Source of the DNA: Desulfomonilia bacterium
Lineage (GTDB): Bacteria > Desulfobacterota > Desulfomonilia > UBA1062
NCBI GenBank assembly: GCA_963664325.2
Contig: CAXXDQ010000007.1
Location: 416,001 to 480,000 of the forward strand
DNA length: 64,000 nucleotides
Direction: 5' to 3'
This document shows, one piece after another, positions 1 through 64,000 of the stretch. Within the stretch, counting starts at the first letter, position 1, and every line of letters starts with the position of its first letter. The notes beneath the pieces were generated by a model. It made no database searches. It saw only the letters and a program-made list of their open reading frames with translations, and was not told the DNA's origin. The translations under genes and the position numbers were made by a program.

Positions 1-687
1 AACGATTTTCAATGCTACTGGTTTTATAGCCGGGCCCGACAACCCCCCCGTGATATTGCCAAGAATAGGCTTTTTTGTTTCTTCATCAATCACCATTGCC
101 GGAATGGTATTTATGCATGTCAGGGCATCCGCTCCAGCCTCCTGGGCAGAGACGGCCATTTTGCATATATCACTGGACATTGGGGATAGCTTTACTAACA
201 GTGGTTTTTGAGTCTTTCTCCGAACTATTTCAACAAGCTCTCCTAGAACTTCGGGATCCCTGCCGAACTGGATACCACCCATTTTTACGTTCGGACAACT
301 GACATTCATCTCAAGGGCTGCAACACCATCAATGCTCAACATTTCTGCCAAAAGTACATATTCTTCCTCTGAATTTCCAAAAAAATTGACAATGACTGGG
401 GTCTCAAACCTCTTTAGAAAAGGGAGTTTCTCTTTAAGAAACAAATCAATTCCCACATTCTCAAGCCCTATTGCATTGACCATACCGGAGGCAGTCTCGG
501 CTACCCGAGGTGTTGCATTTCCTTCTTTTGGTTTAAAGGAAATCCCTTTGGTTACAATACCTCCCATTTTATTCAGATCAAGAATCTTTGAAAATTCTTG
601 ACCATATGCAAATGTTCCTGAGGCATTCATAACCGGATTTTTAAGTATCAGGCCGCGCCCCAGATCAACATTTAAATTAGCTTGCAT
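1..687 (-). CDS. pyrD: Dihydroorotate dehydrogenase B catalytic subunit (3' end runs off the window)
   Basis: Manual translation from ATG at 687: MQANLNVDLGRGLILKNPVMNASGTFAYG, later NAIGLENVG and VNCPN motifs. TGATG overlap with pyrK. Not in the ORF track because it is truncated. Confidence 0.92.
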   Translation of the reverse strand, partial: MQANLNVDLGRGLILKNPVMNASGTFAYGQEFSKILDLNKMGGIVTKGISFKPKEGNATPRVAETASGMVNAIGLENVGIDLFLKEKLPFLKRFETPVIVNFFGNSEEEYVLLAEMLSIDGVAALEMNVSCPNVKMGGIQFGRDPEVLGELVEIVRRKTQKPLLVKLSPMSSDICKMAVSAQEAGADALTCINTIPAMVIDEETKKPILGNITGGLSGPAIKPVALKIV

Positions 688-1424
688 CACCATATGATTT
701 CCTCTGCATTGAAAACAGGACCTGCTGCACACACACTTTTATTTCCTGATACTGTTTTTACAACACACCCTGAACATACCCCAAAACCGCATGCCATCTT
801 TTCTTCCAGGGAGACCTGACAGGGGATCCCCGTATTTTTAGATATGGCGGCCACTTCTTTCAGCATTGCCAGAGGTCCGCAGGCATAAATTGCGGATGGG
901 TTTTTGAGATGCATGACCGACAGTAGTTCCGTCACCATTCCTTTATAACCGACTGATCCGTCTTCAGTAGCAATTTCAGCCTTGCCAGGTATATAATCGA
1001 AAGGAATATCTTCATCGGATTTTGCTCCGATCATAAATTTGCCCTTTTTGAGTCTGTTATACAGTGATACCAGCGGCGGAAGCCCTATTCCACCTGCTAC
1101 ATAAACAACCTGCCCTTCCCTATCAATATCAAACCCGTTTCCGAGAGGACCTATAACAGAAACCGTTTCGCCTTCCTTCAGCATGGAAAGTGCTATGGTG
1201 CCTTCCCCCCTTGTTTTGTAAAGCAACACAAGCACTTCATCTTTAAGCTCCATTATTCCCAACGGCCTTCTTAAAAAAGCCCCGTGGGACGGTGCTTTCA
1301 ACATAATAAACTGGCCTGGATGATATGAATCCATACCGCATTCAAGGGTTAACAGATAAGTATTTGCTGCAACCTGTCTATTGCTTATGGCAGTAGATAT
1401 GAACTCTTTCAAGATGTCCTCCAA
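687..1424 (-). CDS. pyrK: Dihydroorotate dehydrogenase electron transfer subunit
   Basis: RRPLGI, GPLGNGF, AGGIG and the 2Fe-2S motif MACGFGVCSGC; adjacent to pyrD. Confidence 0.93.
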   Translation of the reverse strand: MEDILKEFISTAISNRQVAANTYLLTLECGMDSYHPGQFIMLKAPSHGAFLRRPLGIMELKDEVLVLLYKTRGEGTIALSMLKEGETVSVIGPLGNGFDIDREGQVVYVAGGIGLPPLVSLYNRLKKGKFMIGAKSDEDIPFDYIPGKAEIATEDGSVGYKGMVTELLSVMHLKNPSAIYACGPLAMLKEVAAISKNTGIPCQVSLEEKMACGFGVCSGCVVKTVSGNKSVCAAGPVFNAEEIIW

Positions 1425-1446
1425 TAAATTTTAGCTCTGACTACCA

Positions 1447-2127
1447 TTATGACGCCAATTTCCATAGCACTGCAGCCGAAATTCCGAGTATGAACGCACT
1501 CGACCATGAATAACGTGAATGCATACGTTTTCCGACAACAAGACCTGCAAGGCCTATCATAACTGAAATTACCGGCATATATGAAAACACCATCTTGGTT
1601 TTTTCGGGAAGCAATGGGATAATAAACCATGCAATAGCTGATAATAAGTAAATACAAATGGCAGTGATCAGGAGTACCGTTATATAGATTTTCAACAGTG
1701 ATTTAATCATAAGATAATCTATTCTGCTCTGCCAGTCATCTCCGAGTTTTTCAATGATATTTTCATTCCTCTTCATAATATACGTATTCATTTTTCTTCC
1801 GATAATAAGAGATGGGAGGCATAAAACAAGCGCAAATCCTGCTGCAGGAAGATTTTCCATTGTCTGGGCGGCAACTGATGCTACCGGCAAAGCAACCACG
1901 GTACAGAAATTTTCATCATATGGCAGGTACCCTCCAACTGGCGGGGCATAAAGTCCGATAATCTCAAGTGAAATCCCAACGATAAGGGCTAAATGAATAT
2001 TGCCAAGGATCAGGCCGAGAATTACAGAAACAACAACAGGTCTGCTTATCTGTATCTGAAGTGCATACTCTCTGTCCATCCAGAGCAATGCACCAATAAA
2101 TGCTGATGCTGTGATGGATGTAATCAT
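1447..2127 (-). CDS. PTS mannose/fructose/sorbose family IIC-like membrane subunit
   Basis: Hydrophobic; QISRPVV and PVGGYLP motifs; follows IIA and IIB. Confidence 0.8.
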   Translation of the reverse strand: MITSITASAFIGALLWMDREYALQIQISRPVVVSVILGLILGNIHLALIVGISLEIIGLYAPPVGGYLPYDENFCTVVALPVASVAAQTMENLPAAGFALVLCLPSLIIGRKMNTYIMKRNENIIEKLGDDWQSRIDYLMIKSLLKIYITVLLITAICIYLLSAIAWFIIPLLPEKTKMVFSYMPVISVMIGLAGLVVGKRMHSRYSWSSAFILGISAAVLWKLAS

Positions 2128-2615
2128 TCTCCTAGAGTATTGAGTATATACTTAATGTCAATCTCTTTTTCCCTTGGAACAGACTGAAGGTTTATTGATA
2201 CCCCTTTTGACAGCATCTCTTTCAGCATAATTATATCTTCCCTGTTCACCCAGAATGAATACATAAGTTGTTTATCCGCTTCAGATGATCGCATATTGCC
2301 CAGATTAATTTTCCAGGAAATAGCATCATTCTGAACAATCCTGTATGCATCCATAACAGAAGATACTATAACCAAAGTGGTTTTACCGGAAAGTTCAGGA
2401 TCTTCTACAAGGTCTTTCACACTGTCAACATTAACCATTCTGAGTTTAATTCTCTCAGGTACAGCCATTGAAAGTATGGCCATCTGGAACTGGTCTTCAG
2501 CAAGTGCATCATTTGCCACTACAACGCATTGCGCTTTCAGATAAGGTAGCCATGACTCAAGTATTTGGCCATGAATAAGCCTGTCATCAACCCTTATCAT
2601 GACAATATTCATCAC
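2124..2615 (-). CDS. PTS mannose-family IIB component
   Basis: RVDDRLIHGQ signature and INLGN motif. Confidence 0.92.
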   Translation of the reverse strand: MMNIVMIRVDDRLIHGQILESWLPYLKAQCVVVANDALAEDQFQMAILSMAVPERIKLRMVNVDSVKDLVEDPELSGKTTLVIVSSVMDAYRIVQNDAISWKINLGNMRSSEADKQLMYSFWVNREDIIMLKEMLSKGVSINLQSVPREKEIDIKYILNTLGE

Positions 2616-3019
2616 TTTTTCACAGTTGATGCCAGTATTTCAGATGCTATGTATATATTGCTCTTGCCGCTGTCTTTTAACAATTGCGCTATTTCACCAA
2701 TTGATCTGCTTTCTCTTTTTGTTATTGCCCCGATTAACATGGGGAGGTTGACACCTGTTATGACCTCGATTTTTTCTTCGAGAAATGAAAGGCTTATATT
2801 GGAAGGAGTGCCTCCGAACATGTCTGTCAATATTATTACCCCGTCACCATTATTTACTTCTTTTATTGAATTTTTCAGCATTTTCCTGAGTTTTTCCACA
2901 TCGCTCCCCTGACAAAAGGAACATGCTTTTACCCCGTCAATATGCCCTACTATAAGCTCTGCGGTTTCAATCAGTGACTCTGCAAGATTACCATGTGCAA
3001 CAACAAGAATGCCGACCAT
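2612..3019 (-). CDS. PTS mannose-family IIA component
   Basis: MVGILVVAHG, TDMFGGTPSN, GVNLPML. Start placed at 3019 (TAATG overlap with the rapZ stop). Confidence 0.92.
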   Translation of the reverse strand: MVGILVVAHGNLAESLIETAELIVGHIDGVKACSFCQGSDVEKLRKMLKNSIKEVNNGDGVIILTDMFGGTPSNISLSFLEEKIEVITGVNLPMLIGAITKRESRSIGEIAQLLKDSGKSNIYIASEILASTVKK

Positions 3020-3900
3020 TAAAGCCCTCCCTGTGAAAGTTCTCGATGAACAACCTTGCAATTAAATTTTGCTTTCTCGACAAGTTGTCCCACTTCCTCG
3101 GCAATGGCAACCGACCGGTGCCTGCCACCGGTGCAGCCTATTGCAATATTCAGATATGATCTTCCTTCTTTCTTGCATAACGGTAATATGAAAGAAATGA
3201 ATCCTTTAAGTTTCTTAATGAAATTCACATAAACCCTGTGTGAGTTTAGCCATTCCTTAACCTCTGGATCCAGCCCTGTTTTTTTCATGAGATTTTCGAC
3301 AAAATGAGGGTTTGGAAGATATCTGACATCCAGGACAATATCGGCATCAAGGGGAATGCCTTTTTTGAATCCAAAAGATCTTACTTCAACATACATGCCT
3401 TTTGAAGCGGTGACCCTTTTTATTATTTCTTTTATGCGCCCGGCAAATTCATGCACATTCAAGTTTGTAGAATCAATTACAAAATCTGCCATATCTTTTA
3501 TGGGAGTCATAATTTCCCGTTCGGCTTCAATGGCATCCAGCAGATTAGGATAATTATCACTCAAGGGATGACGTCTTCTTGTCTCCTTGAATCTGTTCAA
3601 CATCGACCCAGTCTTTGATTCTATGAAAATAAGTTTGGTTACTGGCATCGTCTGTTTCATTGCTAAAATTGCCTGTTGCGCCATCTGACCGAATACATCC
3701 GCTCCACCTCTGATATCGACTCCAAAGCAAACTCTCGACAGATTCAGGGATGCAAAATCATATATTTCGACAAGTTTTGAAAGCATATCTACAGGGACAT
3801 TGTCCATGCAGAAAAAGCCCTCGTCCTCGATCTCTTTCATTGCGCTGGACTTTCCAGAACCGCTTAATCCTGTAACGATGAGGAATATGGGCTGCTTCAT
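3019..3900 (-). CDS. rapZ: RNase adapter RapZ (YvcJ family P-loop protein)
   Basis: GLSGSGKS, ETRRRHPL, SFGFKKG, DVRYLPNP, IGCTGGRHRSV. Confidence 0.95.
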   Translation of the reverse strand: MKQPIFLIVTGLSGSGKSSAMKEIEDEGFFCMDNVPVDMLSKLVEIYDFASLNLSRVCFGVDIRGGADVFGQMAQQAILAMKQTMPVTKLIFIESKTGSMLNRFKETRRRHPLSDNYPNLLDAIEAEREIMTPIKDMADFVIDSTNLNVHEFAGRIKEIIKRVTASKGMYVEVRSFGFKKGIPLDADIVLDVRYLPNPHFVENLMKKTGLDPEVKEWLNSHRVYVNFIKKLKGFISFILPLCKKEGRSYLNIAIGCTGGRHRSVAIAEEVGQLVEKAKFNCKVVHRELSQGGL

Positions 3901-3912
3901 GCAATCTCCTGC

Positions 3913-5193
3913 CTATAAACCGGATTCTCTGATCCTTTTAATAGCACAAAATTCACCGCACATGGTACATACATCAGAATCGCCTATTTCGCTTGATTCC
4001 CTGAGTTTTCTTGCGTTTTCAGGGTTGAATGAAAGTTCAATCTGAGTTTCCCAATCCAGCTCTTTTCTTGCTTTTGACATGGCAATATCCCTCTCCCACG
4101 CATATTTCATTCCTCTGGCAAGATCAGCGGCATGAGCTGCAATCTTGGATGCTATTACGCCTTCAACTACATGTTCAACCGTTGGCAACCTCAGATGCTC
4201 AGCCGGTGTGACATAGCATAAAAAACTTGCACCCATATAAGCGGCAAGGGCGCCCCCAATAGCACCCGCTATGTGGTCATAACCGCTTGCGCAATCAGTC
4301 ACCAATGGACCAAGGACATAAAACGGAGCCCCTTTGCAAAGAGATTTCTGAAGCCTGATATTTTCTTCAACCATATTAAGAGGTACATGGCCCGGACCTT
4401 CAATCATTGCCTGAACGCCTTTTTCCCTGGCATGTTGGGCAAGTTCTCCCAGGGTTACAAGTTCGGTTATTTGTGAGCGGTCCGTTGCATCTGCAATCGA
4501 GCCTGGCCTCATGCCGTCTCCAAGGGATATGGTGACATCATATTCCGCCAGGACATCCAAAATATCATCATAGTATTCATACAACGGTGATTCCTTGGAA
4601 TTCTTCTTCATCCATGAAACCATGAATGCTCCTCCTCTGCTGACGACATCAAGTACTCTCGTCTGTCGCTGAAGGGCATTTAAAGCATTCAAGTTGACGC
4701 CGGAGTGTATCGTCATGAAATCGACACCTTCTTTAGCCTGGGATTCGATTGTTTTGAGAAAATCTTTAATTGTCATATCAGTGATGTCTTTTTTCTTCCG
4801 GGACAGGTCATAAGCGGTCTGGTAAACAGGTACCGTACCGATCATTACTGGAGAGGCCTTTATTATCTTTTTCCTTATTGAATTGAGACTGCACCCCAGT
4901 GACAGATCCATAACGGCATCGGCGCCATAGGCAACAGCTGCCTTAAGTTTCCTAAGTTCTTCTTTCATATTCATATGGTATGGGGAAGAGCCGATATTGG
5001 CATTTATTTTTGTCCTGAGCCCTTTGCCGATACCTCTTATATATTCCAGGTTTCTTCCACGGTTTTTTGGAATAACTATCGTGCCTTCTGCCAATCCTTC
5101 TCTTATATATTCAGGATTGAGCCCCTCATACCTGGCAACCGACACCATTTCATCCGTTACTATACCTTTCTTAGCCTGCTGTAATAATGTCAT
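3913..5193 (-). CDS. thiC: Phosphomethylpyrimidine synthase ThiC
   Basis: KINANIG, SRGG, LGDGMRPG, EGPGHVP, YVTPAEHL, CTMCGEFCA. Confidence 0.97.
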   Translation of the reverse strand: MTLLQQAKKGIVTDEMVSVARYEGLNPEYIREGLAEGTIVIPKNRGRNLEYIRGIGKGLRTKINANIGSSPYHMNMKEELRKLKAAVAYGADAVMDLSLGCSLNSIRKKIIKASPVMIGTVPVYQTAYDLSRKKKDITDMTIKDFLKTIESQAKEGVDFMTIHSGVNLNALNALQRQTRVLDVVSRGGAFMVSWMKKNSKESPLYEYYDDILDVLAEYDVTISLGDGMRPGSIADATDRSQITELVTLGELAQHAREKGVQAMIEGPGHVPLNMVEENIRLQKSLCKGAPFYVLGPLVTDCASGYDHIAGAIGGALAAYMGASFLCYVTPAEHLRLPTVEHVVEGVIASKIAAHAADLARGMKYAWERDIAMSKARKELDWETQIELSFNPENARKLRESSEIGDSDVCTMCGEFCAIKRIRESGL

Positions 5194-6209
5194 GAGATTT
5201 CTCCAAAAGTATTCAGGAATGACATTTCCTCATAAGGATCCTTCGCATCCTGAACCGCGCTTATAACAGCGATATTGTTTAATCCTGTTCCGGAAAGCTC
5301 CCTCATATTATGTCTGTTTATTCCGCCTATGGCAACAACCGGATGACTTGATTTTCTTACTGCCTCTTTCAATACATCAACACCTGTAACTGGGTCAGGT
5401 ATTTCTTTAGAATAAGTTTTCCAGACAGGTCCGAACCCGATATAATCAATCGGTTTATTACCTGCCGCCACAACCTGTGAAAGATTATGTGTTGAAAGTC
5501 CTATAAGAAAACTTTCGCCAAGGAAATCTCTTGCCTGTTCAGGTTCCATATCATCCTGACCCAGATGAACTCCGTCGGCTTCGCAGAGTCTGGCTATATC
5601 CAGTCTGTCATTAACAATAAAGAACGTCTTTGAACCCCTGGTAATTTCTCTTATTTTGAACGCAGTCATCATCAATTCCCTGTCAGATCCCTTTTTCTGC
5701 CTCATCTGTATTGCAGGAAGGCAGGCTCTTACTGCCATTTTTGCTATATTCTCATAACCTGCAGCAGGATCGGTAATCACCAGGTAAAGACCTTTGCCCA
5801 GATATTTTTTACTTATTTTTGCACAGACTTTTTTTTCTATATCATACAATTCATATCTCAGTTTTTTCATAACCGATGATATGTCTTTTTCCCCGAGTTT
5901 ATACACTTCCTCAAGAACTCTAAGTCCTTCCTCCGCTCTTTTAATGTTTGCCGAGGCGATGTCCCTCAGTTCCGATCTTTCATATTCATTTGCACCTGTT
6001 GATGAAAAACCAACGTCATCAATGGATTCCCTCGATGAAATCACTGCAGCCCGGTTAACAGTTGCTATAAGTTTGTGGCGCATATTTTTCAGTCCCTGCT
6101 GAATTTCTCCGCAGACAATGCTGTAGCGAAAAATATCTTCCACCACTCGGAGCCCTTCTGTTATGCGATTGATATTCGCATCTGTTATGCGGTCAGTATT
6201 ATAGGTCAT
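5190..6209 (-). CDS. thiE: Thiamine-phosphate synthase with N-terminal ThiD2-like domain
   Basis: N-terminal DANINRITEGLRVVED; C-terminal VNDRLD, GVHLGQDD, GLSTH, AIGGI. Start placed at 6209 (TAATG overlap with thi4). Confidence 0.92.
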   Translation of the reverse strand: MTYNTDRITDANINRITEGLRVVEDIFRYSIVCGEIQQGLKNMRHKLIATVNRAAVISSRESIDDVGFSSTGANEYERSELRDIASANIKRAEEGLRVLEEVYKLGEKDISSVMKKLRYELYDIEKKVCAKISKKYLGKGLYLVITDPAAGYENIAKMAVRACLPAIQMRQKKGSDRELMMTAFKIREITRGSKTFFIVNDRLDIARLCEADGVHLGQDDMEPEQARDFLGESFLIGLSTHNLSQVVAAGNKPIDYIGFGPVWKTYSKEIPDPVTGVDVLKEAVRKSSHPVVAIGGINRHNMRELSGTGLNNIAVISAVQDAKDPYEEMSFLNTFGEIS

Positions 6210-6979
6210 TAAAGCTTTTCCATTATTGAAGCAGCGGCCTTCTGGCCGGACAAAAGCATGCCCCCGAATATAGGCCCCATTCTGTATCCGCCATAAACGG
6301 CATTTGCTGCCATTCCTGAAACAAAAAGTCCGGGAAAACATTCGCGTGTATTTTCAACAGTATGAATTTCACCCAGTTCTGCATCCATTGATTTTTCACC
6401 CAGCATTTCTCCGGTTGGTGTGTTGAGTTTAACTCCCATTTTTTTTAAAAGTACCCCGACGACCTCAGCCGGATGGCCAGTTGCATCAAGTACATATTTT
6501 GAATGAACAGTCAGGGGGTCTACATGAAGTTTATTAAGTTCCACAGGTGTCCAGTTTATGACTAGTCCTGTAACTGTACCGTTTTTAAAAACAACATCTT
6601 CCATCGAAACCAGATTGAATATTTTAAGACCAGCCTTGACCGATTTATATATCAGGGTCGAGACTGCTTCAACGGCGTCAATCGTATAATATCCTTCCTC
6701 GTACATTTTCGCATCTATATCGAATTCATCAATGAGAGTTTTAGCGGTATTCTGGACTACTATCTCATTGAACATCATGCCCCCGCCCCACATCCCACCG
6801 CCTGCCGCAAGTTTTCTCTCGAACATGGCAACTTTTTTACCGGCTTTAGCAAGATAATATCCGCAAACAAGACCGGAGGGACCTCCTCCGACTATTGCCA
6901 CATCAATATCCAGAGCATTTTTTAGCTTCTGAAAATAAGTATCAAGTATAGCTCTGGTTATTGTCGCCTCATTGAGCAT
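6209..6979 (-). CDS. thi4: Sulfide-dependent adenosine diphosphate thiazole synthase (Thi4, His variant)
   Basis: GGGPSG FAD motif, [33 protein letters not shown]. Confidence 0.93.
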
Positions 6980-7091
6980 GAGTCATCCTCCGGAATTCTT
7001 TTATGCCCTGATATAATCATTACCCGGTAGTGTCAATGGCACGTTTTTTAATGTTGAATTGGACAGTGTTCTTATCATAATATAGTTACCC

Positions 7092-7844
7092 ATGAACAAT
7101 CTTTTTGACAAAGCCTCTAACGGCATAATGGGGTTATGGACAACAGTTACTACTGTCATTTATACGATTCTGCTGGGCATTCCCGTAATATTTATTTCTT
7201 TGGTTAGCAAAACAGGCAAACTTCCTTTCAAATTGGGGTGTGTCTGGTCCTGGCTGATCTTAAAGACAAACAGGGTGAGAATACAGGTGATCGGGCTTGA
7301 AAAATTCGCCAGAGAAAAATCTTATGTTTTCATATCAAATCATACCAGCAATCTTGACCCTCCGGCAGCAGTACTGGCAATACCGCAAACTCTTAGATTT
7401 ATCGGTAAAAGTTCTCTTGCAAAAATTCCGATATTCGGCTGGGCAGCCAAGCTAGGACGAATGATTTTTATTGATAGATCAAATCATGCAAAGGCGGTGG
7501 AAACAATAAACAAAGCTATAAAAGATTTGAAGGACGGAATCAGCGCCTTTTTCTTCGCCGAAGGAACACGCAGTGCCGATGGCGTTCTTCAGTCATTTAA
7601 AAAAGGCGGCGTGGTCCTCGCCTTGAAAGCCAAATTACCAATCATCCCGATTACAATAATCGGCAGCTACCGTCTGTTGCCCAAAAGCGCCATAAGGATA
7701 AGACCCGGCATATTAAAAGTCATAATCGGTGATCCTATTGACACAAGTGCCTATTCTGATGAGGATAAAGACATCCTGCTTCAAAAGATCAGGAATGTCA
7801 TTCAGGAGACACTTAATAAGCACAGTCTGCCTGTAACTGCCTGA
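7092..7844 (+). CDS. plsC: 1-acyl-sn-glycerol-3-phosphate acyltransferase
   Basis: NHTSNLD (HX4D), FIDRS, EGTRS motifs. Confidence 0.9.
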   Translation: MNNLFDKASNGIMGLWTTVTTVIYTILLGIPVIFISLVSKTGKLPFKLGCVWSWLILKTNRVRIQVIGLEKFAREKSYVFISNHTSNLDPPAAVLAIPQTLRFIGKSSLAKIPIFGWAAKLGRMIFIDRSNHAKAVETINKAIKDLKDGISAFFFAEGTRSADGVLQSFKKGGVVLALKAKLPIIPITIIGSYRLLPKSAIRIRPGILKVIIGDPIDTSAYSDEDKDILLQKIRNVIQETLNKHSLPVTA

Positions 7845-7889
7845 TTCAAGTCTCGGCTAAGATGATCTTGCGCGATTAAGGAGGCCATT

Positions 7890-9758
7890 TTGTGGAAAGA
7901 TGAATATGAGAGAAAAAAAGTTTCTCCGAAACAAATAAAGGATATAATCCGCCCAGGTTCAAGGGTGTATATTGAAACAGGATGCAGTGAGCCTCAGTAT
8001 CTTGTCAAAGAACTTATACTCGAAAACAAAGAGTTAAGCGACGTAGAGATATATACTTCCATTCCTTTAAGTGCATATTCAGATTTCGGGGGCGAATACG
8101 GCTCCCGTTTCAGGATGAAATCATTTTTTATATCTCCAAATGTAAGTTCTGCTTTCGAAGAAGGAAGCGCAGATCATATGCCGCTTTCTTCCATAGGGCT
8201 TACCAAATTGTTTTCTCGGGGCTATATCAGGATTAATACCGTTATCATTCAACTCAGCCCGCCTGACAAACAGGGTTTTATGAGCCTGGGGATAACAGTC
8301 GATCTGGCAAAAATTATAATAGAGAAATCAGATATTGTTATCGCACAGGTGAATTCTTACATGCCCCGGACCTTTGGTGATGGTTTTGTTCATATTAACA
8401 AGGTGGATTATATTATTGAAAAAGATGAGCCTCTTCTGGAAATACCTCAGGAAGACCAGGATTCCGAAACGCTTAAAGTCGGAGAGAACATAGCAAAACT
8501 GATTGATGATGGTTCAACTATTCAGGTCGGATTCGGCCGGATCCCAAATTCCGCATTACTGGCATTGAAAAATAAAAAAGATCTGGGTGTTCATTCGGAA
8601 ATAATCACTGATGAAATCTGTAATCTCATGAATGACGGCGTAATAACCAACATTAAAAAAGACACCGACAACGGCAAAACCGTTGCCAGCCTCTGTATAG
8701 GGACTTCAAAAGTATTTGAATTCGTTAATGACAATCCAAGTGTTGAGATGAAAAACCTCAGCTATACGACAGATCCCCAGAACATTCTTTCACACAAGAA
8801 AATGATAGCAATAAACGGCGCTGTTGAGATAGATCTTACAGGTCAGTCATGTGTGGGCATGAGTGATAATGTCGGATATTTCGGGGCTCTTGGACATGCA
8901 ACATTCAACCGAACCGCAATGCTCTGTGAAGGGGGAAAAGGAATAATTGCCTTGAGATCAACTTCGCGCGACGGCAAATTTTCCCGTATCGTTCCTGAAT
9001 TTACAGATAATAAAATAGGAATTATTACCACACAGGCTGATATACATTATGTCGTGACTGAATTCGGGCATGCCGATCTTTTTGGCAAATCCATCAGGGA
9101 AAGGGCATTGGCTTTAATAACCATTGCACATCCTAAATTCAGGACATGGCTTTTACAGGAGGCAAAACGCTTAAACTATGTCTACAAAGACCAGTTTTTA
9201 CCTCCGGAAAATGCTCCATACCCAGTGAAATACGAAAGGGAACTTTTCATGAGAGGAGAAAAACTCATGGTCCGCCCGATTAAGATAACTGACGAAAGGG
9301 GCATACAGGATCTTTTTTATACAATGAGCAGAAATGACAAGTTTTACAGATTTTTAAGGAATGTTTCAGCCTTGCATCATCAACAGGCCCAACCTCTTGT
9401 AAGTTCGGATTATATTAATTCCATGGCGCTTGTAGTTATGCATTCAAGCTTGAAGGAAGAAGGAATTATTGCCGTGGCTCATATTGCACGTGAAATCAAA
9501 GAAAATATGGATGATGTCTGTGAATTTGCCGCCATGGTTCATCCTAACTGGCAGAATATAGGGATAGGGACATTCTTATTGAAGTATATTCTCGGAATAG
9601 CACAAGACATAGGCTTTAGAAAAATGATTGCATACATATGGGAGGATAATATTCAGATGCTGAAGGTCTTCAGCAATACAGGCCTCCCTCTCAAACAGAA
9701 TACAACCAACCGTGTATGCGTAGCAGAATTGGATCTGACTCATCACAAAGCTGAGTGA
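7890..9758 (+). CDS. Acetyl-CoA hydrolase/CoA-transferase domain fused to C-terminal GNAT acetyltransferase
   Basis: DGSTIQVGFGRIP, LGVHSE, VVTEFG, RERALALITIAHPKFR; then VRPI...VHPNWQNIGIGTFLL. Confidence 0.88.
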   Translation: MWKDEYERKKVSPKQIKDIIRPGSRVYIETGCSEPQYLVKELILENKELSDVEIYTSIPLSAYSDFGGEYGSRFRMKSFFISPNVSSAFEEGSADHMPLSSIGLTKLFSRGYIRINTVIIQLSPPDKQGFMSLGITVDLAKIIIEKSDIVIAQVNSYMPRTFGDGFVHINKVDYIIEKDEPLLEIPQEDQDSETLKVGENIAKLIDDGSTIQVGFGRIPNSALLALKNKKDLGVHSEIITDEICNLMNDGVITNIKKDTDNGKTVASLCIGTSKVFEFVNDNPSVEMKNLSYTTDPQNILSHKKMIAINGAVEIDLTGQSCVGMSDNVGYFGALGHATFNRTAMLCEGGKGIIALRSTSRDGKFSRIVPEFTDNKIGIITTQADIHYVVTEFGHADLFGKSIRERALALITIAHPKFRTWLLQEAKRLNYVYKDQFLPPENAPYPVKYERELFMRGEKLMVRPIKITDERGIQDLFYTMSRNDKFYRFLRNVSALHHQQAQPLVSSDYINSMALVVMHSSLKEEGIIAVAHIAREIKENMDDVCEFAAMVHPNWQNIGIGTFLLKYILGIAQDIGFRKMIAYIWEDNIQMLKVFSNTGLPLKQNTTNRVCVAELDLTHHKAE

Positions 9759-9815
9759 TTGTGCCCTAACATTTTAAATTGCTATGGCCTGTTTGCTCTG
9801 GTATAGCTTCACCGA

Positions 9816-10736
9816 ATGAATGCAGAGTTTGAAAATGGATTACTAAATATCACATTAAGCTCAAGCAGGCTTACTGGAGAAATTGCAGGTTATATCCTTG
9901 GATCGGGAGGAAAACGCCTAAGACCAAAACTTGTCCTGATGATAGGAGAGGCTGTAGGTGTTGATCCCGAAAGTATTATGCCTATGGCCTATTCAGTAGA
10001 AATTCTTCATACTGCAAGCCTCCTTCATGATGATGTTGTTGACGGAACCGAAATAAGAAGATCCAGACCAACGGCGAATCAGGTATATGGTGATAAACCT
10101 GCTCTTCTTGCCGGTGATTTTCTCTCCGCAACGGCAATGAATATAATATTTTCCCTTGGAAATCTGGGCCTTGCACAATCAATAGTAAGAACAATAATCA
10201 AAATGGCTGAAGGAGAGTTGAAGGAAATTGAATATGCAGCCTCCTTTCATAAAGATATAAATGTATATCTTGATATTATATATTTAAAGACAGCATCACT
10301 CTTTGAACTTTGTACAATTACCCCGGGACTCATAGCGGGCTTGGATTCGAACAAAATTGACGCACTTGCCGATTTTGGAAAAAATATAGGCATGGCATTC
10401 CAAATTGTGGATGATGTGATAAATGTTTATCCGCTTAAAGACGGCAACAAGGATGAATGCAATGATATTTTCGAACGAAAATCAACACTCCCTCTTATTT
10501 ATTTATTCAATGACAAACCTGATTTGATTTCTGATCTTTCTTCTTCCGATGACCCTGATAAATGGCTAGATCTTATATTACCAGAGCTTGACCATGATAT
10601 TTTATACAGATGTAAAACAACCGTGGTTGAATACCTCGATAATGCTATTTCATCAATAAGACAGGCAGGTTTCCTTACAGAAAAAATGCTTAAACTGCCT
10701 GAAACTATTCTTGGCCCTATTGAAATCAGGCTTTAA
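9816..10736 (+). CDS. Polyprenyl diphosphate synthase (IspB-like)
   Basis: GGKRLRP, LLHDDVVD, KTASLF, AFQIVDD. Confidence 0.88.
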   Translation: MNAEFENGLLNITLSSSRLTGEIAGYILGSGGKRLRPKLVLMIGEAVGVDPESIMPMAYSVEILHTASLLHDDVVDGTEIRRSRPTANQVYGDKPALLAGDFLSATAMNIIFSLGNLGLAQSIVRTIIKMAEGELKEIEYAASFHKDINVYLDIIYLKTASLFELCTITPGLIAGLDSNKIDALADFGKNIGMAFQIVDDVINVYPLKDGNKDECNDIFERKSTLPLIYLFNDKPDLISDLSSSDDPDKWLDLILPELDHDILYRCKTTVVEYLDNAISSIRQAGFLTEKMLKLPETILGPIEIRL

Positions 10737-10869
10737 CTCTATAACCGTATTCTTAGGCACTTATTCACACTTAATCCCATATTATTGTTTACATGGTTAT
10801 TGATTTCTTCCTCATTAGTAACTAATTCAATATTAATAGATCACTCTTGCTGCCAAAGGAGATTGGAAA

Positions 10870-11814
10870 GTGGAATATAAAGACTATTACAAAATTCTTG
10901 GTGTTGATAGAAATGCAACACAGGATGATATTAAAAAGTCATATAGAAAACTTGCGAGAAAGTGTCATCCAGATACCTGCAAAGATGATCCGAATGCAGA
11001 AAACAAGTTTAAGGAAATCAACGAAGCGCATGAGGTGTTAAGCGATCCGGAAAAGAGATCGAGGTACGACGCCCTTGGCAGCAATTGGCAGCAGGGTCAG
11101 AATTTCACACCTCCTCCGGGTTTCGAGCAGTTCTTTGATTTAGGGGGACAGTCTAGACATGGCAGATCTTTCAGGTTCGATTTCGGCGAATCCCCGCGTT
11201 CGTCGGGAGGCAATTTTTCAGATTTTTTTGAAACACTTTTCGGTGGTTTCGGGGGAATGGGAGGTGCACCTGAACAGCACCCATTCAGGAGGCAGGCGCC
11301 CACTGGCAGTGATATCGAAAGCGAAATAGCGATTACACTCGAAGATGCGTATAAAGGTGGAACAAAAGAAATTGCACTTCAGGGACCGAATGGTATTAAA
11401 AGGCTTAATTTCAAGATTCCCAAAGAAGCACATGACGGGATGAAAATAAGGCTTTCAGGCCAGGGAAATCCAGGCCCAGGAGGTTCGGGAGATTTATATC
11501 TGATACTGCGTATCCAGCAGGATAGCAGGTTTAAAATTGAGGGTGAAAACTTGATCATGGACGTACCTGTTATGCCCTGGGATGCAGCTTTGGGTGAAAC
11601 TATGGAAATTGAAACACTTGAAGGGAAAGTCAAACTTAGAATCCCTGCCGGGATATCGACGGGCCAGAGGTTAAGATTCAAAGGACGAGGACTCTCCCAT
11701 AAAGGTGACTTATTTGCCCAGATTAAAATCGTGCTTCCTGCCCAGTTAAGCAATGAACAGAAAAAATTGTTCGGTGAACTAAAAAAGGCCTCGGAAAGAA
11801 ATAAAGGTGAATAG
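10870..11814 (+). CDS. cbpA: DnaJ class II chaperone / curved DNA-binding protein CbpA
   Basis: J domain with HPD, G/F-rich linker and C-terminal domain; no Zn finger. Confidence 0.85.
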
Positions 11815-11836
11815 CAGTCTTTAAATGCTATTCACC
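11806..11836. terminator. Hairpin between convergent cbpA and comEA
   Basis: GGTGAATAGCA-gtctttaaa-TGCTATTCACC, an 11-bp perfect inverted repeat. Confidence 0.55.
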
Positions 11837-11854
11837 GGTTGGTATCTACTTTTT

Positions 11855-12184
11855 TTACTTGACTACTTTTAGTGTTGACTTGCCTTCAAGCATACAGAAT
11901 GGCCTTATTAAATTGAGTTTGGCTTTCCCGATGCCCTTTATTTTATCGAGTTCATTTACCGATTTGAACTGTCCGTGTGAACTGCGGTATGCAACAATGG
12001 CATCAGCCTTTTTCTGTCCTATCCCGGGCAGCATTTGAAATTCTATGGAAGTAGCCGTGTTAATGTTAAGCTTTCCTTCGAGTACATCATTACTCATCCC
12101 CGGTTTTTTCCCTGTTGCTGCATACAAAGAAAAGGACATTAGAATCGTTAAAACCACCATCATTGAAACAACCACTTTTTTCAT
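11855..12184 (-). CDS. comEA: ComEA-family helix-hairpin-helix DNA-binding protein
   Basis: Signal peptide; LNINTAT, LPGIG..KA..IVAYR, IKGIG. Confidence 0.85.
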   Translation of the reverse strand: MKKVVVSMMVVLTILMSFSLYAATGKKPGMSNDVLEGKLNINTATSIEFQMLPGIGQKKADAIVAYRSSHGQFKSVNELDKIKGIGKAKLNLIRPFCMLEGKSTLKVVK

Positions 12185-12479
12185 ATCTCTAAACCTCCTT
12201 GAATAATTTTATTTCACTTTTATAATTCCTTAATAAATGATCATATTATGCTTGTCAAGCTTTTTCTTATTTATCATATTGGGAATATATTGTTTCTTTT
12301 TAACACAATTTAATAATATCAATTTTGAATTAAAGCCAAGAGGATGTTGATGTCAGATAGGATTGAACGAATTCGAAATAACTGTCTGTTACTATTGTTT
12401 GTTGATTAGTATCGAAACTTCTTTGCAGAAATTCTGTTTTTCATGACAAATTTTAACCGGTTCTCATTGAATGTTTTTG

Positions 12480-12520
12480 CAAAAATGCACCCCCTGACCG
12501 GGTACGGCACAGGGGGTATT
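12480..12520 (-). terminator. Rho-independent terminator after gdhA
   Basis: ACCCCCTG...CAGGGGGT stem followed by a T-run on the minus strand. Confidence 0.65.
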
Positions 12521-12545
12521 TCACATGATCGTTTAGGGCTGTTTC

Positions 12546-13874
12546 TTATACACCCTGGTCGATCATGGCATCTGCTACTTTTACAAATCCGCCTATATTA
12601 GCACCGTTTACATAGTTGATAAACTTACCGTCTTTGCCATACTGCACGCATGTCTCATGAATGCTCTGCATGATCTTCTTGAGATTAGCATCTACCTCCT
12701 CTCTTGTCCAGGAAAGACGCATACTGTTCTGGCTCATTTCAAGGCCTGAAGTTGCTACGCCACCTGCATTTGCTGCTTTTCCTGGACCATAAAGGATCTT
12801 TGCTTTCAGAAAAACTTCTATTCCACCAGGTTCGGTCGGCATGTTTGCACCTTCGGATATGCATATGCAGCCGTTCTTAACCAGCGTTTCAGCATCTTTC
12901 TTGCTTATTTCATTTTGCGTTGCTGATGGGAAAGCCACATCGCATTTGACGAACCAAGGGCGTTTCCCTTCGTAATATTTGGCTTTGGGATATTTTCTCA
13001 CATATTCTTTAATCCTGCCGCGTATAACGTTTTTAAGTTCCAAAACATACGCAAGCTTTTCATCATTAATGCCTGCCTCATCAACAATTGTTCCATCGGA
13101 ATCGGAAAGGGTTATGACCTTTGCCCCAAGTTGATTGCATTTCTCAACTGTATACTGCGCAACATTTCCGGAACCTGAAACTGCAATAACCTTCCCATCA
13201 AATTTTTCCTTTCTGGTTCCAAGCATTTCCTCTGCAAAGTATGTTGCCCCGTAGCCTGTTGCTTCCGGCCTGATAAGGCTTCCGCCCCATGCCAGACCTT
13301 TACCTGTAAGTACGCCTGTAACTTCATTAGCCAGTCTTTTATACTGCCCATAAAGATAGCCTATCTCTCGTCCGCCAACACCTATATCGCCTGCCGGCAC
13401 ATCGGTAAATTGGCCTATATGACGGAAAAGCTCTGACATAAAACTCTGACAGAAACGCATTACTTCAGCATCACTTTTACCCTTGGGGTCAAAATCCGAT
13501 CCACCCTTTCCCCCGCCCATTGGAAGCGTTGTCAGGGAATTTTTAAAAACCTGTTCGAATGCAAGAAATTTCAGAATGCCAAGATTTACACTAGGATGAA
13601 AACGGAGTCCCCCTTTGTAAGGTCCTATTGCGCTGTTCATCTGAATACGGAAACCGCGGTTCACCTGGATTTCCCCCTTATCATCTACCCATGGAACACG
13701 GAACATGATTACACGTTCGGGCTCGACAATTCTTTCAAGGATCTTCGCTTTCTTGTACTTGGTGTTCTTGTCGACAAATTTTTCAAGCGACTCGAAAACT
13801 TCCCATACGGCCTGATGAAACTCCAACTCTCCTGGATTTTTGGCTTTCACCTTTTCAAACAACTCTTTGATCAT
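12546..13874 (-). CDS. gdhA: NADP-specific glutamate dehydrogenase
   Basis: GPYKGGLRFHPSV, GGGKGG, DVPAGDIGVG, RPEATGYG, GSGNVA, EGANMP. Confidence 0.96.
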   Translation of the reverse strand: MIKELFEKVKAKNPGELEFHQAVWEVFESLEKFVDKNTKYKKAKILERIVEPERVIMFRVPWVDDKGEIQVNRGFRIQMNSAIGPYKGGLRFHPSVNLGILKFLAFEQVFKNSLTTLPMGGGKGGSDFDPKGKSDAEVMRFCQSFMSELFRHIGQFTDVPAGDIGVGGREIGYLYGQYKRLANEVTGVLTGKGLAWGGSLIRPEATGYGATYFAEEMLGTRKEKFDGKVIAVSGSGNVAQYTVEKCNQLGAKVITLSDSDGTIVDEAGINDEKLAYVLELKNVIRGRIKEYVRKYPKAKYYEGKRPWFVKCDVAFPSATQNEISKKDAETLVKNGCICISEGANMPTEPGGIEVFLKAKILYGPGKAANAGGVATSGLEMSQNSMRLSWTREEVDANLKKIMQSIHETCVQYGKDGKFINYVNGANIGGFVKVADAMIDQGV

Positions 13875-13910
13875 AACACCTCCATGTATTGTGTTGAATT
13901 ATTATATTTA

Positions 13911-14078
13911 TTACGGCATTAATTTGCCGTAACATAATTTATATATATTTTAGCTATCATCACCAACCTGTCTTGTCAACAGTTATGACGGCTTTTTATG
14001 CTATTTTACAGGTTATTTTATTTGCGGCAATATTGCCGTTTATATTATTATTATTTATTATCATCGGCAATATTGCCC
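13911..14078. promoter_or_regulatory. Three GGCA-N4/6-TGCC palindromes (candidate NrpR operators)
   Basis: TTACGGCATTAATTTGCCGTAA at 13911-13932, CGGCAATATTGCCG at 14025-14038, CGGCAATATTGCCC at 14065-14078, all in the AT-rich gdhA/nrpR spacer. Confidence 0.6.
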
Positions 14079-14188
14079 AATCATAGTATAGCTCTTTGTT
14101 TGATTAAACTGTTGCATCATCAATTTCAAACGGCAAAAATACGTGTGCTACACCTTGACATGAGAGAAAATTTACAGGAAAAGACCTT

Positions 14189-15199
14189 ATGGAAGAAAGA
14201 AAAAGCAGAAAAAAAATGCTTATCCTGAATGTACTCAGAGATTCAGGAAAACCTGTAGGTAGTTCTCACATAATGGATGAACTCAGATATGCCGGCCAGT
14301 ATATGAGCGAGCGGGCAATAAGGATGTATCTTAAAGAGCTTGATGATGAAGGTCTGACATCCAAGAATGGAAGGAAGGGTCGCAGTATTTCAGAAATGGG
14401 TTTGAGAGAAATCGAATCGTCCAAGATATTAGAAAGGGTCGGGTTTCTCTCTGCAAGAATAGACCAGATCACTTATAGAATGAGCTTTGACCTCAAGGAG
14501 AAAACCGGTACTGTCATAGTCAATATATCTATCGTTAAGCCAACGCAGGTAAAAGATAATCTTGATTCAATCTATCATGTATATGAAAACGGCTTTGCCA
14601 TGGGTGAAATGATAGCTCTTTTCGGGGCAGGTGAGAATATCGGAACCATCACTATCCCGGATGGCATGGTCGGTATAGGCACGGTCTGTTCAATAACCCT
14701 AAACGGTGTGCTTTTGAAAGAAGGAATCCCGATGACTTCAAGATTCGGCGGTTTGCTTGAGGTTAGAGATTATAAACCGTCAAGGTTTGTCGAAATTATC
14801 ATGTATGATGGTACAAGCCTCGATCCCCTTGAAATATTCATCAAAAGCGGAATGACGGATAACTCAGGAGCGATATCAACCGGAAAAGGCCGAATAGGGG
14901 CAGGGTTCAGAGAATTCCCGACAGACTGTCTCGAAAAAGTATACGAAGTTGACAGTGAACTCAAGAAAACCGGGCTTGGCGGTTTCAACCTGATAGGAAG
15001 GCCCGGCCAGTCATTGCTTGAAATTCCTGTTGGTGAAGGCCGAATAGGTTCGGTGGTTATCGGCGGACTTAATCCGATTGCAATACTCGAGGAAAAAGGC
15101 ATTCGTATCTATTCAAGGGCCTTGGCAGGAATTATCGATTATGACAGGCTTTTCCACTTCACAGCTTTGGGAACATATTTAAAGCCTCACCTTAGTTAA
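14189..15199 (+). CDS. nrpR: NrpR-family (DUF128) nitrogen regulator: winged HTH plus one NRD domain
   Basis: SERAIRMYLKELDDEGLT wHTH; TVCSITLNGVLL, YDGTSLDPLEIFI, GGLNP. Confidence 0.85.
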   Translation: MEERKSRKKMLILNVLRDSGKPVGSSHIMDELRYAGQYMSERAIRMYLKELDDEGLTSKNGRKGRSISEMGLREIESSKILERVGFLSARIDQITYRMSFDLKEKTGTVIVNISIVKPTQVKDNLDSIYHVYENGFAMGEMIALFGAGENIGTITIPDGMVGIGTVCSITLNGVLLKEGIPMTSRFGGLLEVRDYKPSRFVEIIMYDGTSLDPLEIFIKSGMTDNSGAISTGKGRIGAGFREFPTDCLEKVYEVDSELKKTGLGGFNLIGRPGQSLLEIPVGEGRIGSVVIGGLNPIAILEEKGIRIYSRALAGIIDYDRLFHFTALGTYLKPHLS

Positions 15200-15200
15200 T

Positions 15201-16148
15201 TCAAATTTGTCTGCTTTTCAAATAAGCCTGTTCTGCAAGGGCCAGAGCGCCGCATGTACCAGCCCTGTCACCAAGACCCGGCGGTACAATATATTCATCT
15301 ATCTTTTTCATGAGCATATCATGTTTGACATACCCATTAAGGAGTTTCCTGACGCGGGTACGTATCATATCAATAAGGCCAGGTGCTTTCATGACCCCGC
15401 CCCCTGCAATAATACGCTGAGGTGATATCATGAGGGCATAACTGGCGAATGCATAAGCCAGATAATCGGCTTCCAGCACCCAACCCGGGTGTCCGGAAGG
15501 AAGATCCGAGGCTTTTTCCACACCCCATCTCTTTTGAATGGAAGGGCCTGTGGTTAATCCCTCAAGACAGTCTCCATGATATGGACAGATACCGTCAAAC
15601 GGGTCCCGTGAACGGTCATGCGGGACAAAGATATGCCCCATTTCAGGATGGATCAGTCCGTGCATCATATTCCCTGAAACCATACCTCCGCCTCCTACCC
15701 CAGTCCCGACCGTTATATAAAGAAAGGTATCCAATCCCGTTGCAGCCCCCCATCGGAATTCTCCCAGAGCGGCACCGTTTACGTCCGTATCAAACCCGAC
15801 AGGAAGATCGAAAGCCTTTTTTACGGTTCCTGCAAAATCAAACATCTTCCATCCGGGTTTGGGCGGTGTTGTAGTAAATCCGTAAAGTTCAGAATCCAGA
15901 TTGAGTTCGACAGGGCCGAATGAAGCGATACCGATAGCAGACAGGGGTGTTTTCATATGAATGGCTTTAAAATATTCAATTACCTTTGGTAATATCACAT
16001 CAGGGCGTTCTGTAGGAAATACTGTTTCATAAAAAATATTGCCGTCATCATCCCCGACTGCGCAACAGAACTTGGTACCTCCCGCCTCTATTCCTCCAAA
16101 CAGCACGTCTTTCATCATTGACTCCTGAAAATCTGTTTTAGTCAGCAT
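15201..16148 (-). CDS. ROK family sugar kinase (fructokinase-like)
   Basis: GIEAGGTK, DTDVNGAALGE, GTGVGGG, HPEMGH, CPYHGDCLEG. Confidence 0.9.
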   Translation of the reverse strand: MLTKTDFQESMMKDVLFGGIEAGGTKFCCAVGDDDGNIFYETVFPTERPDVILPKVIEYFKAIHMKTPLSAIGIASFGPVELNLDSELYGFTTTPPKPGWKMFDFAGTVKKAFDLPVGFDTDVNGAALGEFRWGAATGLDTFLYITVGTGVGGGGMVSGNMMHGLIHPEMGHIFVPHDRSRDPFDGICPYHGDCLEGLTTGPSIQKRWGVEKASDLPSGHPGWVLEADYLAYAFASYALMISPQRIIAGGGVMKAPGLIDMIRTRVRKLLNGYVKHDMLMKKIDEYIVPPGLGDRAGTCGALALAEQAYLKSRQI

Positions 16149-16169
16149 CTTATTTAACTATATTTATTT

Positions 16170-16991
16170 AATTGGTGCTATGTATTTTGACGACAAATTG
16201 CCTTTAGCTATCACGTTGGATATTTTTGAAAATCCGAATCCCATCATATTAATCTCAGGGATTGCCTGAAGCAAGCCTTAAAAGGTTTCTCCTTCAGGAT
16301 GGTTAAAATACATCAGGACAATATCCCCATGTTCTGCAGAAAGAAGAAATGACCTGACCTTATCCCTGTTTGCAGTAGCCCCGTGATCACCGTTGATGCT
16401 GAATCCTGTGATCTTGTATCCAAGCCTTGCTGCAACATCCACACATATATCATCGATGTTGGCGGTACTGGGTCTGTAAAAAGACGGTTTAAGCCCGGTT
16501 AGCGCCTTGATTTTTTCTTGCATTAAGCTCAATTCCGTCCACCATCTCGGTCAAATCGGCTGCACCTTTTACCCTGTAAGCCTCTTTGCCTCATGAAGTA
16601 AACGGTTTATGCAAAAACCGTAATTCTCAATTTCGAAAAGACCTGTGGCTGCGAGAAATGAAAATACATCGGGATTAGCATCAATCCACCTTGCATTTAT
16701 AAACAAGGTGGCAGGAATCATCTCCTTTATCAGATAATCTATCAGCTCTCTGCCATATCCGCTTCGCCTGGATCCTCCCGTCAAAGCGATCACTTTCTCA
16801 TCAGTATCAAATCTTGTCATGATTCCTGTGATATTCTCTTCCCAATCAGCAGGTTTGCGGTCTGCATATTCCGAAACGATAATCCTTCTGAAATCATAAT
16901 ATCTTTCAGGTCTTACCGATCTGATGATTTTTCCATAACTTCCCGCACAACCTGCAAATATGAAAACGATGAGAATGCAGAAGAAAGGCAA
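16170..16991 (-). pseudogene. Degraded polysaccharide deacetylase (lipoprotein-type)
   Basis: Two ORF fragments and an in-frame TAA at 16278. The expected ALTFDAC motif reads ALTGG and ENHG reads ENYG; PATLFINARWI is retained. Confidence 0.7.
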
Positions 16992-17076
16992 CCGGTAGTA
17001 AACCCTTTTGTTTGTTTTATGTTTTTCACTTCCGGAAATTATAACTCATTTTCGAATTCTGATTATCCCGTTCATA

Positions 17077-18330
17077 CTACCTGCAAGGCGGTTCAATGAA
17101 TCGTGAAGTATCACGTTTGAAAAGCCAGGTTATTATCCAGTCCGCCAGAATCTGGAAACGGTTTTTATACCTCGGCAGCATTGCAAGCTTGAAGGCCTTC
17201 CAGAGCATCCATGCAGGAAATCCTTTTAACTTTATGCCATAGACCTCGCTGACGCCTGACATGAATCCTAATGATGCCATATCGCCGCGGTAATTGAACT
17301 TGAAAGGCTTTGATTTTCCATTCTGAATCGCCTTCTGAATATCCCCGGCAACATACACAGCCTGCTGCACCGCGACCGATGCTGTTGAAGCAAGCGGCTT
17401 TCCTTTATCTTTTACACAAGCGAAATCACCGATTACATAAGCGCCGGGATATCCCGGTACCCGTAGATTTTCATCGACAATTATCCGGCCGGATTTGTCT
17501 TTGTCAATATTATCACCGACAGACAGTCCTGGCGCTTTGATGCCTGCCGTCCAAACAAGGATGCCAGTAGGGATGCATGTACCGTCCTTGAGTATGATGC
17601 ATTTTTCATCAACACTTGTAACAGGAGAATTGAGCCGCACTTTAATACCGATTCCGCTTAATCTTCTTAATGCAACTTCCGAGAGATATCCGGGGAATGA
17701 AGGCAGTACATTGCCCGATGCTTCGAGAAGATTGATTGTAATGTCCGACTTGTCAATTTCCGGATACCCGCGCTTCAATATTATGGAAATGAACTGCGCA
17801 ATTTCAGCGACGACCTCGCAGCCGGTACATCCTGCGCCTGCAACACATATTGAAAGAAGCCGTGCTTTTTCATCTGGATCGTTTACGATGGAGGCCTTCT
17901 CCAGAATGCTTATGATTTCATTGCGCAGCCTTATTACATCTGTAATGCCCTTGAACGTTATGGAGCTTTTTTCGACTCCGGGTATTCCATAAAAATTGGA
18001 TATGCTGCCCGGTGCAATTACGATGTAATCAAACAGATGGTTTCCCGATGAAGTATTGATTGATCTGTTCTTGAAATCAACCGATTGAACCTCCTCGCAT
18101 CTTATTCTTACCTTTCTGGGATCAAGAATTTCCCTTACCGGAACGACGATATGCCTAGCGTTGAGCGAACCTGTCGCCACTTCATGCATCATAGGCGTAT
18201 ACAGAAGGTAATTATTCCTGTCGAATATTGTTATCTCGATGCCCTTTTTAATCTTCAACCGCAGGCTGAAAACAGTAAACAGTCCTGCAAAACCGCATCC
18301 CAAAACTCCAATTTTTACAGTTGGCGGCAT
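17077..18330 (-). CDS. ndh: Type II NADH dehydrogenase (NAD(P)/FAD oxidoreductase)
   Basis: GCGFAG, GAGCTGCEV, VWTAG, IGDFA, AVQQA. Confidence 0.85.
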   Translation of the reverse strand: MPPTVKIGVLGCGFAGLFTVFSLRLKIKKGIEITIFDRNNYLLYTPMMHEVATGSLNARHIVVPVREILDPRKVRIRCEEVQSVDFKNRSINTSSGNHLFDYIVIAPGSISNFYGIPGVEKSSITFKGITDVIRLRNEIISILEKASIVNDPDEKARLLSICVAGAGCTGCEVVAEIAQFISIILKRGYPEIDKSDITINLLEASGNVLPSFPGYLSEVALRRLSGIGIKVRLNSPVTSVDEKCIILKDGTCIPTGILVWTAGIKAPGLSVGDNIDKDKSGRIIVDENLRVPGYPGAYVIGDFACVKDKGKPLASTASVAVQQAVYVAGDIQKAIQNGKSKPFKFNYRGDMASLGFMSGVSEVYGIKLKGFPAWMLWKAFKLAMLPRYKNRFQILADWIITWLFKRDTSRFIEPPCR

Positions 18331-18339
18331 ATCGGTTTC

Positions 18340-18699
18340 CTACTTATTAAACAGATTGAATCCTGCATATAAGAGCATGATAATTCCACCTGCTACTGCA
18401 ACAAAATACAGCATGGAAACCCATTTAGGTATAAGCGCAGTTCGGGATTCCACGGAAGAGATTTCATTTTGGAGAGCCTTCTGAATCTCCTCAGGTGATC
18501 TTTTTTCAAGCAGCATGCGCGCCCTTATGCGTCTGAGTTTCTTTACATCTTTCCCTTTGGCCAACCTTAATCTGAGGCCCCAGGTGAAAAATGATACAAA
18601 TGCAAAGAACAATGCAATAACAGCCAGCAGCATACTTCCCTTGTCGAACATCATGATCGCCGCAAAACAGCAAATGAGAAAGCCAAGAAAACCGTTCAC
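18340..18699 (-). CDS. Hypothetical membrane protein
   Basis: 119 aa ORF with three hydrophobic segments; upstream GGAGG. Confidence 0.6.
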   Translation of the reverse strand: MNGFLGFLICCFAAIMMFDKGSMLLAVIALFFAFVSFFTWGLRLRLAKGKDVKKLRRIRARMLLEKRSPEEIQKALQNEISSVESRTALIPKWVSMLYFVAVAGGIIMLLYAGFNLFNK

Positions 18700-18795
18700 T
18701 TCTTTATCCTCCCGATGATTATTTACTGATAATGCAATTATGTCCTTGCTTCAAGAATTTCTTGACCATAATGCCTGATATGTCTATCAATAGTT

Positions 18796-19374
18796 ATGGA
18801 TAATCTTAAATCACTGATAAAAGAACCGATTCACTCGCGTTCAATCACAGTAAAAACATACCGTGTTGATGATAATGCAATGGTTGTTGAAGGAAGGCTC
18901 AGGGACGACAGACTGACAGAAACCTTTTCAATGACCAAGGGCGAAGTAATGCCGGTCGGTGTAATACATGACATGATAATAAGGCTTCTGATCAGGGATG
19001 AAGGCGGTATGAATATTGATAAAGTGGAGGTCGAGCTACATCATGTACCCAGGCATGATTGTCTTATGGTCCATGATTCACTTGACGGCCTTGTGGGCAT
19101 GAAAATAGCCCCGGGTTTCACCGGAATCGTAAAGAACCGGTTCGGCGGGCCGAACGGATGTGCACATCTCAACTCCCTGCTGCTCTCAATGGCATCAGCC
19201 GCTGTCCAGGGATGGTGGACAAACAAGGCCGGAAGCCCTGAGGCTTTGAAGAAGGCAAGTGTGAAACTGGACAGGAGGTTTCTGATAGACACCTGCATTA
19301 TCTGGAAAAAAGACGGCAAGCTTGCTCAAATGGCAATCAAGGCCCTTGAAACCGTCAATGAGGCGGGTGAATAA
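18796..19374 (+). CDS. DUF2889 family protein
   Basis: IHSRSI, HDM, GGPNGCAHL, DTC motifs. Confidence 0.8.
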   Translation: MDNLKSLIKEPIHSRSITVKTYRVDDNAMVVEGRLRDDRLTETFSMTKGEVMPVGVIHDMIIRLLIRDEGGMNIDKVEVELHHVPRHDCLMVHDSLDGLVGMKIAPGFTGIVKNRFGGPNGCAHLNSLLLSMASAAVQGWWTNKAGSPEALKKASVKLDRRFLIDTCIIWKKDGKLAQMAIKALETVNEAGE

Positions 19375-19377
19375 GGC

Positions 19378-20115
19378 ATGCCTGTAATAGGAGGAAGGGC
19401 GCATACCCCTGATGCAGCCGAAAAAGTGGCTGAGTACGGTTATTCTTTTGCTGAAATATCAATTAAGGATCCGGAAGACCTCAGGGCAAATATGGACAGG
19501 CTTCTCTCAATCAGAGACAGGTACGGCATCGGCTATCTGGGGCATTTCCCGAACGAAGACCATCCTGTAAAACCTGATGTGCTCAGAGAGATCTTTCTTC
19601 CCAAGATTAAAGGCATCCTTGACCTGTGTCATGAAATATCGATCACCAAATGTACTCTTCATTTCTGGATGGATTCCAGGTGGATCGACGCCGGCATAGC
19701 AAGGGCCAAAATCCCGATTCTGAAAGAGCTTGTTGAATATGCCTCGTCGTGCGGAGTAACAATATGCATAGAAAACCTCAGTGAACATTATGAAAGTTTC
19801 ATGCCTTTATTTGATGAAATCCCCGAACTAAAGATGACCCTGGACATCGGTCATGCTCAGCTGCTTTCAAAAAAAAACGCATCGTTTGACTTCATAAAAT
19901 ATTGCTTTGACAGAATCAACCATATGCATGTCCATGACAACCACGGCGGCACCAGGCTCGAGGACGATCAGCACCTGCCGCTCGGACAGGGCTTGATCGG
20001 TTATCCCGCGATCTTCACTGAACTTAAAGAAAAAGGTTATAATTCAACAATAACGATGGAATTAAAACCTGAAGAACTAAAACAGACTGAGGCCGAAATT
20101 AGGAAATACTTGTAA
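19378..20115 (+). CDS. Sugar phosphate isomerase/epimerase (AP endonuclease 2 TIM barrel)
   Basis: CIENL, LDIGHA, HVHDN, HLPLGQG, TME. Confidence 0.85.
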   Translation: MPVIGGRAHTPDAAEKVAEYGYSFAEISIKDPEDLRANMDRLLSIRDRYGIGYLGHFPNEDHPVKPDVLREIFLPKIKGILDLCHEISITKCTLHFWMDSRWIDAGIARAKIPILKELVEYASSCGVTICIENLSEHYESFMPLFDEIPELKMTLDIGHAQLLSKKNASFDFIKYCFDRINHMHVHDNHGGTRLEDDQHLPLGQGLIGYPAIFTELKEKGYNSTITMELKPEELKQTEAEIRKYL

Positions 20116-20256
20116 AGATCAATAATAAGAGAAAGCCGGGGAAATCCCCCATTGCATCTTTTTAAAAAATATTCCCTATCCAAGAGGACTGAAGAGGATC
20201 AATTGAGAATCTGGAATAATCTTCGGCGGACAATGAGCTTATGAAAACCGGCTGTA

Positions 20257-21423
20257 CTATCTGTAATCCCTTATAATAGAGTCCACAATTCTCTGCATGT
20301 TTTCATATTGCCCTTCCATGCTTTCAAGCAGCTTGAACTGAGCTCTGGTCCGAATCAGATTCTGTTCTGGGTAATGAATCTTGAAGTAGTTATCGCCATC
20401 AATATAATCCGTGAAAAATCTGAGCCCGATAATGAAAGTCATGAGTCCGGATGAGAAGGCAAGGATATCTTTCTCGTCATTTTTGAGGTGACCTGCCAGT
20501 TGTGACAGAAAGCCCGTTGCAAATGCCTCGAAAAGAGAAATATTCATTGAAACCTTCCTGAGGTCTTTTTCGTCTTCAGCTCCCGTGTTTGCAGTCGTTC
20601 TTATCGAATCTCCAAAATCATAGAGCACGTAGCCGTTCATAACCGTATCAAGATCTATAATACAAAGTGCCTTGTCGTTCTCATCGAGAAGCACGTTATT
20701 GAACTTGGTATCATTATGCGTAATACGCAGGGGAATCTTTCCCTGACCTGCAAGATCAAGCACCTTCATCATTTCATTAACTCTTTTTTCGACAAAGGCG
20801 GTCTCCTGTTTCACAGTTACAGCTCTGTTTAAAGGATCACGCTGAATCACGCTGAAAAAGTCATTAAGCCTTTTTATAATATTATGAAAATCAGGTATCG
20901 TTTCATGCAGAGGTCCGCCCGGCAGATCGGCCAGACTTGCTTGAAAACAACCGAAGGCCCTTCCGCCTTCAAATGCCTGCCCTGCGGTTCTGACAATATC
21001 ATAGCTGTGGCAGTCTTTTATGGATATATACATCCGCCAGTAATCACCTCTTTCATCCAGAAAATACTTTTTCCCGTCGATTGCAGGTATCAGGGTAAGG
21101 CACTCTCTGTCAGGATCTGATCCCGGGATAATTCCAATTCTGCCCCGGATATGCGATGTAACCCTTTCAATATTATCCATCAGTTTTGGGATGTCCCTGA
21201 ATATTCTTCTGTTTATTCTCTGAAGCACATAATCATGGCCTGATTCCTGATGTATTTTAACAAGGAATGTATCGTTTATGTGTCCTGCTCCAATGCGTCT
21301 TGACTCAAAGGGTTTGCCGTTTATACGGAATTCCGGGACAATGTTTTCATTAATATATGCAAAAGAATTATCCATAATCTCTTTTTTTATCATAACTTTG
21401 GAAATGAACAAATACTGATTCAT
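20257..21423 (-). CDS. Aminoglycoside phosphotransferase family kinase (N-acetylhexosamine 1-kinase-like)
   Basis: GHINDT, LQRIN, HNDTKFNN, IDLDTVM, DFGD. Confidence 0.85.
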   Translation of the reverse strand: MNQYLFISKVMIKKEIMDNSFAYINENIVPEFRINGKPFESRRIGAGHINDTFLVKIHQESGHDYVLQRINRRIFRDIPKLMDNIERVTSHIRGRIGIIPGSDPDRECLTLIPAIDGKKYFLDERGDYWRMYISIKDCHSYDIVRTAGQAFEGGRAFGCFQASLADLPGGPLHETIPDFHNIIKRLNDFFSVIQRDPLNRAVTVKQETAFVEKRVNEMMKVLDLAGQGKIPLRITHNDTKFNNVLLDENDKALCIIDLDTVMNGYVLYDFGDSIRTTANTGAEDEKDLRKVSMNISLFEAFATGFLSQLAGHLKNDEKDILAFSSGLMTFIIGLRFFTDYIDGDNYFKIHYPEQNLIRTRAQFKLLESMEGQYENMQRIVDSIIRDYR

Positions 21424-21546
21424 GATCCTTAATAAATATCGGCATAAATATATGGGTTAAAATATCCGATTTTAAGGTTATAATACTGAAGACCCGCTGT
21501 CGGGCATAAAGTCTTATACCTGAAAACCACAATCCAAGGAGGATAT

Positions 21547-21762
21547 ATGGATAAAAAAGTATTAATTTTCGGAAAATCGGGTTGACCCTATACAGACCAG
21601 GCCAGGTCGGCCTATGGCGAGAAGGCTCAGTATATCGATGTCAAGAAAGACCCGTCAAAGATGAATGAATTGCTGAAATACTCAGGCGGCATACGCAGGG
21701 TTCCGGTTATTGTCGAGGACGGAAAGGCTGCAGTAGGATATAACGGCTCCTGAGGGGTATGA
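21547..21762 (+). CDS. Glutaredoxin-like UXX-star selenoprotein, 71 aa, with Sec at residues 13 and 69
   Basis: AAGGAGG RBS. Reads MDKKVLIFGKSG-U-PYTDQARSAY...RRVPVIVEDGKAAVGYNGS-U-GV*. In-frame TGA at 21583 and 21751, each followed by a hairpin. Confidence 0.85.
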
Positions 21763-21872
21763 GAACCGGCCGTGAGCCGGTTTCCATATATTTTTAAAAT
21801 TGAAGCCTGCAGCCAGCTATCTTTAATGTTATATGGTTAAATCTCCGAAATATTTTTGCAGGGGAGTTATTA

Positions 21873-22028
21873 ATGCATATAATTAAAGTTATCATCAAAA
21901 GGGCAGGCATTCTGGAGTTCGAGCAGAAGCACGTCCACGAGGACCTCTCTGAACAGATTCTTTCAGCGACGATGCAACCATCAGGTGCAGGAAACCAGAA
22001 GTTCCTGAAGTTCATTAACCCATGGTGA
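21873..22028 (+). pseudogene. 51-codon ORF resembling a degenerate nitroreductase N-terminus
   Basis: GGGGAG RBS. MHIIKVIIKRAGILEFEQKHVHEDLSEQILSATMQPSGAGNQKFLKF loosely follows the nitroreductase pattern (I..RRSIR.F..K.V.EE....IL.AA..APS..N.QPW.F). Confidence 0.45.
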
Positions 22029-22032
22029 ATAT

Positions 22033-24096
22033 ATGAAAACATATTATGCCTTGCCCGGACAGAGCTATCCGCTGGGTGCAACCGTTACAGGTGCAGGCAT
22101 CAACTTCAGCATTTTTTCCAAGAATGCACGTTCCGTTGAGCTGCTGCTTTTCGACAATCCCACTGACATTGAGCCTCTTGTCATAGAACTTGAACCGGAC
22201 AGCAACAAAACGTTCTACTACTGGCACTGCCTTGTCCCTGGTATTGAACATGGGCAGCTCTACGGCTTCCGCGTGGACGGCCCCTACAACCCTGCCGTCG
22301 GCCACAGGTTTGACAGGAGCAAGGTATTGATCGATCCCTATTCAAAGGCCATCGTCACCGAAGGCTACGACAGGGAGGCTGCAAAAAAACTGCATTATGA
22401 CAATATCGGCTGCTGCATGAAATCGGTTGTCGTTGATACGTCGATGTATGACTGGAATGGTGATAAACCGCTGATGATACCCCATTCCAAATCAATCATT
22501 TATGAGCTTCATGTCAGCGGTTTTACAAGGAATTCAAACTCGGGTGTCCCTCAAGATAAAAGAGGGACCTATGCCGGGCTTACCCAGAAGATCCCTTATC
22601 TCAAAGAGTTGGGAATCACCGCAGTTGAACTCATGCCCGTCCAGCAGTTTGACGACCAGGAGGCGCCTAAAGGCCTCTCAAATTACTGGGGATACAGCCC
22701 GGTGGCTTTTTTTGCCCCCCACAGTCACTACAGCTTTGATAAAAACCCCTACGGCCCGGTCAATGAATTCAGGGACATGGTCAAGGCATTGCATGCCGCC
22801 GGTATAGAAGTAATCCTCGATGTGGTTTTCAACCACACGGCCGAGGCCGATGAAAAAGGCCCGACCCTATCGCTCAAAGGCCTTCATAATTACGCATACT
22901 ACATCCTACAGGCTGACCACTCAAAATATGAGAATTATTCGGGATGCGGGAACTCTCTTAATGCAAATTTCTCAATAGTCCGGACCATGATTTTAGAATG
23001 TCTCAAATACTGGGTTTCACAGATGCATGTTGACGGTTTTCGATTCGATCTGGCATCTGTCCTCTGCCGTGGAGAAAAGGGGGAGCTGCTGGAGAATCCT
23101 CCCCTTCTCTGGTCAATTGAGTCAGACCCCATGCTTGCAGGAACTAAGATCATTGCCGAGGCCTGGGATGCCCGCGGGCTTTACCAGGTGGGAAAGTTTA
23201 TAGGCAGCCGTTTCGCAGAATGGAACGGGCCTTTCAGGGATGATGTCCGCAGGTTTATAAAAGGAGATCCCGGTATGGTGGAAAGGCTTTCCTCCAGAAT
23301 CATAGCAAGCCCTGACATATACACCAAGCCTGACAGGGAGCCTTACAGGAGCATCAATCTCATTACATGCCACGACGGCTTCACCTTGAACGACCTTGTC
23401 TCCTACAATGAAAAACACAATGAGGCCAATCTCCAGGATAATTCCGACGGCATGTCAGATAACTACAGCTGGAACTGCGGTGCGGAAGGACTGAGCCAGA
23501 AACCTGATATTGAAAAGTTAAGACTCAGACAGATAAAAAACCTTTTAACAATACTTGCCGCTTCTCAAGGCACGCCAATGATTCTAATGGGTGATGAAGT
23601 AAGGCACACGCAGAACGGCAACAACAATGCATACTGTCAGGATAATGTCATGACATGGTTTGACTGGGATCTCAATAGGATTAACGCCGGACTGCTCAGG
23701 TTCGTGACCATGCTGAACCGCTTCATCAGACCCTGCCATATATTTCAGGAGGAACATATCCTTTCAACAGCATACACTAGCACGAAACCGTATATTACAT
23801 GGCACGGAACCAGGGTTTCAAAACCAGACTTCAACTATGACTCGCACTCGCTTGCCTTTACGCTGACTCATCCCGGGTTTGGAGAGAAACTGCACGTTAT
23901 TCTGAATGCCTACTGGGAAGCCTTAGATTTTGAACTCCCAAGGCTTAAAAACCCTTTGTCATGGCGCAGGATAATCGATACATATCTTGACACACCTTAT
24001 GATTTCTGCGAGCCGGAGGATGCGCCCGCATTAAATGAAAAGTTCTATAAGGTTCAGCCAAGGTCCAGTGTCATTCTTATGGCAATGATGGGATAG
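22033..24096 (+). CDS. glgX: Glycogen debranching enzyme (GH13 isoamylase)
   Basis: YPLGAT, NYWGYSP, DVVFNHT, DGFRFDLA, IAEAWD, CHDGFTL. Confidence 0.95.
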   Translation: MKTYYALPGQSYPLGATVTGAGINFSIFSKNARSVELLLFDNPTDIEPLVIELEPDSNKTFYYWHCLVPGIEHGQLYGFRVDGPYNPAVGHRFDRSKVLIDPYSKAIVTEGYDREAAKKLHYDNIGCCMKSVVVDTSMYDWNGDKPLMIPHSKSIIYELHVSGFTRNSNSGVPQDKRGTYAGLTQKIPYLKELGITAVELMPVQQFDDQEAPKGLSNYWGYSPVAFFAPHSHYSFDKNPYGPVNEFRDMVKALHAAGIEVILDVVFNHTAEADEKGPTLSLKGLHNYAYYILQADHSKYENYSGCGNSLNANFSIVRTMILECLKYWVSQMHVDGFRFDLASVLCRGEKGELLENPPLLWSIESDPMLAGTKIIAEAWDARGLYQVGKFIGSRFAEWNGPFRDDVRRFIKGDPGMVERLSSRIIASPDIYTKPDREPYRSINLITCHDGFTLNDLVSYNEKHNEANLQDNSDGMSDNYSWNCGAEGLSQKPDIEKLRLRQIKNLLTILAASQGTPMILMGDEVRHTQNGNNNAYCQDNVMTWFDWDLNRINAGLLRFVTMLNRFIRPCHIFQEEHILSTAYTSTKPYITWHGTRVSKPDFNYDSHSLAFTLTHPGFGEKLHVILNAYWEALDFELPRLKNPLSWRRIIDTYLDTPYDFCEPEDAPALNEKFYKVQPRSSVILMAMMG

Positions 24097-24261
24097 ATGA
24101 AAATATGTCCCTGATATCGAACCTTGAGCCAGTGAATCCATAAATGCGATTCTAATCTTCGCCAGATAAAAGTCATAAGGCTTAACAGCATTCATTTCGT
24201 GTGATATAACATCAGGAGGCCTATATTTGCGCCAAATAAAGATATCTGGAGACCATTTGAC

Positions 24262-26379
24262 ATGAACGGTAAAAATAACCAGTCGGATAAAATCCATGAA
24301 ATCCCGGATGAGTCATCCGCATCATCTTCAGGAACCGATTTCATAAGGGCGATAATCAAGGATGATGTAGCCTCAGGCAAACACGGAGGCAGAGTTGTCA
24401 CCCGCTTCCCGCCGGAGCCTAACGGCTATCTCCATATAGGTCATGCAAAATCAATATGCCTTAATTTCGGTATTGCAAACGAGTTCCCTGAAGCCATGTG
24501 CAATCTGCGCTTTGATGATACGAATCCCAGTAAGGAAGACCAGGAATATATCGATTCCATTATCGAGGATGTCAGATGGCTCGGATTTGACTGGGAGGAC
24601 AGGTGCTATTTTGCATCCGACTACTTTGAGAGGCTCTACGAATTTGCCGAGAAGCTGATAAAGGAAGGGTCCGCTTATGTATGCGAACTGAGCGCAGAGG
24701 AGATAAGACAGTACAGGGGCACGCTCACCGAACCGGGCAGAAACAGCCCATACAGAGACCGCGGCATAGATGAAAGCCTGGACCTGTTCAGGCGTATGCG
24801 AGCAGGAGAGTTCCCTGACGGTTCAAAGGTGCTGCGTGCAAAGATTGACATGGCATCGCCTAATATTAACATGAGGGACCCTGTCGTCTACCGTATCCTT
24901 CGCTCGACACATCATAGGACCGGTGATGCCTGGTGTATTTATCCCATGTACGACTATGCTCATCCTGTTTCCGACTCGATCGAGAATATCACTTATTCGA
25001 TTTGCACCCTGGAGTTTGAAGACCACAGGCCGCTTTATGACTGGTTCCTGGAAAAGCTCGACATATTCCGCTCAAGGCAGATCGAGTTCGCAAGATTAAA
25101 TCTTAACTACACGGTTATGAGTAAAAGAAAACTGCTCGAACTCGTACAGAAAAAAATTGTCTCAGGCTGGGATGACCCCAGAATGCCTACAATCTCAGGG
25201 CTGCGCAGGAGAGGTGTTACCCCTCAATCCATAAGAGATTTCTGTGAACGCATCGGGGTGGCCAAAAGAGACAGCATCGTCGACATGGCACTCTTTGAAC
25301 ACTGCATACGCGAAGATCTGAATACAGGCTCTCCCAGGGCAATGGCTGTCCTTAATCCCCTTAAAGTCACAATTGAAAACTATCCCGAAGGTCTAACAGA
25401 GGACTTCGAAATACCATATCACCCCGACAAGGAGGAAATGGGTTCACGCAAGGTCCCTTTCTGCCGCGAAATTTATATAGAAAAGGACGACTTCATGGAA
25501 AACCCGCCTCCCAAATTTTTCAGACTTTCACCGGGACGCGAAGTCAGACTGCGCGGCTCATACCTGATTACCTGCAGGGATGTTATCAAGGATGCCGGAG
25601 GCAATTTAAGAGAGCTGCTCTGCTCGTATGACCCCCAGACCAAAGGCGGCAACGCCCCTGACGGCCGCAAAGTCAAGGGCACGCTCCACTGGGTCTCTGC
25701 CGTTCACGGCATACCTGCTGAAATCAGGCTTTATGACAGGCTTTATTCTGTCGACAATCCGACCGCCGAGGCTGAAAAGGCCGGGAAAGACAGCCTTGAA
25801 TATATTAATCCCGATTCAATGCTGAGCCTGCAGAATTCATTCATAGAACCTTCTCTCAAGGATTCAAAGCCCGGAGATCGTTTTCAGTTCGAGCGTCTTG
25901 GATATTTCTGCGTTGATTTAAAGGATTCGCATCCTGATAGACCTGTTTTCAACCGCACGGTGACACTTAAAGACACCTGGGCAAAAATCGACAAGGTCGC
26001 TCCCGTTATAGAGAAGCAGGTCAAGATGAAGCGGCCCGAGCTGAAAGATACCGCTGCAGAAACAATTACAATTGATGACTTTTCAAAAGTCGATCTGCGT
26101 TCAGGCATAATCCTCGAAGCTCAGAATGTCGAGGGTTCTGACAGGATGATCCGCCTCAGCATAGACGTTGGAGAAAAAAAGCCCAGACAGATCTTCGCAG
26201 GCATAAAATCCGCCTACCCCGATCCGTCCGTCCTTGCAGGCAAAACGGCAATCGTAGTCGTCAACCTGAAACCCAGACAAATGAAATTCGGGGTTTCAGA
26301 AGGCATGATACTTGCGGGCAGCGACCTTAAAATCTGCACCTTCGATGGAATTCCCGAACCAGGCGGCAAAGTCTCCTGA
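24262..26379 (+). CDS. glnS: Glutaminyl-tRNA synthetase with C-terminal Trbp111-like tRNA-binding OB domain
   Basis: [27 protein letters not shown]; tail [12 protein letters not shown]...[17 protein letters not shown]. Confidence 0.95.
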
Positions 26380-26384
26380 GTCAT

Positions 26385-26411
26385 ACCGGGCGGATATCAC
26401 AATCCGCCTGG
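26385..26411 (+). terminator. Hairpin after glnS
   Basis: GGCGGAT-atcaca-ATCCGCC stem; no clear U-tract. Confidence 0.4.
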
Positions 26412-26543
26412 CATATCCGAAACATACTAACCCCTAATATTTTTGCTCAGGAATACAATATGTTCATCTCTATTATTTCTTGACATATTATGCATAATCA
26501 TATTATTGCTACAGATATTACATATACATAAAAGGAGGATGCC

Positions 26544-26852
26544 ATGGCTTGCAAGAGGATTACCATTTCACTTACCGAGGAACAGTTTAATCATTTCAGA
26601 GAGGTTCTACCAGCCAAAGCCAATATAAGCGAAGTCCTGGCAGACCAAATTGGCATGTTTGTTGAAGCAACAGGCAAATACGGTGATGATTTCATTCTGG
26701 ATGTCATGTGCAACAGGGGCAAATATTCAATACAGAAAAATGACCCCCAAAAGGACCTGCAATTGAAGAACCTCGGAACAAAAACAGCATCATCCAGAAC
26801 AAAGAAACCAGGCGCCGGCAAAATTGTTCGGGGCCCGAAATCCCAAAAGTAG
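26544..26852 (+). CDS. Small hypothetical protein, possibly ribbon-helix-helix DNA-binding
   Basis: AGGAGG RBS; N-terminus KRITISLTEEQ...NISEVL; basic tail. Confidence 0.55.
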   Translation: MACKRITISLTEEQFNHFREVLPAKANISEVLADQIGMFVEATGKYGDDFILDVMCNRGKYSIQKNDPQKDLQLKNLGTKTASSRTKKPGAGKIVRGPKSQK

Positions 26853-26886
26853 ACAGGTTTAACCCATGCTGCGATTAGCAAATCCT

Positions 26887-28474
26887 TTATCGCAGCTTAA
26901 ACCCAGTACATATTCTCCTGAACTCGGCGAAGTCCAGCTTGGAGTTGTGCCTTGGATCCCTGGGTATCCTATTCAAGATGAATATCCTGTACGGGTTTAA
27001 CTCTTTCAGCAACGTTCCAGCTTTCTCAATCAAATAATAATGCTGAGACTGAGGCAGACCCTGGCCGGGTTCCATGGCAACAAAAATTTTCCCTTCAACT
27101 TCCATTACAGCAGTAAAAGCTACACCCTCAATATCCATCAGCATCTGTTCATAGGGCAACGAATAAACATCACCTGAATCGGAATGCATGATGTTGTTGA
27201 TACGGCCTTGAAGATATATCCTGCCCGAAGGTTCAATCATACCGGCATCGCCTGTCCTGTGCCAGACTGTATCGCCGTCCATGACCTTGTTTGCCCCCCA
27301 TGCATCAATGCTTCCAAGATAAGATTTCAGGACATGAGGACCGGCCACAACAATTTCACCGACTTCACCGGGATGAACAAGATAATCGTCAATGCTTTTG
27401 CCATCTTCAATCCTGACAGCGCCATTTAATGGTTTCATAATCTTCACTCTGATCGATTGGTCAGGATAACCCGCAGCGACACCCAGTGAACTGTCGGAAT
27501 TTATAAAATCACTGATTTCAATCGAACTTATTGGCTCTGCCTCCGTACATCCGTATACGATTTCGATCCGGGTTCCTGAAAAAGCTTTTTCAAACTTTTT
27601 CGCAAGCATTTTCGAAACGGGAGCCCCTCCTGTATAAATGCCTTTTAGTGTAATCCGTTCATTCTTTTTCATCAGGTAATCGGCCAGCTTTTCATAAAAT
27701 GCTGGTGAGCCGACACTTGTATTTATTTCGCATTCTTTTATCTGTCTTACAATGGAACCGGGGTCAAATTCCGAGGGTTTTGCCGGGTTGAACTCAGGCA
27801 GAACGCTTGTTGCACCTGCACCCAGATTGCAGAATACGAAGACGGGCAATGCGGTGAGGTCGATATTACTGCTCTCAATCCCGATATGCCTGATCAAGAC
27901 ATTGAACTGCTCAGACAAAAAACCATGAGTACGGTCGGCACCTTTGGGCATTCCTGTACTGCCAGTAGTCAACGTTACCAGTCCCTCATCATCGTCGTCA
28001 ATATCTTCGGGCCCTGAGTCATTATATCCACCGGACAGTTCAGGCAGGAAAAGAACCCGGTCGAGAACTTTTACCGGTATTTTCCTGATCTCCGGAACGA
28101 TCATTAAAAGCTGCGCTTTCAGGCATCCGATAAATCCCTTCGGTAAAACAGTGGCGCATGCATTTTTCAGCCTTTCCCTGCCGGCCCACGCATCCATGAA
28201 CACAGTAACGGCACCTATATAGAAAACCGCCAGGACAATCACATATGAATTCATAACTCATGGGTGTAAAGACCACTATCCGATCACCCTTCTTAAATCC
28301 CATCTTTCTGAGACGGAAAGCCACCAGCCTGATATCGGCCATCATCTGCGAGTAAGTGAACTTTCTGTATCCTGCCCTATTGAATACACCTTTTCTCTTT
28401 TCAACTATGGCTGCCTTTTCAGGATACTTTCCTGCTGTTTCGATAAGGGTAAAGATAATATTCTTTTTGGACAT
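26887..28474 (-). CDS. AMP-binding acyl-CoA ligase / OleC-like adenylating enzyme, split by a one-base frameshift near 28250
   Basis: Joined reading PMSYE(L)YVIVLAVF; TTGSTGMPKG, YGCTEAEP, WHRTGDAG, DPRHNSK. Confidence 0.82.
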
Positions 28475-28482
28475 GGCCTTTA

Positions 28483-29577
28483 TTATCCGGTGAATGTTCC
28501 AACGACAAACCGCTTATAGAATGGCGCCTTGTCTCTTCTTGTAAGTCTTTCCGAAAGCTCCTGTTCGTATGATATTCCTATCCCGTCAGGAATCATCCTG
28601 TCGACCAGCAGGTTCCAGAAGGCAAATCTGGCGCCCCTGGCCGCTCCCTTTGTAAGATATTTCAATTCTTCTTTATGCTCTTTAACATTCATGTATTCGA
28701 ATATATCCGACAGATTATAGGCGTTGAACCTGACCGAACCATAGCTGTCAATACAGCTGTTTATGCCACCCTGATATATTTCTATCCTGTCAAGGCGCGA
28801 TTTTATGAGCTCATAATTCTCCTTTCTCAGATAATGCGGCAGGGCATGCAGGGGATAGTTGCCGGTCAAAATGCAGTTCAGATACGGATTATCGTAAATG
28901 CTGATATTCGTGAAATTGAAGTCCGTCCTTTTCTTGAATGAACCCGCGACATCCGCATCGACATATTTGAAGAACTCAGGGTCCCGCCCGATCCTTCCGA
29001 CGATAAGCCTGTTGAAAAACAGCTTGAACATGATCCTCCAGTTCAGGTTATCCCATACTTTATAATAATAGCCGCACTGCTCGGGGATGCTCTTCTTTTC
29101 AAGAAGCCTTTCTACCGCACCTTTCCCATGCATCATGGGCAGTATGAACCGCCTGAATATATGAAAGAATTTTTCAAACTTGCCAGCATGTATGATGCCT
29201 TTTTCTATCAGGCGATGGTTGTTCTCCCAGAGATTGAGGGCGAATTCGCTTAATCCGCCTTTGATCCGGTTGAAAGTCCATAATCTGTCATCGGATTTTT
29301 CCACACCGATGAAAGCAAGCATTTCATCGTATGTGAGCTTTGCAAACGCCTGTTTTCTCATTTCAATACAGGCGTTCTGAACAGGATTAAAATCAACTGC
29401 GACAACCTTTGCCGGGTCGTATACGAGCATGGAGAGGGAATTATCACCTGCAGAGCCAATTGATATGCAATTATGCCCTGCTTTGATGTCGAGCGCTTCA
29501 AGCAGGATATCCGCATCTTCCCAGCAGCTTGCATAACGTATGAAATCGAATTTCGCCCTGTTTTTAATATCCGCCAT
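28483..29577 (-). CDS. DUF3419 / BtaA-like SAM-dependent 3-amino-3-carboxypropyl transferase
   Basis: YASCWED, SIGSAGDN, VDFNPVQ, LSDIFEYM, RDKAPFY. Confidence 0.85.
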   Translation of the reverse strand: MADIKNRAKFDFIRYASCWEDADILLEALDIKAGHNCISIGSAGDNSLSMLVYDPAKVVAVDFNPVQNACIEMRKQAFAKLTYDEMLAFIGVEKSDDRLWTFNRIKGGLSEFALNLWENNHRLIEKGIIHAGKFEKFFHIFRRFILPMMHGKGAVERLLEKKSIPEQCGYYYKVWDNLNWRIMFKLFFNRLIVGRIGRDPEFFKYVDADVAGSFKKRTDFNFTNISIYDNPYLNCILTGNYPLHALPHYLRKENYELIKSRLDRIEIYQGGINSCIDSYGSVRFNAYNLSDIFEYMNVKEHKEELKYLTKGAARGARFAFWNLLVDRMIPDGIGISYEQELSERLTRRDKAPFYKRFVVGTFTG

Positions 29578-29587
29578 ATTCCAACCC

Positions 29588-32311
29588 TTATCCTGAGATG
29601 CGCTGAACGACGCCGGTGGTCCCGTTCATATGGATTTTTTCGCCATTCTCAATCTTTTTAGTAATACCCCTCAGGCCGACAATTGTAGGAATTCCCATCT
29701 CCCGGGCAACAACTGCGGAATGAGACAACACGCTTCCGCGTTCGATTATTATGCCGCTGACCGACGGGAAAAGAGGCACCCATCCGGGGTCCGTGCGTTT
29801 CGCAACCATGATCTCACCGTTCAGGTTGGCATCATTGGGAGCAAGTACGATCCTGGCCTCTGAAGTAACATCTCCGGGGGAGCATGGCACCCCCTTGAAG
29901 CTTCTGCCGCTTTCATCCTCCTCGAACTCCATGTCGTTTTCAGTAAGGATCTCGACAAAACATCTGTCCTGCATCTCGCCGAAAAAATACATGCGCTCAG
30001 GGGAATCCTTTGACTGCTGTTCTTCAAATTCGTGTTTCCTTAATGAGATTATGTCCCTTACTATGCCTTCAATTATGGAGCGGCCCTCGATAAGCTGCCT
30101 TATTTCATCTACATGTAAAAAATAGACATCCTTCCGATCATCTATTATTCCCTGTTCATTAAGGTTTGCACCTATCCGGTTGAACATGCTGCGGCATATC
30201 CCGAATATCTTGGTGCGCATGAATCTGAGTTCTTCCCGGTTCCTGATGGCCTTGCGGGCCCTGATTAGCACATAAGTAAAAAGACGCTTTTTGAGAGGAG
30301 AAAGTTTCATGAACACTTTTTCTTCAGCCCTGAACTTGATTTCCTGTTCGTTGAGCTCCATTTTATCAAGGTCAACCGCTCCCTTCTTCAGATAGTTCTT
30401 GAGCGCTGTGAATAAGAATCTCGGGTCTTCCTTGAGAGACGGCTCCTCGAGCTTGAGTTCAAACATGCACCTGAAGCCGTATTCGGAGATGTATTCCTTT
30501 ATACGGCGCCTGATTTCGGCATACCGCTGCTCCTCGGTACAAAGGATAAGCCTGATAAGCTCATCTTCTGTTTTATCCCTGAACAATGCGGCCAGTTCGG
30601 GAATACTCCTTATCCAGCTCGATATCATTATGATCTCGCGTGTCGGCTTTGTGCTTTCTATCTCACCCTGCCCGCATAAGAGGTCGTTCTGGACACTTTT
30701 GGCATCTGCTATGTCAAGACTGGCCACCATTTTCCCAAGGGCTCCGAAATAAACCATCGTATAGAAATCATTGACAATGGGGGCCTTCCACTTGTCGAGC
30801 ACGTTATCCTGGAAATAATCATAAAGCCTTAGTATTTCGAGATTATTGTATTTCTCAAATTTCTCATCCATGTAAGGCGCAGTTGCGGCATAGAAGTCAT
30901 CAATGAACTTTTTCGATATTTCATCTATTCTCTTAAAATTTAAAAGCAGCTTGAACGCCGAATAAATGAGAAGCGGGATCTCAATTGATATATTGCGCGC
31001 CTTTGAAATAGACCCCTCGGCTGAAAAGCGTGAAGCATGTCTTACTCCCATCATCCTGTCCATGAATTCGCTGTTTATATTATATCCGGGAAGCAGCTGC
31101 AGAGCCCTGTGCCAGCTGTTCAGATTGTAGTAAATCCTGCCGTCAATGTAGCAGAGAAGTGTTCTGAAAATATCTGAAAAACTGCTGATCCGCCTTTGGC
31201 TGACACCGAGCAGCCTGAAGAACTGCCGGTAAACCATCTCATAGTTTTTGCTTGCAAATGAAAATGTCAGCGGACTCGTCACGCCCGGAAAGCTTTCAAT
31301 AATGTTTGAATTATCAAGGACTGTCCTGGGTTTTGATTTGTCGATATGGCTCAATGTAGTAACAGGCCTTGACTGGAGTATGTATATCCTGCCGTCTTTT
31401 ATGCACCACTCTATATCCTGTGGAACATATCCGAAAACACCTTCTATCCTCCTGCCGAGCATGGCAAGTTCCACTATCTGTACAGAAGAAAGGGATCTTT
31501 CTTCAACAAGGTCTGCCGGGACACTGATATTTTTCGTCCCGGAACCGCGTTCGCTGTCAAATGTGATCATCCCGGTTTTTCTTGCGATCAATTCTTTCAC
31601 TATGCTGTCGTCATCGGCGACAATCCAGGAATCGGCATCGATTTCCCCGGAAACGATGCCTTCTCCTATCCCGTATGCGGAGTTGACAAGTATCTGGTCC
31701 GTGTCATTGTTTAGAGGGTTGCCTGTAAACATGACGCCTGAAATATCGCCGAAAATCATTTCCTGGATAATGGCGGCAGGCCTGACGCCAGTCAGCGGCA
31801 ATCCCTGGGATATGCGATATGTCATAGCCCTCAGGGAATATGCCGAAGCAAAGCACCTGCGGACAAATTCAAACAGGTTCTCATCCGGTTTTACATAAAG
31901 AAAACTTTCAAGCTGTCCTGCAAATGAAAACCTCTTGGAGTCTTCATCAACAGCGGAAGACCTGACTGAAAAGAATCCGGGCATATTCTTTACAAAGACC
32001 CGGGACAGACCGTCAAGAATCTCCTTTTTCTGCCTCGGGGAAAAAGCCGTAATATTGATAAGTCCGCATATTTTTTCACTCACGGGATTGATGTTTTTTT
32101 TGTTGCATCCGTTCAAAAGGCTGTCGATCTTTTTTATGCCTTCCCCCATAAACTTTTCGAAAAAGTCCGTTGTTAATGACAGCCATCGCGGAACGGGAAG
32201 CCCTGCCCTGCCCATAACCGCAAGGTTTCTCGCCTTGCCGCCTACGAGCTTTATATCGGGTACAGGACAGTCCCGACTTTCAAGATAATATATCCCCTTC
32301 ATGATATTCAC
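29588..32311 (-). CDS. PEP/pyruvate-binding dikinase-type phosphotransferase (rifampin phosphotransferase architecture)
   Basis: VGGKA, VRSSAVDED, FAGQ, DIEW, LQSRPVT; C-terminal TDPGW...LSHSAVVARE His domain. Confidence 0.88.
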   Translation of the reverse strand: MNIMKGIYYLESRDCPVPDIKLVGGKARNLAVMGRAGLPVPRWLSLTTDFFEKFMGEGIKKIDSLLNGCNKKNINPVSEKICGLINITAFSPRQKKEILDGLSRVFVKNMPGFFSVRSSAVDEDSKRFSFAGQLESFLYVKPDENLFEFVRRCFASAYSLRAMTYRISQGLPLTGVRPAAIIQEMIFGDISGVMFTGNPLNNDTDQILVNSAYGIGEGIVSGEIDADSWIVADDDSIVKELIARKTGMITFDSERGSGTKNISVPADLVEERSLSSVQIVELAMLGRRIEGVFGYVPQDIEWCIKDGRIYILQSRPVTTLSHIDKSKPRTVLDNSNIIESFPGVTSPLTFSFASKNYEMVYRQFFRLLGVSQRRISSFSDIFRTLLCYIDGRIYYNLNSWHRALQLLPGYNINSEFMDRMMGVRHASRFSAEGSISKARNISIEIPLLIYSAFKLLLNFKRIDEISKKFIDDFYAATAPYMDEKFEKYNNLEILRLYDYFQDNVLDKWKAPIVNDFYTMVYFGALGKMVASLDIADAKSVQNDLLCGQGEIESTKPTREIIMISSWIRSIPELAALFRDKTEDELIRLILCTEEQRYAEIRRRIKEYISEYGFRCMFELKLEEPSLKEDPRFLFTALKNYLKKGAVDLDKMELNEQEIKFRAEEKVFMKLSPLKKRLFTYVLIRARKAIRNREELRFMRTKIFGICRSMFNRIGANLNEQGIIDDRKDVYFLHVDEIRQLIEGRSIIEGIVRDIISLRKHEFEEQQSKDSPERMYFFGEMQDRCFVEILTENDMEFEEDESGRSFKGVPCSPGDVTSEARIVLAPNDANLNGEIMVAKRTDPGWVPLFPSVSGIIIERGSVLSHSAVVAREMGIPTIVGLRGITKKIENGEKIHMNGTTGVVQRISG

Positions 32312-33231
32312 CTTTGACAGATAATATAAAAGGCTATGGCCGAATTAAGATAAAAGCCAATGGTATAAAGGGCACCCGCCCCTTCCACTATTTTTGATCT
32401 TTTCAGCACTGGTTTCTTAAGGAACATCAGGTCTGCGGCAAGAAACAACATATACAGCCCGGCCTGAACTCCAGATGATATGATACTTGCACCTGCTGAG
32501 GCGAATACGAAAACCAGCGCACAGGTTGAAAAAACTGCAGTGAGCTGGTTTACCAGAACCGTTGCCGGCCGGCCCCAGAATTTGGTATAGGAGTCTGCAA
32601 ATTCATGCTCCTTTTCTTCCGGCCATGTCTTTCTTGAAATTTCATAGGTGATAAAAGAACCCAGGCTTGCTGTAAAAAATGCCGCAGCGGACAATATATC
32701 GATATTGGACGGCTTTCTCTGGAAAAACCCGAGAAGCAGGACTATCGGGACAAGTATCTGATGGCTCAAAAGGTATATGCCCATGTGGCGGTTTAAAAAT
32801 CCGGGCACAAAAAATTCCTTGAGCATCAAAAATGTATAGAAAAAGATTATTGCCCAGATAACAAGGGTGTATACGCCGAGATAAAAACCCACTGCAATTT
32901 CCAGAGCGATAATAATTAAAAGCAGCTTCCTGAGATCGGACAGCGTTATGTCGCCTCGGCTCAACATTCTTTCAGGATGTGCAATAATGTCTTTTTTATA
33001 ATCTTTATGCTCGTCAAAAATCCTCAAATGAAATGTTATGAGAAAAACAAGGATAGAACCAAGTATTATCTCTGAAATATGCTGCGGTGATTCAGGTGAA
33101 AAAAGCCCGCCCAGAAAATATGATGAGCAGTAAAGGGCGGCTGCAAATACAAGAGCGGGTGCAACCGGGAACCTCTCTTTTGAATAAAGGGCATACATTT
33201 TTATACCGGACGGTTTTGCGTTATCCGCCAT
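32308..33231 (-). CDS. UbiA prenyltransferase-superfamily membrane protein
   Basis: Multiple TM segments; Asp-rich LRIFDEHKDYKKDIIAHPER..SRG and YEISRK...DSY. Confidence 0.75.
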   Translation of the reverse strand: MADNAKPSGIKMYALYSKERFPVAPALVFAAALYCSSYFLGGLFSPESPQHISEIILGSILVFLITFHLRIFDEHKDYKKDIIAHPERMLSRGDITLSDLRKLLLIIIALEIAVGFYLGVYTLVIWAIIFFYTFLMLKEFFVPGFLNRHMGIYLLSHQILVPIVLLLGFFQRKPSNIDILSAAAFFTASLGSFITYEISRKTWPEEKEHEFADSYTKFWGRPATVLVNQLTAVFSTCALVFVFASAGASIISSGVQAGLYMLFLAADLMFLKKPVLKRSKIVEGAGALYTIGFYLNSAIAFYIICQR

Positions 33232-33243
33232 GTTATCCTCCGC

Positions 33244-34317
33244 CTAGATTCTTATCGTGTACAGCTTATAGATATTGTCTCTGCTGAAAACTTTCATCGG
33301 CCTCACAGAGCAGCTATCGATATGGCAGAAAGCCCCAATAAGGTAATCATATCCCTTTGTTTTTGCCTGGAGAGCTTCGGCACACGACATGGCGCTTTGT
33401 ATACCTTTGTTTCGGTATTCGGGGAGGACGGCCGTTGTCTTCAGGACAAGGCCTTTAGGCGAGTTCCTTCCCATGTAAAGCCGTATCTTGTTCACAATTG
33501 AGTTCAAATCAAGGTTTTCAAAGTATCCTGTATAGTCCGGGCTTGAATAGAAAAAGCCCACCTCCTTGCCTTCAAACATAACTATCTTAAAGAAGTCTTC
33601 GACAATCATACTCTTTGATCCGGTGTAAAGGCCCCTGAATTCCTCAAAAGGGATACCAGTATAAAAGAGGTTGCCGGCAAACCCTTCCAAGCTCATTGAA
33701 TAAAGGATCCTGAGTTCCTTCTCAAACCTTGATTTGTTAAAGTTCCTGAAGTAGAAGCCTTCTTTCAGAACCTTATCATATCTATCCCTGTTGTCGTCAA
33801 TAAACTGATCTATATACGGGCAGAGCATGCTTATATAGCTGTATGTTTCATCAACCCCGTAGCGTTTTGCATATTCCGGATAATAGGGCTTATTCGGATA
33901 TTCAAAAAAGAAATAAAATTCATTCTTGGCAATAAACCTGTACTGATACCAGGTTGAGATGAAAAACGGGAAGAGCATGCTACGGTTGTCTCTCAAAGAT
34001 TTTTTAGCACAATCAATCATGGCGCAGAAAATATCATAGTCTTCAATCACCTCAAAAAGCCCGACCTGACCGTAAGGTATTCCTCCGGCATCGCATATGC
34101 CTTTATTTGCATACACCGACATCCTGCCTACGGCATCTATTCCGTCCTTAAGAGCAACATACAACCCGGTGTTGTGAGGGGCATCCAGCAGCCTCCTTGT
34201 TTTCATTATGGTGTTCCTGACAAGCGGGGTATCGCCATAGAGCTTGAGAGGCAGCATCAGAAAAGCTTCAAGCTGCTTCTTATCGTTAATGTCGATCTTT
34301 ATGATCTCAAGGGCCAT
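33244..34317 (-). CDS. GNAT-fold hypothetical protein
   Basis: C-terminal AVLPEYRNKGI acyl-CoA-binding motif; GLFE and NKPYY motifs. Confidence 0.6.
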   Translation of the reverse strand: MALEIIKIDINDKKQLEAFLMLPLKLYGDTPLVRNTIMKTRRLLDAPHNTGLYVALKDGIDAVGRMSVYANKGICDAGGIPYGQVGLFEVIEDYDIFCAMIDCAKKSLRDNRSMLFPFFISTWYQYRFIAKNEFYFFFEYPNKPYYPEYAKRYGVDETYSYISMLCPYIDQFIDDNRDRYDKVLKEGFYFRNFNKSRFEKELRILYSMSLEGFAGNLFYTGIPFEEFRGLYTGSKSMIVEDFFKIVMFEGKEVGFFYSSPDYTGYFENLDLNSIVNKIRLYMGRNSPKGLVLKTTAVLPEYRNKGIQSAMSCAEALQAKTKGYDYLIGAFCHIDSCSVRPMKVFSRDNIYKLYTIRI

Positions 34318-34335
34318 GCCATCTATCCCCTAAAG

Positions 34336-35688
34336 CTATATTTCGGCATTTGCATAAGATTTACGCGATTTGTAATTCATCGCAACCGTCACAAGAGCCA
34401 TCTTCGGATTCTTGGTATGAACAAGGGCTTTTATCGCCCTTGACATTATCCTGAGCGGTGAGTAGAACTCAAGCCCGGTGTCCCTCACCCATTTCTTGAG
34501 CTCATGAATCTTGAGATTCCTGGGTATGAAATGAACACCCATGATAAAGTCCTTTTCCATCTTTTTCCAGTCTTCGGGAAAGTCTTTAAGAAGCAGCCTT
34601 CCTTCTTCTTTCAATGACTCGTATAGCTTGGTGCCGGGTATCGGCTGCATGATCTGCAGCCTTAAAAGGTCAAAGTTTATCGCTTTCAGGAAATCTCCTG
34701 TTCTCCTGAGGACATCGAGAGTATCTGAATCGTTGCCGACTATCATCTCTCCGGTTACGAGAATCTTCCTTTTCTGTGCATTGGCGACAAGCCCGGCATA
34801 TGAATCGACGCCGAACTTGAGGTTGAGCGTCTTGTTCATCTCCTTCAAGGACTCCGGATTTATCGATTCAAACCCGACGAATACCATGGCGCACCCGGCC
34901 TGTGATGCGAGCTCAAGCGCCTCGTCATCAGCCAGGGCGTTTACAGAGACATAGCAGGTGAAATATTTGAAAGACAGCCTGCCCTCGTTCCTCGCGGCTA
35001 TCATTCTCCGGCAGAGCTCTTTGAACCTGTCTATTTCGTTTTTTGAATAGCCATAAATATTACCGTCGGTAAAGAACACTATGTCATAGCCTTTTGGAAG
35101 ACCCAGGAGCTCTTCCATCACATCATCCACGTCGCGCGTCCGGTACTTACCCCGGTAAAACCTGTTAATCACGCAGAAGTTACAGTTGAACGGGCAGCCT
35201 CGGCTGGTGGAAACGGGCATGAAGGAATAGCCTTTTCTGAACAGGTCATGACGCGGCCGCTTCAATCCCTGAAGACCCTTAAGCTCACCTGTATAAACCT
35301 TCTTAAGCGAACCTCTTTCAAAATCATCTAAAATCTTTCCGATTATATATTCACCGTCACCGACGCACACGGCATCACAAAAGCGCGACGCCTCGTCAAC
35401 GCACATGGATGCATGCACGCCCCCGGTGATGACCTTTATGCCCCTTTTCCTGAATTCAGCGGAGATTTCATAAGCCCGGTTTGCTGTCAGTGTTGTCGTA
35501 GTTATGCCTACAAGATCTGCCTTCATGTTAAAATCGATCTTTTCAATCTGTTCATCGACAATCGCTACATCCCAGTGTACCGGGACATAGGCCGCCAGAT
35601 AACCGAGCCCGAGCGGGTAAAGCGTCCGGATGTTCCGGTCAACCTCCCTGTTCTGCCATTGCGGCTGAATAAGGACAAGTCTGGGCAT
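34336..35688 (-). CDS. Cobalamin-binding radical SAM protein
   Basis: PLGLGYLAA, GGVHAS, VGDGE, SRGCPFNCNFC, GFES, PIPGT. Confidence 0.92.
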   Translation of the reverse strand: MPRLVLIQPQWQNREVDRNIRTLYPLGLGYLAAYVPVHWDVAIVDEQIEKIDFNMKADLVGITTTTLTANRAYEISAEFRKRGIKVITGGVHASMCVDEASRFCDAVCVGDGEYIIGKILDDFERGSLKKVYTGELKGLQGLKRPRHDLFRKGYSFMPVSTSRGCPFNCNFCVINRFYRGKYRTRDVDDVMEELLGLPKGYDIVFFTDGNIYGYSKNEIDRFKELCRRMIAARNEGRLSFKYFTCYVSVNALADDEALELASQAGCAMVFVGFESINPESLKEMNKTLNLKFGVDSYAGLVANAQKRKILVTGEMIVGNDSDTLDVLRRTGDFLKAINFDLLRLQIMQPIPGTKLYESLKEEGRLLLKDFPEDWKKMEKDFIMGVHFIPRNLKIHELKKWVRDTGLEFYSPLRIMSRAIKALVHTKNPKMALVTVAMNYKSRKSYANAEI

Positions 35689-35711
35689 ATCGGTCTCTCC
35701 CGTGCCTGGAT

Positions 35712-38453
35712 CTATACTATACCGAACGTTTCGGAACCCTCGGTAATCAAAGTCCTCAGGTTGGCGTATACCCTGTCCATATAAGGAAACTTAAGGACGT
35801 TGTGCGCCAGCAGGTACAGGTTGAACCTGATGACTGCAAGCTTTATCGCGTTGAGATAAAGCACTTTTTCAAATATTTTTTTATCGAAAGTCCTTTCTGA
35901 AAATCCTTCGAGGTTTTTCATATACTGGGATATGTAACGGCTGAAACTGCTTCTTGTCGCATTGCCGGGCAGACAGTAAACAAGAAACTCAACGGCATCG
36001 AGCTGCGGGTTCTGCCAGCACGGTACCTCCCAGTCGTATAAAACCAGCCTCGACCTTTTAGGTTCAGGCTTCCTGAGGCAGATATTCCTGACATTGAAGT
36101 CATTATGTGTCAGTGTCATTGGAAAAGACTCCATCTCGTTTAAAATCCCCGGGATATTGTCAAGAAATACCTGATAAATCTTTTCAATGGGTTTCGTCAG
36201 TAGTTCCGGGAATCGTCTGGCGTTATACGACGTCAGCTCGGACAGCAGGTCCGATGCGGGAACAAGATTCTTTTCGGTATAGTTATTGACGTTTATCTCT
36301 TCGGGAATATCTTCAAAGCGCTCCATATATACAGAATGCATCCCGGCAAGGTCGAACAATACTGCCTTTATGCTTTCGGCATCCCAGAGCGACGGCCTGT
36401 TGACCGTATCCAGATGGGTTGAAGACGACAGGTCCTCCATCAGCACAGCATAGGCGTTCTTTGAGGCATCTGCATAAGAGCCGTATATTTCAGGGCAGTA
36501 TGAAAGCATATCCTTTCCGGCAAGTCTGTAAAAAGCAATTTCCCTCTCATGGCTTCCGTCAAACCCGAATACATTCACCTGGGACTCGAACAGGCCCGGC
36601 AGCCTGTCTTCACCTGAAAGCCTGGCAAGGCCTATGCCGACATCTATTATTTCCGTGTCAGAGGTTTTGAGCTTGAGAATTGCAGGCAGGTCAGTGATTC
36701 CTGATTTTGTTTCAATTTTCAGATCAAATTTATAAAGCCCGTGGAATTTCTTCGCTCTGGATTTGACGGTCTTTGTAATGATGCTTGAATCTGATGATAT
36801 CCTGCCTTCTTCGAAGGATACGACCTTTGTATCCTTGTCGAGCAGCATCGAGTTGAAGAAATCAAGCGTGATGTCAGCCCTTGAAAGATACTTTGCCGGC
36901 CTGTTTCTCCCATACCTGTCATGGGCGCTGGCGAATTCATTCGATGTCATTGCAGAACCCGTTGAGAGATCAAGCGACAGGCATGCTGCGGCAATGATTT
37001 CCGCAAGCCTGAACGATTTGCCCGGTCCGTAGCAGTTCATGAGTTCAAGGCATTCCCTCTGCGAGGGCAGCTTTGTACCGCCTCCTACGGTGCCGATAAC
37101 GAGCGAAGGAAGATATGCTGTAAACAGGATGCCGTTGTCCTGCTCTCGAACCTTGAATATCCCCACCGAAGACTCATGAACGCATGCGATATCCTGCCCG
37201 GTTGCAGTAAAAATACCAGCTATGGGATTGGCAAAATTGATGTTCATGCCGACTATGCCGACCCTCTGAGCGGAAAACTCCCCTTCATGATAATGCCGTG
37301 CAAAATCCTTGTAGTTGGTCCTGAGCTTGTCTTTGAAAAGTTTTCCCGGAACAAAGCATGATGCCTGCACGCTTATTCCTCTGCCTTTTATAAAGCTGCC
37401 GTAGCTGACCTTTTTGTCCGCGGACATGTTCCCGTCTATATTGTATGAATCAAACCCGATCGAGTCATTATCCAATATCTGTTCGACAATCCATTCGCAT
37501 GCGACCCATGTGCATGATGTCGTCATATTCTGTCCTGCCGCATCGCCCGTCGTATACGTAAAATTCAGATGCATGGCCGCACCGTAGACTTCCGGTGTTA
37601 TATGTTTGATCCTGGCAATGGAAGATACGCTCTCGGCCTTTGCAGTTATGTTCCTGATGTTACCCTGTACCCAGCGCTGAAGATTCCTGGCGCTCTGCAT
37701 GTCTTTGCAGAAAAATACAGGGACCCGCTGCATTTTCTGTTCGATAACCTGGGTCTCTATGCCGCCGGCAAGATTGCACACCCTTGCCCCCCTTGATATG
37801 GAACTCACAAGCGCACCTTCCGTGGTCGCTATGGGAACCGGGATATACCCGTTTGCATATACGCCGTTGATGAGAATAGGCCCCGCAATGCCGACAGGAA
37901 TCTGAACCGCGCCGATATAATTCTCGATGTTCCCGGCAAGGGATTCGGCCTTCAGTATAGTTTTGGAGATCGAATCCAGCATTGAGCCGCTCATCGTGCG
38001 CGCCCATCCCTGCCGGGTCTTGACCGATGCATCGGAATAATGCTCACTGCCCGAAAATTTGGGTATCATGTCCTCCCTGTACATCTTTGTAATGCTTTTT
38101 ACCGGCCTTTCCCACAGTTGCTGGAAGGCCTCCCTGAACTGTCTTTCGTCTCTGGCTCCGGAAGTGCATACAGCCACTTGTGACTTTCCGGTTGTATAAT
38201 TGTAATTGCAGTGCAGTACAGTCATCCCTTCAATGACCTTCCGTGTGCCGACGGAATCAAAATACAGCCTTGAGACAATGTCGCCCGGTCTTATTTCAAT
38301 CCGGGAATCAACACTTATACAAAGTCCGTTTTCCCAGAAATTTGAAACGAAACCATTACAAACCGTTTCATTGACCAGAAAGAGAACCTTAGGCTCTCTG
38401 CCCTCATGATAATACTTGCGGCCTTTTATTTTCATCCTTCCCATGTTTTTCAA
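35712..38453 (-). CDS. HMG-CoA reductase (class I-like) fused to a C-terminal choline/aminoglycoside-kinase-like domain and an extra N-terminal domain
   Basis: IENYIG, PIATTEGAL, TGDAAGQNM, GNMSADKK, TGQDIA, GTVGGGT; C-terminal THNDFNVRN and LYDWE. Confidence 0.85.
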   Translation of the reverse strand: MKNMGRMKIKGRKYYHEGREPKVLFLVNETVCNGFVSNFWENGLCISVDSRIEIRPGDIVSRLYFDSVGTRKVIEGMTVLHCNYNYTTGKSQVAVCTSGARDERQFREAFQQLWERPVKSITKMYREDMIPKFSGSEHYSDASVKTRQGWARTMSGSMLDSISKTILKAESLAGNIENYIGAVQIPVGIAGPILINGVYANGYIPVPIATTEGALVSSISRGARVCNLAGGIETQVIEQKMQRVPVFFCKDMQSARNLQRWVQGNIRNITAKAESVSSIARIKHITPEVYGAAMHLNFTYTTGDAAGQNMTTSCTWVACEWIVEQILDNDSIGFDSYNIDGNMSADKKVSYGSFIKGRGISVQASCFVPGKLFKDKLRTNYKDFARHYHEGEFSAQRVGIVGMNINFANPIAGIFTATGQDIACVHESSVGIFKVREQDNGILFTAYLPSLVIGTVGGGTKLPSQRECLELMNCYGPGKSFRLAEIIAAACLSLDLSTGSAMTSNEFASAHDRYGRNRPAKYLSRADITLDFFNSMLLDKDTKVVSFEEGRISSDSSIITKTVKSRAKKFHGLYKFDLKIETKSGITDLPAILKLKTSDTEIIDVGIGLARLSGEDRLPGLFESQVNVFGFDGSHEREIAFYRLAGKDMLSYCPEIYGSYADASKNAYAVLMEDLSSSTHLDTVNRPSLWDAESIKAVLFDLAGMHSVYMERFEDIPEEINVNNYTEKNLVPASDLLSELTSYNARRFPELLTKPIEKIYQVFLDNIPGILNEMESFPMTLTHNDFNVRNICLRKPEPKRSRLVLYDWEVPCWQNPQLDAVEFLVYCLPGNATRSSFSRYISQYMKNLEGFSERTFDKKIFEKVLYLNAIKLAVIRFNLYLLAHNVLKFPYMDRVYANLRTLITEGSETFGIV

Positions 38454-38475
38454 CCCACCAAAAAAAATATTTCAA

Positions 38476-40788
38476 TTATAAATCAGCGGCTTTCCCCATC
38501 ACGCTTTCCCCGGTAGCCTTTTCACCCGAAAAGAGAATCAGCAGCGACGGCAGCAGCAGTATATCGCAAAGCAATGCAACACTCAGTGTAAGACTTGTGA
38601 GTATGCCGAAATATACCACGGATGTGACATGGCCGAATATCATTATAAGGTATCCGAATACCAGTATAATATTGGAAATGAACATCGGGGCTCCTTTGAA
38701 AAGCAGCGTATCCCTGACCGCATCGCGCACGCCTGCACCCGCTTTTCTAAGAAATTTGAAATAATAGAGGTAATGAATAGTATTATCGACAGAGAGCCCT
38801 ATCGTGATTGCCGCGACAGTGACGGTTGCAACATCAAGGTTTATGCCGGTAAAGCCCATGAAACCGAGCGTGAAGATTATGGGTATGATGTTGGGGATTA
38901 TTATTATGAGCAGGTAATACCATGAACGGAGCAGTATCGTGGTGCTTGCAAATATAAGTATGAAGGCCAGTATAAAGCTCTCGACCTGGGTTCTGGCTAT
39001 GTACTCTATAAGCTTTATGTAAAGCGGGATGTAGCCTCCGAAGGCCACGTCCACATTCCCGCTGAAAGCTTCATCTATCATCTTTTCAGTTTTGTCGATT
39101 ACCGTCCTGAACGAACGGCTGCTCGTCATGGGTATGCGGATCGTCAGTCTTGCCTCGGTATATCCGTTGTCAACGAAATACCAGAGGTCATTTTTGCCGT
39201 TCATTTCATAGAGCAGCAGTTCCTGTGCAACAGCATTCCTGGTATCAGGGATTTTGTAAGAAGACTCTCTGTTGTCTGTAAGAACACGGTTTAGCAGCTT
39301 TACCACATCGGCAATTGATGTCGATTTGTTGTAGGAAGGATCTCTTTCAATCCTGTCCTGAAGGAGACTCAGGCCTTTCAGGAAACCGGGGTCCTTTATC
39401 GTCCCGCTTTTAGGAATCAACCTCACCTCAAGCGGGACATAAAAACCGTAATCCTTCTCGAAGAACTCCGAGTCCTTTCTGATACCGTTTGATTCCTTGA
39501 GCATGCCGATTGTGTAGGTATCCACTTTGATCCTTGCAATGCCGGATACGCCCACAATCAGGATCAGAAAAAAGAATGCAACAACAGCCTTGTTGTGCCT
39601 TTGAATAAAGACATTTACCTTTATCAGCCGGGGCCTGAAAAACGTTTCGTAGAATTTATTTTCAGGCTCGACCGGGGGTCCCTGCCGCTTGTTTCTTTTT
39701 TCCATGAGAACAAGGACAAACGTACCGACAATTATTGAGACGACATATTCAAGGATGACGGCAAGGGCTGCGAATATCCCGAAATACTTGAGTATCTTCA
39801 TCGGGCTTGTGCAGAAGGAGAAAAAACCCACCGCGGTAGTAAATGAAGTGAAGAAACACGGCACAAGCACATGGCTTATAGTCTTCTTTATATCGCGCTC
39901 TGAGGGCGGCGTATCGTAATAATGGGAATATATGAATATTATGTCTTCAAGGCACATGATCAGAACGAGAGAGGGAAGTATTGCGGACACCATGTTGAGC
40001 TTCTGCTTGAAGAGGCCCAGGACGCCCAGTATGATCACCGAGATGAGGACTATGGTAGCCGTTGTTGCAATCATTATGGATTTTTTTCTGTAGAAGATGA
40101 GAATCGAAAACAGCAGTATGATGTAGGTCAGGCCTGTAAAGAGCGACGTGTCGTTGAGCGTCAGCCGGTTAAGCTCGTCATATATTACGCCCGTACCCAT
40201 TAGCTTGAAATCAATACCTTTAAGATTCTCTTTCACGAATCCGATCAGTTCGGGCCTCTTTGCATCCATTTCATCCGTTACGACCGGCTCGATAACAATG
40301 ATAGTCGCGGAAGAATCCTTGTTGAGCAGCAGTTTCCTCATCTGCGGGTTCGAATTAAGTCTTTTTTTGAAGTTATCAAGGTTGAATGATCCGTCGGGTT
40401 TTGATTCTACTATATCCTCAACAATGAGCATGTCACCTTTGCTGTCAAGGTATGGGGCATCGGTAATGGAAAGGATTCGTTTGACCAGCTTGTGTTTGCC
40501 GAGTTCGTTCGAAATATCATAGATCCTGCCGGCAAATGCCTTATCATAAATTCCCTTTTCAGGTTTGACCCAGACAAGTATCACCTCATCGTTGCCGTAA
40601 ATTCGTTTGAATTGATTGTAATCGATTAAAACCTTGTCGTTTTTCAGAAACCAGACTTCAAGCGAGTTCTCGATGCCGAGGTTCTTGAGGAAATATGCCG
40701 AAAAGGCGGTTGCGAAAAGAACAAGAACTAAGAGCAGCCACCTTTTTTCAACGAGTATCTCTGCAAGCCGATCATTTACCTTTGCCAT
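38476..40788 (-). CDS. MMPL / RND-family transporter
   Basis: Two repeats of 1+5 TM with periplasmic loops; TSFTTAVGF, IGLSVDNTIH. Confidence 0.88.
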   Translation of the reverse strand: MAKVNDRLAEILVEKRWLLLVLVLFATAFSAYFLKNLGIENSLEVWFLKNDKVLIDYNQFKRIYGNDEVILVWVKPEKGIYDKAFAGRIYDISNELGKHKLVKRILSITDAPYLDSKGDMLIVEDIVESKPDGSFNLDNFKKRLNSNPQMRKLLLNKDSSATIIVIEPVVTDEMDAKRPELIGFVKENLKGIDFKLMGTGVIYDELNRLTLNDTSLFTGLTYIILLFSILIFYRKKSIMIATTATIVLISVIILGVLGLFKQKLNMVSAILPSLVLIMCLEDIIFIYSHYYDTPPSERDIKKTISHVLVPCFFTSFTTAVGFFSFCTSPMKILKYFGIFAALAVILEYVVSIIVGTFVLVLMEKRNKRQGPPVEPENKFYETFFRPRLIKVNVFIQRHNKAVVAFFFLILIVGVSGIARIKVDTYTIGMLKESNGIRKDSEFFEKDYGFYVPLEVRLIPKSGTIKDPGFLKGLSLLQDRIERDPSYNKSTSIADVVKLLNRVLTDNRESSYKIPDTRNAVAQELLLYEMNGKNDLWYFVDNGYTEARLTIRIPMTSSRSFRTVIDKTEKMIDEAFSGNVDVAFGGYIPLYIKLIEYIARTQVESFILAFILIFASTTILLRSWYYLLIIIIPNIIPIIFTLGFMGFTGINLDVATVTVAAITIGLSVDNTIHYLYYFKFLRKAGAGVRDAVRDTLLFKGAPMFISNIILVFGYLIMIFGHVTSVVYFGILTSLTLSVALLCDILLLPSLLILFSGEKATGESVMGKAADL

Positions 40789-40910
40789 TCACTGTGCCCT
40801 TAATATAATTATTATATAAAAAAGAACTATAGATTTGATTTTTAGTTTCCCGATAACTTAATAATAATTTATTTTGATATTTTAAATAAAAATCGTGACG
40901 GAGGTATTAT

Positions 40911-41702
40911 TTGATGGGGGTTTTTATAAAATTCACAATGATACTCACTGCATATTGTCTTGCACCAATAGCTGCATTTAACGCATATTCTGCGCAGCCT
41001 GTGCCCTATGATATTGCTAAGAAATCCGATGAAGCCCTTAACAGGGCCAGGGATGTAAAATCTGAAATATCCATGCAGATATTTGACAGGAACGGCAGCA
41101 GGAGGGACAGGCGCATTACTTCCTATGCAAAGAAGTATCCGAACGGAGACAGGAAAACATTGCTTGTTTTTGATTACCCCGCCGATGTCAAGGACAGCGC
41201 TTTTCTTATCTGGGACATTAAAGGCCAGGACGACCGGCAGTGGCTTTATCTGCCGGCCCTTGAAAAAATCCGCCAGATAGCGCCCGGTGACAAAGGGGGC
41301 AGCTTCATGGGTTCCGACTTTTCATATTATGACATGGGAGGCCAGGATGTTGACGACTTCAATTACAAGCTCGTCAAGGAAGAAACTGCCGATGGCTCTT
41401 TATGTTATGTGCTTGAATCATACCCGAAAAAAGCCATCCCCTACGGCAGGATCACGACATGGATAAGGAAGGACAACTTTCTGCCGGTCAGGACTGATAT
41501 TTATGATAAAAAAGGAGAGTTCATGAAGCAGTGCCTGTCAGGGGCCGTAAAGGTGATTAACAATATCCCGACGCCGACCCATATTGTGATGAAGCAGGTG
41601 AAGGATCCCTCGTACACGGTCATTGACCTCGTAAATATTATTTATGATTCCGGTCTCGCCGACGGTATTTTCACGCAGAGATACATGCAGAGGGGAAAGT
41701 AA
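40911..41702 (+). CDS. Outer-membrane lipoprotein-sorting (LolA-like) protein
   Basis: PADVKDSAFL, QWLYLPAL..IRQI, SFMGSDFSYYD. Confidence 0.85.
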   Translation: MMGVFIKFTMILTAYCLAPIAAFNAYSAQPVPYDIAKKSDEALNRARDVKSEISMQIFDRNGSRRDRRITSYAKKYPNGDRKTLLVFDYPADVKDSAFLIWDIKGQDDRQWLYLPALEKIRQIAPGDKGGSFMGSDFSYYDMGGQDVDDFNYKLVKEETADGSLCYVLESYPKKAIPYGRITTWIRKDNFLPVRTDIYDKKGEFMKQCLSGAVKVINNIPTPTHIVMKQVKDPSYTVIDLVNIIYDSGLADGIFTQRYMQRGK

Positions 41703-41706
41703 GGCG

Positions 41707-43197
41707 ATGCGGAGCCTGTTTGCCGCCCTGCTTTCACTCCTTATATTGGGCAGTCCCCTGCTGGGCCTTGATTTTCAGACCGGCAGAATCCAAAATTCCG
41801 TTGGCGGCTCCCTTGAAGGTCTGGGTACGGCACCTCTTCACAATAATTCTCCCAGGGAAGACTTGACTGGTGTTTTCAGGGTGCAGACAAAATCCTCTTT
41901 CGGGGATGTCAGCGACATCAAGATAAATTTAAGGGGAGAATATGACGGAACAGTGCTTTACCCGCATGACCACAAGGTTTTTCTCGGCTATACCAATATT
42001 TATCAGGACAGAAATCCTTTTTTGAGCGCCGATGAGGCATACTTTGATTTCTTTACGTCAAAGGCAGATTTCAGGCTGGGTATACAGAAATTCGCATGGG
42101 GGAGGCTCGACGAACTGAGCCCTGTGGACATGCTGAATACGGATTCCATGACAAACCCTTTTATCGAGGATGAAAACACCAGAAAGATAGGGGCCCCGTC
42201 GGCCAGGGCAAATATCTATTCGGATTTAGTCAACCTCGAACTGGACTGGATCCCCCGCTGGGTTCCCTACCGGCTTCCCATGTCTTATGAAAGATGGTTC
42301 CCTACCGTCCTGATTGCACCTGAAAACATTGTTATACAGGGATATGGTCCCCTTTTACCTGCCAATATATCCATCCCTGTAAAGGCCGAGTACCAGGACA
42401 TCGACATGCCGGCCTGCACATTCGAAAACTCCGAGATCGGTGTAAAGATTTCAAAGACCGTGGGAAAGTGGGAAGTTTCGGCCATGTATTTCAGGGGATA
42501 CGACACGATGCCGGTTTTTGACATGCCAACAAAGCTGTCGGTTTCGATAGACCCGCAAACGATTACGCCCAGCCTCTCTTTGGACACAGAACTAGAACCC
42601 AGGGTTTTCACAATCGATATGTTTGCCTTTGACTTCTCGACCACGGCCGGAGATTTCACGTTCAGGGGTGATGCGGCTTTTTTCAAGGACAGACGCTATA
42701 TCAGGGAAATCGAGGGCATGATAAACGACTATTTCGACAAAGACATGCTGCAATCAATTATCAGTGAGGTTTTAAAAGATCCTTTCAACCCGCATACCTT
42801 TACGTTCAACCCGCCCGTAATAGAAAAAAAGGATTCTGCAAAATACGGCCTCGGGTTTGATTATATCAAAGGGGACACGACGGTCACAGGCCAGATCATC
42901 CAGGAATATATCTTCAATTACGATGAAAAGCTGCTCTTCAACAAGAACGGCATAGACACCATGCTGACGCTCTCAATAAAGCGCATGCTGTTCAACAGCA
43001 GATTCGAGGCGGCCATTTACGGTTCCTACGGTATTGAGTTCAGGCAGTTTCTCGTCAAACCCTCGGCCTCTTATGATATTACGGACAACCTCAAGCTGAC
43101 TCTTGCAGCTCTTGTATTCGGCGGGGAAAAAGACTCCATTCTCGGACAGTATTCAGACAATGACGAAATCTTTTTAAAGGTAAAATACAGCTATTGA
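41707..43197 (+). CDS. Putative outer-membrane beta-barrel protein (DUF1302-like)
   Basis: Signal peptide MRSLFAALL; EAYFDF, LGIQKFAWG, C-terminal aromatic KVKYSY. Confidence 0.7.
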   Translation: MRSLFAALLSLLILGSPLLGLDFQTGRIQNSVGGSLEGLGTAPLHNNSPREDLTGVFRVQTKSSFGDVSDIKINLRGEYDGTVLYPHDHKVFLGYTNIYQDRNPFLSADEAYFDFFTSKADFRLGIQKFAWGRLDELSPVDMLNTDSMTNPFIEDENTRKIGAPSARANIYSDLVNLELDWIPRWVPYRLPMSYERWFPTVLIAPENIVIQGYGPLLPANISIPVKAEYQDIDMPACTFENSEIGVKISKTVGKWEVSAMYFRGYDTMPVFDMPTKLSVSIDPQTITPSLSLDTELEPRVFTIDMFAFDFSTTAGDFTFRGDAAFFKDRRYIREIEGMINDYFDKDMLQSIISEVLKDPFNPHTFTFNPPVIEKKDSAKYGLGFDYIKGDTTVTGQIIQEYIFNYDEKLLFNKNGIDTMLTLSIKRMLFNSRFEAAIYGSYGIEFRQFLVKPSASYDITDNLKLTLAALVFGGEKDSILGQYSDNDEIFLKVKYSY

Positions 43198-43370
43198 TCT
43201 GACTTTGATATATCGAGGTTCCTGATTTTTATGTTTCTCAAAATAATCTGTCACGCTGGCATTAATATGTAAATCGTGCGATAATGTAACATGCCGGTGA
43301 GATAACCATCTTTTTTGTCCGGCGATATTTTAATAATCCCGAAATTATTAAATTGATAAGGGGAGATTTT

Positions 43371-44982
43371 ATGGGACTCAGACGTTTACTGATTATTCTG
43401 TTTCTTTTTTCCGCCCTTGCAATTGTGTCTCAACCCGCCTGTCTTTTAGCCCAGGACTATAGGATAAAATACGCCCGGCATTGGATTACGACATGGGACG
43501 GCTATAAACTTGACGTCGATGTTTATTCACCGTGCTCCGGCGTCAATTTCCCTCTGGTGATCTTTTCCCCGAGCTGGGGCGTCGACAAGATCCAGTATAT
43601 GATCCCTGCGGCCAAAATGGCCCAAAAAGGGTATGTAGCGGTTTCCTATTCTGCACGCGGCTGGTTTAAATCTACCGGGATCATAAATGTCGGTGAGGAA
43701 AACGATATGCGCGATATCTCGATCATAATAGATTTCGTCCTGGCAAATTACCCGGTGGACAAGAACAATATAGGCATGTCCGGGATTTCCATGGGGCGGG
43801 GAACGGTCTCTGAGCATACCGATATATGAAAACCGTATCAAAGCTGTTGCCGCATTGAGCTGTACGGCAGATTATCGCGAGAATATGTACAAGCAGGACA
43901 CACCCAACAACGCCCAGGCCTTGAGCGGTGACCCTACAATATTTGCTGATGCCATCAATGATCTTATCACCGGGATTAATACAAGCGGTGTGCTCAACTG
44001 GGCCGATTCATTATCTCCGGTAACATATCTTGATGACTATAACAGTCTGAAGAGACCTCCCAGCATTTACATATCAAACGCTTATGACGACAGGCTTATG
44101 GACAACAACAGCCTGCTCGAGTTTTTCAAAGATCTCGACTTTCCTGAAAAGGTTATCGATCTTAATGACGGCAAGCATGCCTTCCCGGTGGGAATAGGCT
44201 GTGTCGGTTTGCCGGAACGCACCTGGACCAAGGTATACAAGTGGTTTGACTATTACCTCAAAGGCATACCGTCTGACATTGTAGGGAGGGTCCAAAAAAC
44301 AAAAGTCGGGCTGCAGCTCAAAGGTACAGGCGAACGCCTGTATTTCGATTCATGGCCGCCCAGACAGATATTTTATCAGAACCTTTATCTGCATCCGAGA
44401 CAGGACTGCCCCACCAATAGTAACAACATGAAGAGCGGCATGAATATCTTTCCTTATAGATCAAGGGCCGTTGATCTGATCTACAGCGGGACTGGCTCGG
44501 CGGCAAATTCAGGTCCTTTTGACGATTCATCCGAGTTGAACCTCAGCCCTGTAACCGCCAACATGAACAACCTTGACGGCAGATATGCCCTTGTTTACGA
44601 GACTATCCCGTTTTGCCGGGAAAGTATCATCGCAGGCATACCTGTTCTGGATTTGAGTGTCACCCCGAGCATGCCCGATGCACAGGTTATCGCGTACCTT
44701 TATGACGTAAACGGCTATGGAAAAGGAACGCTCCTCACTTACAGCGCATGGACACTAAGGGATGTAAAAGCCGGGAAAAGGGTCAGATTGAATTTTGAAT
44801 TCAAGGTGCTGGCAGTAAGGATACCAAAGGACCACAGGCTTGCCCTGGTCCTCGATACATATGACCCGCGCTTCGGATTTCCAGAACGCCCCGCATATAA
44901 TGTAAGCATAAATTATGATGGCATGCCTGTATTGAAAATGCCATATACCTATGCAAAACCGGTTCAGGAGCCTGTGCAGTAG
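43371..44982 (+). CDS. CocE/NonD (peptidase S15) family secreted hydrolase, frameshifted near 43790-43810
   Basis: TWDGYKL, YSARGW, IGMSGIS nucleophile elbow; continues in another frame as RIKAVAALS; C-terminal HRLALV. Confidence 0.7.
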
Positions 44983-45015
44983 ACGATAATAAGTAAGCGC
45001 TCAGAAGATGAAGAT

Positions 45016-46248
45016 ATGAGTTTAACCCGGCGTGATTTTATCAGATGCTCGGCTGTCGCTTCAGGCCTTGCTGCCTGGGTTTGCCCGTTTTCACCCTGTT
45101 CTGCTAAAATCGAACCGAATCAGAAGCGCTGTATAAAATTACCTTCCTATCCCGTATGCAAAGCAGCTTCAAAAGTCTTCATCGAGGGTGTGGACAAAAT
45201 TCCGGAAACCGCATCCGTTGAAACGGCATTGAGCATTGCTGCTGAATCAGCAACCGATTTTTCATGGCTCGGCAAAGGTGATTCCGTGCTCATCAAGCCT
45301 GTAAACAACTCGGGTGAGAAATACCCTGCAACCACTCATCCCGAAAGCATTGCCATCATAGTCAGGCTTCTCAAGGCCAAAGGCGCCGGCAGGATAATTG
45401 TCAGTGACATGGCCGGTGTCCAGCACTTGAAGCTTACCAGCAAGTCCCTTAGAGGCTCGACCAGGGCACTGATGATGAAAAACGGCATTCTCCAGGCAGC
45501 CGTTTCGGCCGGGGCCGAGATGTATTTCCCTGAAGAATCTGGCTGGAACGCATTCTTCGAGGACGGACCGGAAAAAGGCACATGCTGGAAAAACGGCATC
45601 ATGGTGCCCAGGATAATAAATGAAATTGACCATATTATCCTCATGCCTCGCGTAGCCCGCCATGCATTGGCTGGATGCACCCTGGGACTGAAGGCTGCGG
45701 TCGGCTACATCAGGCATGATTCCCGGCTTGAATACCATCACGACGCTTCGACCCTCTTTGAAAAGCACGTCGGTATTAATACAGTGCCTGCAATCAGTAA
45801 CAGGTTGAGGCTCGTAATCACGACGGCAACGAAAATGTTCGTCACATTCGGGCCTGACAACGGCAAGGTCTTTGAGCCTGAGACAGGACTTGTCATCGCA
45901 TCAACCGACATAACAGCCCACGATATGGTAAGCCTTGCCTGGCTCGAGATGGGCAGGGATAAAGACCCGGCAGGCTGGCCGGTTCTGATTAACGACCCTT
46001 ATGAATCATCAGATGCCACCGTTGACATGATGAACAGGGCGGTCGTCTATATGCTGGGAGGCGTCGGTGAGGCAGGCAGCGCACAAAAACTGATGCGCTA
46101 TAATGTAAGGTCCATATGGGAGGACCCGACGCTCAATGCAGCCTTCAAGATATTCGGCAATGTTCCAAGGATAGTCATAGAAAACCCTTCAGGTTCTGTT
46201 CCAGCTCCTTTGAAAGATGAATTTATGAAAAGGGTTACTTTTAATTAA
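45016..46248 (+). CDS. Tat-exported DUF362 family protein
   Basis: MSLTRRDFI Tat motif; VLIKPV, TTHPE, H..AGCTLGLK. Confidence 0.8.
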   Translation: MSLTRRDFIRCSAVASGLAAWVCPFSPCSAKIEPNQKRCIKLPSYPVCKAASKVFIEGVDKIPETASVETALSIAAESATDFSWLGKGDSVLIKPVNNSGEKYPATTHPESIAIIVRLLKAKGAGRIIVSDMAGVQHLKLTSKSLRGSTRALMMKNGILQAAVSAGAEMYFPEESGWNAFFEDGPEKGTCWKNGIMVPRIINEIDHIILMPRVARHALAGCTLGLKAAVGYIRHDSRLEYHHDASTLFEKHVGINTVPAISNRLRLVITTATKMFVTFGPDNGKVFEPETGLVIASTDITAHDMVSLAWLEMGRDKDPAGWPVLINDPYESSDATVDMMNRAVVYMLGGVGEAGSAQKLMRYNVRSIWEDPTLNAAFKIFGNVPRIVIENPSGSVPAPLKDEFMKRVTFN

Positions 46249-46564
46249 TTTATACCAGATTTTATCCGTCTCGCTGTTGTCCCCTAAATGATATCTGTCT
46301 GCAAGGACTTGGCACCTCAGTTCATAGGCGAGAGGGTTACAAAGCTTGCAACAATGTTGTTTAACAGCTGTATTGCAGCTCTTTGCAAGGCATCATGGAA
46401 ATCATAACCGGTGAATCAGAAAAAAAACCTTCTAGCCGGACAAACCATGACTGGGGAAAATGGGCTATAAACCTTCTTCATAACAATACTTCCCATGGTA
46501 CTAATATTAAAGGCCACTGCTAGTTTCTGCGGCAATTAAACATATCTTTATCGTGCCTTAGGTC

Positions 46565-46870
46565 TCAGTCAGTCAATTCACCGTTCAAGACACGGGCCCT
46601 CATCTCCGGGGTCAAGGGCGAACCCCGTTCAAGAAAATCGGGCGGTCTGTATTCAATATCAATTCCCCCAGATGGAGACCCGTCCGGATAAAGCAAAACC
46701 ATGCGGGAAACTTCACCTTTTGTCAGTTTCTCCACCATGTATGCCAGCTTGGGATTAAACTTTCTTTTTCCCGACAACAGCTCGGAAAAATAGCTGGGAG
46801 ACAACCCAAGCTCTTCAGCCAGTTTCTTTTGAGTAATTCCTCCAATATTCAACCAGGTTTTAAGATCCAT
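46565..46870 (-). CDS. Cro/YdaS-like HTH DNA-binding protein
   Basis: TQKKLAEELGLSPSYFSELLSGKR...TKGEVSR..L.PD. Start placed at MDLKTW (46870). Confidence 0.75.
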   Translation of the reverse strand: MDLKTWLNIGGITQKKLAEELGLSPSYFSELLSGKRKFNPKLAYMVEKLTKGEVSRMVLLYPDGSPSGGIDIEYRPPDFLERGSPLTPEMRARVLNGELTD

Positions 46871-47030
46871 TCTTTTCCTCATTAAATATACTTGAATATT
46901 GCTTCCAAGAATTGCATATGTCAATTACAGTATACTCTTTATCAGCAACAATCCTAATTTTTATTGCGGCGACCATTCGCAATCTGCGAATTTCGTTGCC
47001 GTCTTATATTCCAGGTGATATATTTTAAAG

Positions 47031-48269
47031 ATGTCTTCTTCCATATATGAATTTATTGTTGATATAAACAGCAGGACAGAATCACTTCTGGCACGAATCG
47101 GCGCATCTCTTGGTCCCGATCTCATTTGTGTTTTCCAGTTCACAGAAGGAATTCAATACCTGAAATACATCTGGCCGAAAGAGACGGACAGGCCTCATAA
47201 AATCAACAAATTTCAGCACTTCAACATAATTGAAAATCTTCCTGATATTTTTTCCAGACTTAAATCGTTAATGCTTTATTTTGATTCACCTGACAGCCTT
47301 CCTCAGAAACAGTCCGATTATTTAAAAACAAGCAATATTGCATCTGCCATTTTCATTCCGATCCAGAACAAGGGAGAGCTCTGGGGCTGCCTTTGCTGTA
47401 TATCTGCAACAAACAAACGCATGTGGACAAGTGAAGAACTTTCGATGCTGCTCAAAGAATCCATTGATCTTTCAAACTTCATATTTTTCTCTGAAATGCT
47501 CACCGAACTTAAGCATGCTGATGAACAGCTCTCAGTCATGCTGAACATGGCGACTGAAGGGATTGCCATATCCGATGAAAACATGGTGATCACTTCAGTC
47601 AGCGGACGTATTGCCGAGCTTGGCGGTTTCGCACAAGACGAACTGATGGGTCGTATAATATGGGATTTTTTAGATCCCAATGATTATGACAAGGCCAGAA
47701 CAAACCTTGAACTCGCCGAAAGAGGCCTGAGAAGTGTCGATTCTTACAGGCTTTTACTGAAATCAGGAGGGTCTCTTTTAACGCGAATAAGCATCAAGCC
47801 ATTAATAAAGAATGAACTCAAAAAAGGATTTATCTTTCTGATTGTAAATATGGAGGCAACTACTGTAACGGATATGAGACTACTGGAATACAAGGAGCAC
47901 ATGAATTACATAAGCGACCTTGTATGGACGACAGATATGGATTTGCTTTTTACCTATGTAAGTCCTTCAGTAAAACACCTGCTCGGATATACTACAGATG
48001 AAGCCCTGTGTTTGAACGCCGGTCTTACATTCAGCGGAAACACCCATAAAATCCTCGCCGAATCTTTTCAGAAAGGCCTTGCAGTTGCAAAAATAAAGGG
48101 CAGGCAGTTCAGGTCCGTCCTTAATGTAAAACAATACAGGCGTGATGGCAGAGCCATGTACGGCAAAATGATTATCGCCTTGAGACGGAATCCTGACGGC
48201 ACACCCAAAGGCTTCATCGGCGTGACCCATTTCGGAACAGAAGAACCATTTCCCGAACAAAGTGTTTGA
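47031..48269 (+). CDS. GAF-PAS-PAS sensor protein without a recognisable output domain
   Basis: IPI...GELWG..R.WT.EE (GAF); two PAS repeats (ELMGR..DFL.P.D; YVSPSV..LLGYT; RRDG). Confidence 0.75.
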   Translation: MSSSIYEFIVDINSRTESLLARIGASLGPDLICVFQFTEGIQYLKYIWPKETDRPHKINKFQHFNIIENLPDIFSRLKSLMLYFDSPDSLPQKQSDYLKTSNIASAIFIPIQNKGELWGCLCCISATNKRMWTSEELSMLLKESIDLSNFIFFSEMLTELKHADEQLSVMLNMATEGIAISDENMVITSVSGRIAELGGFAQDELMGRIIWDFLDPNDYDKARTNLELAERGLRSVDSYRLLLKSGGSLLTRISIKPLIKNELKKGFIFLIVNMEATTVTDMRLLEYKEHMNYISDLVWTTDMDLLFTYVSPSVKHLLGYTTDEALCLNAGLTFSGNTHKILAESFQKGLAVAKIKGRQFRSVLNVKQYRRDGRAMYGKMIIALRRNPDGTPKGFIGVTHFGTEEPFPEQSV

Positions 48270-48371
48270 ATGCTGTCACTGAAGTTTAAAACGGGTGTAA
48301 ATCTGCAGGGCCGTAACTTCTGAATTATTCATTCTTTATCTGTCAGTCAAGTCATTACCCGATCCCGGCAT

Positions 48372-50176
48372 TCATAAAAACATTTTCGCAATGTCATCCA
48401 TGAATTTTTCTGCAACAATCTTTCGCTTGAGTTTCAAGGTATGCGTCATCATTCCGTTTTCGATACTGAAATCCTCGGCAAGAAGCACGACCTTTTTCGG
48501 TATCTCGTATCCGCCGTATTTGCCTTTCAGACTTCGTGCAATCTCATCGCCCACATATTTTATAATCTCGGCGTTGGCGGCCATTTCATCAACCCCTGTC
48601 GGCAGGCCCTTACTTTCCGCATATTTTTTGAGAAGCTTGTAGTCCGGATAAGCCAGGCAGATATTGTACGGCTTTCCTTCGCCGTATATCATCGCATTCA
48701 GCACGACAGGGTTGAGCTTGATATCCTCTTCTAATGATGCAGGAAAAACGTACTTGCCGTTTTCGAGCTTGAACTGCTCCTTGATTCGGCCCGTAATATA
48801 TAGGAAGCCGTCCTCGTCGAACCTGCCCCTGTCGCCGGTCCTGAACCCGCCGTCCTCAGTCATTACAGCCTTCGTCTCTTCCGGCTTGTTGTGATAGCCG
48901 AGCATGACGCTCGGTCCGTAGACAATGATCTCGCCGTCGGCAGCACCCGGTTCGACGACCGAACTGTCGATCTTGACCGTTATCCTGTCAAGCAGCTTTC
49001 CGACGCTCCCCAGCCTGTGCGCACTGAAGCAGCTCATAGTGACGCCGGGTGAGGTCTCGGTCAGCCCGTAGCAGTCGAATACCGGTATACCTATATCAAA
49101 AAAAGAACTGGGCGACTTCGATGTTCATCGTAGCGCTGGCAGTCAATGCGCCTTCCAGCCTGCCGCCGAACTTGTCCCTTACCTTCTGGAAAACAATCTT
49201 GTCGGCAAGTTTGAATTTTATGTCGTTTATAATGCTTTTACGGCCGGATTCCTTAAGTTCCCTTTTTTTCTTTGCCGAACTCAGGCCCATATTAAACAGC
49301 TTTTCCGGCAGACCGCCTTCCTCTTTCATCTTCTTGAACAACGTCGAATATATCTTATTAAATATGCGGGGTACGGCGATTATGTATCTCGGCTCGATGA
49401 GCGCAATGTCATCGAGCAGCGTCTCGGTTTTTTCCATGAATCCTATGGAGCCGCCAAACAGGAACCAGCCGTAGAGCTCGGCGCATTGCCCGAAGACATG
49501 CGCCCAGGGGAGTATGGATATGCTCCTTGTCTCTTCATTGAGTTCGGGATAGATGATACACCCGCATCTCGCCATGTGTGTATAGTTACCGTGAGAGAGC
49601 AGCACGCCTTTCGGGTCACCGGTCGTACCGGATGTGTATATGATAGTCGCCACATCGTACGGGTCAGGTTTGATTGAAGGAACGGGTTTTTTTTCGCCTT
49701 CGGCTTCCAGGGCCTTCATGGTTCCGGGCCCGTCGCCTTCTATGAGTATTATTTTTTCAAGCGAAGGTATCTCCGCGGGGAAATCCTTCACCTTCTCATA
49801 AATTGATTTCTTCGATACGAAGAGCACCTTCACGCTGCTGTCTTTGATTATATACCTGCAGATTTTTATGAGTTCGGCCTCGTACATCGGGACGTATATC
49901 GCGCCCCGGCCGTATGAAGCGAATGCCGCAACGGCCCATATCCGGACAGTTGTTGGCTATGATGCCCACAGAGTCGCCTTTTCCTACACCGAGCAAGGCA
50001 AGCCCGGCACGAAGGTTGTCCACCCTTTTCCCTATTTCGCCATAGGTTGACCATTTAAGAGACTTGCCGTCCGCTGATTTGACGCCGAAAAGCTTGTTGT
50101 TTGTAAAACGTCTTACTCCCTCTTCGCACAGGTCTACAAGGTTATCCGGCTTGTTGTACTCCCATCGCTGCTGCAT
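48372..50176 (-). CDS. fadD: Long-chain fatty acid-CoA ligase, split by two one-base frameshifts (~49943 and ~49100)
   Basis: YTSGTTGDPKG, YGLTETSP (in the bridging frame), GFRTGD.G, ITGRIKE. The second break is in a poly-T run. Confidence 0.82.
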
Positions 50177-50284
50177 AAGAATTCTCCCGATTTTTCTGGG
50201 TATCTACACCCTATTCGATATCATGTCTACAATGTGTTAAAAATGAATTTGAAATATTGCAGCCGATACACCAACCGGGTTTTA

Positions 50285-51835
50285 TTATTCAACCTTTCTG
50301 ATAATCAGCTTCTTCCCGAACACCTTGGAAAAGGCCTCCCTGTGATTCTGCGCGCCCCAGGTCTCGAGATCACAACCCCTGTCGCATCCGAGCTCGAGTA
50401 TAACCGCATTTTTTTCGCCCGTTTTAAACCGGGCATGATTAATCAGGCCGGCGTGGCTCCTGTCAAGGCTTTCCGCAATCCTTAACAAAATCGAGTGGAC
50501 CTTGACGGTATCAACGGACTTTTCATCAAGGCCCGCAGTCTCCGGTCCTTTCCTTCCCGGAAAGCCGCGCCTGTGGAAAAAGACATCGGCGGCCATAATT
50601 AAAATTTCCCTCTGGTTGAACCCCAGCAGGTCCGCATTCCTTATGAAATAGCTGCTGTTGGCATGATGGTTGCTGTATGAAAGGAACGCCCCTATATCAT
50701 GCAGGATGGCAGAGCAGTGAAGCAGTTCCCTCCTGCCGGAGCCCTGCCTGTGAAGCAATATCTCCCTGCCCGTATCAAACATCTCAAGGCAAAGGCGTGC
50801 GACTGTCATGGCGTGCTTTTCATCAAAGCCGCATCTCCTGCCAAGGCTCAATACGCTCCTCATCCTTATTGAGACCTCAGGCGCTTCCTGGCCGTATTCC
50901 CTGTCAAGATAGTCAATGAGCAGTCCATCCCTTAATTCACGGGTGCTTATCCTGAGTTCGGGTATCCCGGTTTCAGACATGATGGTTTCGAGGATTGCCG
51001 CTCCGGCAACTAATATGTCAGCCCTTTTAGGATTCATTCCGGGCACATTCCGTCTTTCCCTGAGAGGCAGAGAACATAGCAGTTTCGATACCTGCTTCAG
51101 GTCTTTCAGCCTGAGCAGCGATTTTCTGTCCTCATCACCCTTATAGATTACTTGTCTTGAGATCTCGGCAAGATTCTGCGCAGTACCGGAACTCCCCAGG
51201 GCTTCTTTCACACCTGATGCCCTGATTGCCTGCACAGGCCTGATGGACGTACTTTTTACATGCTCGCAGATCATGGCATATTGTTTCGGCGGGATAGGCC
51301 CCTCGATGCCATCGGTATATTTCATGGAAAGCCTTATTGCCCCGAGTTTCATGCTGTCCAGAAAGATGTATCCGTTATTGTCACCGACAATGACTTCCGT
51401 ACTTCCGCCGCCTATATCTATGAATAGAGTCCGCTCGATTATCTTATCACCGCGCGAAACGCCCAGGTATATCAGCCTTGCCTCTTCCTTCCCCGAGACC
51501 ACATTCATTTCAATACCGGCCTCGTATTTAAGAAGATCAAGAAATTCTTTCTGGTTTGAAGCATCCCTGGTTGCCGAAGTAGCCACGGCAACAATCTCTG
51601 CGGCACCAAAGGTATGAGCCATGCTGACAAAGTTCCTGCATACGGCGACTGCCCTTTGAATGGCCTCGGGTTTTATCCTGTTATCGTCGAACTGCCCTTC
51701 CCCAAGCCTTATCATCTCTTTCTGGCGGGAGAGTTCGGTATAAGACCTTTCACTTTCAAACCGGGCTATCATCAGGCGCACCGAGTTGGTGCCCATGTCC
51801 ATGAACGCGACTACCTTTGGTTTATCGGGTTTCAT
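50285..51835 (-). CDS. ppx: Ppx/GppA exopolyphosphatase with HD domain
   Basis: DMGTNSVRL, ATSATRDA, EEARLI, DIGGGSTE, LHDIG. Confidence 0.92.
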   Translation of the reverse strand: MKPDKPKVVAFMDMGTNSVRLMIARFESERSYTELSRQKEMIRLGEGQFDDNRIKPEAIQRAVAVCRNFVSMAHTFGAAEIVAVATSATRDASNQKEFLDLLKYEAGIEMNVVSGKEEARLIYLGVSRGDKIIERTLFIDIGGGSTEVIVGDNNGYIFLDSMKLGAIRLSMKYTDGIEGPIPPKQYAMICEHVKSTSIRPVQAIRASGVKEALGSSGTAQNLAEISRQVIYKGDEDRKSLLRLKDLKQVSKLLCSLPLRERRNVPGMNPKRADILVAGAAILETIMSETGIPELRISTRELRDGLLIDYLDREYGQEAPEVSIRMRSVLSLGRRCGFDEKHAMTVARLCLEMFDTGREILLHRQGSGRRELLHCSAILHDIGAFLSYSNHHANSSYFIRNADLLGFNQREILIMAADVFFHRRGFPGRKGPETAGLDEKSVDTVKVHSILLRIAESLDRSHAGLINHARFKTGEKNAVILELGCDRGCDLETWGAQNHREAFSKVFGKKLIIRKVE

Positions 51836-53149
51836 CTGAATATGATTTCCCGGCTGAAAACCTTTTTCATAAGGTCCGACTTTAAAAGGCCGTATTCGAG
51901 TTCGGTTTCAGAAGGCCGCAAAGTCTTGCATATTATCGTAATGTTATCAGGTGATACATCGCATATAAGACTTGAAACGGCATTCGAATGCGATCTGTCC
52001 AGGCCGTCTGCCACCCTTAATATGGCGGAAAGCTTGTCCACCCTTTGCCTGTCGGTTTCCGTCAGTGACGAATAAGGGGCCTGATCCTTCTCCGGCAGCG
52101 CCTTCCTGTGGTACCTTGCGACAAGCGCCGTGACAAGCCGTTCATTTTCCGTAAAAGACGGCAGGCTGCCTTTAAGTATCATTTCCATCGAGAGCTTGTG
52201 ATGCGCCCGGCCTCCCTCTGCAATGCCGATATCATGGAGGAGCGACGCACATTTCAGGATTGTCCTGTCGTGCGATGAAAGGCCGTGAAAGGCCTCAAGT
52301 TCGTCAAAAATCTGCTCGGAAAGCTTCATAACCTGTCTTGCATGCGCCTCCTCATAGCAGCTGGCCACTGCAAGGCTCTCAGCCTGGTTCTCGAGTTCAC
52401 TTCCCCTTGAATCCTCCTGGTCCTTAATCGATGTGTAGTTCCTGGCCTCAAGCAGCATCTTCGAGAATACATCGGGCAGCCCACTGCCGATAACAGCGCC
52501 GGCAGCGGCCCGGACATCATAATCGACCCTGTAATGATGCACCTTGACATCCTTCTTGGAGTTTATCTCAAGGATGGCGAATGAAGCCCTCGTGTCACCG
52601 TCATCAGGAAGACCTGTCGAGCCGGGATTGATAAAAACGGCATTGCCCGCCTTCCTCACAAAAGGCCTGTGTGAATGCCCGCAGATTATTATGTCACAAT
52701 CCGACTTCGAGGCAATCTCGGCAAACCTTTCGGTCGGCGTATCGGGTCCCAGATGCTCCCTGTCAGACTCCGGGCTTGCATGAACCAGAAGTATTTTTCT
52801 CCCTTCAATTTCAAGGACCCTTTTCATTGGAAGGTTTTTTACATATTTCCTGTTCGATGAGGAAAGGGCTTCATATGAAAATTTCAGCATGATGAACTTA
52901 TCCGGGTCTTTTTCATGCTGCCAGGCGGAAGCTTTTTTCGGGAATTTCATAATCCTTGTATCGAAATTGCCGGTTATGCCGAGCACCTTTTTTTTTCTGA
53001 GAATGCTAACGACCTCGTCAGGAAAAGCCCGAACCCCAGCATGTCCCCAAGGTCCCATACACACTCGGCCCGTGTTTTTTTGCCTGATTCAGTACTGTCT
53101 TCAGCGCATGCATGTTAGAGTGTATGTCGCCAATTAGCGCTATTTTCAC
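51832..53149 (-). CDS. YfcE-like metallophosphoesterase fused to HD domain (5' frameshifts in G runs)
   Basis: GTG start at 53149 reads MKIALIGDIHSN; LGD in a shifted frame; GNFD, GHSH, NPGS; HD domain LHDIG. Confidence 0.8.
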
Positions 53150-54175
53150 TTAAACCTGCTCTTCGTTTGAATTTTGTTCAGCTGCATCACCTGAATTCAG
53201 AAAATCCGAGAGTGTCTGCCACACTGGAAGCAATTCTTCCCATACCTTTATAAATTCATCATACCTTTTCTTTCTGAATTCCGCCCTGTCCTTTTCAAGG
53301 CACGCAATCCCGGTTTTCAAACGCGGGATAATGCGTACATTTCCGCTGTATTCAATGGCTCTTCCTGCTTCGTCTTCGAGAAAAACCGGCAGAAAGTGCG
53401 CCCATACATCACAGTCGTGTATATCGCCAAGTATTTCCTGAATTGCCTTTGCCGCCTTGATCGGTTTTCTGAGCCTTGTCCTGAAAAGCGGCTCGAAGCT
53501 TTCCATCGCGTATCTGAGATGCTTTGCGGCAATACGCATCTGATGAAGTTCAACACTGCGAGAAGGCTCTCTGATATACATTTCATAACCGAAAAGTTCC
53601 CCCAGAAGCGCCTTTATTTCCCTTGAAGCAAGCATGAACGCATAACGGCCGGGCTTTGCCGGTTTGTCAAAGGCCATTGTGCCGAGTATGGTCCGGAACA
53701 GTTCCTGCATCTCCGTGAATATCCGGCCGTCCTCCATGCGCGTGACAGCTTTGGTTACAGCCGACTGAAGGCCTTCCCTCCTCTGGGTCAATCTGAGCAG
53801 CAGCCTTCTGATGCCTTCCTTCTGTCTCCTTGTTTCAAGGGAGTCCATAAATTCCCTTATATGGATTATCTGGACATCGGCATCCCGGGCCTCGCCCAGG
53901 GCCCGAGTCAGCGAACGCACCCTTTTTCTGTACATCGAGGCCTTTGCATCAGGCAGACATTCTGCGAAAAGCTTCAGGCGGGTCCTCAATCTCCGGGAGG
54001 CAACCCTCATCCTGTGAAGGAACTCAGCGTCTTCCGCAATCTTTACGCCTTCGGCCTCCCGCATTATGGCCTGGAGCTGTGCCGTTAGCGCCTCTATGCT
54101 GAATTTTACAAACATCCTGTCAGGAGTCGCTGTATCGGCTACTTGTTCCATGAACCCCTGTTCTCCAGCAGCCAC
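53150..54175 (-). CDS. CHAD domain (polyphosphate-binding) protein
   Basis: LHRMRVASRRLR, LGEARDADV, LHQMRIAAKHLRY, LGDIHDCDV. Confidence 0.9.
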   Translation of the reverse strand: MAAGEQGFMEQVADTATPDRMFVKFSIEALTAQLQAIMREAEGVKIAEDAEFLHRMRVASRRLRTRLKLFAECLPDAKASMYRKRVRSLTRALGEARDADVQIIHIREFMDSLETRRQKEGIRRLLLRLTQRREGLQSAVTKAVTRMEDGRIFTEMQELFRTILGTMAFDKPAKPGRYAFMLASREIKALLGELFGYEMYIREPSRSVELHQMRIAAKHLRYAMESFEPLFRTRLRKPIKAAKAIQEILGDIHDCDVWAHFLPVFLEDEAGRAIEYSGNVRIIPRLKTGIACLEKDRAEFRKKRYDEFIKVWEELLPVWQTLSDFLNSGDAAEQNSNEEQV

Positions 54176-56316
54176 TGCTGCGAATCGATCTCATCCTGTC
54201 CCTCGGCATGCACTATCCTGGAATATGTTCCGTCAGGCAGCAATAGCCTTGATTTGACATTATCATCCAGATGAACTTTCAGTATTCTTTCATAAATAGT
54301 CTTTTTGATCTTTTCATAGAGTATCGGGAACAGGACCTCGATCCGTCTGTCAAGATTTCTCGGCATCATGTCCGCGCTTCCCAGGAACATCTCGTCCTTG
54401 CCCCCGTTCCTGAAATAGAAAATCCGTGCATGTTCAAGAAACCGTCCCACTATGGATGTAACCCTGATGTTCTCGCTTACCCCGGGAATACCCGGTCTTA
54501 GGCAGCATATGCCGCGTATCTGGAGGTCGATTTTCACCCCGGCCTGAGATGCCCGGTAAAGCGCCTGGATAATCTTCTTGTCGACGAGAGAGTTCATTTT
54601 GAATGCAATGTAGCCGTCAGCCTTTTTCCGGTGTCTTTCTATTTCGCGATCAATACGCAAAAGAACTTCCTTCCTCATCCGTCCAGGCGCCACAAGCAGG
54701 CTTGTAAAATCGCTCTTCGCGGAATAGCCCGTGAGAGAATTGAACAGGTCGGTTACATCTTCGCCTATGGCAGGATTGCAGGTAAAAAGCCCGATGTCCG
54801 TATAAATGCGGCTGGTGATCGTGTTGTAGTTGCCGGTGCTCATGTGGACATAGCGTACTATTCCATTTTTCTCGCGGCGCACCACGAGGCAGAGCTTTGC
54901 ATGCACCTTCATGCCGATGAGGCCGTAGACCACATGCACACCCTCTTTTTCAAGCGCACGCGCCCAGTGTATGTTGGTTTCCTCATCAAAGCGCGCCTTC
55001 AGTTCAACCAGTGCGGCCACCTGCTTGCCTTCGATTCTCGCATCCATGAGGGCGTCGTAAATCGGCGAATTGACGCCTGTCCTGTAAAGAGTGAGTTTTA
55101 TTGCCAGTACATCAGGATCTTTTGACGCCTGCCTTATAAAATCGACAACCGGCGTAAAGCTCTCATAGGGGTGGTACAGGATGATATCGCGGTTCCTTAT
55201 TTTACTGAAGATATCGCCGCTGCCTGAAAAAACCTTCGGCACGGAAGGTATGTATCCAGTATCCTTAAGGTCCGGCCTGTTGATCTTTGCAAGCTGCATA
55301 AGGTCGGTCGTACCCATCAGGGATTTCGTTACAAAAACCAGATAAGGCTCCACTTTTAAATTTCTCATGAGGATATCTCTGATTCTTGCAGGCATGGTTT
55401 CATTCACTTCAAGCTTAACCGCAATACCGAAATGCCTCAAATCAAGACCTTCCTCGACCGTTGTCAGGAGGTCGGAGGCCTCGTCGTCCTCTATTTCTAT
55501 ATCGGCGTCCCTTGTAATCCTGAACGGATATGAGGCGTCCACCTTCAATCCCGGAAAAAGCGTGTCCAGATTAGCGGCAACAACTTCTTCCAGAGGGACA
55601 AAGCAGTATCTTCCCTGCTTTGCCAGAGGCTCAAACTCTGTCTTGTCGTCACTTTTTTCTGGAATTCCAATGAACCTCGGGAATATATCGGGCATCTTCA
55701 GCCATGCAAACCTGTCGCCTTTCTTCGAGTCGTTTATCATAACGGCCAGATTGAGGCTCAGACTCGAAATATGCGGAAACGGATGCGAGGGGTCAAAGGC
55801 CAGCGGCGTTAAAACAGGGAATATCTCCTTTCTGAAATACTCCCTCAAATAATCTTTATCCTCCTTCTTCAGCGACTGGTAGGAAAGCACGCTGATTCCG
55901 GCCTCTTTCAGTTTCGGCCTGAGGTCCTCCTCCCAGCATTTATCCCTGGTTTCCAGAAGGGGCTGCAGCATCTTCCTGATTTCCTGAAGCTGTTCGCCAG
56001 GGAGCATGCCGTCTATAGAACGCTCCTGGGAACCCGACGCAAGCTGATCCCGCAGGCCTGAAACCCGTATCATGAAAAACTCGTCCAGGTTGCTCCCGAA
56101 TATCGAGAGAAACTTGACCCGCTCCAGAAGCGGCTGGGACTGGTCCAGAGCCTCCTCCAGCACTCTGGAATTGAACTGAAGCCAGCTCAGTTCCCGGTTG
56201 ATGTAAAGCCCGGGATCATTGAGAGAATCCATGCCTGTCTTTGCAGAGACCTTTTCCGGAGCCTTTTTACCTGCTATACGCTTTTTCACATCTTTTGGTT
56301 TCTTTTCTTTCTTCAT
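54139..56316 (-). CDS. ppk1: Polyphosphate kinase 1
   Basis: NRELSWL, NLDEFFM, HPYESF, ELKARFDE, KVHAK, RFLEH, SADMM.RN. Confidence 0.97.
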   Translation of the reverse strand: MKKEKKPKDVKKRIAGKKAPEKVSAKTGMDSLNDPGLYINRELSWLQFNSRVLEEALDQSQPLLERVKFLSIFGSNLDEFFMIRVSGLRDQLASGSQERSIDGMLPGEQLQEIRKMLQPLLETRDKCWEEDLRPKLKEAGISVLSYQSLKKEDKDYLREYFRKEIFPVLTPLAFDPSHPFPHISSLSLNLAVMINDSKKGDRFAWLKMPDIFPRFIGIPEKSDDKTEFEPLAKQGRYCFVPLEEVVAANLDTLFPGLKVDASYPFRITRDADIEIEDDEASDLLTTVEEGLDLRHFGIAVKLEVNETMPARIRDILMRNLKVEPYLVFVTKSLMGTTDLMQLAKINRPDLKDTGYIPSVPKVFSGSGDIFSKIRNRDIILYHPYESFTPVVDFIRQASKDPDVLAIKLTLYRTGVNSPIYDALMDARIEGKQVAALVELKARFDEETNIHWARALEKEGVHVVYGLIGMKVHAKLCLVVRREKNGIVRYVHMSTGNYNTITSRIYTDIGLFTCNPAIGEDVTDLFNSLTGYSAKSDFTSLLVAPGRMRKEVLLRIDREIERHRKKADGYIAFKMNSLVDKKIIQALYRASQAGVKIDLQIRGICCLRPGIPGVSENIRVTSIVGRFLEHARIFYFRNGGKDEMFLGSADMMPRNLDRRIEVLFPILYEKIKKTIYERILKVHLDDNVKSRLLLPDGTYSRIVHAEGQDEIDSQQWLLENRGSWNK

Positions 56317-56447
56317 TCTATATTGTTCGGCTGTGAGGCTCCTTTTTCTTTACAGTTTTCTTGTATCAATCACCTATGAACCCCAACACGCCTGCATAAA
56401 TTATGTTGATGAACAGGATGCCCTTGATTGAAAAACAGCACGACAGG

Positions 56448-56810
56448 TTATCTGGCAAATATCATTTTCAGTGATATCGCAAACAAAGCTATCCCGAATA
56501 TTTTTTCCAACAGCGTTTCCGGCAGGGTTACAGCCAGCTTTGCTCCTAAAAGACTGCCAATGAAGAAACCAAGGCAGATAATAAATGCAATTTTTATATC
56601 GACATAACCCTGTTTGTAATATGCCCATGCGCCCAGAATACCTATGGGCGGAATTAATAAGGCCAATGTCGTACCCTGAGCCATATGCTGTGAAAAACCA
56701 AAAAGAAATATCAGGGCAGGAACAATTATGACTCCTCCGCCTATGCCTATCAGGCCGCTCAAGCTCCCTGAAACCAGACCCAAGCCAAGAAAAAGCAGGA
56801 TTCTGACCAT
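56448..56810 (-). CDS. Sulfite exporter TauE/SafE family protein (half-size)
   Basis: SGLIGIGGGVIIVPAL, AQGTTL. Confidence 0.85.
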   Translation of the reverse strand: MVRILLFLGLGLVSGSLSGLIGIGGGVIIVPALIFLFGFSQHMAQGTTLALLIPPIGILGAWAYYKQGYVDIKIAFIICLGFFIGSLLGAKLAVTLPETLLEKIFGIALFAISLKMIFAR

Positions 56811-56877
56811 TATCTCCTCCTAATTTGTCGGCCGCATAATTCAGCCCGGTATCATATTCCCTAATTATTGATATTCG

Positions 56878-57822
56878 TCAGGCAAATGTGAACCTTGTCC
56901 CTGACATGCTCAGGATGAATGCCGGCAGTTCCTTCTCCATGGCCATCATGGCGGTCCTGCCGGTGCAGTGGCACGGGATGATATGTTCGGGTGCAATCTG
57001 CTTCAGTTCATTGATCGTGGGTGTGACGACGGCATCCATGTTCGCTCCTCCCAGGTGGAAGCCGCCTATTACGGCGTGGACCTTTTCGATTCCGGTCACT
57101 TTGCGCGCATGTCTGATCGTGTTGATAACGCCTGCATGGGCACAGCCCGTAAGAATTACGAGACCCTTGCCTCTCAATGAAAAGACAAGTGAAGAATCAT
57201 CGATGATGTCATCCTTGTGTTCGCCCGAACCGTCGGCATAAGTCGCAAAAGGCATGCCCTGCTCGAACGCGGTCTGTCTGGGAACCTCTCCCAGAAACAG
57301 GGAGTATCCGCCTATCATTTCAACAGGTTTTTCCGAGAGAATCATCTCAAGCCCCATTACGGAAAGACTCTCTTTCTTTAATTCAGGGAATCTCAGTTTG
57401 AAGTCTTCTGTGAATTTCAGATAGCGGTTGCTGTCAAGAGCAAAGGGATGCAGAAAAATTTTCAGAGGCTTTCCGATTTTTTCAGTAATTTTTTCGATGC
57501 CCCCTGTATGGTCCATATGGCCGTGTGAGAGTGCAAGTTCTTCTATCTTCGACGTGTCAACTCCAAGCGCATCCATATTATGAACCACGCCTTCCGGTGA
57601 ATACCCGAAATCAAAAAGGAGCGTGTGTTCGGTGACACCGTCAGTCGTTTTCACAAGGGCCGAAAACCCGTGTTCCGCAATGACGGAATTCTTTATGTAA
57701 CCATCCTTAACTGGATTGGCCCTGGCTGCAACCGGGCTTGCCGGAGCTTCAACAAGGTCTATATAGTTGTCCTGGAGAACGAGTATCTCAATCTTTTCAG
57801 ATTCTTTTATCTTCATTTGCAA
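56878..57822 (-). CDS. MBL-fold metallo-hydrolase
   Basis: AEHGFS, SHGHMDHTGG, GCAHAG, GGFHL, PCHCTG. Confidence 0.88.
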   Translation of the reverse strand: MQMKIKESEKIEILVLQDNYIDLVEAPASPVAARANPVKDGYIKNSVIAEHGFSALVKTTDGVTEHTLLFDFGYSPEGVVHNMDALGVDTSKIEELALSHGHMDHTGGIEKITEKIGKPLKIFLHPFALDSNRYLKFTEDFKLRFPELKKESLSVMGLEMILSEKPVEMIGGYSLFLGEVPRQTAFEQGMPFATYADGSGEHKDDIIDDSSLVFSLRGKGLVILTGCAHAGVINTIRHARKVTGIEKVHAVIGGFHLGGANMDAVVTPTINELKQIAPEHIIPCHCTGRTAMMAMEKELPAFILSMSGTRFTFA

Positions 57823-57830
57823 TCTCCCCT

Positions 57831-58310
57831 TTATTTATTAAACGCTTCGATAACGGCATCCGGAACCCTGACCGCAACAACTTCACCCCGTGCGCACTCG
57901 ACTCCGCCAGAAGAAAGAATGGTAGTTATTATAACCTTTTTGGGCTTTATCTCTTTTGCGCTTGATCTGAGTTCAAGAGGCACCCCCATCGGCGTCGGGC
58001 TCTTGAAATCGACATGAAGCGCAGCGGTCAGAAACCTTATTTCCGGCTTGCTTCCGATCTCCCTGCCTTCGGCACGCGCTGCATAGGCGGCCGCCGAACC
58101 CGTGCTGTGGCAGTCAATAATCGATGCTATGAGACCGCCGTACACCATTCCCGGGATCGCCATGTATTTCCCGTCAGGAATAAAGGTGCAGACCGTTTCG
58201 TCTCCGTCCCAGAAGCTTTTTATCTGCAAACCTTCGCTGTTCAATCTTCCGCAGCCATAGCAATGGCTGAAGTTGTCCGGATAACAATCCTGAAAGGCCT
58301 TATTGTTCAT
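57831..58310 (-). CDS. PaaI / hotdog-fold thioesterase
   Basis: HCYGCG..N..GL, YGGLIASIIDCH, PTP. Confidence 0.85.
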   Translation of the reverse strand: MNNKAFQDCYPDNFSHCYGCGRLNSEGLQIKSFWDGDETVCTFIPDGKYMAIPGMVYGGLIASIIDCHSTGSAAAYAARAEGREIGSKPEIRFLTAALHVDFKSPTPMGVPLELRSSAKEIKPKKVIITTILSSGGVECARGEVVAVRVPDAVIEAFNK

Positions 58311-58662
58311 GGCAGCCGTGCTCATGGAGTTCACATGCGACTCCCGAATCCGTCAGGTTTCCTGAAAGCCAGGCCAGCATCACTTCTTTTACATCGCCGG
58401 AACAGCCCCTCACAACATCGATCCCGACGCTGTTGAGCACATTGACCGCACCCTGGCCCATAATGCCGGCAAGCATCAGGGTAACTCCCATCTGTTTGAG
58501 CGTACCGGCTATGTTGGACCTGCAGCCGCAGCCCGCCTGGGAACTGACAATTTCCAGCGCAGCGATTGATCTTTTCTCGTCAACCGTAAAAACCGTAAAA
58601 TACTCGCAATGTCCGAAATGTTCATCTATCCTGTTCTGTCTCGATGGTAACGCTATTTTCAT
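58300..58662 (-). CDS. NifB/NifX family Fe-Mo cluster-binding protein
   Basis: MKIALP, HFGHCEYF, GCGC, MGQGA. Confidence 0.85.
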   Translation of the reverse strand: MKIALPSRQNRIDEHFGHCEYFTVFTVDEKRSIAALEIVSSQAGCGCRSNIAGTLKQMGVTLMLAGIMGQGAVNVLNSVGIDVVRGCSGDVKEVMLAWLSGNLTDSGVACELHEHGCHEQ

Positions 58663-58672
58663 TTTTTTCTCC

Positions 58673-59074
58673 TTAAACTTTTCTTATATTTTTTCTGCAG
58701 TAGGGACATCTTCCCGCGTTATTCATCCCCTCGCAGAGAACTGTCGCCCTTTTGCAGTTTTCGCAAGGATTCATGCCGGGCTTGACGATAAAGATATCAC
58801 CCCCGCTTATTCTGAGGGCCTTTCCGTTCACAATAAAATCTGCGATCTTCTGCTGGGCTGATTCGATTATCCTGCCGAATGTCGGACGTGATATGTTCAT
58901 CATAGCCGCTGCCTGTTCCTGGTACATGCCCTCGTAGTGCGCAAGCCTTACGGCCTCGAATTCATCCAGGCTCAGATGAACTTCCCCGCAGGAAGAAGCC
59001 TTCACTCCTTCCGGCTTAAAGCATGTATTCTCCGGCATCAGGCCTATGTTTCTGCAGCACTTGGGTCTGGGCAA
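58673..59074 (-). CDS. DUF134 family HTH protein
   Basis: MPRPKCCR, FKP, DEFEAVRL, QEQAAAMMNISRPTFGRI; C-terminal CxxC...CPYC. Confidence 0.9.
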   Translation of the reverse strand: MPRPKCCRNIGLMPENTCFKPEGVKASSCGEVHLSLDEFEAVRLAHYEGMYQEQAAAMMNISRPTFGRIIESAQQKIADFIVNGKALRISGGDIFIVKPGMNPCENCKRATVLCEGMNNAGRCPYCRKNIRKV

Positions 59075-59093
59075 ATCGAGCTCCTATTAAATT

Positions 59094-59123
59094 TGTTATA
59101 AGCATATGCTCATAATATTTCAA
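59094..59123 (-). promoter_or_regulatory. Sigma70-like promoter with an overlapping palindromic operator
   Basis: Minus strand TTGAAA-17 nt-TATAAC; near-perfect palindrome TTATAAGCATATGCTCATAA at 59096-59115. Confidence 0.65.
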
Positions 59124-59198
59124 GGTTTTATTGTATGCGTAAACATTTGAAGAGACAGCAGGAATGCTTACTGGAATCTACAGAGGTCAGAATCTTTT

Positions 59199-60728
59199 TT
59201 ATTTTTCTGTCTTTAACCTCAATGAACGTTCGAATCCGGGCAGCCGTGACTCATTGACAAAAAGTCTGTACGGCCTTCTGATCTTCCACCCCTTCATAAC
59301 AGGATCATACATGCCTATTTTTCTGCCAGAAAAAATAAGTTTCGGATATTTATTATTCTTCCGTTCAAATACTGCCAGTTCTATCCTTTTAACCTTTGGC
59401 AGCAGTTTTATGAAAATTCCTGAACGCGACAGGCCATGATAAACGCAGTGGAGCAGCCTTGATATAAAACGCATGACAGGCCTGCGCACCTTTACCAGAT
59501 GCATCTCCGCAACACCCAATAAACCTCCATAAATCCTGCGCATCCGGCCATCTCTATGTGATTCGCAAACCCGGCCGATAACATTAATCCTGTCAATTGT
59601 ATATGGGTCGGGATTGGCATTACTATCTCCCTTTGTCCGGATCTTGGAGTCTTTTACTTCAATAATTCTGTGGACTATCGTATCTTCCCTGGTTTCAGTC
59701 TTGTAGCATATTACATCGCCTTTTTTTATCCTTGAGCCGGCATCATAAGGAATAACAGTCATCATTTCAGGTTCGATAAATGTAGGATTCATGCTTACGC
59801 CGCGATAGACGAAATACAAACAGTTTCCATTTTTCCTTTTTTGAACATAATCATTTTCAGACAGCCTGACGTTCACTTCTTCAATCTCTCTCCTTTGAAG
59901 GATAACAGATTTAAGGGTCTTTTCCATCTCCTTCCAGAATTCACCGGTAAGGCTGATATGAAGCTGGAAGGCAGGGACAGATTGGGACAGTACATTCGCT
60001 CTTTTAATAAAGTTTTTAACAAGCCCTTGTTTTTCCCTAGCAGTAAACATATTCGAGCGTGTGACATGTTCGACAGTATCAATGATCATGGCCTTCGCAT
60101 GCGCCTTGTCAACCGGTATTGCAAAGTCATTAGGTGACTGCACCAGGAAAAATATCACATTAAGCTGAATTCCATCCTCAACTTTCCAGCTCCCGCCTGG
60201 CCCCTTCGTATAAAACCTGCTCCATGTAGGCCAGGGATGGGCTCTGAAGCCACCATTGCCATCAGGTATAATTATCGTCGCGTCGTCGCAGTAAGAAATC
60301 CAGGGTCCGGGCAGCCTCATGCTGGCTGTGGATTTGCCGATAGTCCCCGGACCGGCCATAATTGCGCCTGCTCCATCATGCGAACACAATGCACCGTGAA
60401 TGAGCATTCCGCCCTTATTCGTAGCATCGATAACAACAGCCTGGGCAATCCTTTCCACCTGGATATTGAACATCTCTCTGTTTTCGGCCGGATTGAGTAT
60501 GCAAAGGATCGGCTCTTCGTCGTTTTCAGGTATAACGAGCTTTTTTTCACCTCTTTCATGTTCCTTTACACAGACCAGAATTTTTCTGCCCTGTTCTTCT
60601 ACTTTCTCAAGCTGCATGATTTCCGCAAGCTTTTGAACAAACGTTTCCGCTTTTTTATCGGTTGGGATGATTGAATATCCAATTGATTCCGTCAGTTTCA
60701 TTACGGGATTCTTATTGATAGTATTCAT
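59199..60728 (-). CDS. scmC: SynChlorMet ScmC-like HPr-kinase-related protein fused to an S26/S24 peptidase domain
   Basis: IHGAL, GPGTIGKST, CDD, HPWPTWS; then GVSMNPT, VHRI, TKGDSN. Confidence 0.78.
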   Translation of the reverse strand: MNTINKNPVMKLTESIGYSIIPTDKKAETFVQKLAEIMQLEKVEEQGRKILVCVKEHERGEKKLVIPENDEEPILCILNPAENREMFNIQVERIAQAVVIDATNKGGMLIHGALCSHDGAGAIMAGPGTIGKSTASMRLPGPWISYCDDATIIIPDGNGGFRAHPWPTWSRFYTKGPGGSWKVEDGIQLNVIFFLVQSPNDFAIPVDKAHAKAMIIDTVEHVTRSNMFTAREKQGLVKNFIKRANVLSQSVPAFQLHISLTGEFWKEMEKTLKSVILQRREIEEVNVRLSENDYVQKRKNGNCLYFVYRGVSMNPTFIEPEMMTVIPYDAGSRIKKGDVICYKTETREDTIVHRIIEVKDSKIRTKGDSNANPDPYTIDRINVIGRVCESHRDGRMRRIYGGLLGVAEMHLVKVRRPVMRFISRLLHCVYHGLSRSGIFIKLLPKVKRIELAVFERKNNKYPKLIFSGRKIGMYDPVMKGWKIRRPYRLFVNESRLPGFERSLRLKTEK

Positions 60729-60742
60729 GGCGAAGTGATTTT

Positions 60743-61909
60743 CTAATTTAGCTGCTTCTTTTTTCTCGACGCAGCGAACCTTCCTGATTCATTCGCCTCA
60801 AGGCACATGGTATGCGGCCATAGGAGTCTGCCGAAGTTCGAGTAGTTCTGCACAACACAGCCTGTCCTGCATTTGCGCATGAATATGCAGTTGCGGCACA
60901 GTTCCGGATAATTCGCGAAATCCATTAGATCATTTCTGAGTCTCACGACCGCCGGATGGTTGAGCCATATGTTCCTGATCGAATCTTCTCCGAGCTTGCC
61001 GTAAACAAGTTCGGGCATGGTCCTGCCTATTCCGCACAGAGCAATAGCCCCTGAGCCAAGGATGCCGAGTATATGGTCAACCCCGCAATCGCCTGCATTG
61101 GTATTTGAAACAAGCTCTTTAATCGGTCTTAAAGAAAGCGGAATGTTAATTATAACAGGTATGCGGGAAATCTTTTTCAGAGAGCCCCTCACAAAATCAG
61201 ACAGCTCAATTATTTCCTTAAGTGCAAGTGTCTCGTTCCTCTCGTGCATGAGGATGCCTCGGCCGTTGTTTGTCACAGGATTCAACTTTACCGAACCCGC
61301 GCCCTTCGACGCCGCCATCTTGACGAGCTCTTCAACCTCGCCGACATTGCCCCTATGAGGGGACATGATTATCTGCACGTTCTTGTAGCCGGCATCGACA
61401 AGGCACCTTAGACCGTTCAGAGCCGTCTTGTAAGCGCCTTTGACGCCTCTGAACCTGTCATGGGATTCCTCATGTATGCTGTCCAGACTTATTGATATGA
61501 AGCTGATCTTCGTCTCTTCCCTTAGAAACCTCGCCTTTTCTTCATCGAGGAGCGTGCCATTGGTTTCCATATTCAGGCTCAATCCCTCTTCGGAGAGCAT
61601 TCTGGCTATTTCCCTGAACCTCGGATGTATCATCGGTTCGCCACCGGTAAGCTTGGCGTTGGTCAGACCGAGCGGCTTCGCCTCATTCACTGCCTGTCTT
61701 AAAAGCTCTATGTCAATGACCTCGCCGGGAGACGGCTTCCCGTTTACGAAAGAAGGCGTTATCCAGCAGTGCCTGCACTTCAGATTACAGCTGTCAGACA
61801 TGTAGAGGTAAAACGCTCTCAGAACCGGGACGCCTTCAGGCAGATCGGGATTTCTCTTATTGTCACTATCAACCATATCGCTGCTTAAGCAAAGATCGGT
61901 CATTCTCAA
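60743..61909 (-). CDS. scmF: Radical SAM/SPASM protein, ScmF-like
   Basis: CNLKCRHCWI, LTGGEP, ETNG; SPASM-type CRNCIFMRKCRTGC. Confidence 0.82.
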   Translation of the reverse strand: MRMTDLCLSSDMVDSDNKRNPDLPEGVPVLRAFYLYMSDSCNLKCRHCWITPSFVNGKPSPGEVIDIELLRQAVNEAKPLGLTNAKLTGGEPMIHPRFREIARMLSEEGLSLNMETNGTLLDEEKARFLREETKISFISISLDSIHEESHDRFRGVKGAYKTALNGLRCLVDAGYKNVQIIMSPHRGNVGEVEELVKMAASKGAGSVKLNPVTNNGRGILMHERNETLALKEIIELSDFVRGSLKKISRIPVIINIPLSLRPIKELVSNTNAGDCGVDHILGILGSGAIALCGIGRTMPELVYGKLGEDSIRNIWLNHPAVVRLRNDLMDFANYPELCRNCIFMRKCRTGCVVQNYSNFGRLLWPHTMCLEANESGRFAASRKKKQLN

Positions 61910-63012
61910 ACCTCTTGAAGATATTTTTTATAGCAGACAAGCGGATCAATGGAGTTCAACATACCGGTCTTTGACATGACTGTTCCGGGACATCCGCCGG
62001 TGCAGAATCCTGCATACAGACAGCCCCGGCATTCTTCGGCCTCGGTTATTGGAATTTTGCGTCGCTCCCTCACAATATTTATGTTCGGGTGAGCCTGCCA
62101 GACCTCTTTGAGCGAAACCTCTCCCATTTTTCCCATGACCAGGGTGGGCAGCATGTTGCACGGCACATATGTTCCGTCGTGCAGAACCGCCATCTTGTTG
62201 AACACTCCCCCACAGGAGCAGAATGTTCCTCTGCCTTTCATCGAGGTTTCACCTCTTTCAAGCCTCTCACTGATTTCCCTCATCATCCTGGCCCTTGTCA
62301 GCGGCCCGGCCTGTGCGCTTATACGACCGCCGTATCTTTCATCGATCGAGACAAGCGTAACCATTGCCTTCTTTCTTTCTTCTATACTCAGTATGATATC
62401 CTGGCCGTTGCAGCGGGCGCTTCCCATATAGTCGGCCTCGTTCGTGCTGAATCCGGACAGACCCACGTCATCTATGAGCAGCTCGGCAATGTTTTCAAGG
62501 TCATTTACATTATGGCGGTTTATGGTAACCCTCACGGTGACGGGAAAACCATGTTTTTTCAGTAGTCTGAGTGCGCCTATCGCCTTTTCGAAACTCCGGG
62601 GAGGCCTGCTCTTGTCATGGATGTCCGGTCTTGAACCGTCGACTGAAATCTGGATGGAATCGAGCCTCTGCCTGCGTTTTCCTTTAAAGAATTCGCTTAT
62701 GGTTTTCTCGTCAATGAGCGTGCCGTTGGAAAGTATTTTGTATCTCATCTTGTTGTCTATGACACTGTCGATGATTTCGAAAAGGTCTTTTCTTATGAAC
62801 ACTTCGCCCCCGCTCAGGCAGACCTTCTGAACCCCCAGACCACCCGCTTCACTGAAAAATGCAAGCCAGTCCCCGGTAGGAAGATCATCCGCCTTTTCCA
62901 TGCTCTCTGCATAAAAGCAGTAGCGGCATTTAAGGGTGCATTTTCCTGTAAGTCCTATGTCGAGTTCAAGTGGGGCGGATGATATTCCGGGATAACCTTC
63001 AGGAGATTTCAT
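61906..63012 (-). CDS. scmE: Radical SAM/SPASM protein, ScmE-like
   Basis: CTLKCRYC, SGGE, SNGTL; SCGG, PC, CRGCLYAGFCTGGC. Confidence 0.85.
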   Translation of the reverse strand: MKSPEGYPGISSAPLELDIGLTGKCTLKCRYCFYAESMEKADDLPTGDWLAFFSEAGGLGVQKVCLSGGEVFIRKDLFEIIDSVIDNKMRYKILSNGTLIDEKTISEFFKGKRRQRLDSIQISVDGSRPDIHDKSRPPRSFEKAIGALRLLKKHGFPVTVRVTINRHNVNDLENIAELLIDDVGLSGFSTNEADYMGSARCNGQDIILSIEERKKAMVTLVSIDERYGGRISAQAGPLTRARMMREISERLERGETSMKGRGTFCSCGGVFNKMAVLHDGTYVPCNMLPTLVMGKMGEVSLKEVWQAHPNINIVRERRKIPITEAEECRGCLYAGFCTGGCPGTVMSKTGMLNSIDPLVCYKKYLQEV

Positions 63013-63277
63013 TTATAAAATTTACTCCCAGCATTTTTATGAAGTTTTCCGCATCATTTTTTGCGCTTTCAAAGTCTATACCGCTGAAGCTCTCGACAAG
63101 GAAGGCGGCTATTTCATCCAGAGTCCTCGGCTTTTCTATGAAAACCCATATTAGCCCGCCCGTTACATTCATTATCGTGCTTAAATCCATGTCAGGGTTA
63201 TATAGAACCGCGCCTTCATGGTCTTCATCTCTGAACGAGACATCCGGGTTCGACTGATATCTTATTCCATTCGCCAT
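62999..63277 (-). CDS. scmD: PqqD / RiPP recognition element (ScmD-like)
   Basis: NPDVSFRDE..GAVLYNPD....MNVTG.LIW; 92 aa; directly upstream of the radical SAM genes. Confidence 0.85.
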   Translation of the reverse strand: MANGIRYQSNPDVSFRDEDHEGAVLYNPDMDLSTIMNVTGGLIWVFIEKPRTLDEIAAFLVESFSGIDFESAKNDAENFIKMLGVNFINEIS

Positions 63278-63368
63278 TTTTCACCTTGATTTATATAATT
63301 TTGCTCGATTGATGTTTTCTTTAAAACGTTTACCCGGTGCAATAAATTCAGTTTCAACATAAAACTAG

Positions 63369-63398
63369 AAGCCGGAGACATTCAAAAATCTCCGGCTT
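63369..63398 (-). terminator. Hairpin between the precursor gene and the maturase genes
   Basis: AAGCCGGAGA-N10-TCTCCGGCTT, followed by CTAGTTTT on the minus strand. Confidence 0.6.
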
Positions 63399-63416
63399 AT
63401 GGAATAAACTGGCTTA

Positions 63417-63677
63417 TTAAAAACCATTACCTTCAGAAACACAAGCAGTACTTGCTGAGTTTCCTGAAGAAAAACAGTCATGCATATCGGTTCCTGGTGA
63501 ATTGCCATCACCAGTACATGACAGGGTTGCAAAATTACCAGTCATGCAGGGGGAGTCTGCATTTGATCCCGGTGTAGTACAGTCTCCGATAGAATTCGAG
63601 GTTCCATCAAGCTTTATCGCTTTCGGCGCTTCGTATACGTGTTTAGAAACGGTACCGGATTTGTTTTCTTTAGCCAT
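63417..63677 (-). CDS. Putative RiPP precursor peptide with a five-Cys repeat core
   Basis: AGGAG RBS; leader YEAPKAIKL (YxxPxL-like); core has five C-x2-3-G-[NS] repeats. Confidence 0.75.
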   Translation of the reverse strand: MAKENKSGTVSKHVYEAPKAIKLDGTSNSIGDCTTPGSNADSPCMTGNFATLSCTGDGNSPGTDMHDCFSSGNSASTACVSEGNGF

Positions 63678-63775
63678 CACCATCTCCTAATATATTATCA
63701 TCCGTCATGAGCAAGATAATATTTAACACTTAATCTAAAGACGGGAAAAGTCAACCGTCATATGTTACATTGTCG

Positions 63776-64000
63776 TCAATATATTACCCTGCAGCCGGAG
63801 AAACCGTTCGAGTTGAGCCTGTCCGCAAGTTCAAAGACATCACAGCCGATGTCCCCGGGTACACCCGTAAAAGCCTCTTTTATAAGCTCTACTATCCGGC
63901 CAACGTCTTTAGCGCCGTCGCTGCATTCCTTCTTAACTTGCCCGTGGAGTTGACGGGCACAAAATTTCCGGTATCCATATTGACCCGCACGGCCCAGCCG
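63776..64000 (-). CDS. Second PqqD-family protein (5' end outside the window; apparent frameshift near 63935)
   Basis: Frame-joined GWAVRVNMDTGNFVPVNSTG...DGAKDVGRIVELIKEAFTGVP..IGCDVFELADRLNSNGF. Confidence 0.6.
   Translation of the reverse strand, partial: RLGRAGQYGYRKFCARQLHGQVKKECSDGAKDVGRIVELIKEAFTGVPGDIGCDVFELADRLNSNGFSGCRVIY

Follow-up and report, generated by a model that had tools for sequence, protein, structure and literature searches.

The ten genes described here most likely turn fatty acids into phosphorylated fatty alcohols and these into a probably ether-linked envelope lipid, which is then exported. That the genes together make and export a lipid derived from fatty alcohols is held with good confidence. 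The preliminary description had the locus activate, reduce, phosphorylate, lipidate, cap and export an amphiphile, possibly an ether or betaine-like lipid, and this chain of events is supported, fitting all points tested.

Organization of the locus

The locus lies within a window of 64,000 nucleotides, the whole stretch of Desulfomonilia bacterium DNA that was analysed. ORF calls and Pfam and NCBIfam scans gave the following tightly packed features:

26887–28474, minus strand: AMP-binding ligase (ANL family; acyl-CoA/acyl-AMP), called as two ORFs, 26887–28254 and an N-terminal piece at 28040–28474
28483–29577, minus strand: DUF3419/BtaA-family protein (Pfam PF11899, 215 bits)
29588–32311, minus strand: RPH-architecture dikinase (Pfam PPDK_N and PEP-utilizers)
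32308–33231, minus strand: divergent UbiA-superfamily membrane transferase (fold; Pfam UbiA below cut-off at 28.1 bits)
33244–34317, minus strand: tandem-GNAT acyltransferase ("unk357"), 357 aa (by fold)
34336–35688, minus strand: B12-binding radical SAM enzyme (Pfam B12-binding and Radical_SAM)
35712–38453, minus strand: three-domain protein, FcrA-type reductase with APH/EcKL kinase (Pfam; alignments to PDB HMGRs)
38476–40788, minus strand: HAE3/MMPL-type RND transporter (Pfam MMPL, 53.7 bits)
40789–40910: divergent intergenic spacer, 122 bp, 78.7% A+T
40911–41702, plus strand: predicted LolA-like periplasmic lipid carrier (Pfam LolA_like, 199 bits)
41644–43197, plus strand: DUF1302 outer-membrane barrel-type protein (Pfam DUF1302, 36.3 bits; cut-off 23.2)

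As first described, eight genes are co-directional and closely spaced, occupying 26887–40788 with intergenic gaps of −4 to 23 bp, and the LolA-like and DUF1302 genes diverge from them across the spacer, whose earlier estimate of about 120 AT-rich base pairs was accurate. The best sigma-70-like match in the 17 kb scanned, a match to consensus only (TTGCCA-16-TATAAT, 11/12, plus strand, 40782–40809), overlaps this spacer.

The ligase gene falls into two frames within the window, with one extra base at 28247. Two public runs, X1 and X2, both of one sample, each have one contig (depth about 9–10) that spans this position and is one base shorter there. Since both reading frames are open across 28247, the ligase becomes a single ORF of 528 codons when the extra base is left out. 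Pfam AMP-binding spans both pieces, and the orthologues in loci L005 and L009 are unbroken, each with 530 aa. The frameshift is probably an assembly error. Among NCBIfam models, the ligase matches PRK09274 best ("fatty acid CoA ligase family"), at 288 bits, under the cut-off of 478.

The reductase and its fused kinase

The central protein of the locus has an N-terminal region of ~130 aa (about 38064–38453), a reductase domain (Pfam HMG-CoA_red, residues 144–516; 36906–38024) and a kinase domain (EcKL/APH, residues 636–849; 35907–36548). It had been described as an HMG-CoA reductase homolog. The homology stands, with 45–50% identity to an archaeal class I HMGR (6hr7) over the aligned part, as read from the alignment; judged by its residues, however, the domain is of the FcrA type, a fatty acyl-CoA reductase, rather than of the type that reduces HMG-CoA.

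FcrA, found through wax-ester synthesis and known from Natronomonas pharaonis and "Ca. Promineifilum breve", reduces fatty acyl-CoAs of at least C14 to alcohols with NADPH and does not act on HMG-CoA (PMC11948995, 2025). According to that paper, it retains the catalytic Glu559, Lys691, Asp767 and His866 of the class I fold, while Ser684 has become Glu, the lysine that binds the HMG carboxylate a small residue and Leu862 a bulky one; an extra N-terminal domain or ACP is present, and host genomes have no mevalonate pathway. The window protein resembles it in all these respects: E212, K347, D421 and H511 are kept, D340, G391 and F507 provide the three pocket changes that define FcrA, an N-terminal domain is present, and the host has no mevalonate pathway. 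The position of Ser684 is acidic in 115/115 fused homologs (Asp in 17), Lys at position 735 is found in 0/115, and F507 is invariant (33/33). With this assignment, the substrates would be long-chain fatty acyl-CoAs.

There are also differences, and two of them count against the envelope-lipid explanation. The window protein has Asp rather than Glu at the Ser684 equivalent and Phe rather than Trp at that of Leu862, and the kinase-fused proteins form a separate sub-type, with Phe at the Leu862 position and Asn at the His752 position; in stand-alone FcrA-like genes from the same phylum, Trp and His are found there instead. The C-terminal APH/EcKL kinase also sets the protein apart, as the word "kinase" is absent from the main text of PMC11948995 and the enzymes assayed there apparently have no such domain; so does an operon with a dikinase, UbiA-like, GNAT and DUF3419 proteins and exporters, and with no adjoining wax synthase. 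The kinase has H783, D785, N790, W808 and E809 as invariant residues, with D807 nearly so, and conserves the motifs H-x-D-x4-N and D-W-E. A DWE motif and an APH fold are also features of the ACAD10 alkylglycerol kinase, which phosphorylates an ether-lipid alcohol, 1-O-alkylglycerol (preprint PMC13596139); a profile comparison ties the window kinase only weakly to ACAD11 (E 0.0023).

Could the locus be a non-canonical mevalonate-type isoprenoid pathway, in which an HMGR and two non-homologous kinases feed a prenyltransferase? The order of reductase, kinase, second phosphoryl transfer and UbiA mimics HMGR-MVK-PMK-prenyltransferase, and the identity to the archaeal enzyme is in keeping with it. 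The pocket changes and the inactivity of published FcrA on HMG-CoA (PMC11948995) nevertheless make it most improbable, as does the genomic context. Just one HMGR-family gene is encoded in the genome, a search of it for HMG-CoA synthase found none, and one for mevalonate kinase gave nothing above cut-off; IspH and Dxr are present, the MEP pathway being the one in use, and the cluster holds no decarboxylase. The earlier view that this is no ordinary mevalonate operon is thus borne out. A protein in which ligase, ACP, FcrA and kinase form one chain (P0062) implies a free-acid substrate, which also counts against a mevalonate-type route.

It is improbable, too, that the locus only supplies fatty alcohol for wax esters or for classical AGPS/PlsC-type ether lipids, with the other genes loosely associated. 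FcrA was discovered in the former context, and those who described it propose that certain FcrA enzymes feed ether-lipid synthesis via PlsC-like or AGPS genes (PMC11948995). However, a WS/DGAT search of the genome gave no match (weak evidence, since the control search matched 0/14 control genomes), and the tight operon, recurrent synteny and fusions favor one dedicated pathway. Known routes to ether lipids from fatty alcohol, the eukaryotic FAR1-GNPAT-AGPS route and that of myxobacterial ElbD, likewise take the alcohol from a fatty acyl reductase; unlike them, the window cluster combines a pair of phosphoryl-transfer enzymes with a UbiA-type transferase, and it has no AGPS or ElbD-type protein.

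Candidate enzymes of lipid assembly

The dikinase, called RPH-like from the start, is so by sequence and layout: its best PDB matches, 5hv1/5fbs (E 5e-84; titled "phosphoenolpyruvate synthase", which we take to be Listeria rifampin phosphotransferase), share its three parts, an ATP-grasp domain, a divergent middle domain and a swivelling His domain. Pfam places PPDK_N at 21–328 and PEP-utilizers at 832–900. The swivel His is kept (that of GSVLSHSAV aligns to that of GGLMTHGAV). The layout, His and best PDB matches are common to RPH and to the ATP-dependent condensing enzymes PigC and RedH; unlike these, the window protein falls far below the cut-offs that NCBIfam sets for Rph, PigC and RedH, and its middle (substrate) domain, residues about 325–557, does not align to 5hv1/5fbs.

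The UbiA-like protein misses the Pfam cut-off (34.2 bits), and its earlier name is justified by the predicted fold. The model (pLDDT 90) finds archaeal DGGGP synthase first in Foldseek (6m31/7bpu, E 6e-8, TM 0.66/0.71), and 6m31 is the sole PDB match of the family profile A3 (E 1.2e-5); by profile and model, this is its closest relative among solved structures. DGGGP synthase forms an ether bond, and its second Asp-rich motif helps to bind Mg-diphosphate. The window protein has an invariant D73, D77 and D81, and in place of the second motif it carries E197..R200-K201; this replacement by R-K counts against the envelope-lipid explanation. All UbiA-family lipid donors known to us are either allylic diphosphates or PRPP, and the use of a saturated alkyl diphosphate would have no precedent, which speaks against the ether route.

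The 357-aa protein gave no match in the Pfam scan; 4/10 of its relatives match Acetyltransf_1, a set common to 22/30 matches in the Atlas (score 0.98). Its model (mean pLDDT 73) has tandem-GNAT N-acetyltransferases as best PDB matches (Foldseek E 1e-11 to 1e-8), in agreement with the earlier GNAT-like label. The DUF3419 protein covers positions 5–382 of the 385 in PF11899, and its 3379 homologs at E<=1e-10 carry the labels "BtaA family" or "SAM-diacylglycerol 3-amino-3-carboxypropyl transferase"; it is predicted from sequence to be a SAM-dependent head-group transferase. It thereby resembles BtaA of the BtaA/BtaB betaine-lipid (DGTS) pathway, but the ten genes include no BtaB-type N-methyltransferase, the partner instead being the tandem GNAT. 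The radical SAM protein has the peptide CPFNCNFC, presumably the CxxxCxxC cluster motif; no NCBIfam model reaches its cut-off (best PhpK-type, 89 bits, and HpnJ, 87 bits), and tblastn found the gene in 3/80 metagenome loci. It might serve an accessory tailoring step.

Recurrence of the gene set and its candidate head-group modules

The FcrA-kinase fusion protein, used as query, retrieved 80 metagenome loci, 38 of them at least 12 kb long. The dikinase (37 loci) and the UbiA-like gene (29) are its two most frequent partners, followed by the ligase (27) and the tandem GNAT (22). The dikinase is present in 28/38 long loci and is the next same-strand gene in 27/63 cases with a called downstream neighbor. 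The partner genes co-occur far beyond chance, and the set recurs across many bacterial phyla in variant forms and rearranged order, as the earlier mention of similar neighborhoods in other bacteria had suggested. On the other side of the ledger for the envelope-lipid explanation, 6/38 long loci have no partner gene, and a fused FcrA-kinase on a Streptomyces plasmid has none within 12 kb.

The head-group genes vary. In sister clusters, a CarS-like protein and a CDP-alcohol transferase (sometimes with a PS decarboxylase) stand in place of DUF3419, which supports a capping or head-group role for the latter. This F4 module (CDP-OH_P_transf plus CarS-like) occurs in 27/80 loci and DUF3419 in 11/80, never together, so that they are read as alternative modules; the two kinds of locus are interleaved on the FcrA-kinase tree. 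The swap also suggests an ether-lipid logic of archaeal style. The likeness to ether-phospholipid assembly in archaea (DGGGP synthase, CarS, archaetidylserine synthase/decarboxylase) lies in the UbiA-like protein and in these sister-cluster genes; the differences are that the chains would come from a fatty acyl-CoA reductase instead of an isoprenoid pathway, that the second Asp-rich motif has not been kept, that the window variant carries DUF3419 instead of the CDP route, and that no GGGPS/PcrB homolog was found in the 95.6%-complete genome. This last result, with the absence of a glycerol-phosphate enzyme from the cluster, also counts against the envelope-lipid explanation.

The same two absences would suit a glycerol-free, two-chain lipoamino-acid phospholipid, whose anchor would be the alkyl phosphate made by the FcrA-kinase itself. 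DUF3419 would add homoserine (in sister clusters, the CarS-like protein and CDP-alcohol transferase would add serine), the tandem GNAT would N-acylate the amine, and a further group would be added or activated by the dikinase and UbiA-like protein. A CarS-like gene directly follows the reductase-kinase gene, with no UbiA-like gene, in L123, L151, L154 and L156, and other organisms have the GNAT-like domain in one chain with DUF3419 (P0359) or the ligase (P0373), as well as with the dikinase (P0382); the first two fusions fit an amino-acid head that is then N-acylated. Characterized BtaA, however, acts on the hydroxyl of diacylglycerol and CarS on a di-ether phosphatidate analogue, and the scheme has no proper role for the dikinase and UbiA-like protein, the commonest partners. 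We regard it as doubtful, though worth weighing.

A proposed pathway

For the ether-linked lipid, the steps might run as follows. The ligase would activate a long-chain fatty acid (1), and the FcrA-type domain would use NADPH to convert the thioester into a fatty alcohol (2), a chemistry published for the family rather than for the window protein. The fused kinase would phosphorylate the alcohol, as the fusion suggests (3), and the dikinase would add a second phosphoryl group or activate a partner hydroxyl (4). The DGGGP-synthase-like UbiA protein may then form the ether bond, joining the activated alkyl to a glycerol-phosphate-type or other hydroxyl acceptor (5). With SAM as donor, DUF3419 would give the lipid a homoserine-type head group, 3-amino-3-carboxypropyl (6), apparently in place of the CarS-like/CDP-alcohol-transferase/PS-decarboxylase module. 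The tandem GNAT, to go by its fold and fusions, would N-acylate the head-group amine with acyl-CoA made by the ligase (7), the radical SAM enzyme might tailor a chain, perhaps by methylation (8), and the RND pump, LolA-like carrier and DUF1302 barrel would bring the lipid to the outer membrane (9).

The nine steps as written are tentative, with somewhat less than an even chance of being right throughout. Taken as a whole, the best explanation is an operon that makes an envelope lipid from fatty alcohols and exports it, at somewhat short of an even chance. Five loci with a PlsC-type acyltransferase (L093, L123, L151, L152, L156) have no UbiA-like gene, which means that the pathway need not include UbiA and that the product of the dikinase may be the acceptor rather than the donor. 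A full-text literature search found no description of the pathway, in line with the earlier remark that no product is defined.

Putative export genes

The RND transporter has a sterol-sensing domain besides MMPL, and its scores against TIGR00921 HAE3 (144 bits) and HpnN (64 bits) fall short of the cut-offs. HAE3-type exporters with DUF1302 and DUF1329/LolA-like partners (HpnN; AmeABCD) have the same set of pump, carrier and barrel, although the window pump, unlike them, stays under both curated cut-offs. Modules of HAE3 with DUF1302/DUF1329 reportedly include a monoterpene efflux system (PMC6394551). Such efflux would suit a secreted or surface secondary metabolite, such as an alkylated or prenylated small molecule, instead of a membrane lipid, with the RPH/PigC-type enzyme as ATP-dependent condensing or activating enzyme. 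The dikinase does match the PigC and RedH ligase models at E about 1e-100, far below their cut-offs, the full-length fusion is patchy (5/401 sampled genomes of the phylum), and in one locus, L120, PKS-type genes adjoin the UbiA-like gene. Such a product is nonetheless unlikely, given the phospholipid head-group enzymes of sister clusters (CDP-alcohol transferase, CarS-like, PS decarboxylase, PlsC) and a LolA-like carrier and barrel that suggest outer-membrane delivery. The LolA-like gene also adjoins the MMPL gene in L005, L006, L008, L009, L104, L113 and L116, and the DUF1302 gene is conserved in L005 and L009.

Gene content and integrity of the cluster

The cluster is real and conserved. The gene set claimed in the preliminary description was confirmed at its coordinates by the list of open reading frames (ORFs) and by Pfam and NCBIfam scans, and consists of eight co-directional genes on the minus strand and two divergent genes on the plus strand:

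26887-28474, minus: ligase
28483-29577, minus: DUF3419 protein
29588-32311, minus: dikinase with PPDK_N and PEP-utilizers domains
32308-33231, minus: UbiA-like protein
33244-34317, minus: GNAT-like protein of 357 aa, no Pfam match
next gene, minus: B12 radical SAM protein
35712-38453, minus: fusion protein of an N-terminal domain, HMG-CoA_red and an EcKL/APH kinase
next gene, minus: MMPL/HAE3 RND transporter
across the divergent spacer, plus: LolA_like protein and DUF1302 protein

Intergenic distances among the eight minus-strand genes range from -4 to 23 bp. The spacer between them and the LolA_like and DUF1302 genes is 122 bp long with 78.7% A+T, and it overlaps the top sigma-70-like match within the 17 kb scanned, which is a consensus match only. 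The cluster is flanked by isoamylase and GlnRS genes on one side and by a split S15 peptidase gene and a DUF362 gene on the other; these neighbors look unrelated to it. (A Gln/Glu-type class I tRNA synthetase of 705 aa with a C-terminal tRNA_bind domain is encoded at 24262-26379.)

In the window, the ligase gene is broken into two reading frames. This frameshift is probably an assembly error, since read-derived contigs from two public sequencing runs, X1 and X2, lack the base at 28247 and are otherwise identical across the site, and since the gene without the extra base is a single ORF of 528 codons, compared with 530 aa in two relatives (loci L005 and L009). Both runs come from one sample, possibly the window's own source, with one contig per run at a depth of about 9-10; run X3 covered the ligase gene at 27900-28031 only, and run X4 did not cover it. 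Two further genes are split into neighboring ORFs, encoding an S15 X-Pro dipeptidyl-peptidase (43353-43829/43855-44982) and a second AMP-binding enzyme (48372-49037/49096-49887). Given the one-base error in the ligase gene, these may be assembly indels as well.

A predicted fatty acyl-CoA reductase

What does the HMG-CoA reductase (HMGR)-like domain reduce? According to PMC11948995, FcrA, a class I HMGR homolog of 'Ca. Promineifilum breve', converts fatty acyl-CoA to the alcohol in an NADPH-dependent manner, does not reduce HMG-CoA and is not inhibited by 10 uM simvastatin. As described there, FcrA retains the catalytic Glu559, Lys691, Asp767 and His866; Ser684 is changed to Glu, the HMG-binding lysine (printed Lys795) to a small residue, and Leu862 to a bulky one (Trp in N. 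pharaonis). The protein carries either an extra beta-rich N-terminal domain, called the lipid-carrier ('Lad') domain, or an ACP (PMC11948995). The same text states that the mevalonate pathway is absent from most FcrA host genomes, and that fcrA often serves pathways other than wax esters and may supply ether-lipid synthesis (PMC11948995).

In alignments to human and archaeal HMGR structures, the window protein has E212, K347, D421 and H511 at the catalytic sites. At the sites of the HMG pocket it has D340 (Ser684), G391 (the lysine printed as Lys795, which we take to be Lys735) and F507 (Leu862). Asp occupies the Ser684 site where published FcrA has Glu, both being acidic. Conservation was followed in 115 fused homologs, these being the proteins of at least 780 aa out of 121, less a database copy of the window protein (P0012) and five shorter ones. 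The catalytic Glu, Lys, Asp and His are retained in 115, 114, 115 and 112 of the 115, respectively; 98 proteins carry Glu and 17 carry Asp at the Ser684 site, and the Lys735 site is Gly in 51, Ala in 44, Ser in 12, another residue in 8 and Lys in none. F507 is invariant in all 33 sequences aligned. Eleven more HMGR-like loci from the window's phylum never have Lys at the Lys735 site, and ten have an acidic residue at the Ser684 site (locus L174 retains Ser). By these residues the window reductase is of the FcrA type, a predicted fatty acyl-CoA reductase, which assigns one enzyme of the cluster to a known family.

At the two sites that are Phe and Asn in the kinase-fused forms, six of the seven stand-alone HMGR-like genes of the same phylum encode Trp and His, and one (L176) encodes Phe and Met. 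Three stand-alone genes in the window's family (L170, L173 and L175) combine the FcrA signature with a Trp in place of Leu862, so predicted FcrA-type enzymes without a kinase occur in this lineage too.

The fusion protein also bears an N-terminal extension of about 130 aa, and one relative, P0062, carries an ACP. A link of this domain to c-di-GMP is a possible alternative to a 'Lad' lipid-carrier role. Its identification as PilZ was dropped, since Pfam PilZ matches just one of the 33 homologs. (A GGDEF gene adjoins the cluster in L097-L100, four loci that are closely related.)

That the locus is not an ordinary mevalonate operon, as proposed earlier, agrees with the rest of the source genome (4.31 Mb in 9 contigs, 95.6% complete), which was checked for mevalonate versus MEP genes. 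Its one HMGR-family match is the cluster gene itself, no HMG-CoA synthase C-domain was found in the 95.6% complete assembly, and the mevalonate-kinase model gave only sub-threshold GHMP-kinase matches (68 and 27 bits; cut-off 163). IspH (279 bits) and Dxr are present. With the equivalents of Ser684, Lys735 and Leu862 all altered and no HMG-CoA synthase, a class I HMG-CoA reductase of the mevalonate pathway is very unlikely. A search of the source genome for WS/DGAT was blank, and its positive control gave no match anywhere either.

The fused kinase and the dikinase

Pfam EcKL and APH each match 32 of 33 members of the fusion family, and Choline_kinase matches 7 of 33. In the alignment of these 33 sequences, H783-x-D785-x4-N790 and W808-E809 are invariant and D807 nearly so; we conclude that the fused kinase domain is predicted to be catalytically competent. 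Its family profile weakly reaches the kinase domain of ACAD11 (E 0.0023) and the PsiK kinase (E 0.0039), and the domain alone had no sequence match in the PDB. ACAD10-type kinases of the APH fold with a DWE motif phosphorylate 1-O-alkylglycerol, according to a 2025-26 preprint (PMC13596139), which sets a precedent for this fold working on lipid alcohols.

The dikinase had been called RPH-like, and this holds for its architecture: its best PDB matches are 5hv1 and 5fbs (E 5e-84), with the ATP-grasp and His-swivel parts aligned and the swivel His retained in a three-domain protein. These entries are presumably the Listeria rifampin phosphotransferase. An identity as rifampin phosphotransferase proper is not supported, since the middle domain (residues ~325-557) fails to align with either entry and the score with the NCBIfam Rph model NF041857 is 345 bits (cut-off 999). 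The PigC and RedH models are below their cut-offs too, and one 'PEP synthase' model is just missed (826 against 883 bits).

The UbiA-like and GNAT-like proteins

The label UbiA-like is upheld by the fold, with a sequence score below the Pfam cut-off. The window protein scores 28.1 bits against the UbiA cut-off of 34.2, and 8 of 18 family members match. The family profile finds a single PDB entry, the DGGGP synthase 6m31 (E 1.2e-5), and in the alignment to it the first Asp-rich motif is retained (D73, D77, D81) and the second is replaced by E197..R200-K201. An AlphaFold model (pLDDT 90, pTM 0.87) is almost wholly helical; in Foldseek its top matches are 6m31 and 7bpu (E 6e-8, TM 0.66-0.71), followed by the A. 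pernix and A. fulgidus UbiA homologs, UBIAD1 and a membrane PRTase.

The GNAT-like label also stands, since a model of the protein (mean pLDDT 73) matches a double GNAT fold and PF00583 matches 4 of 10 relatives. The Foldseek matches (4zm6, 5kf1, 2wpw, 7q3a and 1ozp; E 1e-11 to 8e-8, TMq 0.5-0.6) are tandem-GNAT N-acetyltransferases of amines, among them glucosamine N-acetyltransferase, the clavulanate tandem GNAT, MshD and Eis. FemX-type enzymes rank lower. By sequence the profile had no match in the PDB. A word-index search gave the 10 relatives; a full profile search widened this to 3437 representatives at E<=0.001, of which 119 reach E<=1e-30.

Compared with their counterparts in the two closest relatives (L005 and L009), most cluster proteins of the window show 71-87% identity, against only 58-59% for the UbiA-like protein and 47% for the GNAT-like protein. 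Closer GNAT-like proteins, with 87%, 72% and 71% identity, occur in other metagenomes. This two-gene piece (32308-34317) may have been swapped between lineages or may be fast-evolving, for instance as a specificity cassette.

Distribution and gene fusions

That these genes co-occur outside the window was borne out by recurrent partner genes in 80 metagenome loci and by the 'uncultured Bacteriovoracaceae' MAGs. When the radical SAM gene was used as a probe, other cluster genes were present in only 4 of the 79 genome loci fetched (L005, L006, L008 and L009): two Bacteriovoracaceae MAGs have the full set in identical order, a Spirochaetota MAG has part of it on a short contig, and a Deltaproteobacteria MAG has it rearranged. 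Having been selected by the feature itself, the four loci were left out of the partner counts. (In a Spirochaetota MAG locus, L007:10001-16543, the B12 radical SAM gene has a copy with 64% identity that stands apart from the other cluster genes; next to it lie a sulfatase-family gene and a gene whose 1723-aa product matches no Pfam model.)

The counts are accordingly restricted to the 80 metagenome loci, many of them short, that were fetched with the fusion-protein alignment, and rest on ORF clustering except for the radical SAM gene (tblastn). F4 denotes a CDP-alcohol phosphatidyltransferase plus a CarS-like protein.

Partner genes of the fusion gene among 80 metagenome loci
Dikinase: 37
UbiA-like: 29
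Ligase: 27
F4: 27
GNAT-like: 22
MMPL: 11
DUF3419: 11
LolA-like: 3
Radical SAM relatives: 3

Among the 38 loci of at least 12 kb, 28 have the dikinase and 6 have no partner gene. A downstream neighbor of the fusion gene was called in 63 cases (85 sources in all), and in 27 of them it is a same-strand dikinase gene. The genes run most often in the order [LolA-like, unknown, MMPL], UbiA-like, FcrA-kinase, dikinase, GNAT-like, ligase, F4. The UbiA-like gene is evidently not obligatory, being absent from all five loci with a PlsC gene, a small number.

The cluster is widespread: a metagenome scan gave at least 583 confirmed stretches, and the full-length fusion proteins recorded number more than 115 distinct sequences. 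Named species with the fusion protein are Pseudoalteromonas denitrificans, Paenibacillus agilis, Marinicrinis sediminis and Pseudobacteriovorax antillogorgiicola. Within the window's phylum its distribution is patchy, 16 of the 401 genomes sampled having an HMGR-like match and only 5 of these (the source genome included) a full-length fusion. In a plasmid collection, 40 records had an HMGR-like match, and the only full-length fusion was on a plasmid of Streptomyces sp. NBC_01435. This strain was rejected as a model host, since neither a dikinase nor a UbiA-like gene lies within 12 kb of the fusion gene there.

Cluster proteins are also found fused to one another. Blastp against the window proteins identified DUF3419 + GNAT-like (P0359), GNAT-like + ligase (P0373) and dikinase + GNAT-like (P0382) fusions; P0062 combines ligase, ACP, FcrA and kinase, and L009 has the GNAT-like and UbiA-like genes joined in a single ORF of 674 aa. 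Three other apparent fusions, UbiA-dikinase (L150), MMPL-FcrA (L102) and ligase-DUF3419 (L106), were set aside as ORF-calling artefacts, since the family HMMs gave no confirmation.

Probable alternative head-group modules

The two parts of F4 are either fused (~400 aa) or encoded by separate genes. A phosphatidylserine decarboxylase joins F4 in three loci, and other loci gain a PlsC acyltransferase, a methyltransferase or a fatty acid desaturase. Among the 80 metagenome loci, 27 have F4 and 11 DUF3419, and none has both; with five other sources included, the numbers are 27 and 15, again with none having both. In a midpoint-rooted FastTree of 58 fusion proteins, read for topology alone, the DUF3419 loci fall in at least four places among the F4 clades. 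We read F4 and DUF3419 as probable interchangeable means of attaching an amino-acid-type head group to one lipid anchor.

The window's DUF3419 protein, a candidate BtaA-type enzyme (SAM:diacylglycerol 3-amino-3-carboxypropyl transferase), has a full-length Pfam domain match, and a sequence search of the PDB gave no solved structure for it. The ten cluster genes include no methyltransferase gene that could be a BtaB-type partner. The one 'CarS-like' match in the source genome was rejected as an ordinary tandem cdsA adjoining dxr. (Two tandem cdsA paralogs, CTP_transf_1, lie immediately beside dxr at G000:C4:111044-114397, locus L164.)

A candidate pathway

The fusions and the synteny argue that the cluster enzymes would all serve one pathway. 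The earlier interpretation of the locus as a lipid biosynthesis and export system is supported. The reduction of acyl-CoA to fatty alcohol is the sole step backed by published biochemistry of the enzyme family; the other steps we infer. In the proposed scheme, the FcrA-type domain would reduce acyl-CoA to a fatty alcohol, which the fused kinase would phosphorylate, and the dikinase would carry out a second phosphoryl transfer. The DGGGPS-like UbiA protein would then transfer the alkyl group, and the head group would come from DUF3419 here and from CarS/CDP-alcohol transferase in other loci. The tandem GNAT may N-acylate this head group, the radical SAM enzyme may tailor a chain, and the RND pump, LolA-like carrier and DUF1302 barrel would export the lipid. 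(The MMPL domain scores 53.7 bits against a Pfam cut-off of 20.5; the HAE3 and HpnN models of NCBIfam are below their cut-offs.)

The weakest link of the mechanism is the alkyl-diphosphate donor, for which no precedent is known to us; in addition, the second Asp motif is changed, and some variants lack UbiA. A diphosphate-making dikinase is chemically conceivable, since PPDK forms a P-O-P bond in transferring the gamma-phosphate to phosphate. Searches of the full-text literature found no description of the cluster, no natural fatty alkyl diphosphate pathway and no fatty alcohol kinase. Figure 4B and the supplementary figures of PMC11948995 may show the kinase fusion.

The pathway as a whole is probably a variant of fatty-alcohol or ether-lipid biosynthesis, possibly a wholly new route. 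Its most far-reaching reading, which we consider rather unlikely, would be a third, phosphorylation-driven ether-lipid route: fatty acid would be converted to the alcohol and by two phosphorylations to a fatty alkyl diphosphate, attached by the DGGGP-synthase-like enzyme and finished by the CarS-like/CDP-alcohol transferase or, here, by the BtaA-like protein and N-acylation. If true, this would be an archaeal-type assembly line working on fatty chains and a possible source of the non-isoprenoid alkyl ether lipids of many bacteria and sediments. Such lipids serve as sediment biomarkers whose sources are unclear, and to our knowledge many bacteria form them without any known enzyme (PlsAR, Ger, ElbD, AGPS).

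Why would such a pathway matter? The cluster couples a reductase of a characterized fatty acyl-CoA-reducing type to enzymes resembling the archaeal ether-phospholipid machinery, and this coupling and its wide occurrence make it a concrete, testable candidate. The pathway would assign a function to the FcrA-kinase fusion family, to the large tandem-GNAT family (3437 representatives, E<=0.001) and to part of the DUF3419 family. The alkyl-diphosphate step, if true, would add non-allylic donors to the known chemistry of the UbiA family and would be relevant to the 'lipid divide' between bacteria and archaea.

Other genes in the window

A polyphosphate cluster at 50285-56316 comprises PPK1, a CHAD protein, a metallophosphoesterase/HD protein with Ppx-GppA domain III, and Ppx/GppA. 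An NrpR-type regulator with NRD1_2 domains (273 bits) is encoded at 14189-15199, here in a bacterial genome; NrpR is best known from methanogens. At 59199-63012, two neighboring radical SAM genes, of which one encodes a SPASM domain, adjoin a gene for a 509-aa protein with a weak S24-peptidase match, and the three may form a peptide-maturation set.

Follow-up and report, generated by a model that had tools for sequence, protein, structure and literature searches.

A divergent SynChlorMet-type cassette at the end of the window

At the end of the window (the whole stretch of DNA analysed, 64,000 nucleotides from a Desulfomonilia bacterium), a PqqD-like gene, two radical SAM/SPASM genes and an ScmC gene are clustered, all on the minus strand, which raises the question of which peptides they act on and what they make of them. 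The original prediction had read the locus as a SynChlorMet-type cassette, and the family searches agree, the best NCBIfam matches of all the enzymes being Scm models, with wide margins over the next family. The search with the ScmC to ScmF models that it had proposed as a check gave a divided result. ScmC passes (TIGR04249, 153.7 bits, cut-off 125), whereas ScmE narrowly misses (TIGR04250, 391.7 bits, cut-off 400, full length, next family 124.7) and ScmF stays below (TIGR04251, 313.6 bits, cut-off 400, full length, next family 108.9), as do the two PqqD-type proteins described below, PqqD-C (21.7 bits) and PqqD-A (54.4 bits), against the ScmD model that is the top NCBIfam match of both (TIGR04248, cut-off 100). 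With ScmA, treated below, four of the five Scm models thus remain under their cut-offs. The locus is nonetheless a real gene cluster of a divergent SynChlorMet type, and that it is a RiPP pathway at all is very likely.

The genes, each on the minus strand, encode a 509-aa fusion of ScmC with an S26 peptidase (59199-60728), an ScmF-like enzyme of 388 aa (60743-61909, the start possibly being ATG 61903), an ScmE-like enzyme of 368 aa (61906-63012) and PqqD-C, a stand-alone RRE of 92 aa that overlaps the ScmE start (62999-63277; PF05402, 34.9 bits, cut-off 23.4). Both radical SAM/SPASM enzymes are therefore present as announced. The PqqD, two radical SAM and ScmC grouping recurs in related loci, and the arrangement itself is unsurprising; the genome holds one ScmE, one ScmF and one ScmC. 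The pathway had been called complete, but this leaves out export, as the cassette itself is without an exporter gene. Genes resembling exporters lie beside 12 of 80 Scm loci, and export may here be borrowed. Rfam gave no match in the 10.5 kb around the cluster.

The product of the Scm cassette had been described as uncharacterised, and no characterisation, nor any paper on SynChlorMet, was found in the literature searched, a body of texts with few subscription papers, no supplements and not the original TIGRFAM papers. TIGR04249 to TIGR04252 were absent from the texts among the matches listed, where SCME and SCMF had unrelated uses. Scm clusters may be listed in supplements to genome-mining studies of RiPPs.

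A Cys-repeat precursor family tied to ScmE

The precursor picked out by the original prediction proved to be a Cys-repeat peptide (precursor 2, 63417-63683, minus strand) of a large family tied to ScmE. Its likely start is ATG 63677, 6 nt after an AGGAG ribosome-binding site, giving 86 aa with a YxxPxxxxL leader and a core of five C-x2/3-G-[S/N] units ending in G-N-G-F. It has no Pfam or NCBIfam match. The idea of a precursor for the Scm cassette is not new, because NCBIfam has a precursor model for this type of cassette, ScmA (TIGR04252, cut-off 35). ScmA, however, matched neither cassette precursor and nothing in the genome above its cut-off; one orphan precursor reached 12.7 bits, one of 77 family representatives 22.9 bits, and 0 of 401 genomes of the phylum held a match above the cut-off.

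By profile search, the precursor instead belongs to a large unnamed family, with 77 cluster representatives at E <= 1e-10; the count of 1,667 representatives at E <= 0.001 was rejected because it includes false positives, P0006 (a repeat protein of 816 aa) among them. Other Scm cassettes are likewise flanked by similar peptides, a point on which the original prediction had staked its refutation: of 43 loci that hold a full ScmF, 29 have them, including 11 of the profile's seed loci, and the 14 loci without a precursor match are in many cases short. ScmE is present in 10 of the 11 genomes in which a precursor matched, and the precursor occurs in 1 of 49 without ScmE, in a set that includes kin and hence is not made of independent genomes. 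In G043, G055 and G058, ScmE, ScmF and precursors lie on different contigs; G034 has a precursor but no ScmE or ScmF match.

In 147 profile-selected peptides, 732 of 738 Cys are followed by a Gly at +3 or +4, as are 113 of 113 in 26 non-seed peptides from Scm loci, both sets having been chosen with a profile built on such peptides. In a motif-neutral control, 34 of 60 small Cys-bearing ORFs with YxxP from 80 Scm loci were CxxG-rich, as compared to 0 of 8 from 25 other radical SAM loci. The Gly is kept even after the last Cys (146/147 and 26/26 peptides in the two sets), which points to a unit running from Cys to a downstream residue. The commonest number of Cys is five (79 of 147 peptides), and this odd number counts against simple disulfide pairing. 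On the other hand, the spacing from Cys to Gly switches between 3 and 4, and in 80% of cases Gly keeps a fixed distance of 7 to the following Cys, so that the acceptor might instead lie on the upstream side. What follows Gly varies (Ser 279, Asn 222, others 236, of 737), the residue before Cys is unconstrained, and the fourth residue ahead of the next Cys is Ala in 57%. The precursors revealed no Ser position conserved for the kinase, and their last residues are diverse.

Precursor 2 shows pN below pS against its paralogue and a relative, and the same holds in 10 of 10 precursor pairs, in leader and core, these values being rough for such short genes. No in-frame TGA occurs at a Cys position in the genome's eight precursor copies. 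A beta-solenoid core was considered and found no support, as the folded precursor is of low confidence (pLDDT 60.5, pTM 0.22). The ESM Atlas returned only unnamed clusters, with recognition below its mark.

A duplicated and partly dead array extends past the window

As foreseen, the cluster continues beyond the window, by about 1.1 kb, up to PqqD-A and then a Znu-type ABC transporter, which lies with a Fur-family regulator upstream of the array. The gene taken for a first PqqD (PqqD-B, 63776-64000, minus strand, 5′ end about 100 nt past the window end) is a chimeric pseudogene: a 1-nt deletion near 63920-63940 divides it between two frames, and its fourth codon, just past the window end, is a stop. 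Its 5′ part copies the downstream PqqD-C and passes, at an NPD motif common to both PqqDs, into a copy of PqqD-A, with which PqqD-B has 64% DNA identity over 300 aligned bases. The intact second RRE, one further precursor and one dead precursor lie 0.1-1.1 kb past the window, all on the minus strand, namely PqqD-A (G000:C7:480796-481083), precursor 1 (G000:C7:480095-480346) and a broken precursor (G000:C7:480393-480641), 80% identical in DNA to precursor 1, with an in-frame TAA and its last Cys changed to Tyr. Selenocysteine read-through of the broken copy was rejected, since the stop is TAA at a Ser position.

PqqD-A has orthologues 78-80% identical in L011, L012 and L034, and the dead copies, missing from these three loci, are surplus duplicates. 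Sequence comparison indicates that the additional copies of precursor and PqqD, some of them dead, arose by two local duplications, one via a crossover between PqqD paralogues. Read data confirm the lesions weakly: contigs of runs X1 and X2 cover L001:8900-11300 (window 62900 onward) with zero differences and one piece of run X4 covers the precursor stop, the three runs coming from one sample, perhaps the source of the assembly, at a low depth of 2 to 8.8.

The hairpin reported 3′ of precursor 2 (63369-63398, minus strand, 11 bp) does fold, with a z of -3.42 and 0 of 200 shuffles folding as well, but it is absent in close relatives: the precursor stop and the PqqD start are 4 nt apart in L011 and L012 and overlap in L034, which leaves no room for it. 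It was listed as terminator-like, in a scan that found 6 such sites against 6.0 expected, and could be a terminator or a transcript-stabilising stem. About 70 nt upstream of precursor 2, a TTGACT element (63749-63754, minus strand) is invariant in 5 of 5 aligned upstream regions, two from this genome and three from relatives, and is possibly the -35 box of the precursor promoter. The sigma-70 scan did not list this site and no clear -10 box was seen; promoter and terminator scans here were near chance level.

Probable leader recognition by stand-alone RREs

Neither radical SAM enzyme has an N-terminal RRE, their CxxxCxxC motifs starting at residues 25 and 41, which fits the use of stand-alone RREs. 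The best solved relative of the PqqD-C alignment is LppB (9x8z, E 1.3e-5), the RRE of the LPP system, in which, in the part of the report available, N33 and D70 bind a YxxP leader (PMC13381572). The matching residues of PqqD-C, N37 and D75, are invariant in 18 of 18 homologues, which supports leader binding. The predicted complex of PqqD-C with the leader scored 0.52 as compared to 0.28 for the best control, the runs agreeing in at least 92% of contacts, with a partner pLDDT of at least 56 and solved look-alikes in existence. Of solved pairs, 116 of 157 reached the mark for such complexes, as did 2 of 215 mismatched ones; at 0.60 or under it was reached only by 18 of the 157 plus both mismatches, so that the model lends weak support to binding. 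We infer with good confidence that the stand-alone RREs bind the YxxPxxxxL leader. A discrimination between W and Y leaders of the genome's two RiPP systems, of the kind described in the available part of PMC13381572, was not supported by RRE residues, because the RRE of the second cluster, with a WxxP leader, also has the Asn and the Asp.

The ScmC kinase-peptidase fusion

The kinase-like/peptidase fusion was confirmed, with its catalytic motifs intact. An HprK-like kinase occupies residues 1-275 and is followed by an archaeal-type signal-peptidase-like S26 domain at about 300-390 (TIGR02228, 60.6 bits, cut-off 51.85), which also weakly matches human SEC11 (E 0.004), and by a conserved basic C-terminal tail. 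H111, G131-K132 and D148-D149 of the kinase and S312, H353, D368 and D374 of the S26 domain are invariant in the 9 fused homologues aligned. Both domains share one reading frame in 11 of the 16 loci that hold both, in reverse order in 1 of the 11. The available part of the LPP report describes a SipW-like, RRE-dependent leader peptidase with a Ser-His-Asp triad and an HprK-like kinase that phosphorylates the core (PMC13381572). Given these roles and the matching invariant residues, we propose phosphorylation and RRE-dependent leader cleavage here: by analogy, the S26 domain likely removes the leader with the aid of an RRE, probably by a cut directly ahead of the core-opening G-x-C, and ScmC would fairly probably phosphorylate Ser/Thr of the core.

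Two dissimilar radical SAM/SPASM enzymes

ScmE and ScmF are 24% identical. In ScmE the seven SPASM Cys, kept in all 63 homologues, line up with the CteB set, and the seven of ScmF have the same spacing (C275, C292, C338, C341, C347, C351 and C369, invariant in 43 of 43). In the available part of PMC10177961, such a pattern means three ligands on the first auxiliary cluster, which in PapB and Tte1186 binds the substrate Cys. ScmF keeps the seven without an eighth, no other 12-residue window showing a Cys in over 23 of the 43 homologues, and its first auxiliary cluster is expected to leave one iron open; in ScmE, an extra Cys may be an eighth ligand. This extra Cys (C201) lies in a loop with pLDDT below 50 in an otherwise confident model (mean 89.1), and a Cys is found at 193-204 in 63 of 63 homologues, in shifting registers, which suggests a chemistry different from that of ScmF, possibly that of an epimerase.

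The fold itself does not choose the chemistry: SuiB, SkfB and anSME tied at Z 26-27, and the best PDB identities are about 20%, with no near relative among the solved or characterised enzymes. We take these three to make a C-C cross-link, a thioether and an oxidised thiol, respectively. By sequence, PqqE is the second-best solved relative of both enzymes. Relatives of ScmE carry labels of Chloroflexota, Thermodesulfobacteriota, Bacteroidota, Verrucomicrobiota and others, and a quick tree, which is not a finished search, gave two major clades.

The motif and cluster patterns argue, with a fair degree of probability, that one or both of the radical SAM enzymes, with ScmF the likeliest, link the thiols of core Cys to a carbon of a nearby downstream residue. 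The acceptor would lie within the same C-x2/3-G-[S/N] unit, as the alpha-carbon of Gly or of Ser/Asn or the beta-carbon of Asn/Ser, giving a chain of small thioether rings at -2 Da each. ScmE would make a second modification through its loop Cys, as a fourth cluster ligand or as a hydrogen donor in an epimerase; that its reaction differs from that of ScmF we consider likely.

Weighing of alternative explanations

Taken together, gene anatomy, conservation and co-occurrence are what the sequences show; from these, the cluster most likely cross-links, phosphorylates and trims small Cys-repeat peptides, and the whole reading, with thioethers made by radical SAM chemistry, phosphorylation and RRE-dependent leader cleavage, stands at somewhat better than even. 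Thiooxazoles are an unlikely but real competitor: the Cys would be oxidised in place, each losing 4 Da but retaining its thiol, perhaps in two steps shared between the two enzymes, to yield a metal-binding peptide. SbtM, a SPASM enzyme of Geobacter and related anaerobes, makes this group, and the regularly spaced Cys with small neighbours and the Znu and Fur-family genes upstream would suit it; yet SbtM acts, in the available part of the same source, on a Gly-Cys motif (PMC9204691), and Gly precedes Cys here in only 9-13%. The SbtM model (TIGR04082) gives ScmE 65.3 of 350 bits, and the Znu-type neighbour occurs in the three closest relatives, none having been noticed at the other loci.

It is improbable that the radical enzymes act away from Cys altogether, epimerising Ser, Asn, Ala or Gly or changing these residues in other ways, with the Cys free, in disulfides or metal-bound. 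The ScmE loop Cys does recall the hydrogen-donor Cys223 of the epimerase EpeE (available part of PMC13012085), and the frequent Ala before the next Cys also speaks for it; against this stand the dominance of odd Cys counts, the open-site pattern of ScmF with no spare Cys, and the greater structural distance of EpeE (Z 18.6 versus 26.7). A combination, in which ScmF staples the C-x2/3-G-[S/N] units by thioether and ScmE, with the mobile loop Cys as hydrogen donor, epimerises the same repeats, is a long shot.

Decay of the cassette, with no product made in this strain, would accord with the two pseudogenes of the array, the lack of an exporter in the cassette and one orphan precursor truncated in G002. 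All four core genes are, however, intact with their invariant residues kept, the dead copies are surplus duplicates, and pN below pS in the precursor pairs, though rough, argues the same way, so that we find it very improbable. Hardly any weight goes to a small redox cofactor excised from the peptide, as in PQQ or mycofactocin, for which PqqE as second-best solved relative, the PqqD-type RREs and the missing exporter might speak. Cofactor precursors carry a fixed cofactor motif, unlike the long, repetitive cores found here, which vary in repeat number and differ between paralogues, and exporter-like genes stand beside some Scm loci.

Relation to known systems and orphan precursors

On the preferred thioether reading, the enzymes share the seven-Cys SPASM pattern with the ranthipeptide/sactipeptide maturases CteB, PapB and Tte1186 (PMC10177961). 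With these, the NxxcA maturase and CrpC/CrpA, the substrates share Cys motif repeats with a nearby polar residue, and, as there, multiple cross-links would be made per substrate (available parts of PMC10177961, PMC8326336, PMC13692751). Here, in contrast, identity is only about 20%, the acceptor is not fixed as in CX3D, the RRE is separate and not fused, and two dissimilar enzymes are present. SbtM and EpeE are alike as SPASM or twitch enzymes that act on Cys or use a spare Cys (available parts of PMC9204691, PMC13012085); the Gly-Cys motif of SbtA/SbtM is lacking here.

The LPP system (LppA, K, B, S, D, N) shares with the locus the YxxP leader, the stand-alone RRE with Asn/Asp, the HprK-like kinase and the archaeal-type signal-peptidase-like leader protease with Ser-His-Asp, as far as the available part of the report goes (PMC13381572), the trio of SpI-like peptidase, RRE and HprK-like kinase being all present. 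Its core set is without a radical SAM enzyme, a term with 0 occurrences in the main text (PMC13381572), and of its leader consensus YxxPxVLxHQxIxFETxxS only YxxP is shared. LPP also has its own exporter and nucleotidyltransferase (available part of PMC13381572), whereas the cassette here holds no LPP-type NTP transferase or MsbA-like exporter, its kinase and peptidase are fused and its core is a Cys repeat.

Seven intact candidate precursor genes were found in the genome, five of them far from the cluster, and the cassette machinery would probably serve these five orphans too, in trans. In favour of this are the co-occurrence of precursors with ScmE across genomes, the separate contigs in G043, G055 and G058, and the single copies of ScmE, ScmF and ScmC in this genome; G034 counts against it. 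If so, a small product library would come from seven precursor genes spread over the genome, and if both stapling and epimerisation took place, the products would form an undescribed RiPP class of poly-thioether rings, D-residues and phosphate. The locus offers a compact clonable set of two RREs, two enzymes, one kinase-peptidase and seven natural substrates, and a repeat peptide served by two radical SAM enzymes so unlike each other is a reasonable spot for new chemistry; the extra Cys of ScmE is a sharp prediction that separates their roles. The Scm cassette is widespread. Standard models miss its precursors, so that pipelines under-report it. As compared to the SynChlorMet models (TIGR04248 to TIGR04252), gene set and order logic are alike; the precursors miss ScmA, two RRE paralogues occur, ScmC is fused to S26, and the array is duplicated and decayed, with five orphan precursors. 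Two sub-cut-off ScmA matches, in L044 and L045, also fit the present precursor profile.

Organization of the cassette

On the minus strand of the window (C7:416001-480000), in the downstream direction, a precursor gene (63417-63683) is followed by a hairpin, the PqqD-like gene PqqD-C (62999-63277), the ScmE-like (61906-63012) and ScmF-like (60743-61909) radical SAM/SPASM genes and a gene for a 509-aa fusion of the kinase ScmC with an archaeal signal peptidase I (S26; 59199-60728). The NCBIfam models bore out the original prediction of an Scm cassette for ScmC (153.7 bits, cut-off 125), and the peptidase part scored 60.6 (cut-off 51.85), whereas PqqD-C (ScmD, 21.7 bits, cut-off 100), ScmE (391.7, cut-off 400) and ScmF (313.6, cut-off 400) remained below theirs. 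For both radical SAM enzymes the margin of the Scm models over the next NCBIfam families was at least some 200 bits. Judged on sequence, the locus is a SynChlorMet-type cassette in which ScmC alone of the Scm models clears its cut-off, and it would work like SynChlorMet yet misses four of the five curated Scm cut-offs. The architecture is already catalogued in these models, and novelty could lie in the chemistry; a characterization of a SynChlorMet cassette was not found in the literature searched.

The hairpin, also part of the original prediction, is real as a fold, but the three closest loci (L011, L012 and L034, ScmE 83-86% identical) have no room for one. A TTGACT element upstream of the precursor was invariant in 5/5 aligned regions.

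The precursor family

NCBIfam gave no match for either cassette precursor, nor did Pfam for the window's copy. The existing NCBIfam precursor model, ScmA (TIGR04252), had no match in the genome under study and, across 401 genomes from the phylum, none above cut-off. The two top-scoring ScmA matches below the cut-off in that set reached 29.5 and 42.6 bits with a new profile built from 18 peptides, which loosely ties both precursor families. At E <= 1e-10 this profile retrieved 77 cluster representatives; relaxing the threshold to E <= 0.001 gave 1,667, false positives among them. Repeat statistics were taken from its best 150 matches, 147 of which (<=130 aa) were used and 3 dropped. The leader motif aromatic-x-x-Pro occurred in 146/147 peptides, 527 of the 596 Cys-to-Cys intervals measured 10 or 11 residues, and the commonest Cys count was five. 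Gly stood at +3 or +4 after 732/738 Cys, and after 113/113 Cys in 26 peptides of Scm loci that were not profile seeds, both sets having been chosen by the profile itself. In a motif-neutral control, 34/60 candidates from 80 Scm loci were CxxG-rich, against 0/8 from 25 other loci. A precursor match was present at 29/43 loci with full ScmF, many of the other 14 being short contigs; similar peptides thus flank other Scm cassettes.

Radical SAM enzymes, kinase, peptidase and RRE

ScmE and ScmF share 24% identity and differ in their conserved polar residues, which suggests that they likely catalyze two different reactions. Seven SPASM cysteines are invariant in full-length, stop-free homologues (ScmE 63/63, ScmF 43/43), those of ScmE lining up with CteB's; PMC10177961 ties this pattern to substrate-Cys binding at an open iron of thioether-forming enzymes. 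An extra ScmE Cys, in a loop (193-204) of low confidence in the predicted structure, is found in 63/63 homologues at a position varying between clades; of 280 windows scanned, just those overlapping this loop reach 63, and the best ScmF window reaches 23/43. This Cys may complete the cluster or, like Cys223 of EpeE (PMC13012085), donate hydrogen.

PqqD-C, in which N37 and D75 are invariant, aligned best, among solved relatives, with the RRE of linear polyphosphorylated peptides (LPP), and the predicted RRE-leader complex (0.52, against 0.28 for the best control) gave weak support. ScmC-S26, encoded in one frame at 11 of the 16 loci holding both domains, retains His, P-loop Lys and Asp-Asp, which we take to be kinase motifs after HprK-type kinases, as well as Ser312, His353 and Asp374 in its S26 part. 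For LPP, PMC13381572 describes a YxxP leader held by RRE N33 and D70, core Ser phosphorylated by an HprK-like kinase, and a SipW-like protease as RRE-dependent leader peptidase. The cassette contains no exporter or nucleotidyltransferase; when the genome is compared with those at locus L022, its closest matches (39% and 22%) lie in a second cluster on contig C3.

The locus is very probably a RiPP pathway. The reading we prefer, in which RREs would guide thioether stapling of the Cys repeats, ScmE would carry out a second reaction, a phosphorylation step would take place and the S26 peptidase would cut off the leader, has as a whole a slightly better than even chance. PMC8326336 and PMC13692751 offer precedent only, for ranthipeptide/sactipeptide and Cys-repeat maturases. 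In the fold search, SuiB (Z 26.7, rmsd 3.4, 331 residues), SkfB (Z 26.5, rmsd 2.7, 276 residues) and anSME (Z 25.9, rmsd 3.8, 322 residues) are tied on the predicted model, leaving the chemistry unchosen. Thiooxazole formation, for which SbtM offers a model enzyme (PMC9204691), is unlikely, and chemistry away from Cys somewhat more so. We regard decay of the cassette as improbable; pN was below pS in 10/10 precursor pairs. A small cofactor as the product is marginally more improbable still.

Pseudogenes and probable duplications upstream

As anticipated, the cluster continues beyond the window, with an intact precursor (C7:480095-480346), a broken one (C7:480393-480641) and an intact PqqD-A (C7:480796-481083; ScmD model, 54.4 bits), after which come genes for a Znu-type transporter and a Fur-family protein. 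PqqD-B, listed as the first PqqD in the original prediction, turned out to be a pseudogene: it has an early stop and has lost 1 nt. It is a chimera, from PqqD-C up to the NPD motif and from PqqD-A thereafter, and unequal crossover between both paralogues would explain it. The three closest loci have the order PqqD-A, single precursor, PqqD-C, ScmE, ScmF, ScmC-S26. The broken precursor, after which a remnant of the PqqD-C start also sits, probably arose by a second duplication. Other Scm cassettes carry four precursors and a duplicated ScmF (L049) or two precursors and a partial second ScmF (L046), indicating that local duplication recurs in the family. Three runs of a single sample yielded low-depth contigs that match the assembly here; the runs may themselves be its source. 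At L023, two convergent PqqD-ScmE-ScmF sets lie within ~7.5 kb, without a precursor match.

Orphan precursors

ScmE, ScmF and ScmC are each present once in the genome. Of its eight precursor matches, three lie at the cassette; the other five (C3:991408, C4:230174, C5:185890, C5:186301 and C7:899786), located away from it, all have ribosome-binding sites. Among 61 genomes, related and not independent, ScmE was found in 12, a precursor match in 11 and both in 10; in G043, G055 and G058 both enzymes and precursors are on separate contigs, and in G002 one orphan is truncated. These distributions fit a model in which the orphans would be processed in trans and copies turn over. Two points speak against it: G034 carries a precursor and neither radical SAM enzyme, and a second RiPP cluster of the genome (C3:856158-866508) could in principle accept the orphans instead.

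The C3 orphan precedes a GNAT acetyltransferase gene (C3:991593-992252), a possible extra tailoring step; the pair also occurs at L031 (49% identity), and this acetyltransferase shares 30% identity with the GNAT portion of the S26-GNAT fusion encoded on C3. A 1,581-aa ORF (C3:986077-990822), by impression only a putative defence/mobile-element gene, adjoins the same orphan. Immediately upstream of the two C5 orphans, on the same strand, is a group 1 glycosyltransferase gene (C5:186603-187799).

Second RiPP-like cluster and neighbouring genes

In the C3 cluster, three genes encode radical SAM enzymes, one of them bearing a kinase-like tail; the others encode a PqqD, the S26-GNAT fusion, an ABC exporter, an NTP_transf_5 nucleotidyltransferase and several precursors that contain Cys and have a WxxP leader. 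Dispersed precursors of the WxxP family lie at C2:160028, C3:1033094, C5:181904 and C5:185575, the last convergent with the two Scm-type orphans on C5.

Downstream of the cassette, the minus-strand genes at 56448-59074 (a DUF134 regulator, NifB/NifX-family and thioesterase-like proteins, a metallo-beta-lactamase-fold protein and a TauE/SafE exporter) fall outside it. Four further minus-strand ORFs (50285-56316) may form a polyphosphate operon, with putative polyphosphate kinase, CHAD protein, phosphatase and exopolyphosphatase.

Follow-up and report, generated by a model that had tools for sequence, protein, structure and literature searches.

To our knowledge, the SynChlorMet (Scm) cassette of TIGRFAMs/NCBIfam has been defined by comparative genomics only, and our search of open-access PMC and bioRxiv returned no publication on the Scm/SynChlorMet system. 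Its models (TIGR04252 for ScmA, TIGR04249 for ScmC, TIGR04248 for ScmD, TIGR04250 for ScmE and TIGR04251 for ScmF) describe the same gene set that we find at one end of a 64,000-nucleotide stretch of DNA from a Desulfomonilia bacterium (contig CAXXDQ010000007.1, positions 416,001 to 480,000; the whole stretch is called the window below), namely two PqqE-like radical SAM/SPASM enzymes, a PqqD-like protein, ScmC and a short Cys-containing precursor, and they are the best NCBIfam matches of four of the window proteins.

Two-maturase sactipeptides are hairpin peptides with the Cys residues at one end and the acceptors at the other. Thuricin CD and ruminococcin C resemble the window cassette in having two radical SAM enzymes and Cys-containing precursors (PMC12093266; PMC10470295), whereas the precursor here carries one Cys in each of its tandem units. 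In the freyrasin system, PapB turns six C-X3-D/E motifs of PapA into in-line thioether rings, so that there, too, tandem short Cys motifs are the substrate of a radical SAM/SPASM enzyme (PMC9413430). The window differs from freyrasin in having Gly at +3/+4, no conserved Asp/Glu and two maturases as against one, and the PapB model NF047865 gives ScmE 70.2 bits against a cut-off of 340, which places ScmE outside the freyrasin type. In Methanococcus voltae, CrpC installs ranthionine cross-links on CrpA, in which a 17-residue unit occurs ten times; this system also has a repeated Cys motif past a leader-like N-terminus that is modified by a SPASM enzyme, but CrpA is a large protein whose 17-residue unit contains C-X-X-Q/D, and a single enzyme with a fused RRE acts on it (PMC13692751). 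The CrpC family, TIGR04463, differs as well, being absent from the best 25 families listed for ScmE or ScmF.

All genes of the window cassette lie on the minus strand between positions 59199 and 64000, in the order ScmD', ScmA, ScmD, ScmE, ScmF and ScmC-peptidase. This co-directional set of two radical SAM/SPASM enzymes, PqqD-like protein, ScmC and short precursor recurs in the loci that we fetched from other genomes, and a radical SAM/SPASM maturase gene adjoining a Cys-containing precursor gene is the gene context of sacti- and ranthipeptides. The ScmE-like enzyme (61906..63012) matches TIGR04250 over its full length with 391.7 bits (E 2.7e-117; cut-off 400), the next-best family reaching only 124.7 bits; it carries the Radical_SAM and SPASM Pfam domains, its translation contains CX3CX2C and CX2CX5CX3C, and homologues at 86% and 84% identity bear the source name ScmE. 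The ScmF-like radical SAM/SPASM enzyme (60743..61909) matches TIGR04251, again over its full length, with 313.6 bits (E 1.9e-93; cut-off 400), followed by a family at 108.9 bits; CX3CX2C and the SPASM signature CX2CX5CX3C are found in its translation, and Pfam gives Radical_SAM without SPASM. The ScmD-like protein of the PqqD family (62999..63277), predicted to be a discrete RRE-type peptide-binding protein, matches PF05402 with 34.9 bits (cut-off 23.4), and its best NCBIfam match, TIGR04248, stays at 21.7 bits, below the cut-off of 100. The second PqqD-like gene, ScmD', is represented by its 3' part (63776..64000), the 5' end lying beyond the window, and because its ORF runs off the window end, the cassette continues beyond it. 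Taken alone, the ScmD' fragment gives a weak PqqD match (E 0.12). It aligns with positions 6047-6334 of L001 (70% DNA identity) and 6041-6328 of L002 (67%), the two closest of the homologous loci surveyed below, with similar C-terminal protein sequence, and the L001 counterpart matches PF05402 PqqD with 56.3 bits. Finally, 59199..60728 encodes a 509-aa ScmC-peptidase fusion made up of a P-loop domain (about residues 1-285), a Sec11/SipW-type signal-peptidase-I domain (about residues 300-400) and a C-terminal domain. Among the NCBIfam cut-offs for Scm proteins, the one for ScmC alone is reached, and those for ScmE (narrowly), ScmF, ScmD and ScmA are missed. Since only ScmC qualifies by the curated cut-offs, we call the cassette Scm-type and do not treat it as a certified equivalog set.

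The precursor ORF occupies 63417-63677 on the minus strand and encodes 86 aa; a longer in-frame reading, 63417-63683, gives 88 aa. A Shine-Dalgarno-like AGGAG (63684..63688) stands 6 nt before the ATG at 63677 and directly adjoins the one at 63683; the N-termini of the L001 and L002 orthologues read MATEKK and MAKEEK. The AGGAG spacing together with the orthologous N-termini MA(T/K)E makes the start at 63677 the likely one, in agreement with an earlier sequence-only reading of this DNA, which had chosen it. A sigma-70-like promoter was not found on the minus strand upstream of the ORF. The minus-strand translation contains the leader segment HVYEAPKAIKL and all five core segments that the sequence-only reading had quoted. 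The leader (residues 1-32; 63582..63677) holds Y15-E-A-P18-K-A-I-K-L23 and G31, and the core (residues 33-86; 63420..63581), which runs up to the stop codon at 63417-63419, is built of five units C-x2-3-G-[NS]-x-(A), every one of the five Cys of the precursor being followed by x2-3-G-[NS] as had been claimed. When the 55-residue core was shuffled, five such units arose in 1 of 100,000 shuffles (mean 0.36 units per shuffle), and when the whole peptide was shuffled, in none of 100,000 (mean 0.29). The 720 window ORFs of at least 25 aa include 699 without any unit, 19 with one, one with two, and the precursor with five. The predicted structure of the precursor alone has a pLDDT of 58.5 and no secondary structure; the absence of a predicted fold is as expected for a precursor peptide.

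Curated resources say little about this peptide. The model TIGR04252, 'SynChlorMet cassette protein ScmA', has 49 positions and a cut-off of 35 bits, and it gave no match, even at E≤10, to the peptides of the window, L001, L002 and L003. It matched 3 of the 68 peptides submitted (the window peptide and 67 of the 68 family ORFs of the surveyed loci) with 20.0-22.1 bits, below the cut-off, and 22 of 142 representatives of the family at E≤0.01 (best 3.2e-7); no score above the model's own cut-off was seen among the tested peptides. A bridge to ScmA exists nonetheless, as the window peptide finds the peptide of locus L063 by phmmer (6.2e-6) and the latter matches TIGR04252 with 20.0 bits. Pfam gave no match to the window peptide and one stray BmKX match among the 142 relatives, the ESM Atlas returned unnamed clusters only, without Pfam families, and a word-index protein search with the 30-sequence alignment returned 31 matches, all of them unnamed or called 'hypothetical protein'. 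The precursor sequence itself had no match in a word-index search of a large predicted-protein collection. This last result, and the failure of the curated ScmA model to recognise the peptide, are what one would expect if the ORF were a chance frame or a non-functional remnant and the cassette acted on some other substrate. Against such an explanation stand the good ribosome-binding site upstream of the ORF, the rarity of five units among shuffled cores (1 in 100,000) and the survey of related loci that follows.

A search for ScmE homologues gave 1695 proteins at E≤1e-30, several of the closest bearing the source name 'SynChlorMet cassette radical SAM/SPASM protein ScmE'. From the 120 homologues listed, 24 were aligned, and this alignment led to 190 confirmed genome-contig stretches, of which the best 80 were taken as the locus set; across these best 80 of 190, the ScmE proteins are 47% to 86% identical to that of the window, and the taxa include Methanoregula, Methanospirillum, Anaerolineae and other Chloroflexota, Desulfobacterota-like MAGs and Aminicenantes. 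With the window peptide as query, phmmer found 9 matches among the 10,591 ORFs (at least 25 aa) of the 80 loci. The leader and the Cys repeats recur in every one, and the closest of them are orthologues at the same place in L001 (E 5e-16) and L002 (E 9e-11). An iterated profile then retrieved 68 ORFs in 55 of these best 80 loci at E≤0.001; when it was run against the 720 ORFs of the window, the precursor was the sole match at E≤10. The remaining 25 of the 80 loci are mostly short contigs. Full context (no less than 2 kb of sequence before ScmE, a ScmF gene, and 2.5 kb or more downstream) is available for 42 loci; a ScmA-like ORF is present in 37 of them and absent at E≤0.001 in 5, a relaxed search having added the one in L068. 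The expectation voiced in the sequence-only reading, that the peptide type would be kept beside homologous ScmD/E/F cassettes, is borne out by these counts, and the same orthologues and family members, together with the selectivity of the profile within the window, already contradict, as far as conservation can tell, the explanation by a chance frame or remnant, which we regard as scarcely credible.

Half of the family ORFs (34/68) lie between ScmF and ScmC, 29 of them on the cassette strand, whereas in the window the precursor lies upstream, between the two PqqD-like genes; 10 of the 68 share the window-like position upstream of ScmD. Two or three precursor copies are seen in several loci. 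PqqD-like genes occur in 74 of the best 80 of 190 loci, and in 22 of the 80 there are two. Beyond the locus set, a profile search of 1.84 billion representative proteins gave 1959 matches at E≤0.001 and 27 at E≤1e-10. Among the top 150 matches listed, the leader pattern is present in 145 of 148 new sequences; these same 148 listed representatives have 796 Cys, of which 775 precede x2-3-G, and show a Cys-Cys spacing of 10 or 11 in 530 cases. The number of units ranges from 3 to more than 30 per chain (P0181 and P0298). Judged by sequence relationship, these searches show the precursor to belong to a large family of short peptides beside Scm-type cassettes. The window peptide adds a new and divergent member to a kind so far represented in databases only, and we hold it to be very probable that the ORF encodes a divergent ScmA-type RiPP precursor that is the substrate of the cassette.

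Alignment of the family sharpens the repeat that had been proposed. In the 30-member alignment (window numbering), Y15, P18, C33, G37, C44, G47 and C54 are invariant and G31 nearly so, and an alignment of 142 sequences agrees in having Y15 and P18 invariant and G31 nearly invariant. The family signature consists of a Y-x-x-P-x4-L leader, a Gly ahead of the first Cys, and then units C-x2-3-G-[S/N/G]-x-A. In 147 of 199 members the first Cys comes 18-19 residues past the Tyr; in the window peptide the distance is 18. Units with spacing 10 follow C-x-x-G(96%)-[S 37, G 18, N 16]-x-A(67%)-x-x-x, and those with spacing 11 follow C-x-x-x-G(70%)-[S 30, N 28]-x-A(57%)-x-x-x (residue frequencies in per cent). 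Past the last Cys, the tail has 6-9 residues in 159 of 199 members, with the Gly kept and the Ala not. Cys is the only invariant residue of the core with a fixed period. Within the locus set, 265 of 274 Cys are followed by Gly in this manner and only 110 of 274 by G-[NS]. The motif C-x2-3-G-[NS] of the sequence-only reading thus keeps its Cys and Gly, with a period of 10-11 residues, and loses its [NS], and it is best seen as the window's version of a broader C-x2-3-G-x-x-A unit.

In lasso peptides, the leader motif is Y-x-x-P-x-L and is paired with a PqqD-like RRE. The peptides of the present family are like lasso leaders in having an invariant Tyr and Pro three apart, followed by a hydrophobic residue, and in being accompanied by discrete PqqD-like proteins. 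They differ in that the Leu lies 5 residues past the Pro and not 2, and neither a lasso cyclase (asparagine-synthetase-like) nor a B2 transglutaminase-like leader protease was found among the cassette proteins. The earlier assignment of a RiPP-type precursor with a YxxP leader motif fits well with the invariance of Tyr and Pro in both the 30- and the 142-sequence alignments. Since ScmE and ScmF have no N-terminal extension or recognition domain of their own, and since discrete PqqD-like proteins are encoded beside a precursor with invariant Tyr and Pro, leader capture by ScmD and/or ScmD' appears plausible: the leader element Y15-x-x-P18-x4-L23 would be held by one or both of these proteins, and this capture would set a fixed register for the core, with the first Cys 18 residues past the Tyr. 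Complex prediction for ScmD with residues 1-34 of the peptide gave a score of 0.54 as against 0.02 for the best of three controls. This passes a mark that 116 of 157 solved complexes attain, as do 2 of 215 mismatched pairs; in the range up to 0.60 lie both of these mismatches and only 18 of the 157 solved complexes. Separate runs agreed in at least 95% of contacts, and the pLDDT of the partner was 58. Structures of leader-RRE complexes have already been solved, so that the pass of the ScmD-leader pair may reflect likeness to them only, and the prediction lends weak support to the pairing.

Downstream of the precursor, 18 nt past its stop codon, lies a terminator-like hairpin with a T-rich tail (63359..63398, minus strand; the hairpin itself is 63369-63398). 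Its 11-bp stem, in which 6 pairs are G-C, carries an 8-nt loop and is followed by the tail CTAGTTTTAT; the RNA fold has a free energy of -27.3 kcal/mol (z = -5.27), which none of 200 shuffles equalled. The hairpin sits in a spacer of about 139 nt between precursor and ScmD; in L001 and L002, ScmD starts only 5 nt after the precursor stop codon. In a crude scan, a terminator-like site followed 1 of 68 family ORFs and 4 of 135 control ends (ScmE or ScmF genes). We rejected the hairpin as a feature of the family on the basis of these counts and its absence from L001 and L002. The strong 3' hairpin of the sequence-only reading is real as a predicted structure; the excess of precursor transcript that was read from it is at most a local affair, given that the spacer is absent in the two closest loci. 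In this lineage only, the hairpin may lower read-through into the enzyme genes, and it may tune the ratio of precursor to enzyme transcript.

The ScmC-peptidase fusion deserves closer attention. Residues 81-272 of ScmC match no more than positions 99-292 of the TIGR04249 profile, with 153.7 bits against a cut-off of 125, and residues 309-389 match the archaeal-type signal peptidase I model TIGR02228 with 60.6 bits (cut-off 51.85). The 21 fused homologues all share G131, K132, T134, M313, P315, R354, G367, D368 and D374, and nearly all have S312 and H353; the positions of S312, H353 and the Asp residues we take to be the Ser, His and Asp boxes of Sec11/SipW-type peptidases. The Sec11/SipW-type domain fused to ScmC would remove the leader near G31, just ahead of the first Cys. 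Of the 51 loci with any part of ScmC, 48 have the peptidase (21 fused, 7 as a separate gene, 20 without the P-loop part), and the P-loop part occurs alone in 3, at least two of which (L013 and L028) end inside that gene. The peptidase gene often follows directly after ScmA and is the most constant accessory. The P-loop domain, being missing in 20 loci, is probably dispensable for the core chemistry, as far as gene content can indicate, and would act as an accessory. The predicted model of ScmC has a pLDDT of 82.3; in a Foldseek search it gave PEPCK matches and one HPr-kinase match with TM-scores of 0.14-0.33, values so low that the label 'kinase-like' for the P-loop domain stays tentative. A search of the ScmC sequence against solved structures gave weak SEC11 matches only (best E 0.0038).

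These features of ScmC bear on the possibility that the rings are lanthionine-like, the P-loop domain phosphorylating the Ser/Thr after the Gly, with elimination and addition of Cys to follow, and the radical SAM enzymes doing something else. The invariant GK(S/T)T P-loop of ScmC and the PEPCK and HPr-kinase fold matches of its model speak for this, as does the Ser found after the Gly in 30-37% of units; moreover, HPr-kinase-like enzymes that phosphorylate lasso precursors exist. On the other hand, 4 of the 5 window units have Asn after the Gly, 20 of the 51 loci that encode any peptidase or ScmC part do without the P-loop domain, the search of the cassette proteins yielded no lyase or cyclase domain, and the fold matches have the low TM-scores just given, with no HprK sequence match at E≤0.01. 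A lanthionine-like route is in our view very improbable.

Our preferred reading assigns ring formation to the radical SAM/SPASM enzymes instead. ScmE and ScmF would work along the five 10-11-residue units C-x2-3-G-[N/S]-x-A and join each Cys sulfur to a carbon of a nearby residue in a thioether of the sactionine or ranthionine type, the outcome being a string of up to five small rings. Either each enzyme might serve some of the units, or the two might introduce different modifications. These cassettes always contain two SPASM enzymes, and it is these enzymes, the Cys as the sole invariant of a periodic unit and the precedents of tandem-Cys precursors that support one Cys-derived ring per unit. 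The short tail past the last Cys suggests that whatever this Cys requires lies within about 7 residues downstream of it, or else upstream. By analogy with the tandem systems described above, thioether rings are the most likely chemistry; the full mechanism, from leader capture through thioether rings to leader removal, holds in our judgement with a probability a little better than even.

The main competing explanation accepts the peptide as an Scm precursor and supposes that the radical SAM enzymes make no Cys thioethers, other residues being modified (by epimerisation, C-C bonds or Gly/Ala chemistry) and the Cys serving as metal ligands or forming disulfides in a metal-binding peptide. It draws on the fact that the conserved partners of the Cys are Gly and Ala, which are not a known ranthionine acceptor, and that the units contain none of the conserved Asp/Glu/Gln acceptors of the characterised tandem systems. 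ScmE and ScmF, furthermore, are no closer to thioether-forming enzymes than to PqqE (which makes a C-C bond), WgkB or AhbD; their nearest solved relatives are PqqE, SkfB, SuiB-type enzymes, anSME and CteB, and the solved and curated neighbours include PqqE, AhbD and WgkB besides SkfB. A repeat motif beside a SPASM enzyme can also go with other chemistry, as in TvgB, which performs cyclopropylglycine chemistry on its repeat substrate (PMC9062424). As to metal binding, the cassette of L001 and of L002 is immediately preceded by a ZnuA/ABC/ABC-3 metal-uptake operon. These ZnuABC genes, like the DUF134 and NifX-like neighbours, are confined to L001 and L002 among the 80 loci and therefore do not belong to the system; together with a sigma-54 activator gene of the same distribution, they were rejected as candidate components. 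What counts further against this explanation is that Cys alone is invariant in the core and has a fixed period, and that the characterised tandem-Cys SPASM systems examined all form thioethers (PMC9413430; PMC13692751). We consider it unlikely, though it deserves to be kept in view.

A bolder reading would see in ScmA a large RiPP class of at least 1959 sequence clusters, in which two different radical SAM/SPASM enzymes build a cross-link that is so far undescribed, for example from Cys sulfur to the conserved Gly or Ala of each 10-11-residue unit, giving a regular polycyclic 'ladder' from which the leader is cut by a dedicated cytoplasmic Sec11/SipW-type peptidase. We put this forward tentatively, as a possibility that falls well short of an even chance.

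As for the family at large, the curated precursor model catches a minority of the cassette peptides (3/68 in the loci and 22/142 among the representatives). The window offers a clean and compact example, with five units, both PqqD-like genes, both enzymes and the peptidase, and this compact cassette combined with the family signature opens the system to direct experimental test. A new cross-link would mean a further RiPP class, one with a wide distribution among anaerobic bacteria and methanogens; an ordinary thioether would carry the 'tandem ring' design of freyrasin over to a much larger family.

The peptide encoded by the precursor ORF of the window (63417-63677, minus strand) is without a match in the large predicted-protein collection, in which the neighbouring ScmE is present as entry P0001, and the ORF seems to have been overlooked by gene callers in the source genome. 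Among the fetched ScmE-homologue loci (the best 80 of 190 confirmed stretches), single cassettes can carry two or three copies of ScmA-like genes, that is, of the precursor family with a Y-x-x-P leader and tandem Cys units, and some copies lie on the opposite strand. Examples are L021 (4199-4926) and L025 (9345-10507), with multiple copies also found in L011, L012, L016, L020, L029, L030, L033, L059 and L074. The family also has long members, taken from among the profile-search matches listed: P0298 (514 aa, 33 Cys), P0181 (265 aa, 20 Cys), P0286 (264 aa, 21 Cys) and P0180 (266 aa), the last with a long C-terminal extension that lacks repeats. Read by eye, the N-terminus of P0298 appears to be a PqqD-like domain joined to the repeat region.

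In L001 and L002, the two loci closest to the window, a metal-uptake operon of ZnuA, ABC ATPase and ABC-3 permease (3327-5962 in L001) lies directly upstream of ScmD', and among the 80 loci (best 80 of 190) it is confined to these two. Its counterpart in the window would fall past 64000. Downstream of the cassette, Pfam matches identify a DUF134 HTH protein, a NifX/NifB-like "dinitrogenase iron-molybdenum cofactor" domain protein and a 4HBT thioesterase (57831-59074, minus strand); synteny of the DUF134 and NifX/NifB-like genes with the cassette was likewise seen in L001 and L002 only (again among the best 80 of 190). Farther downstream, 51832-56316 on the same strand holds three long ORFs, whose translations resemble, by eye, a polyphosphate kinase (54139-56316, 725 aa), a CHAD-domain protein (53150-54175, 341 aa) and a metallophosphoesterase/HD-type protein (51832-53064, 410 aa).

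An ABC protein, of about 600 aa in most cases, is found near the cassette in 22 loci besides L001 and L002 (best 80 of 190), for example L032 (11132-12967), L051 (11192-13003) and L077 (10655-12475). Of these loci, 14 have it at most 800 bases from the cassette, and in the remaining eight the distance is 1.7-5.4 kb; it is possibly an exporter of the product. None was seen adjoining the cassette within the 64-kb window.

In the window, one gene (59199-60728, minus strand) encodes ScmC together with a Sec11/SipW-type signal-peptidase domain as a single fusion protein. The same fusion occurs in 21 of the 51 loci with any ScmC part (among the best 80 of 190 stretches), and in another 20 of the 51 the peptidase stands without the ScmC P-loop part, mostly directly 3' of the precursor gene. 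Its role as a RiPP leader peptidase is putative; for a cytoplasmic-looking type I signal peptidase, such a role would be unusual if true.
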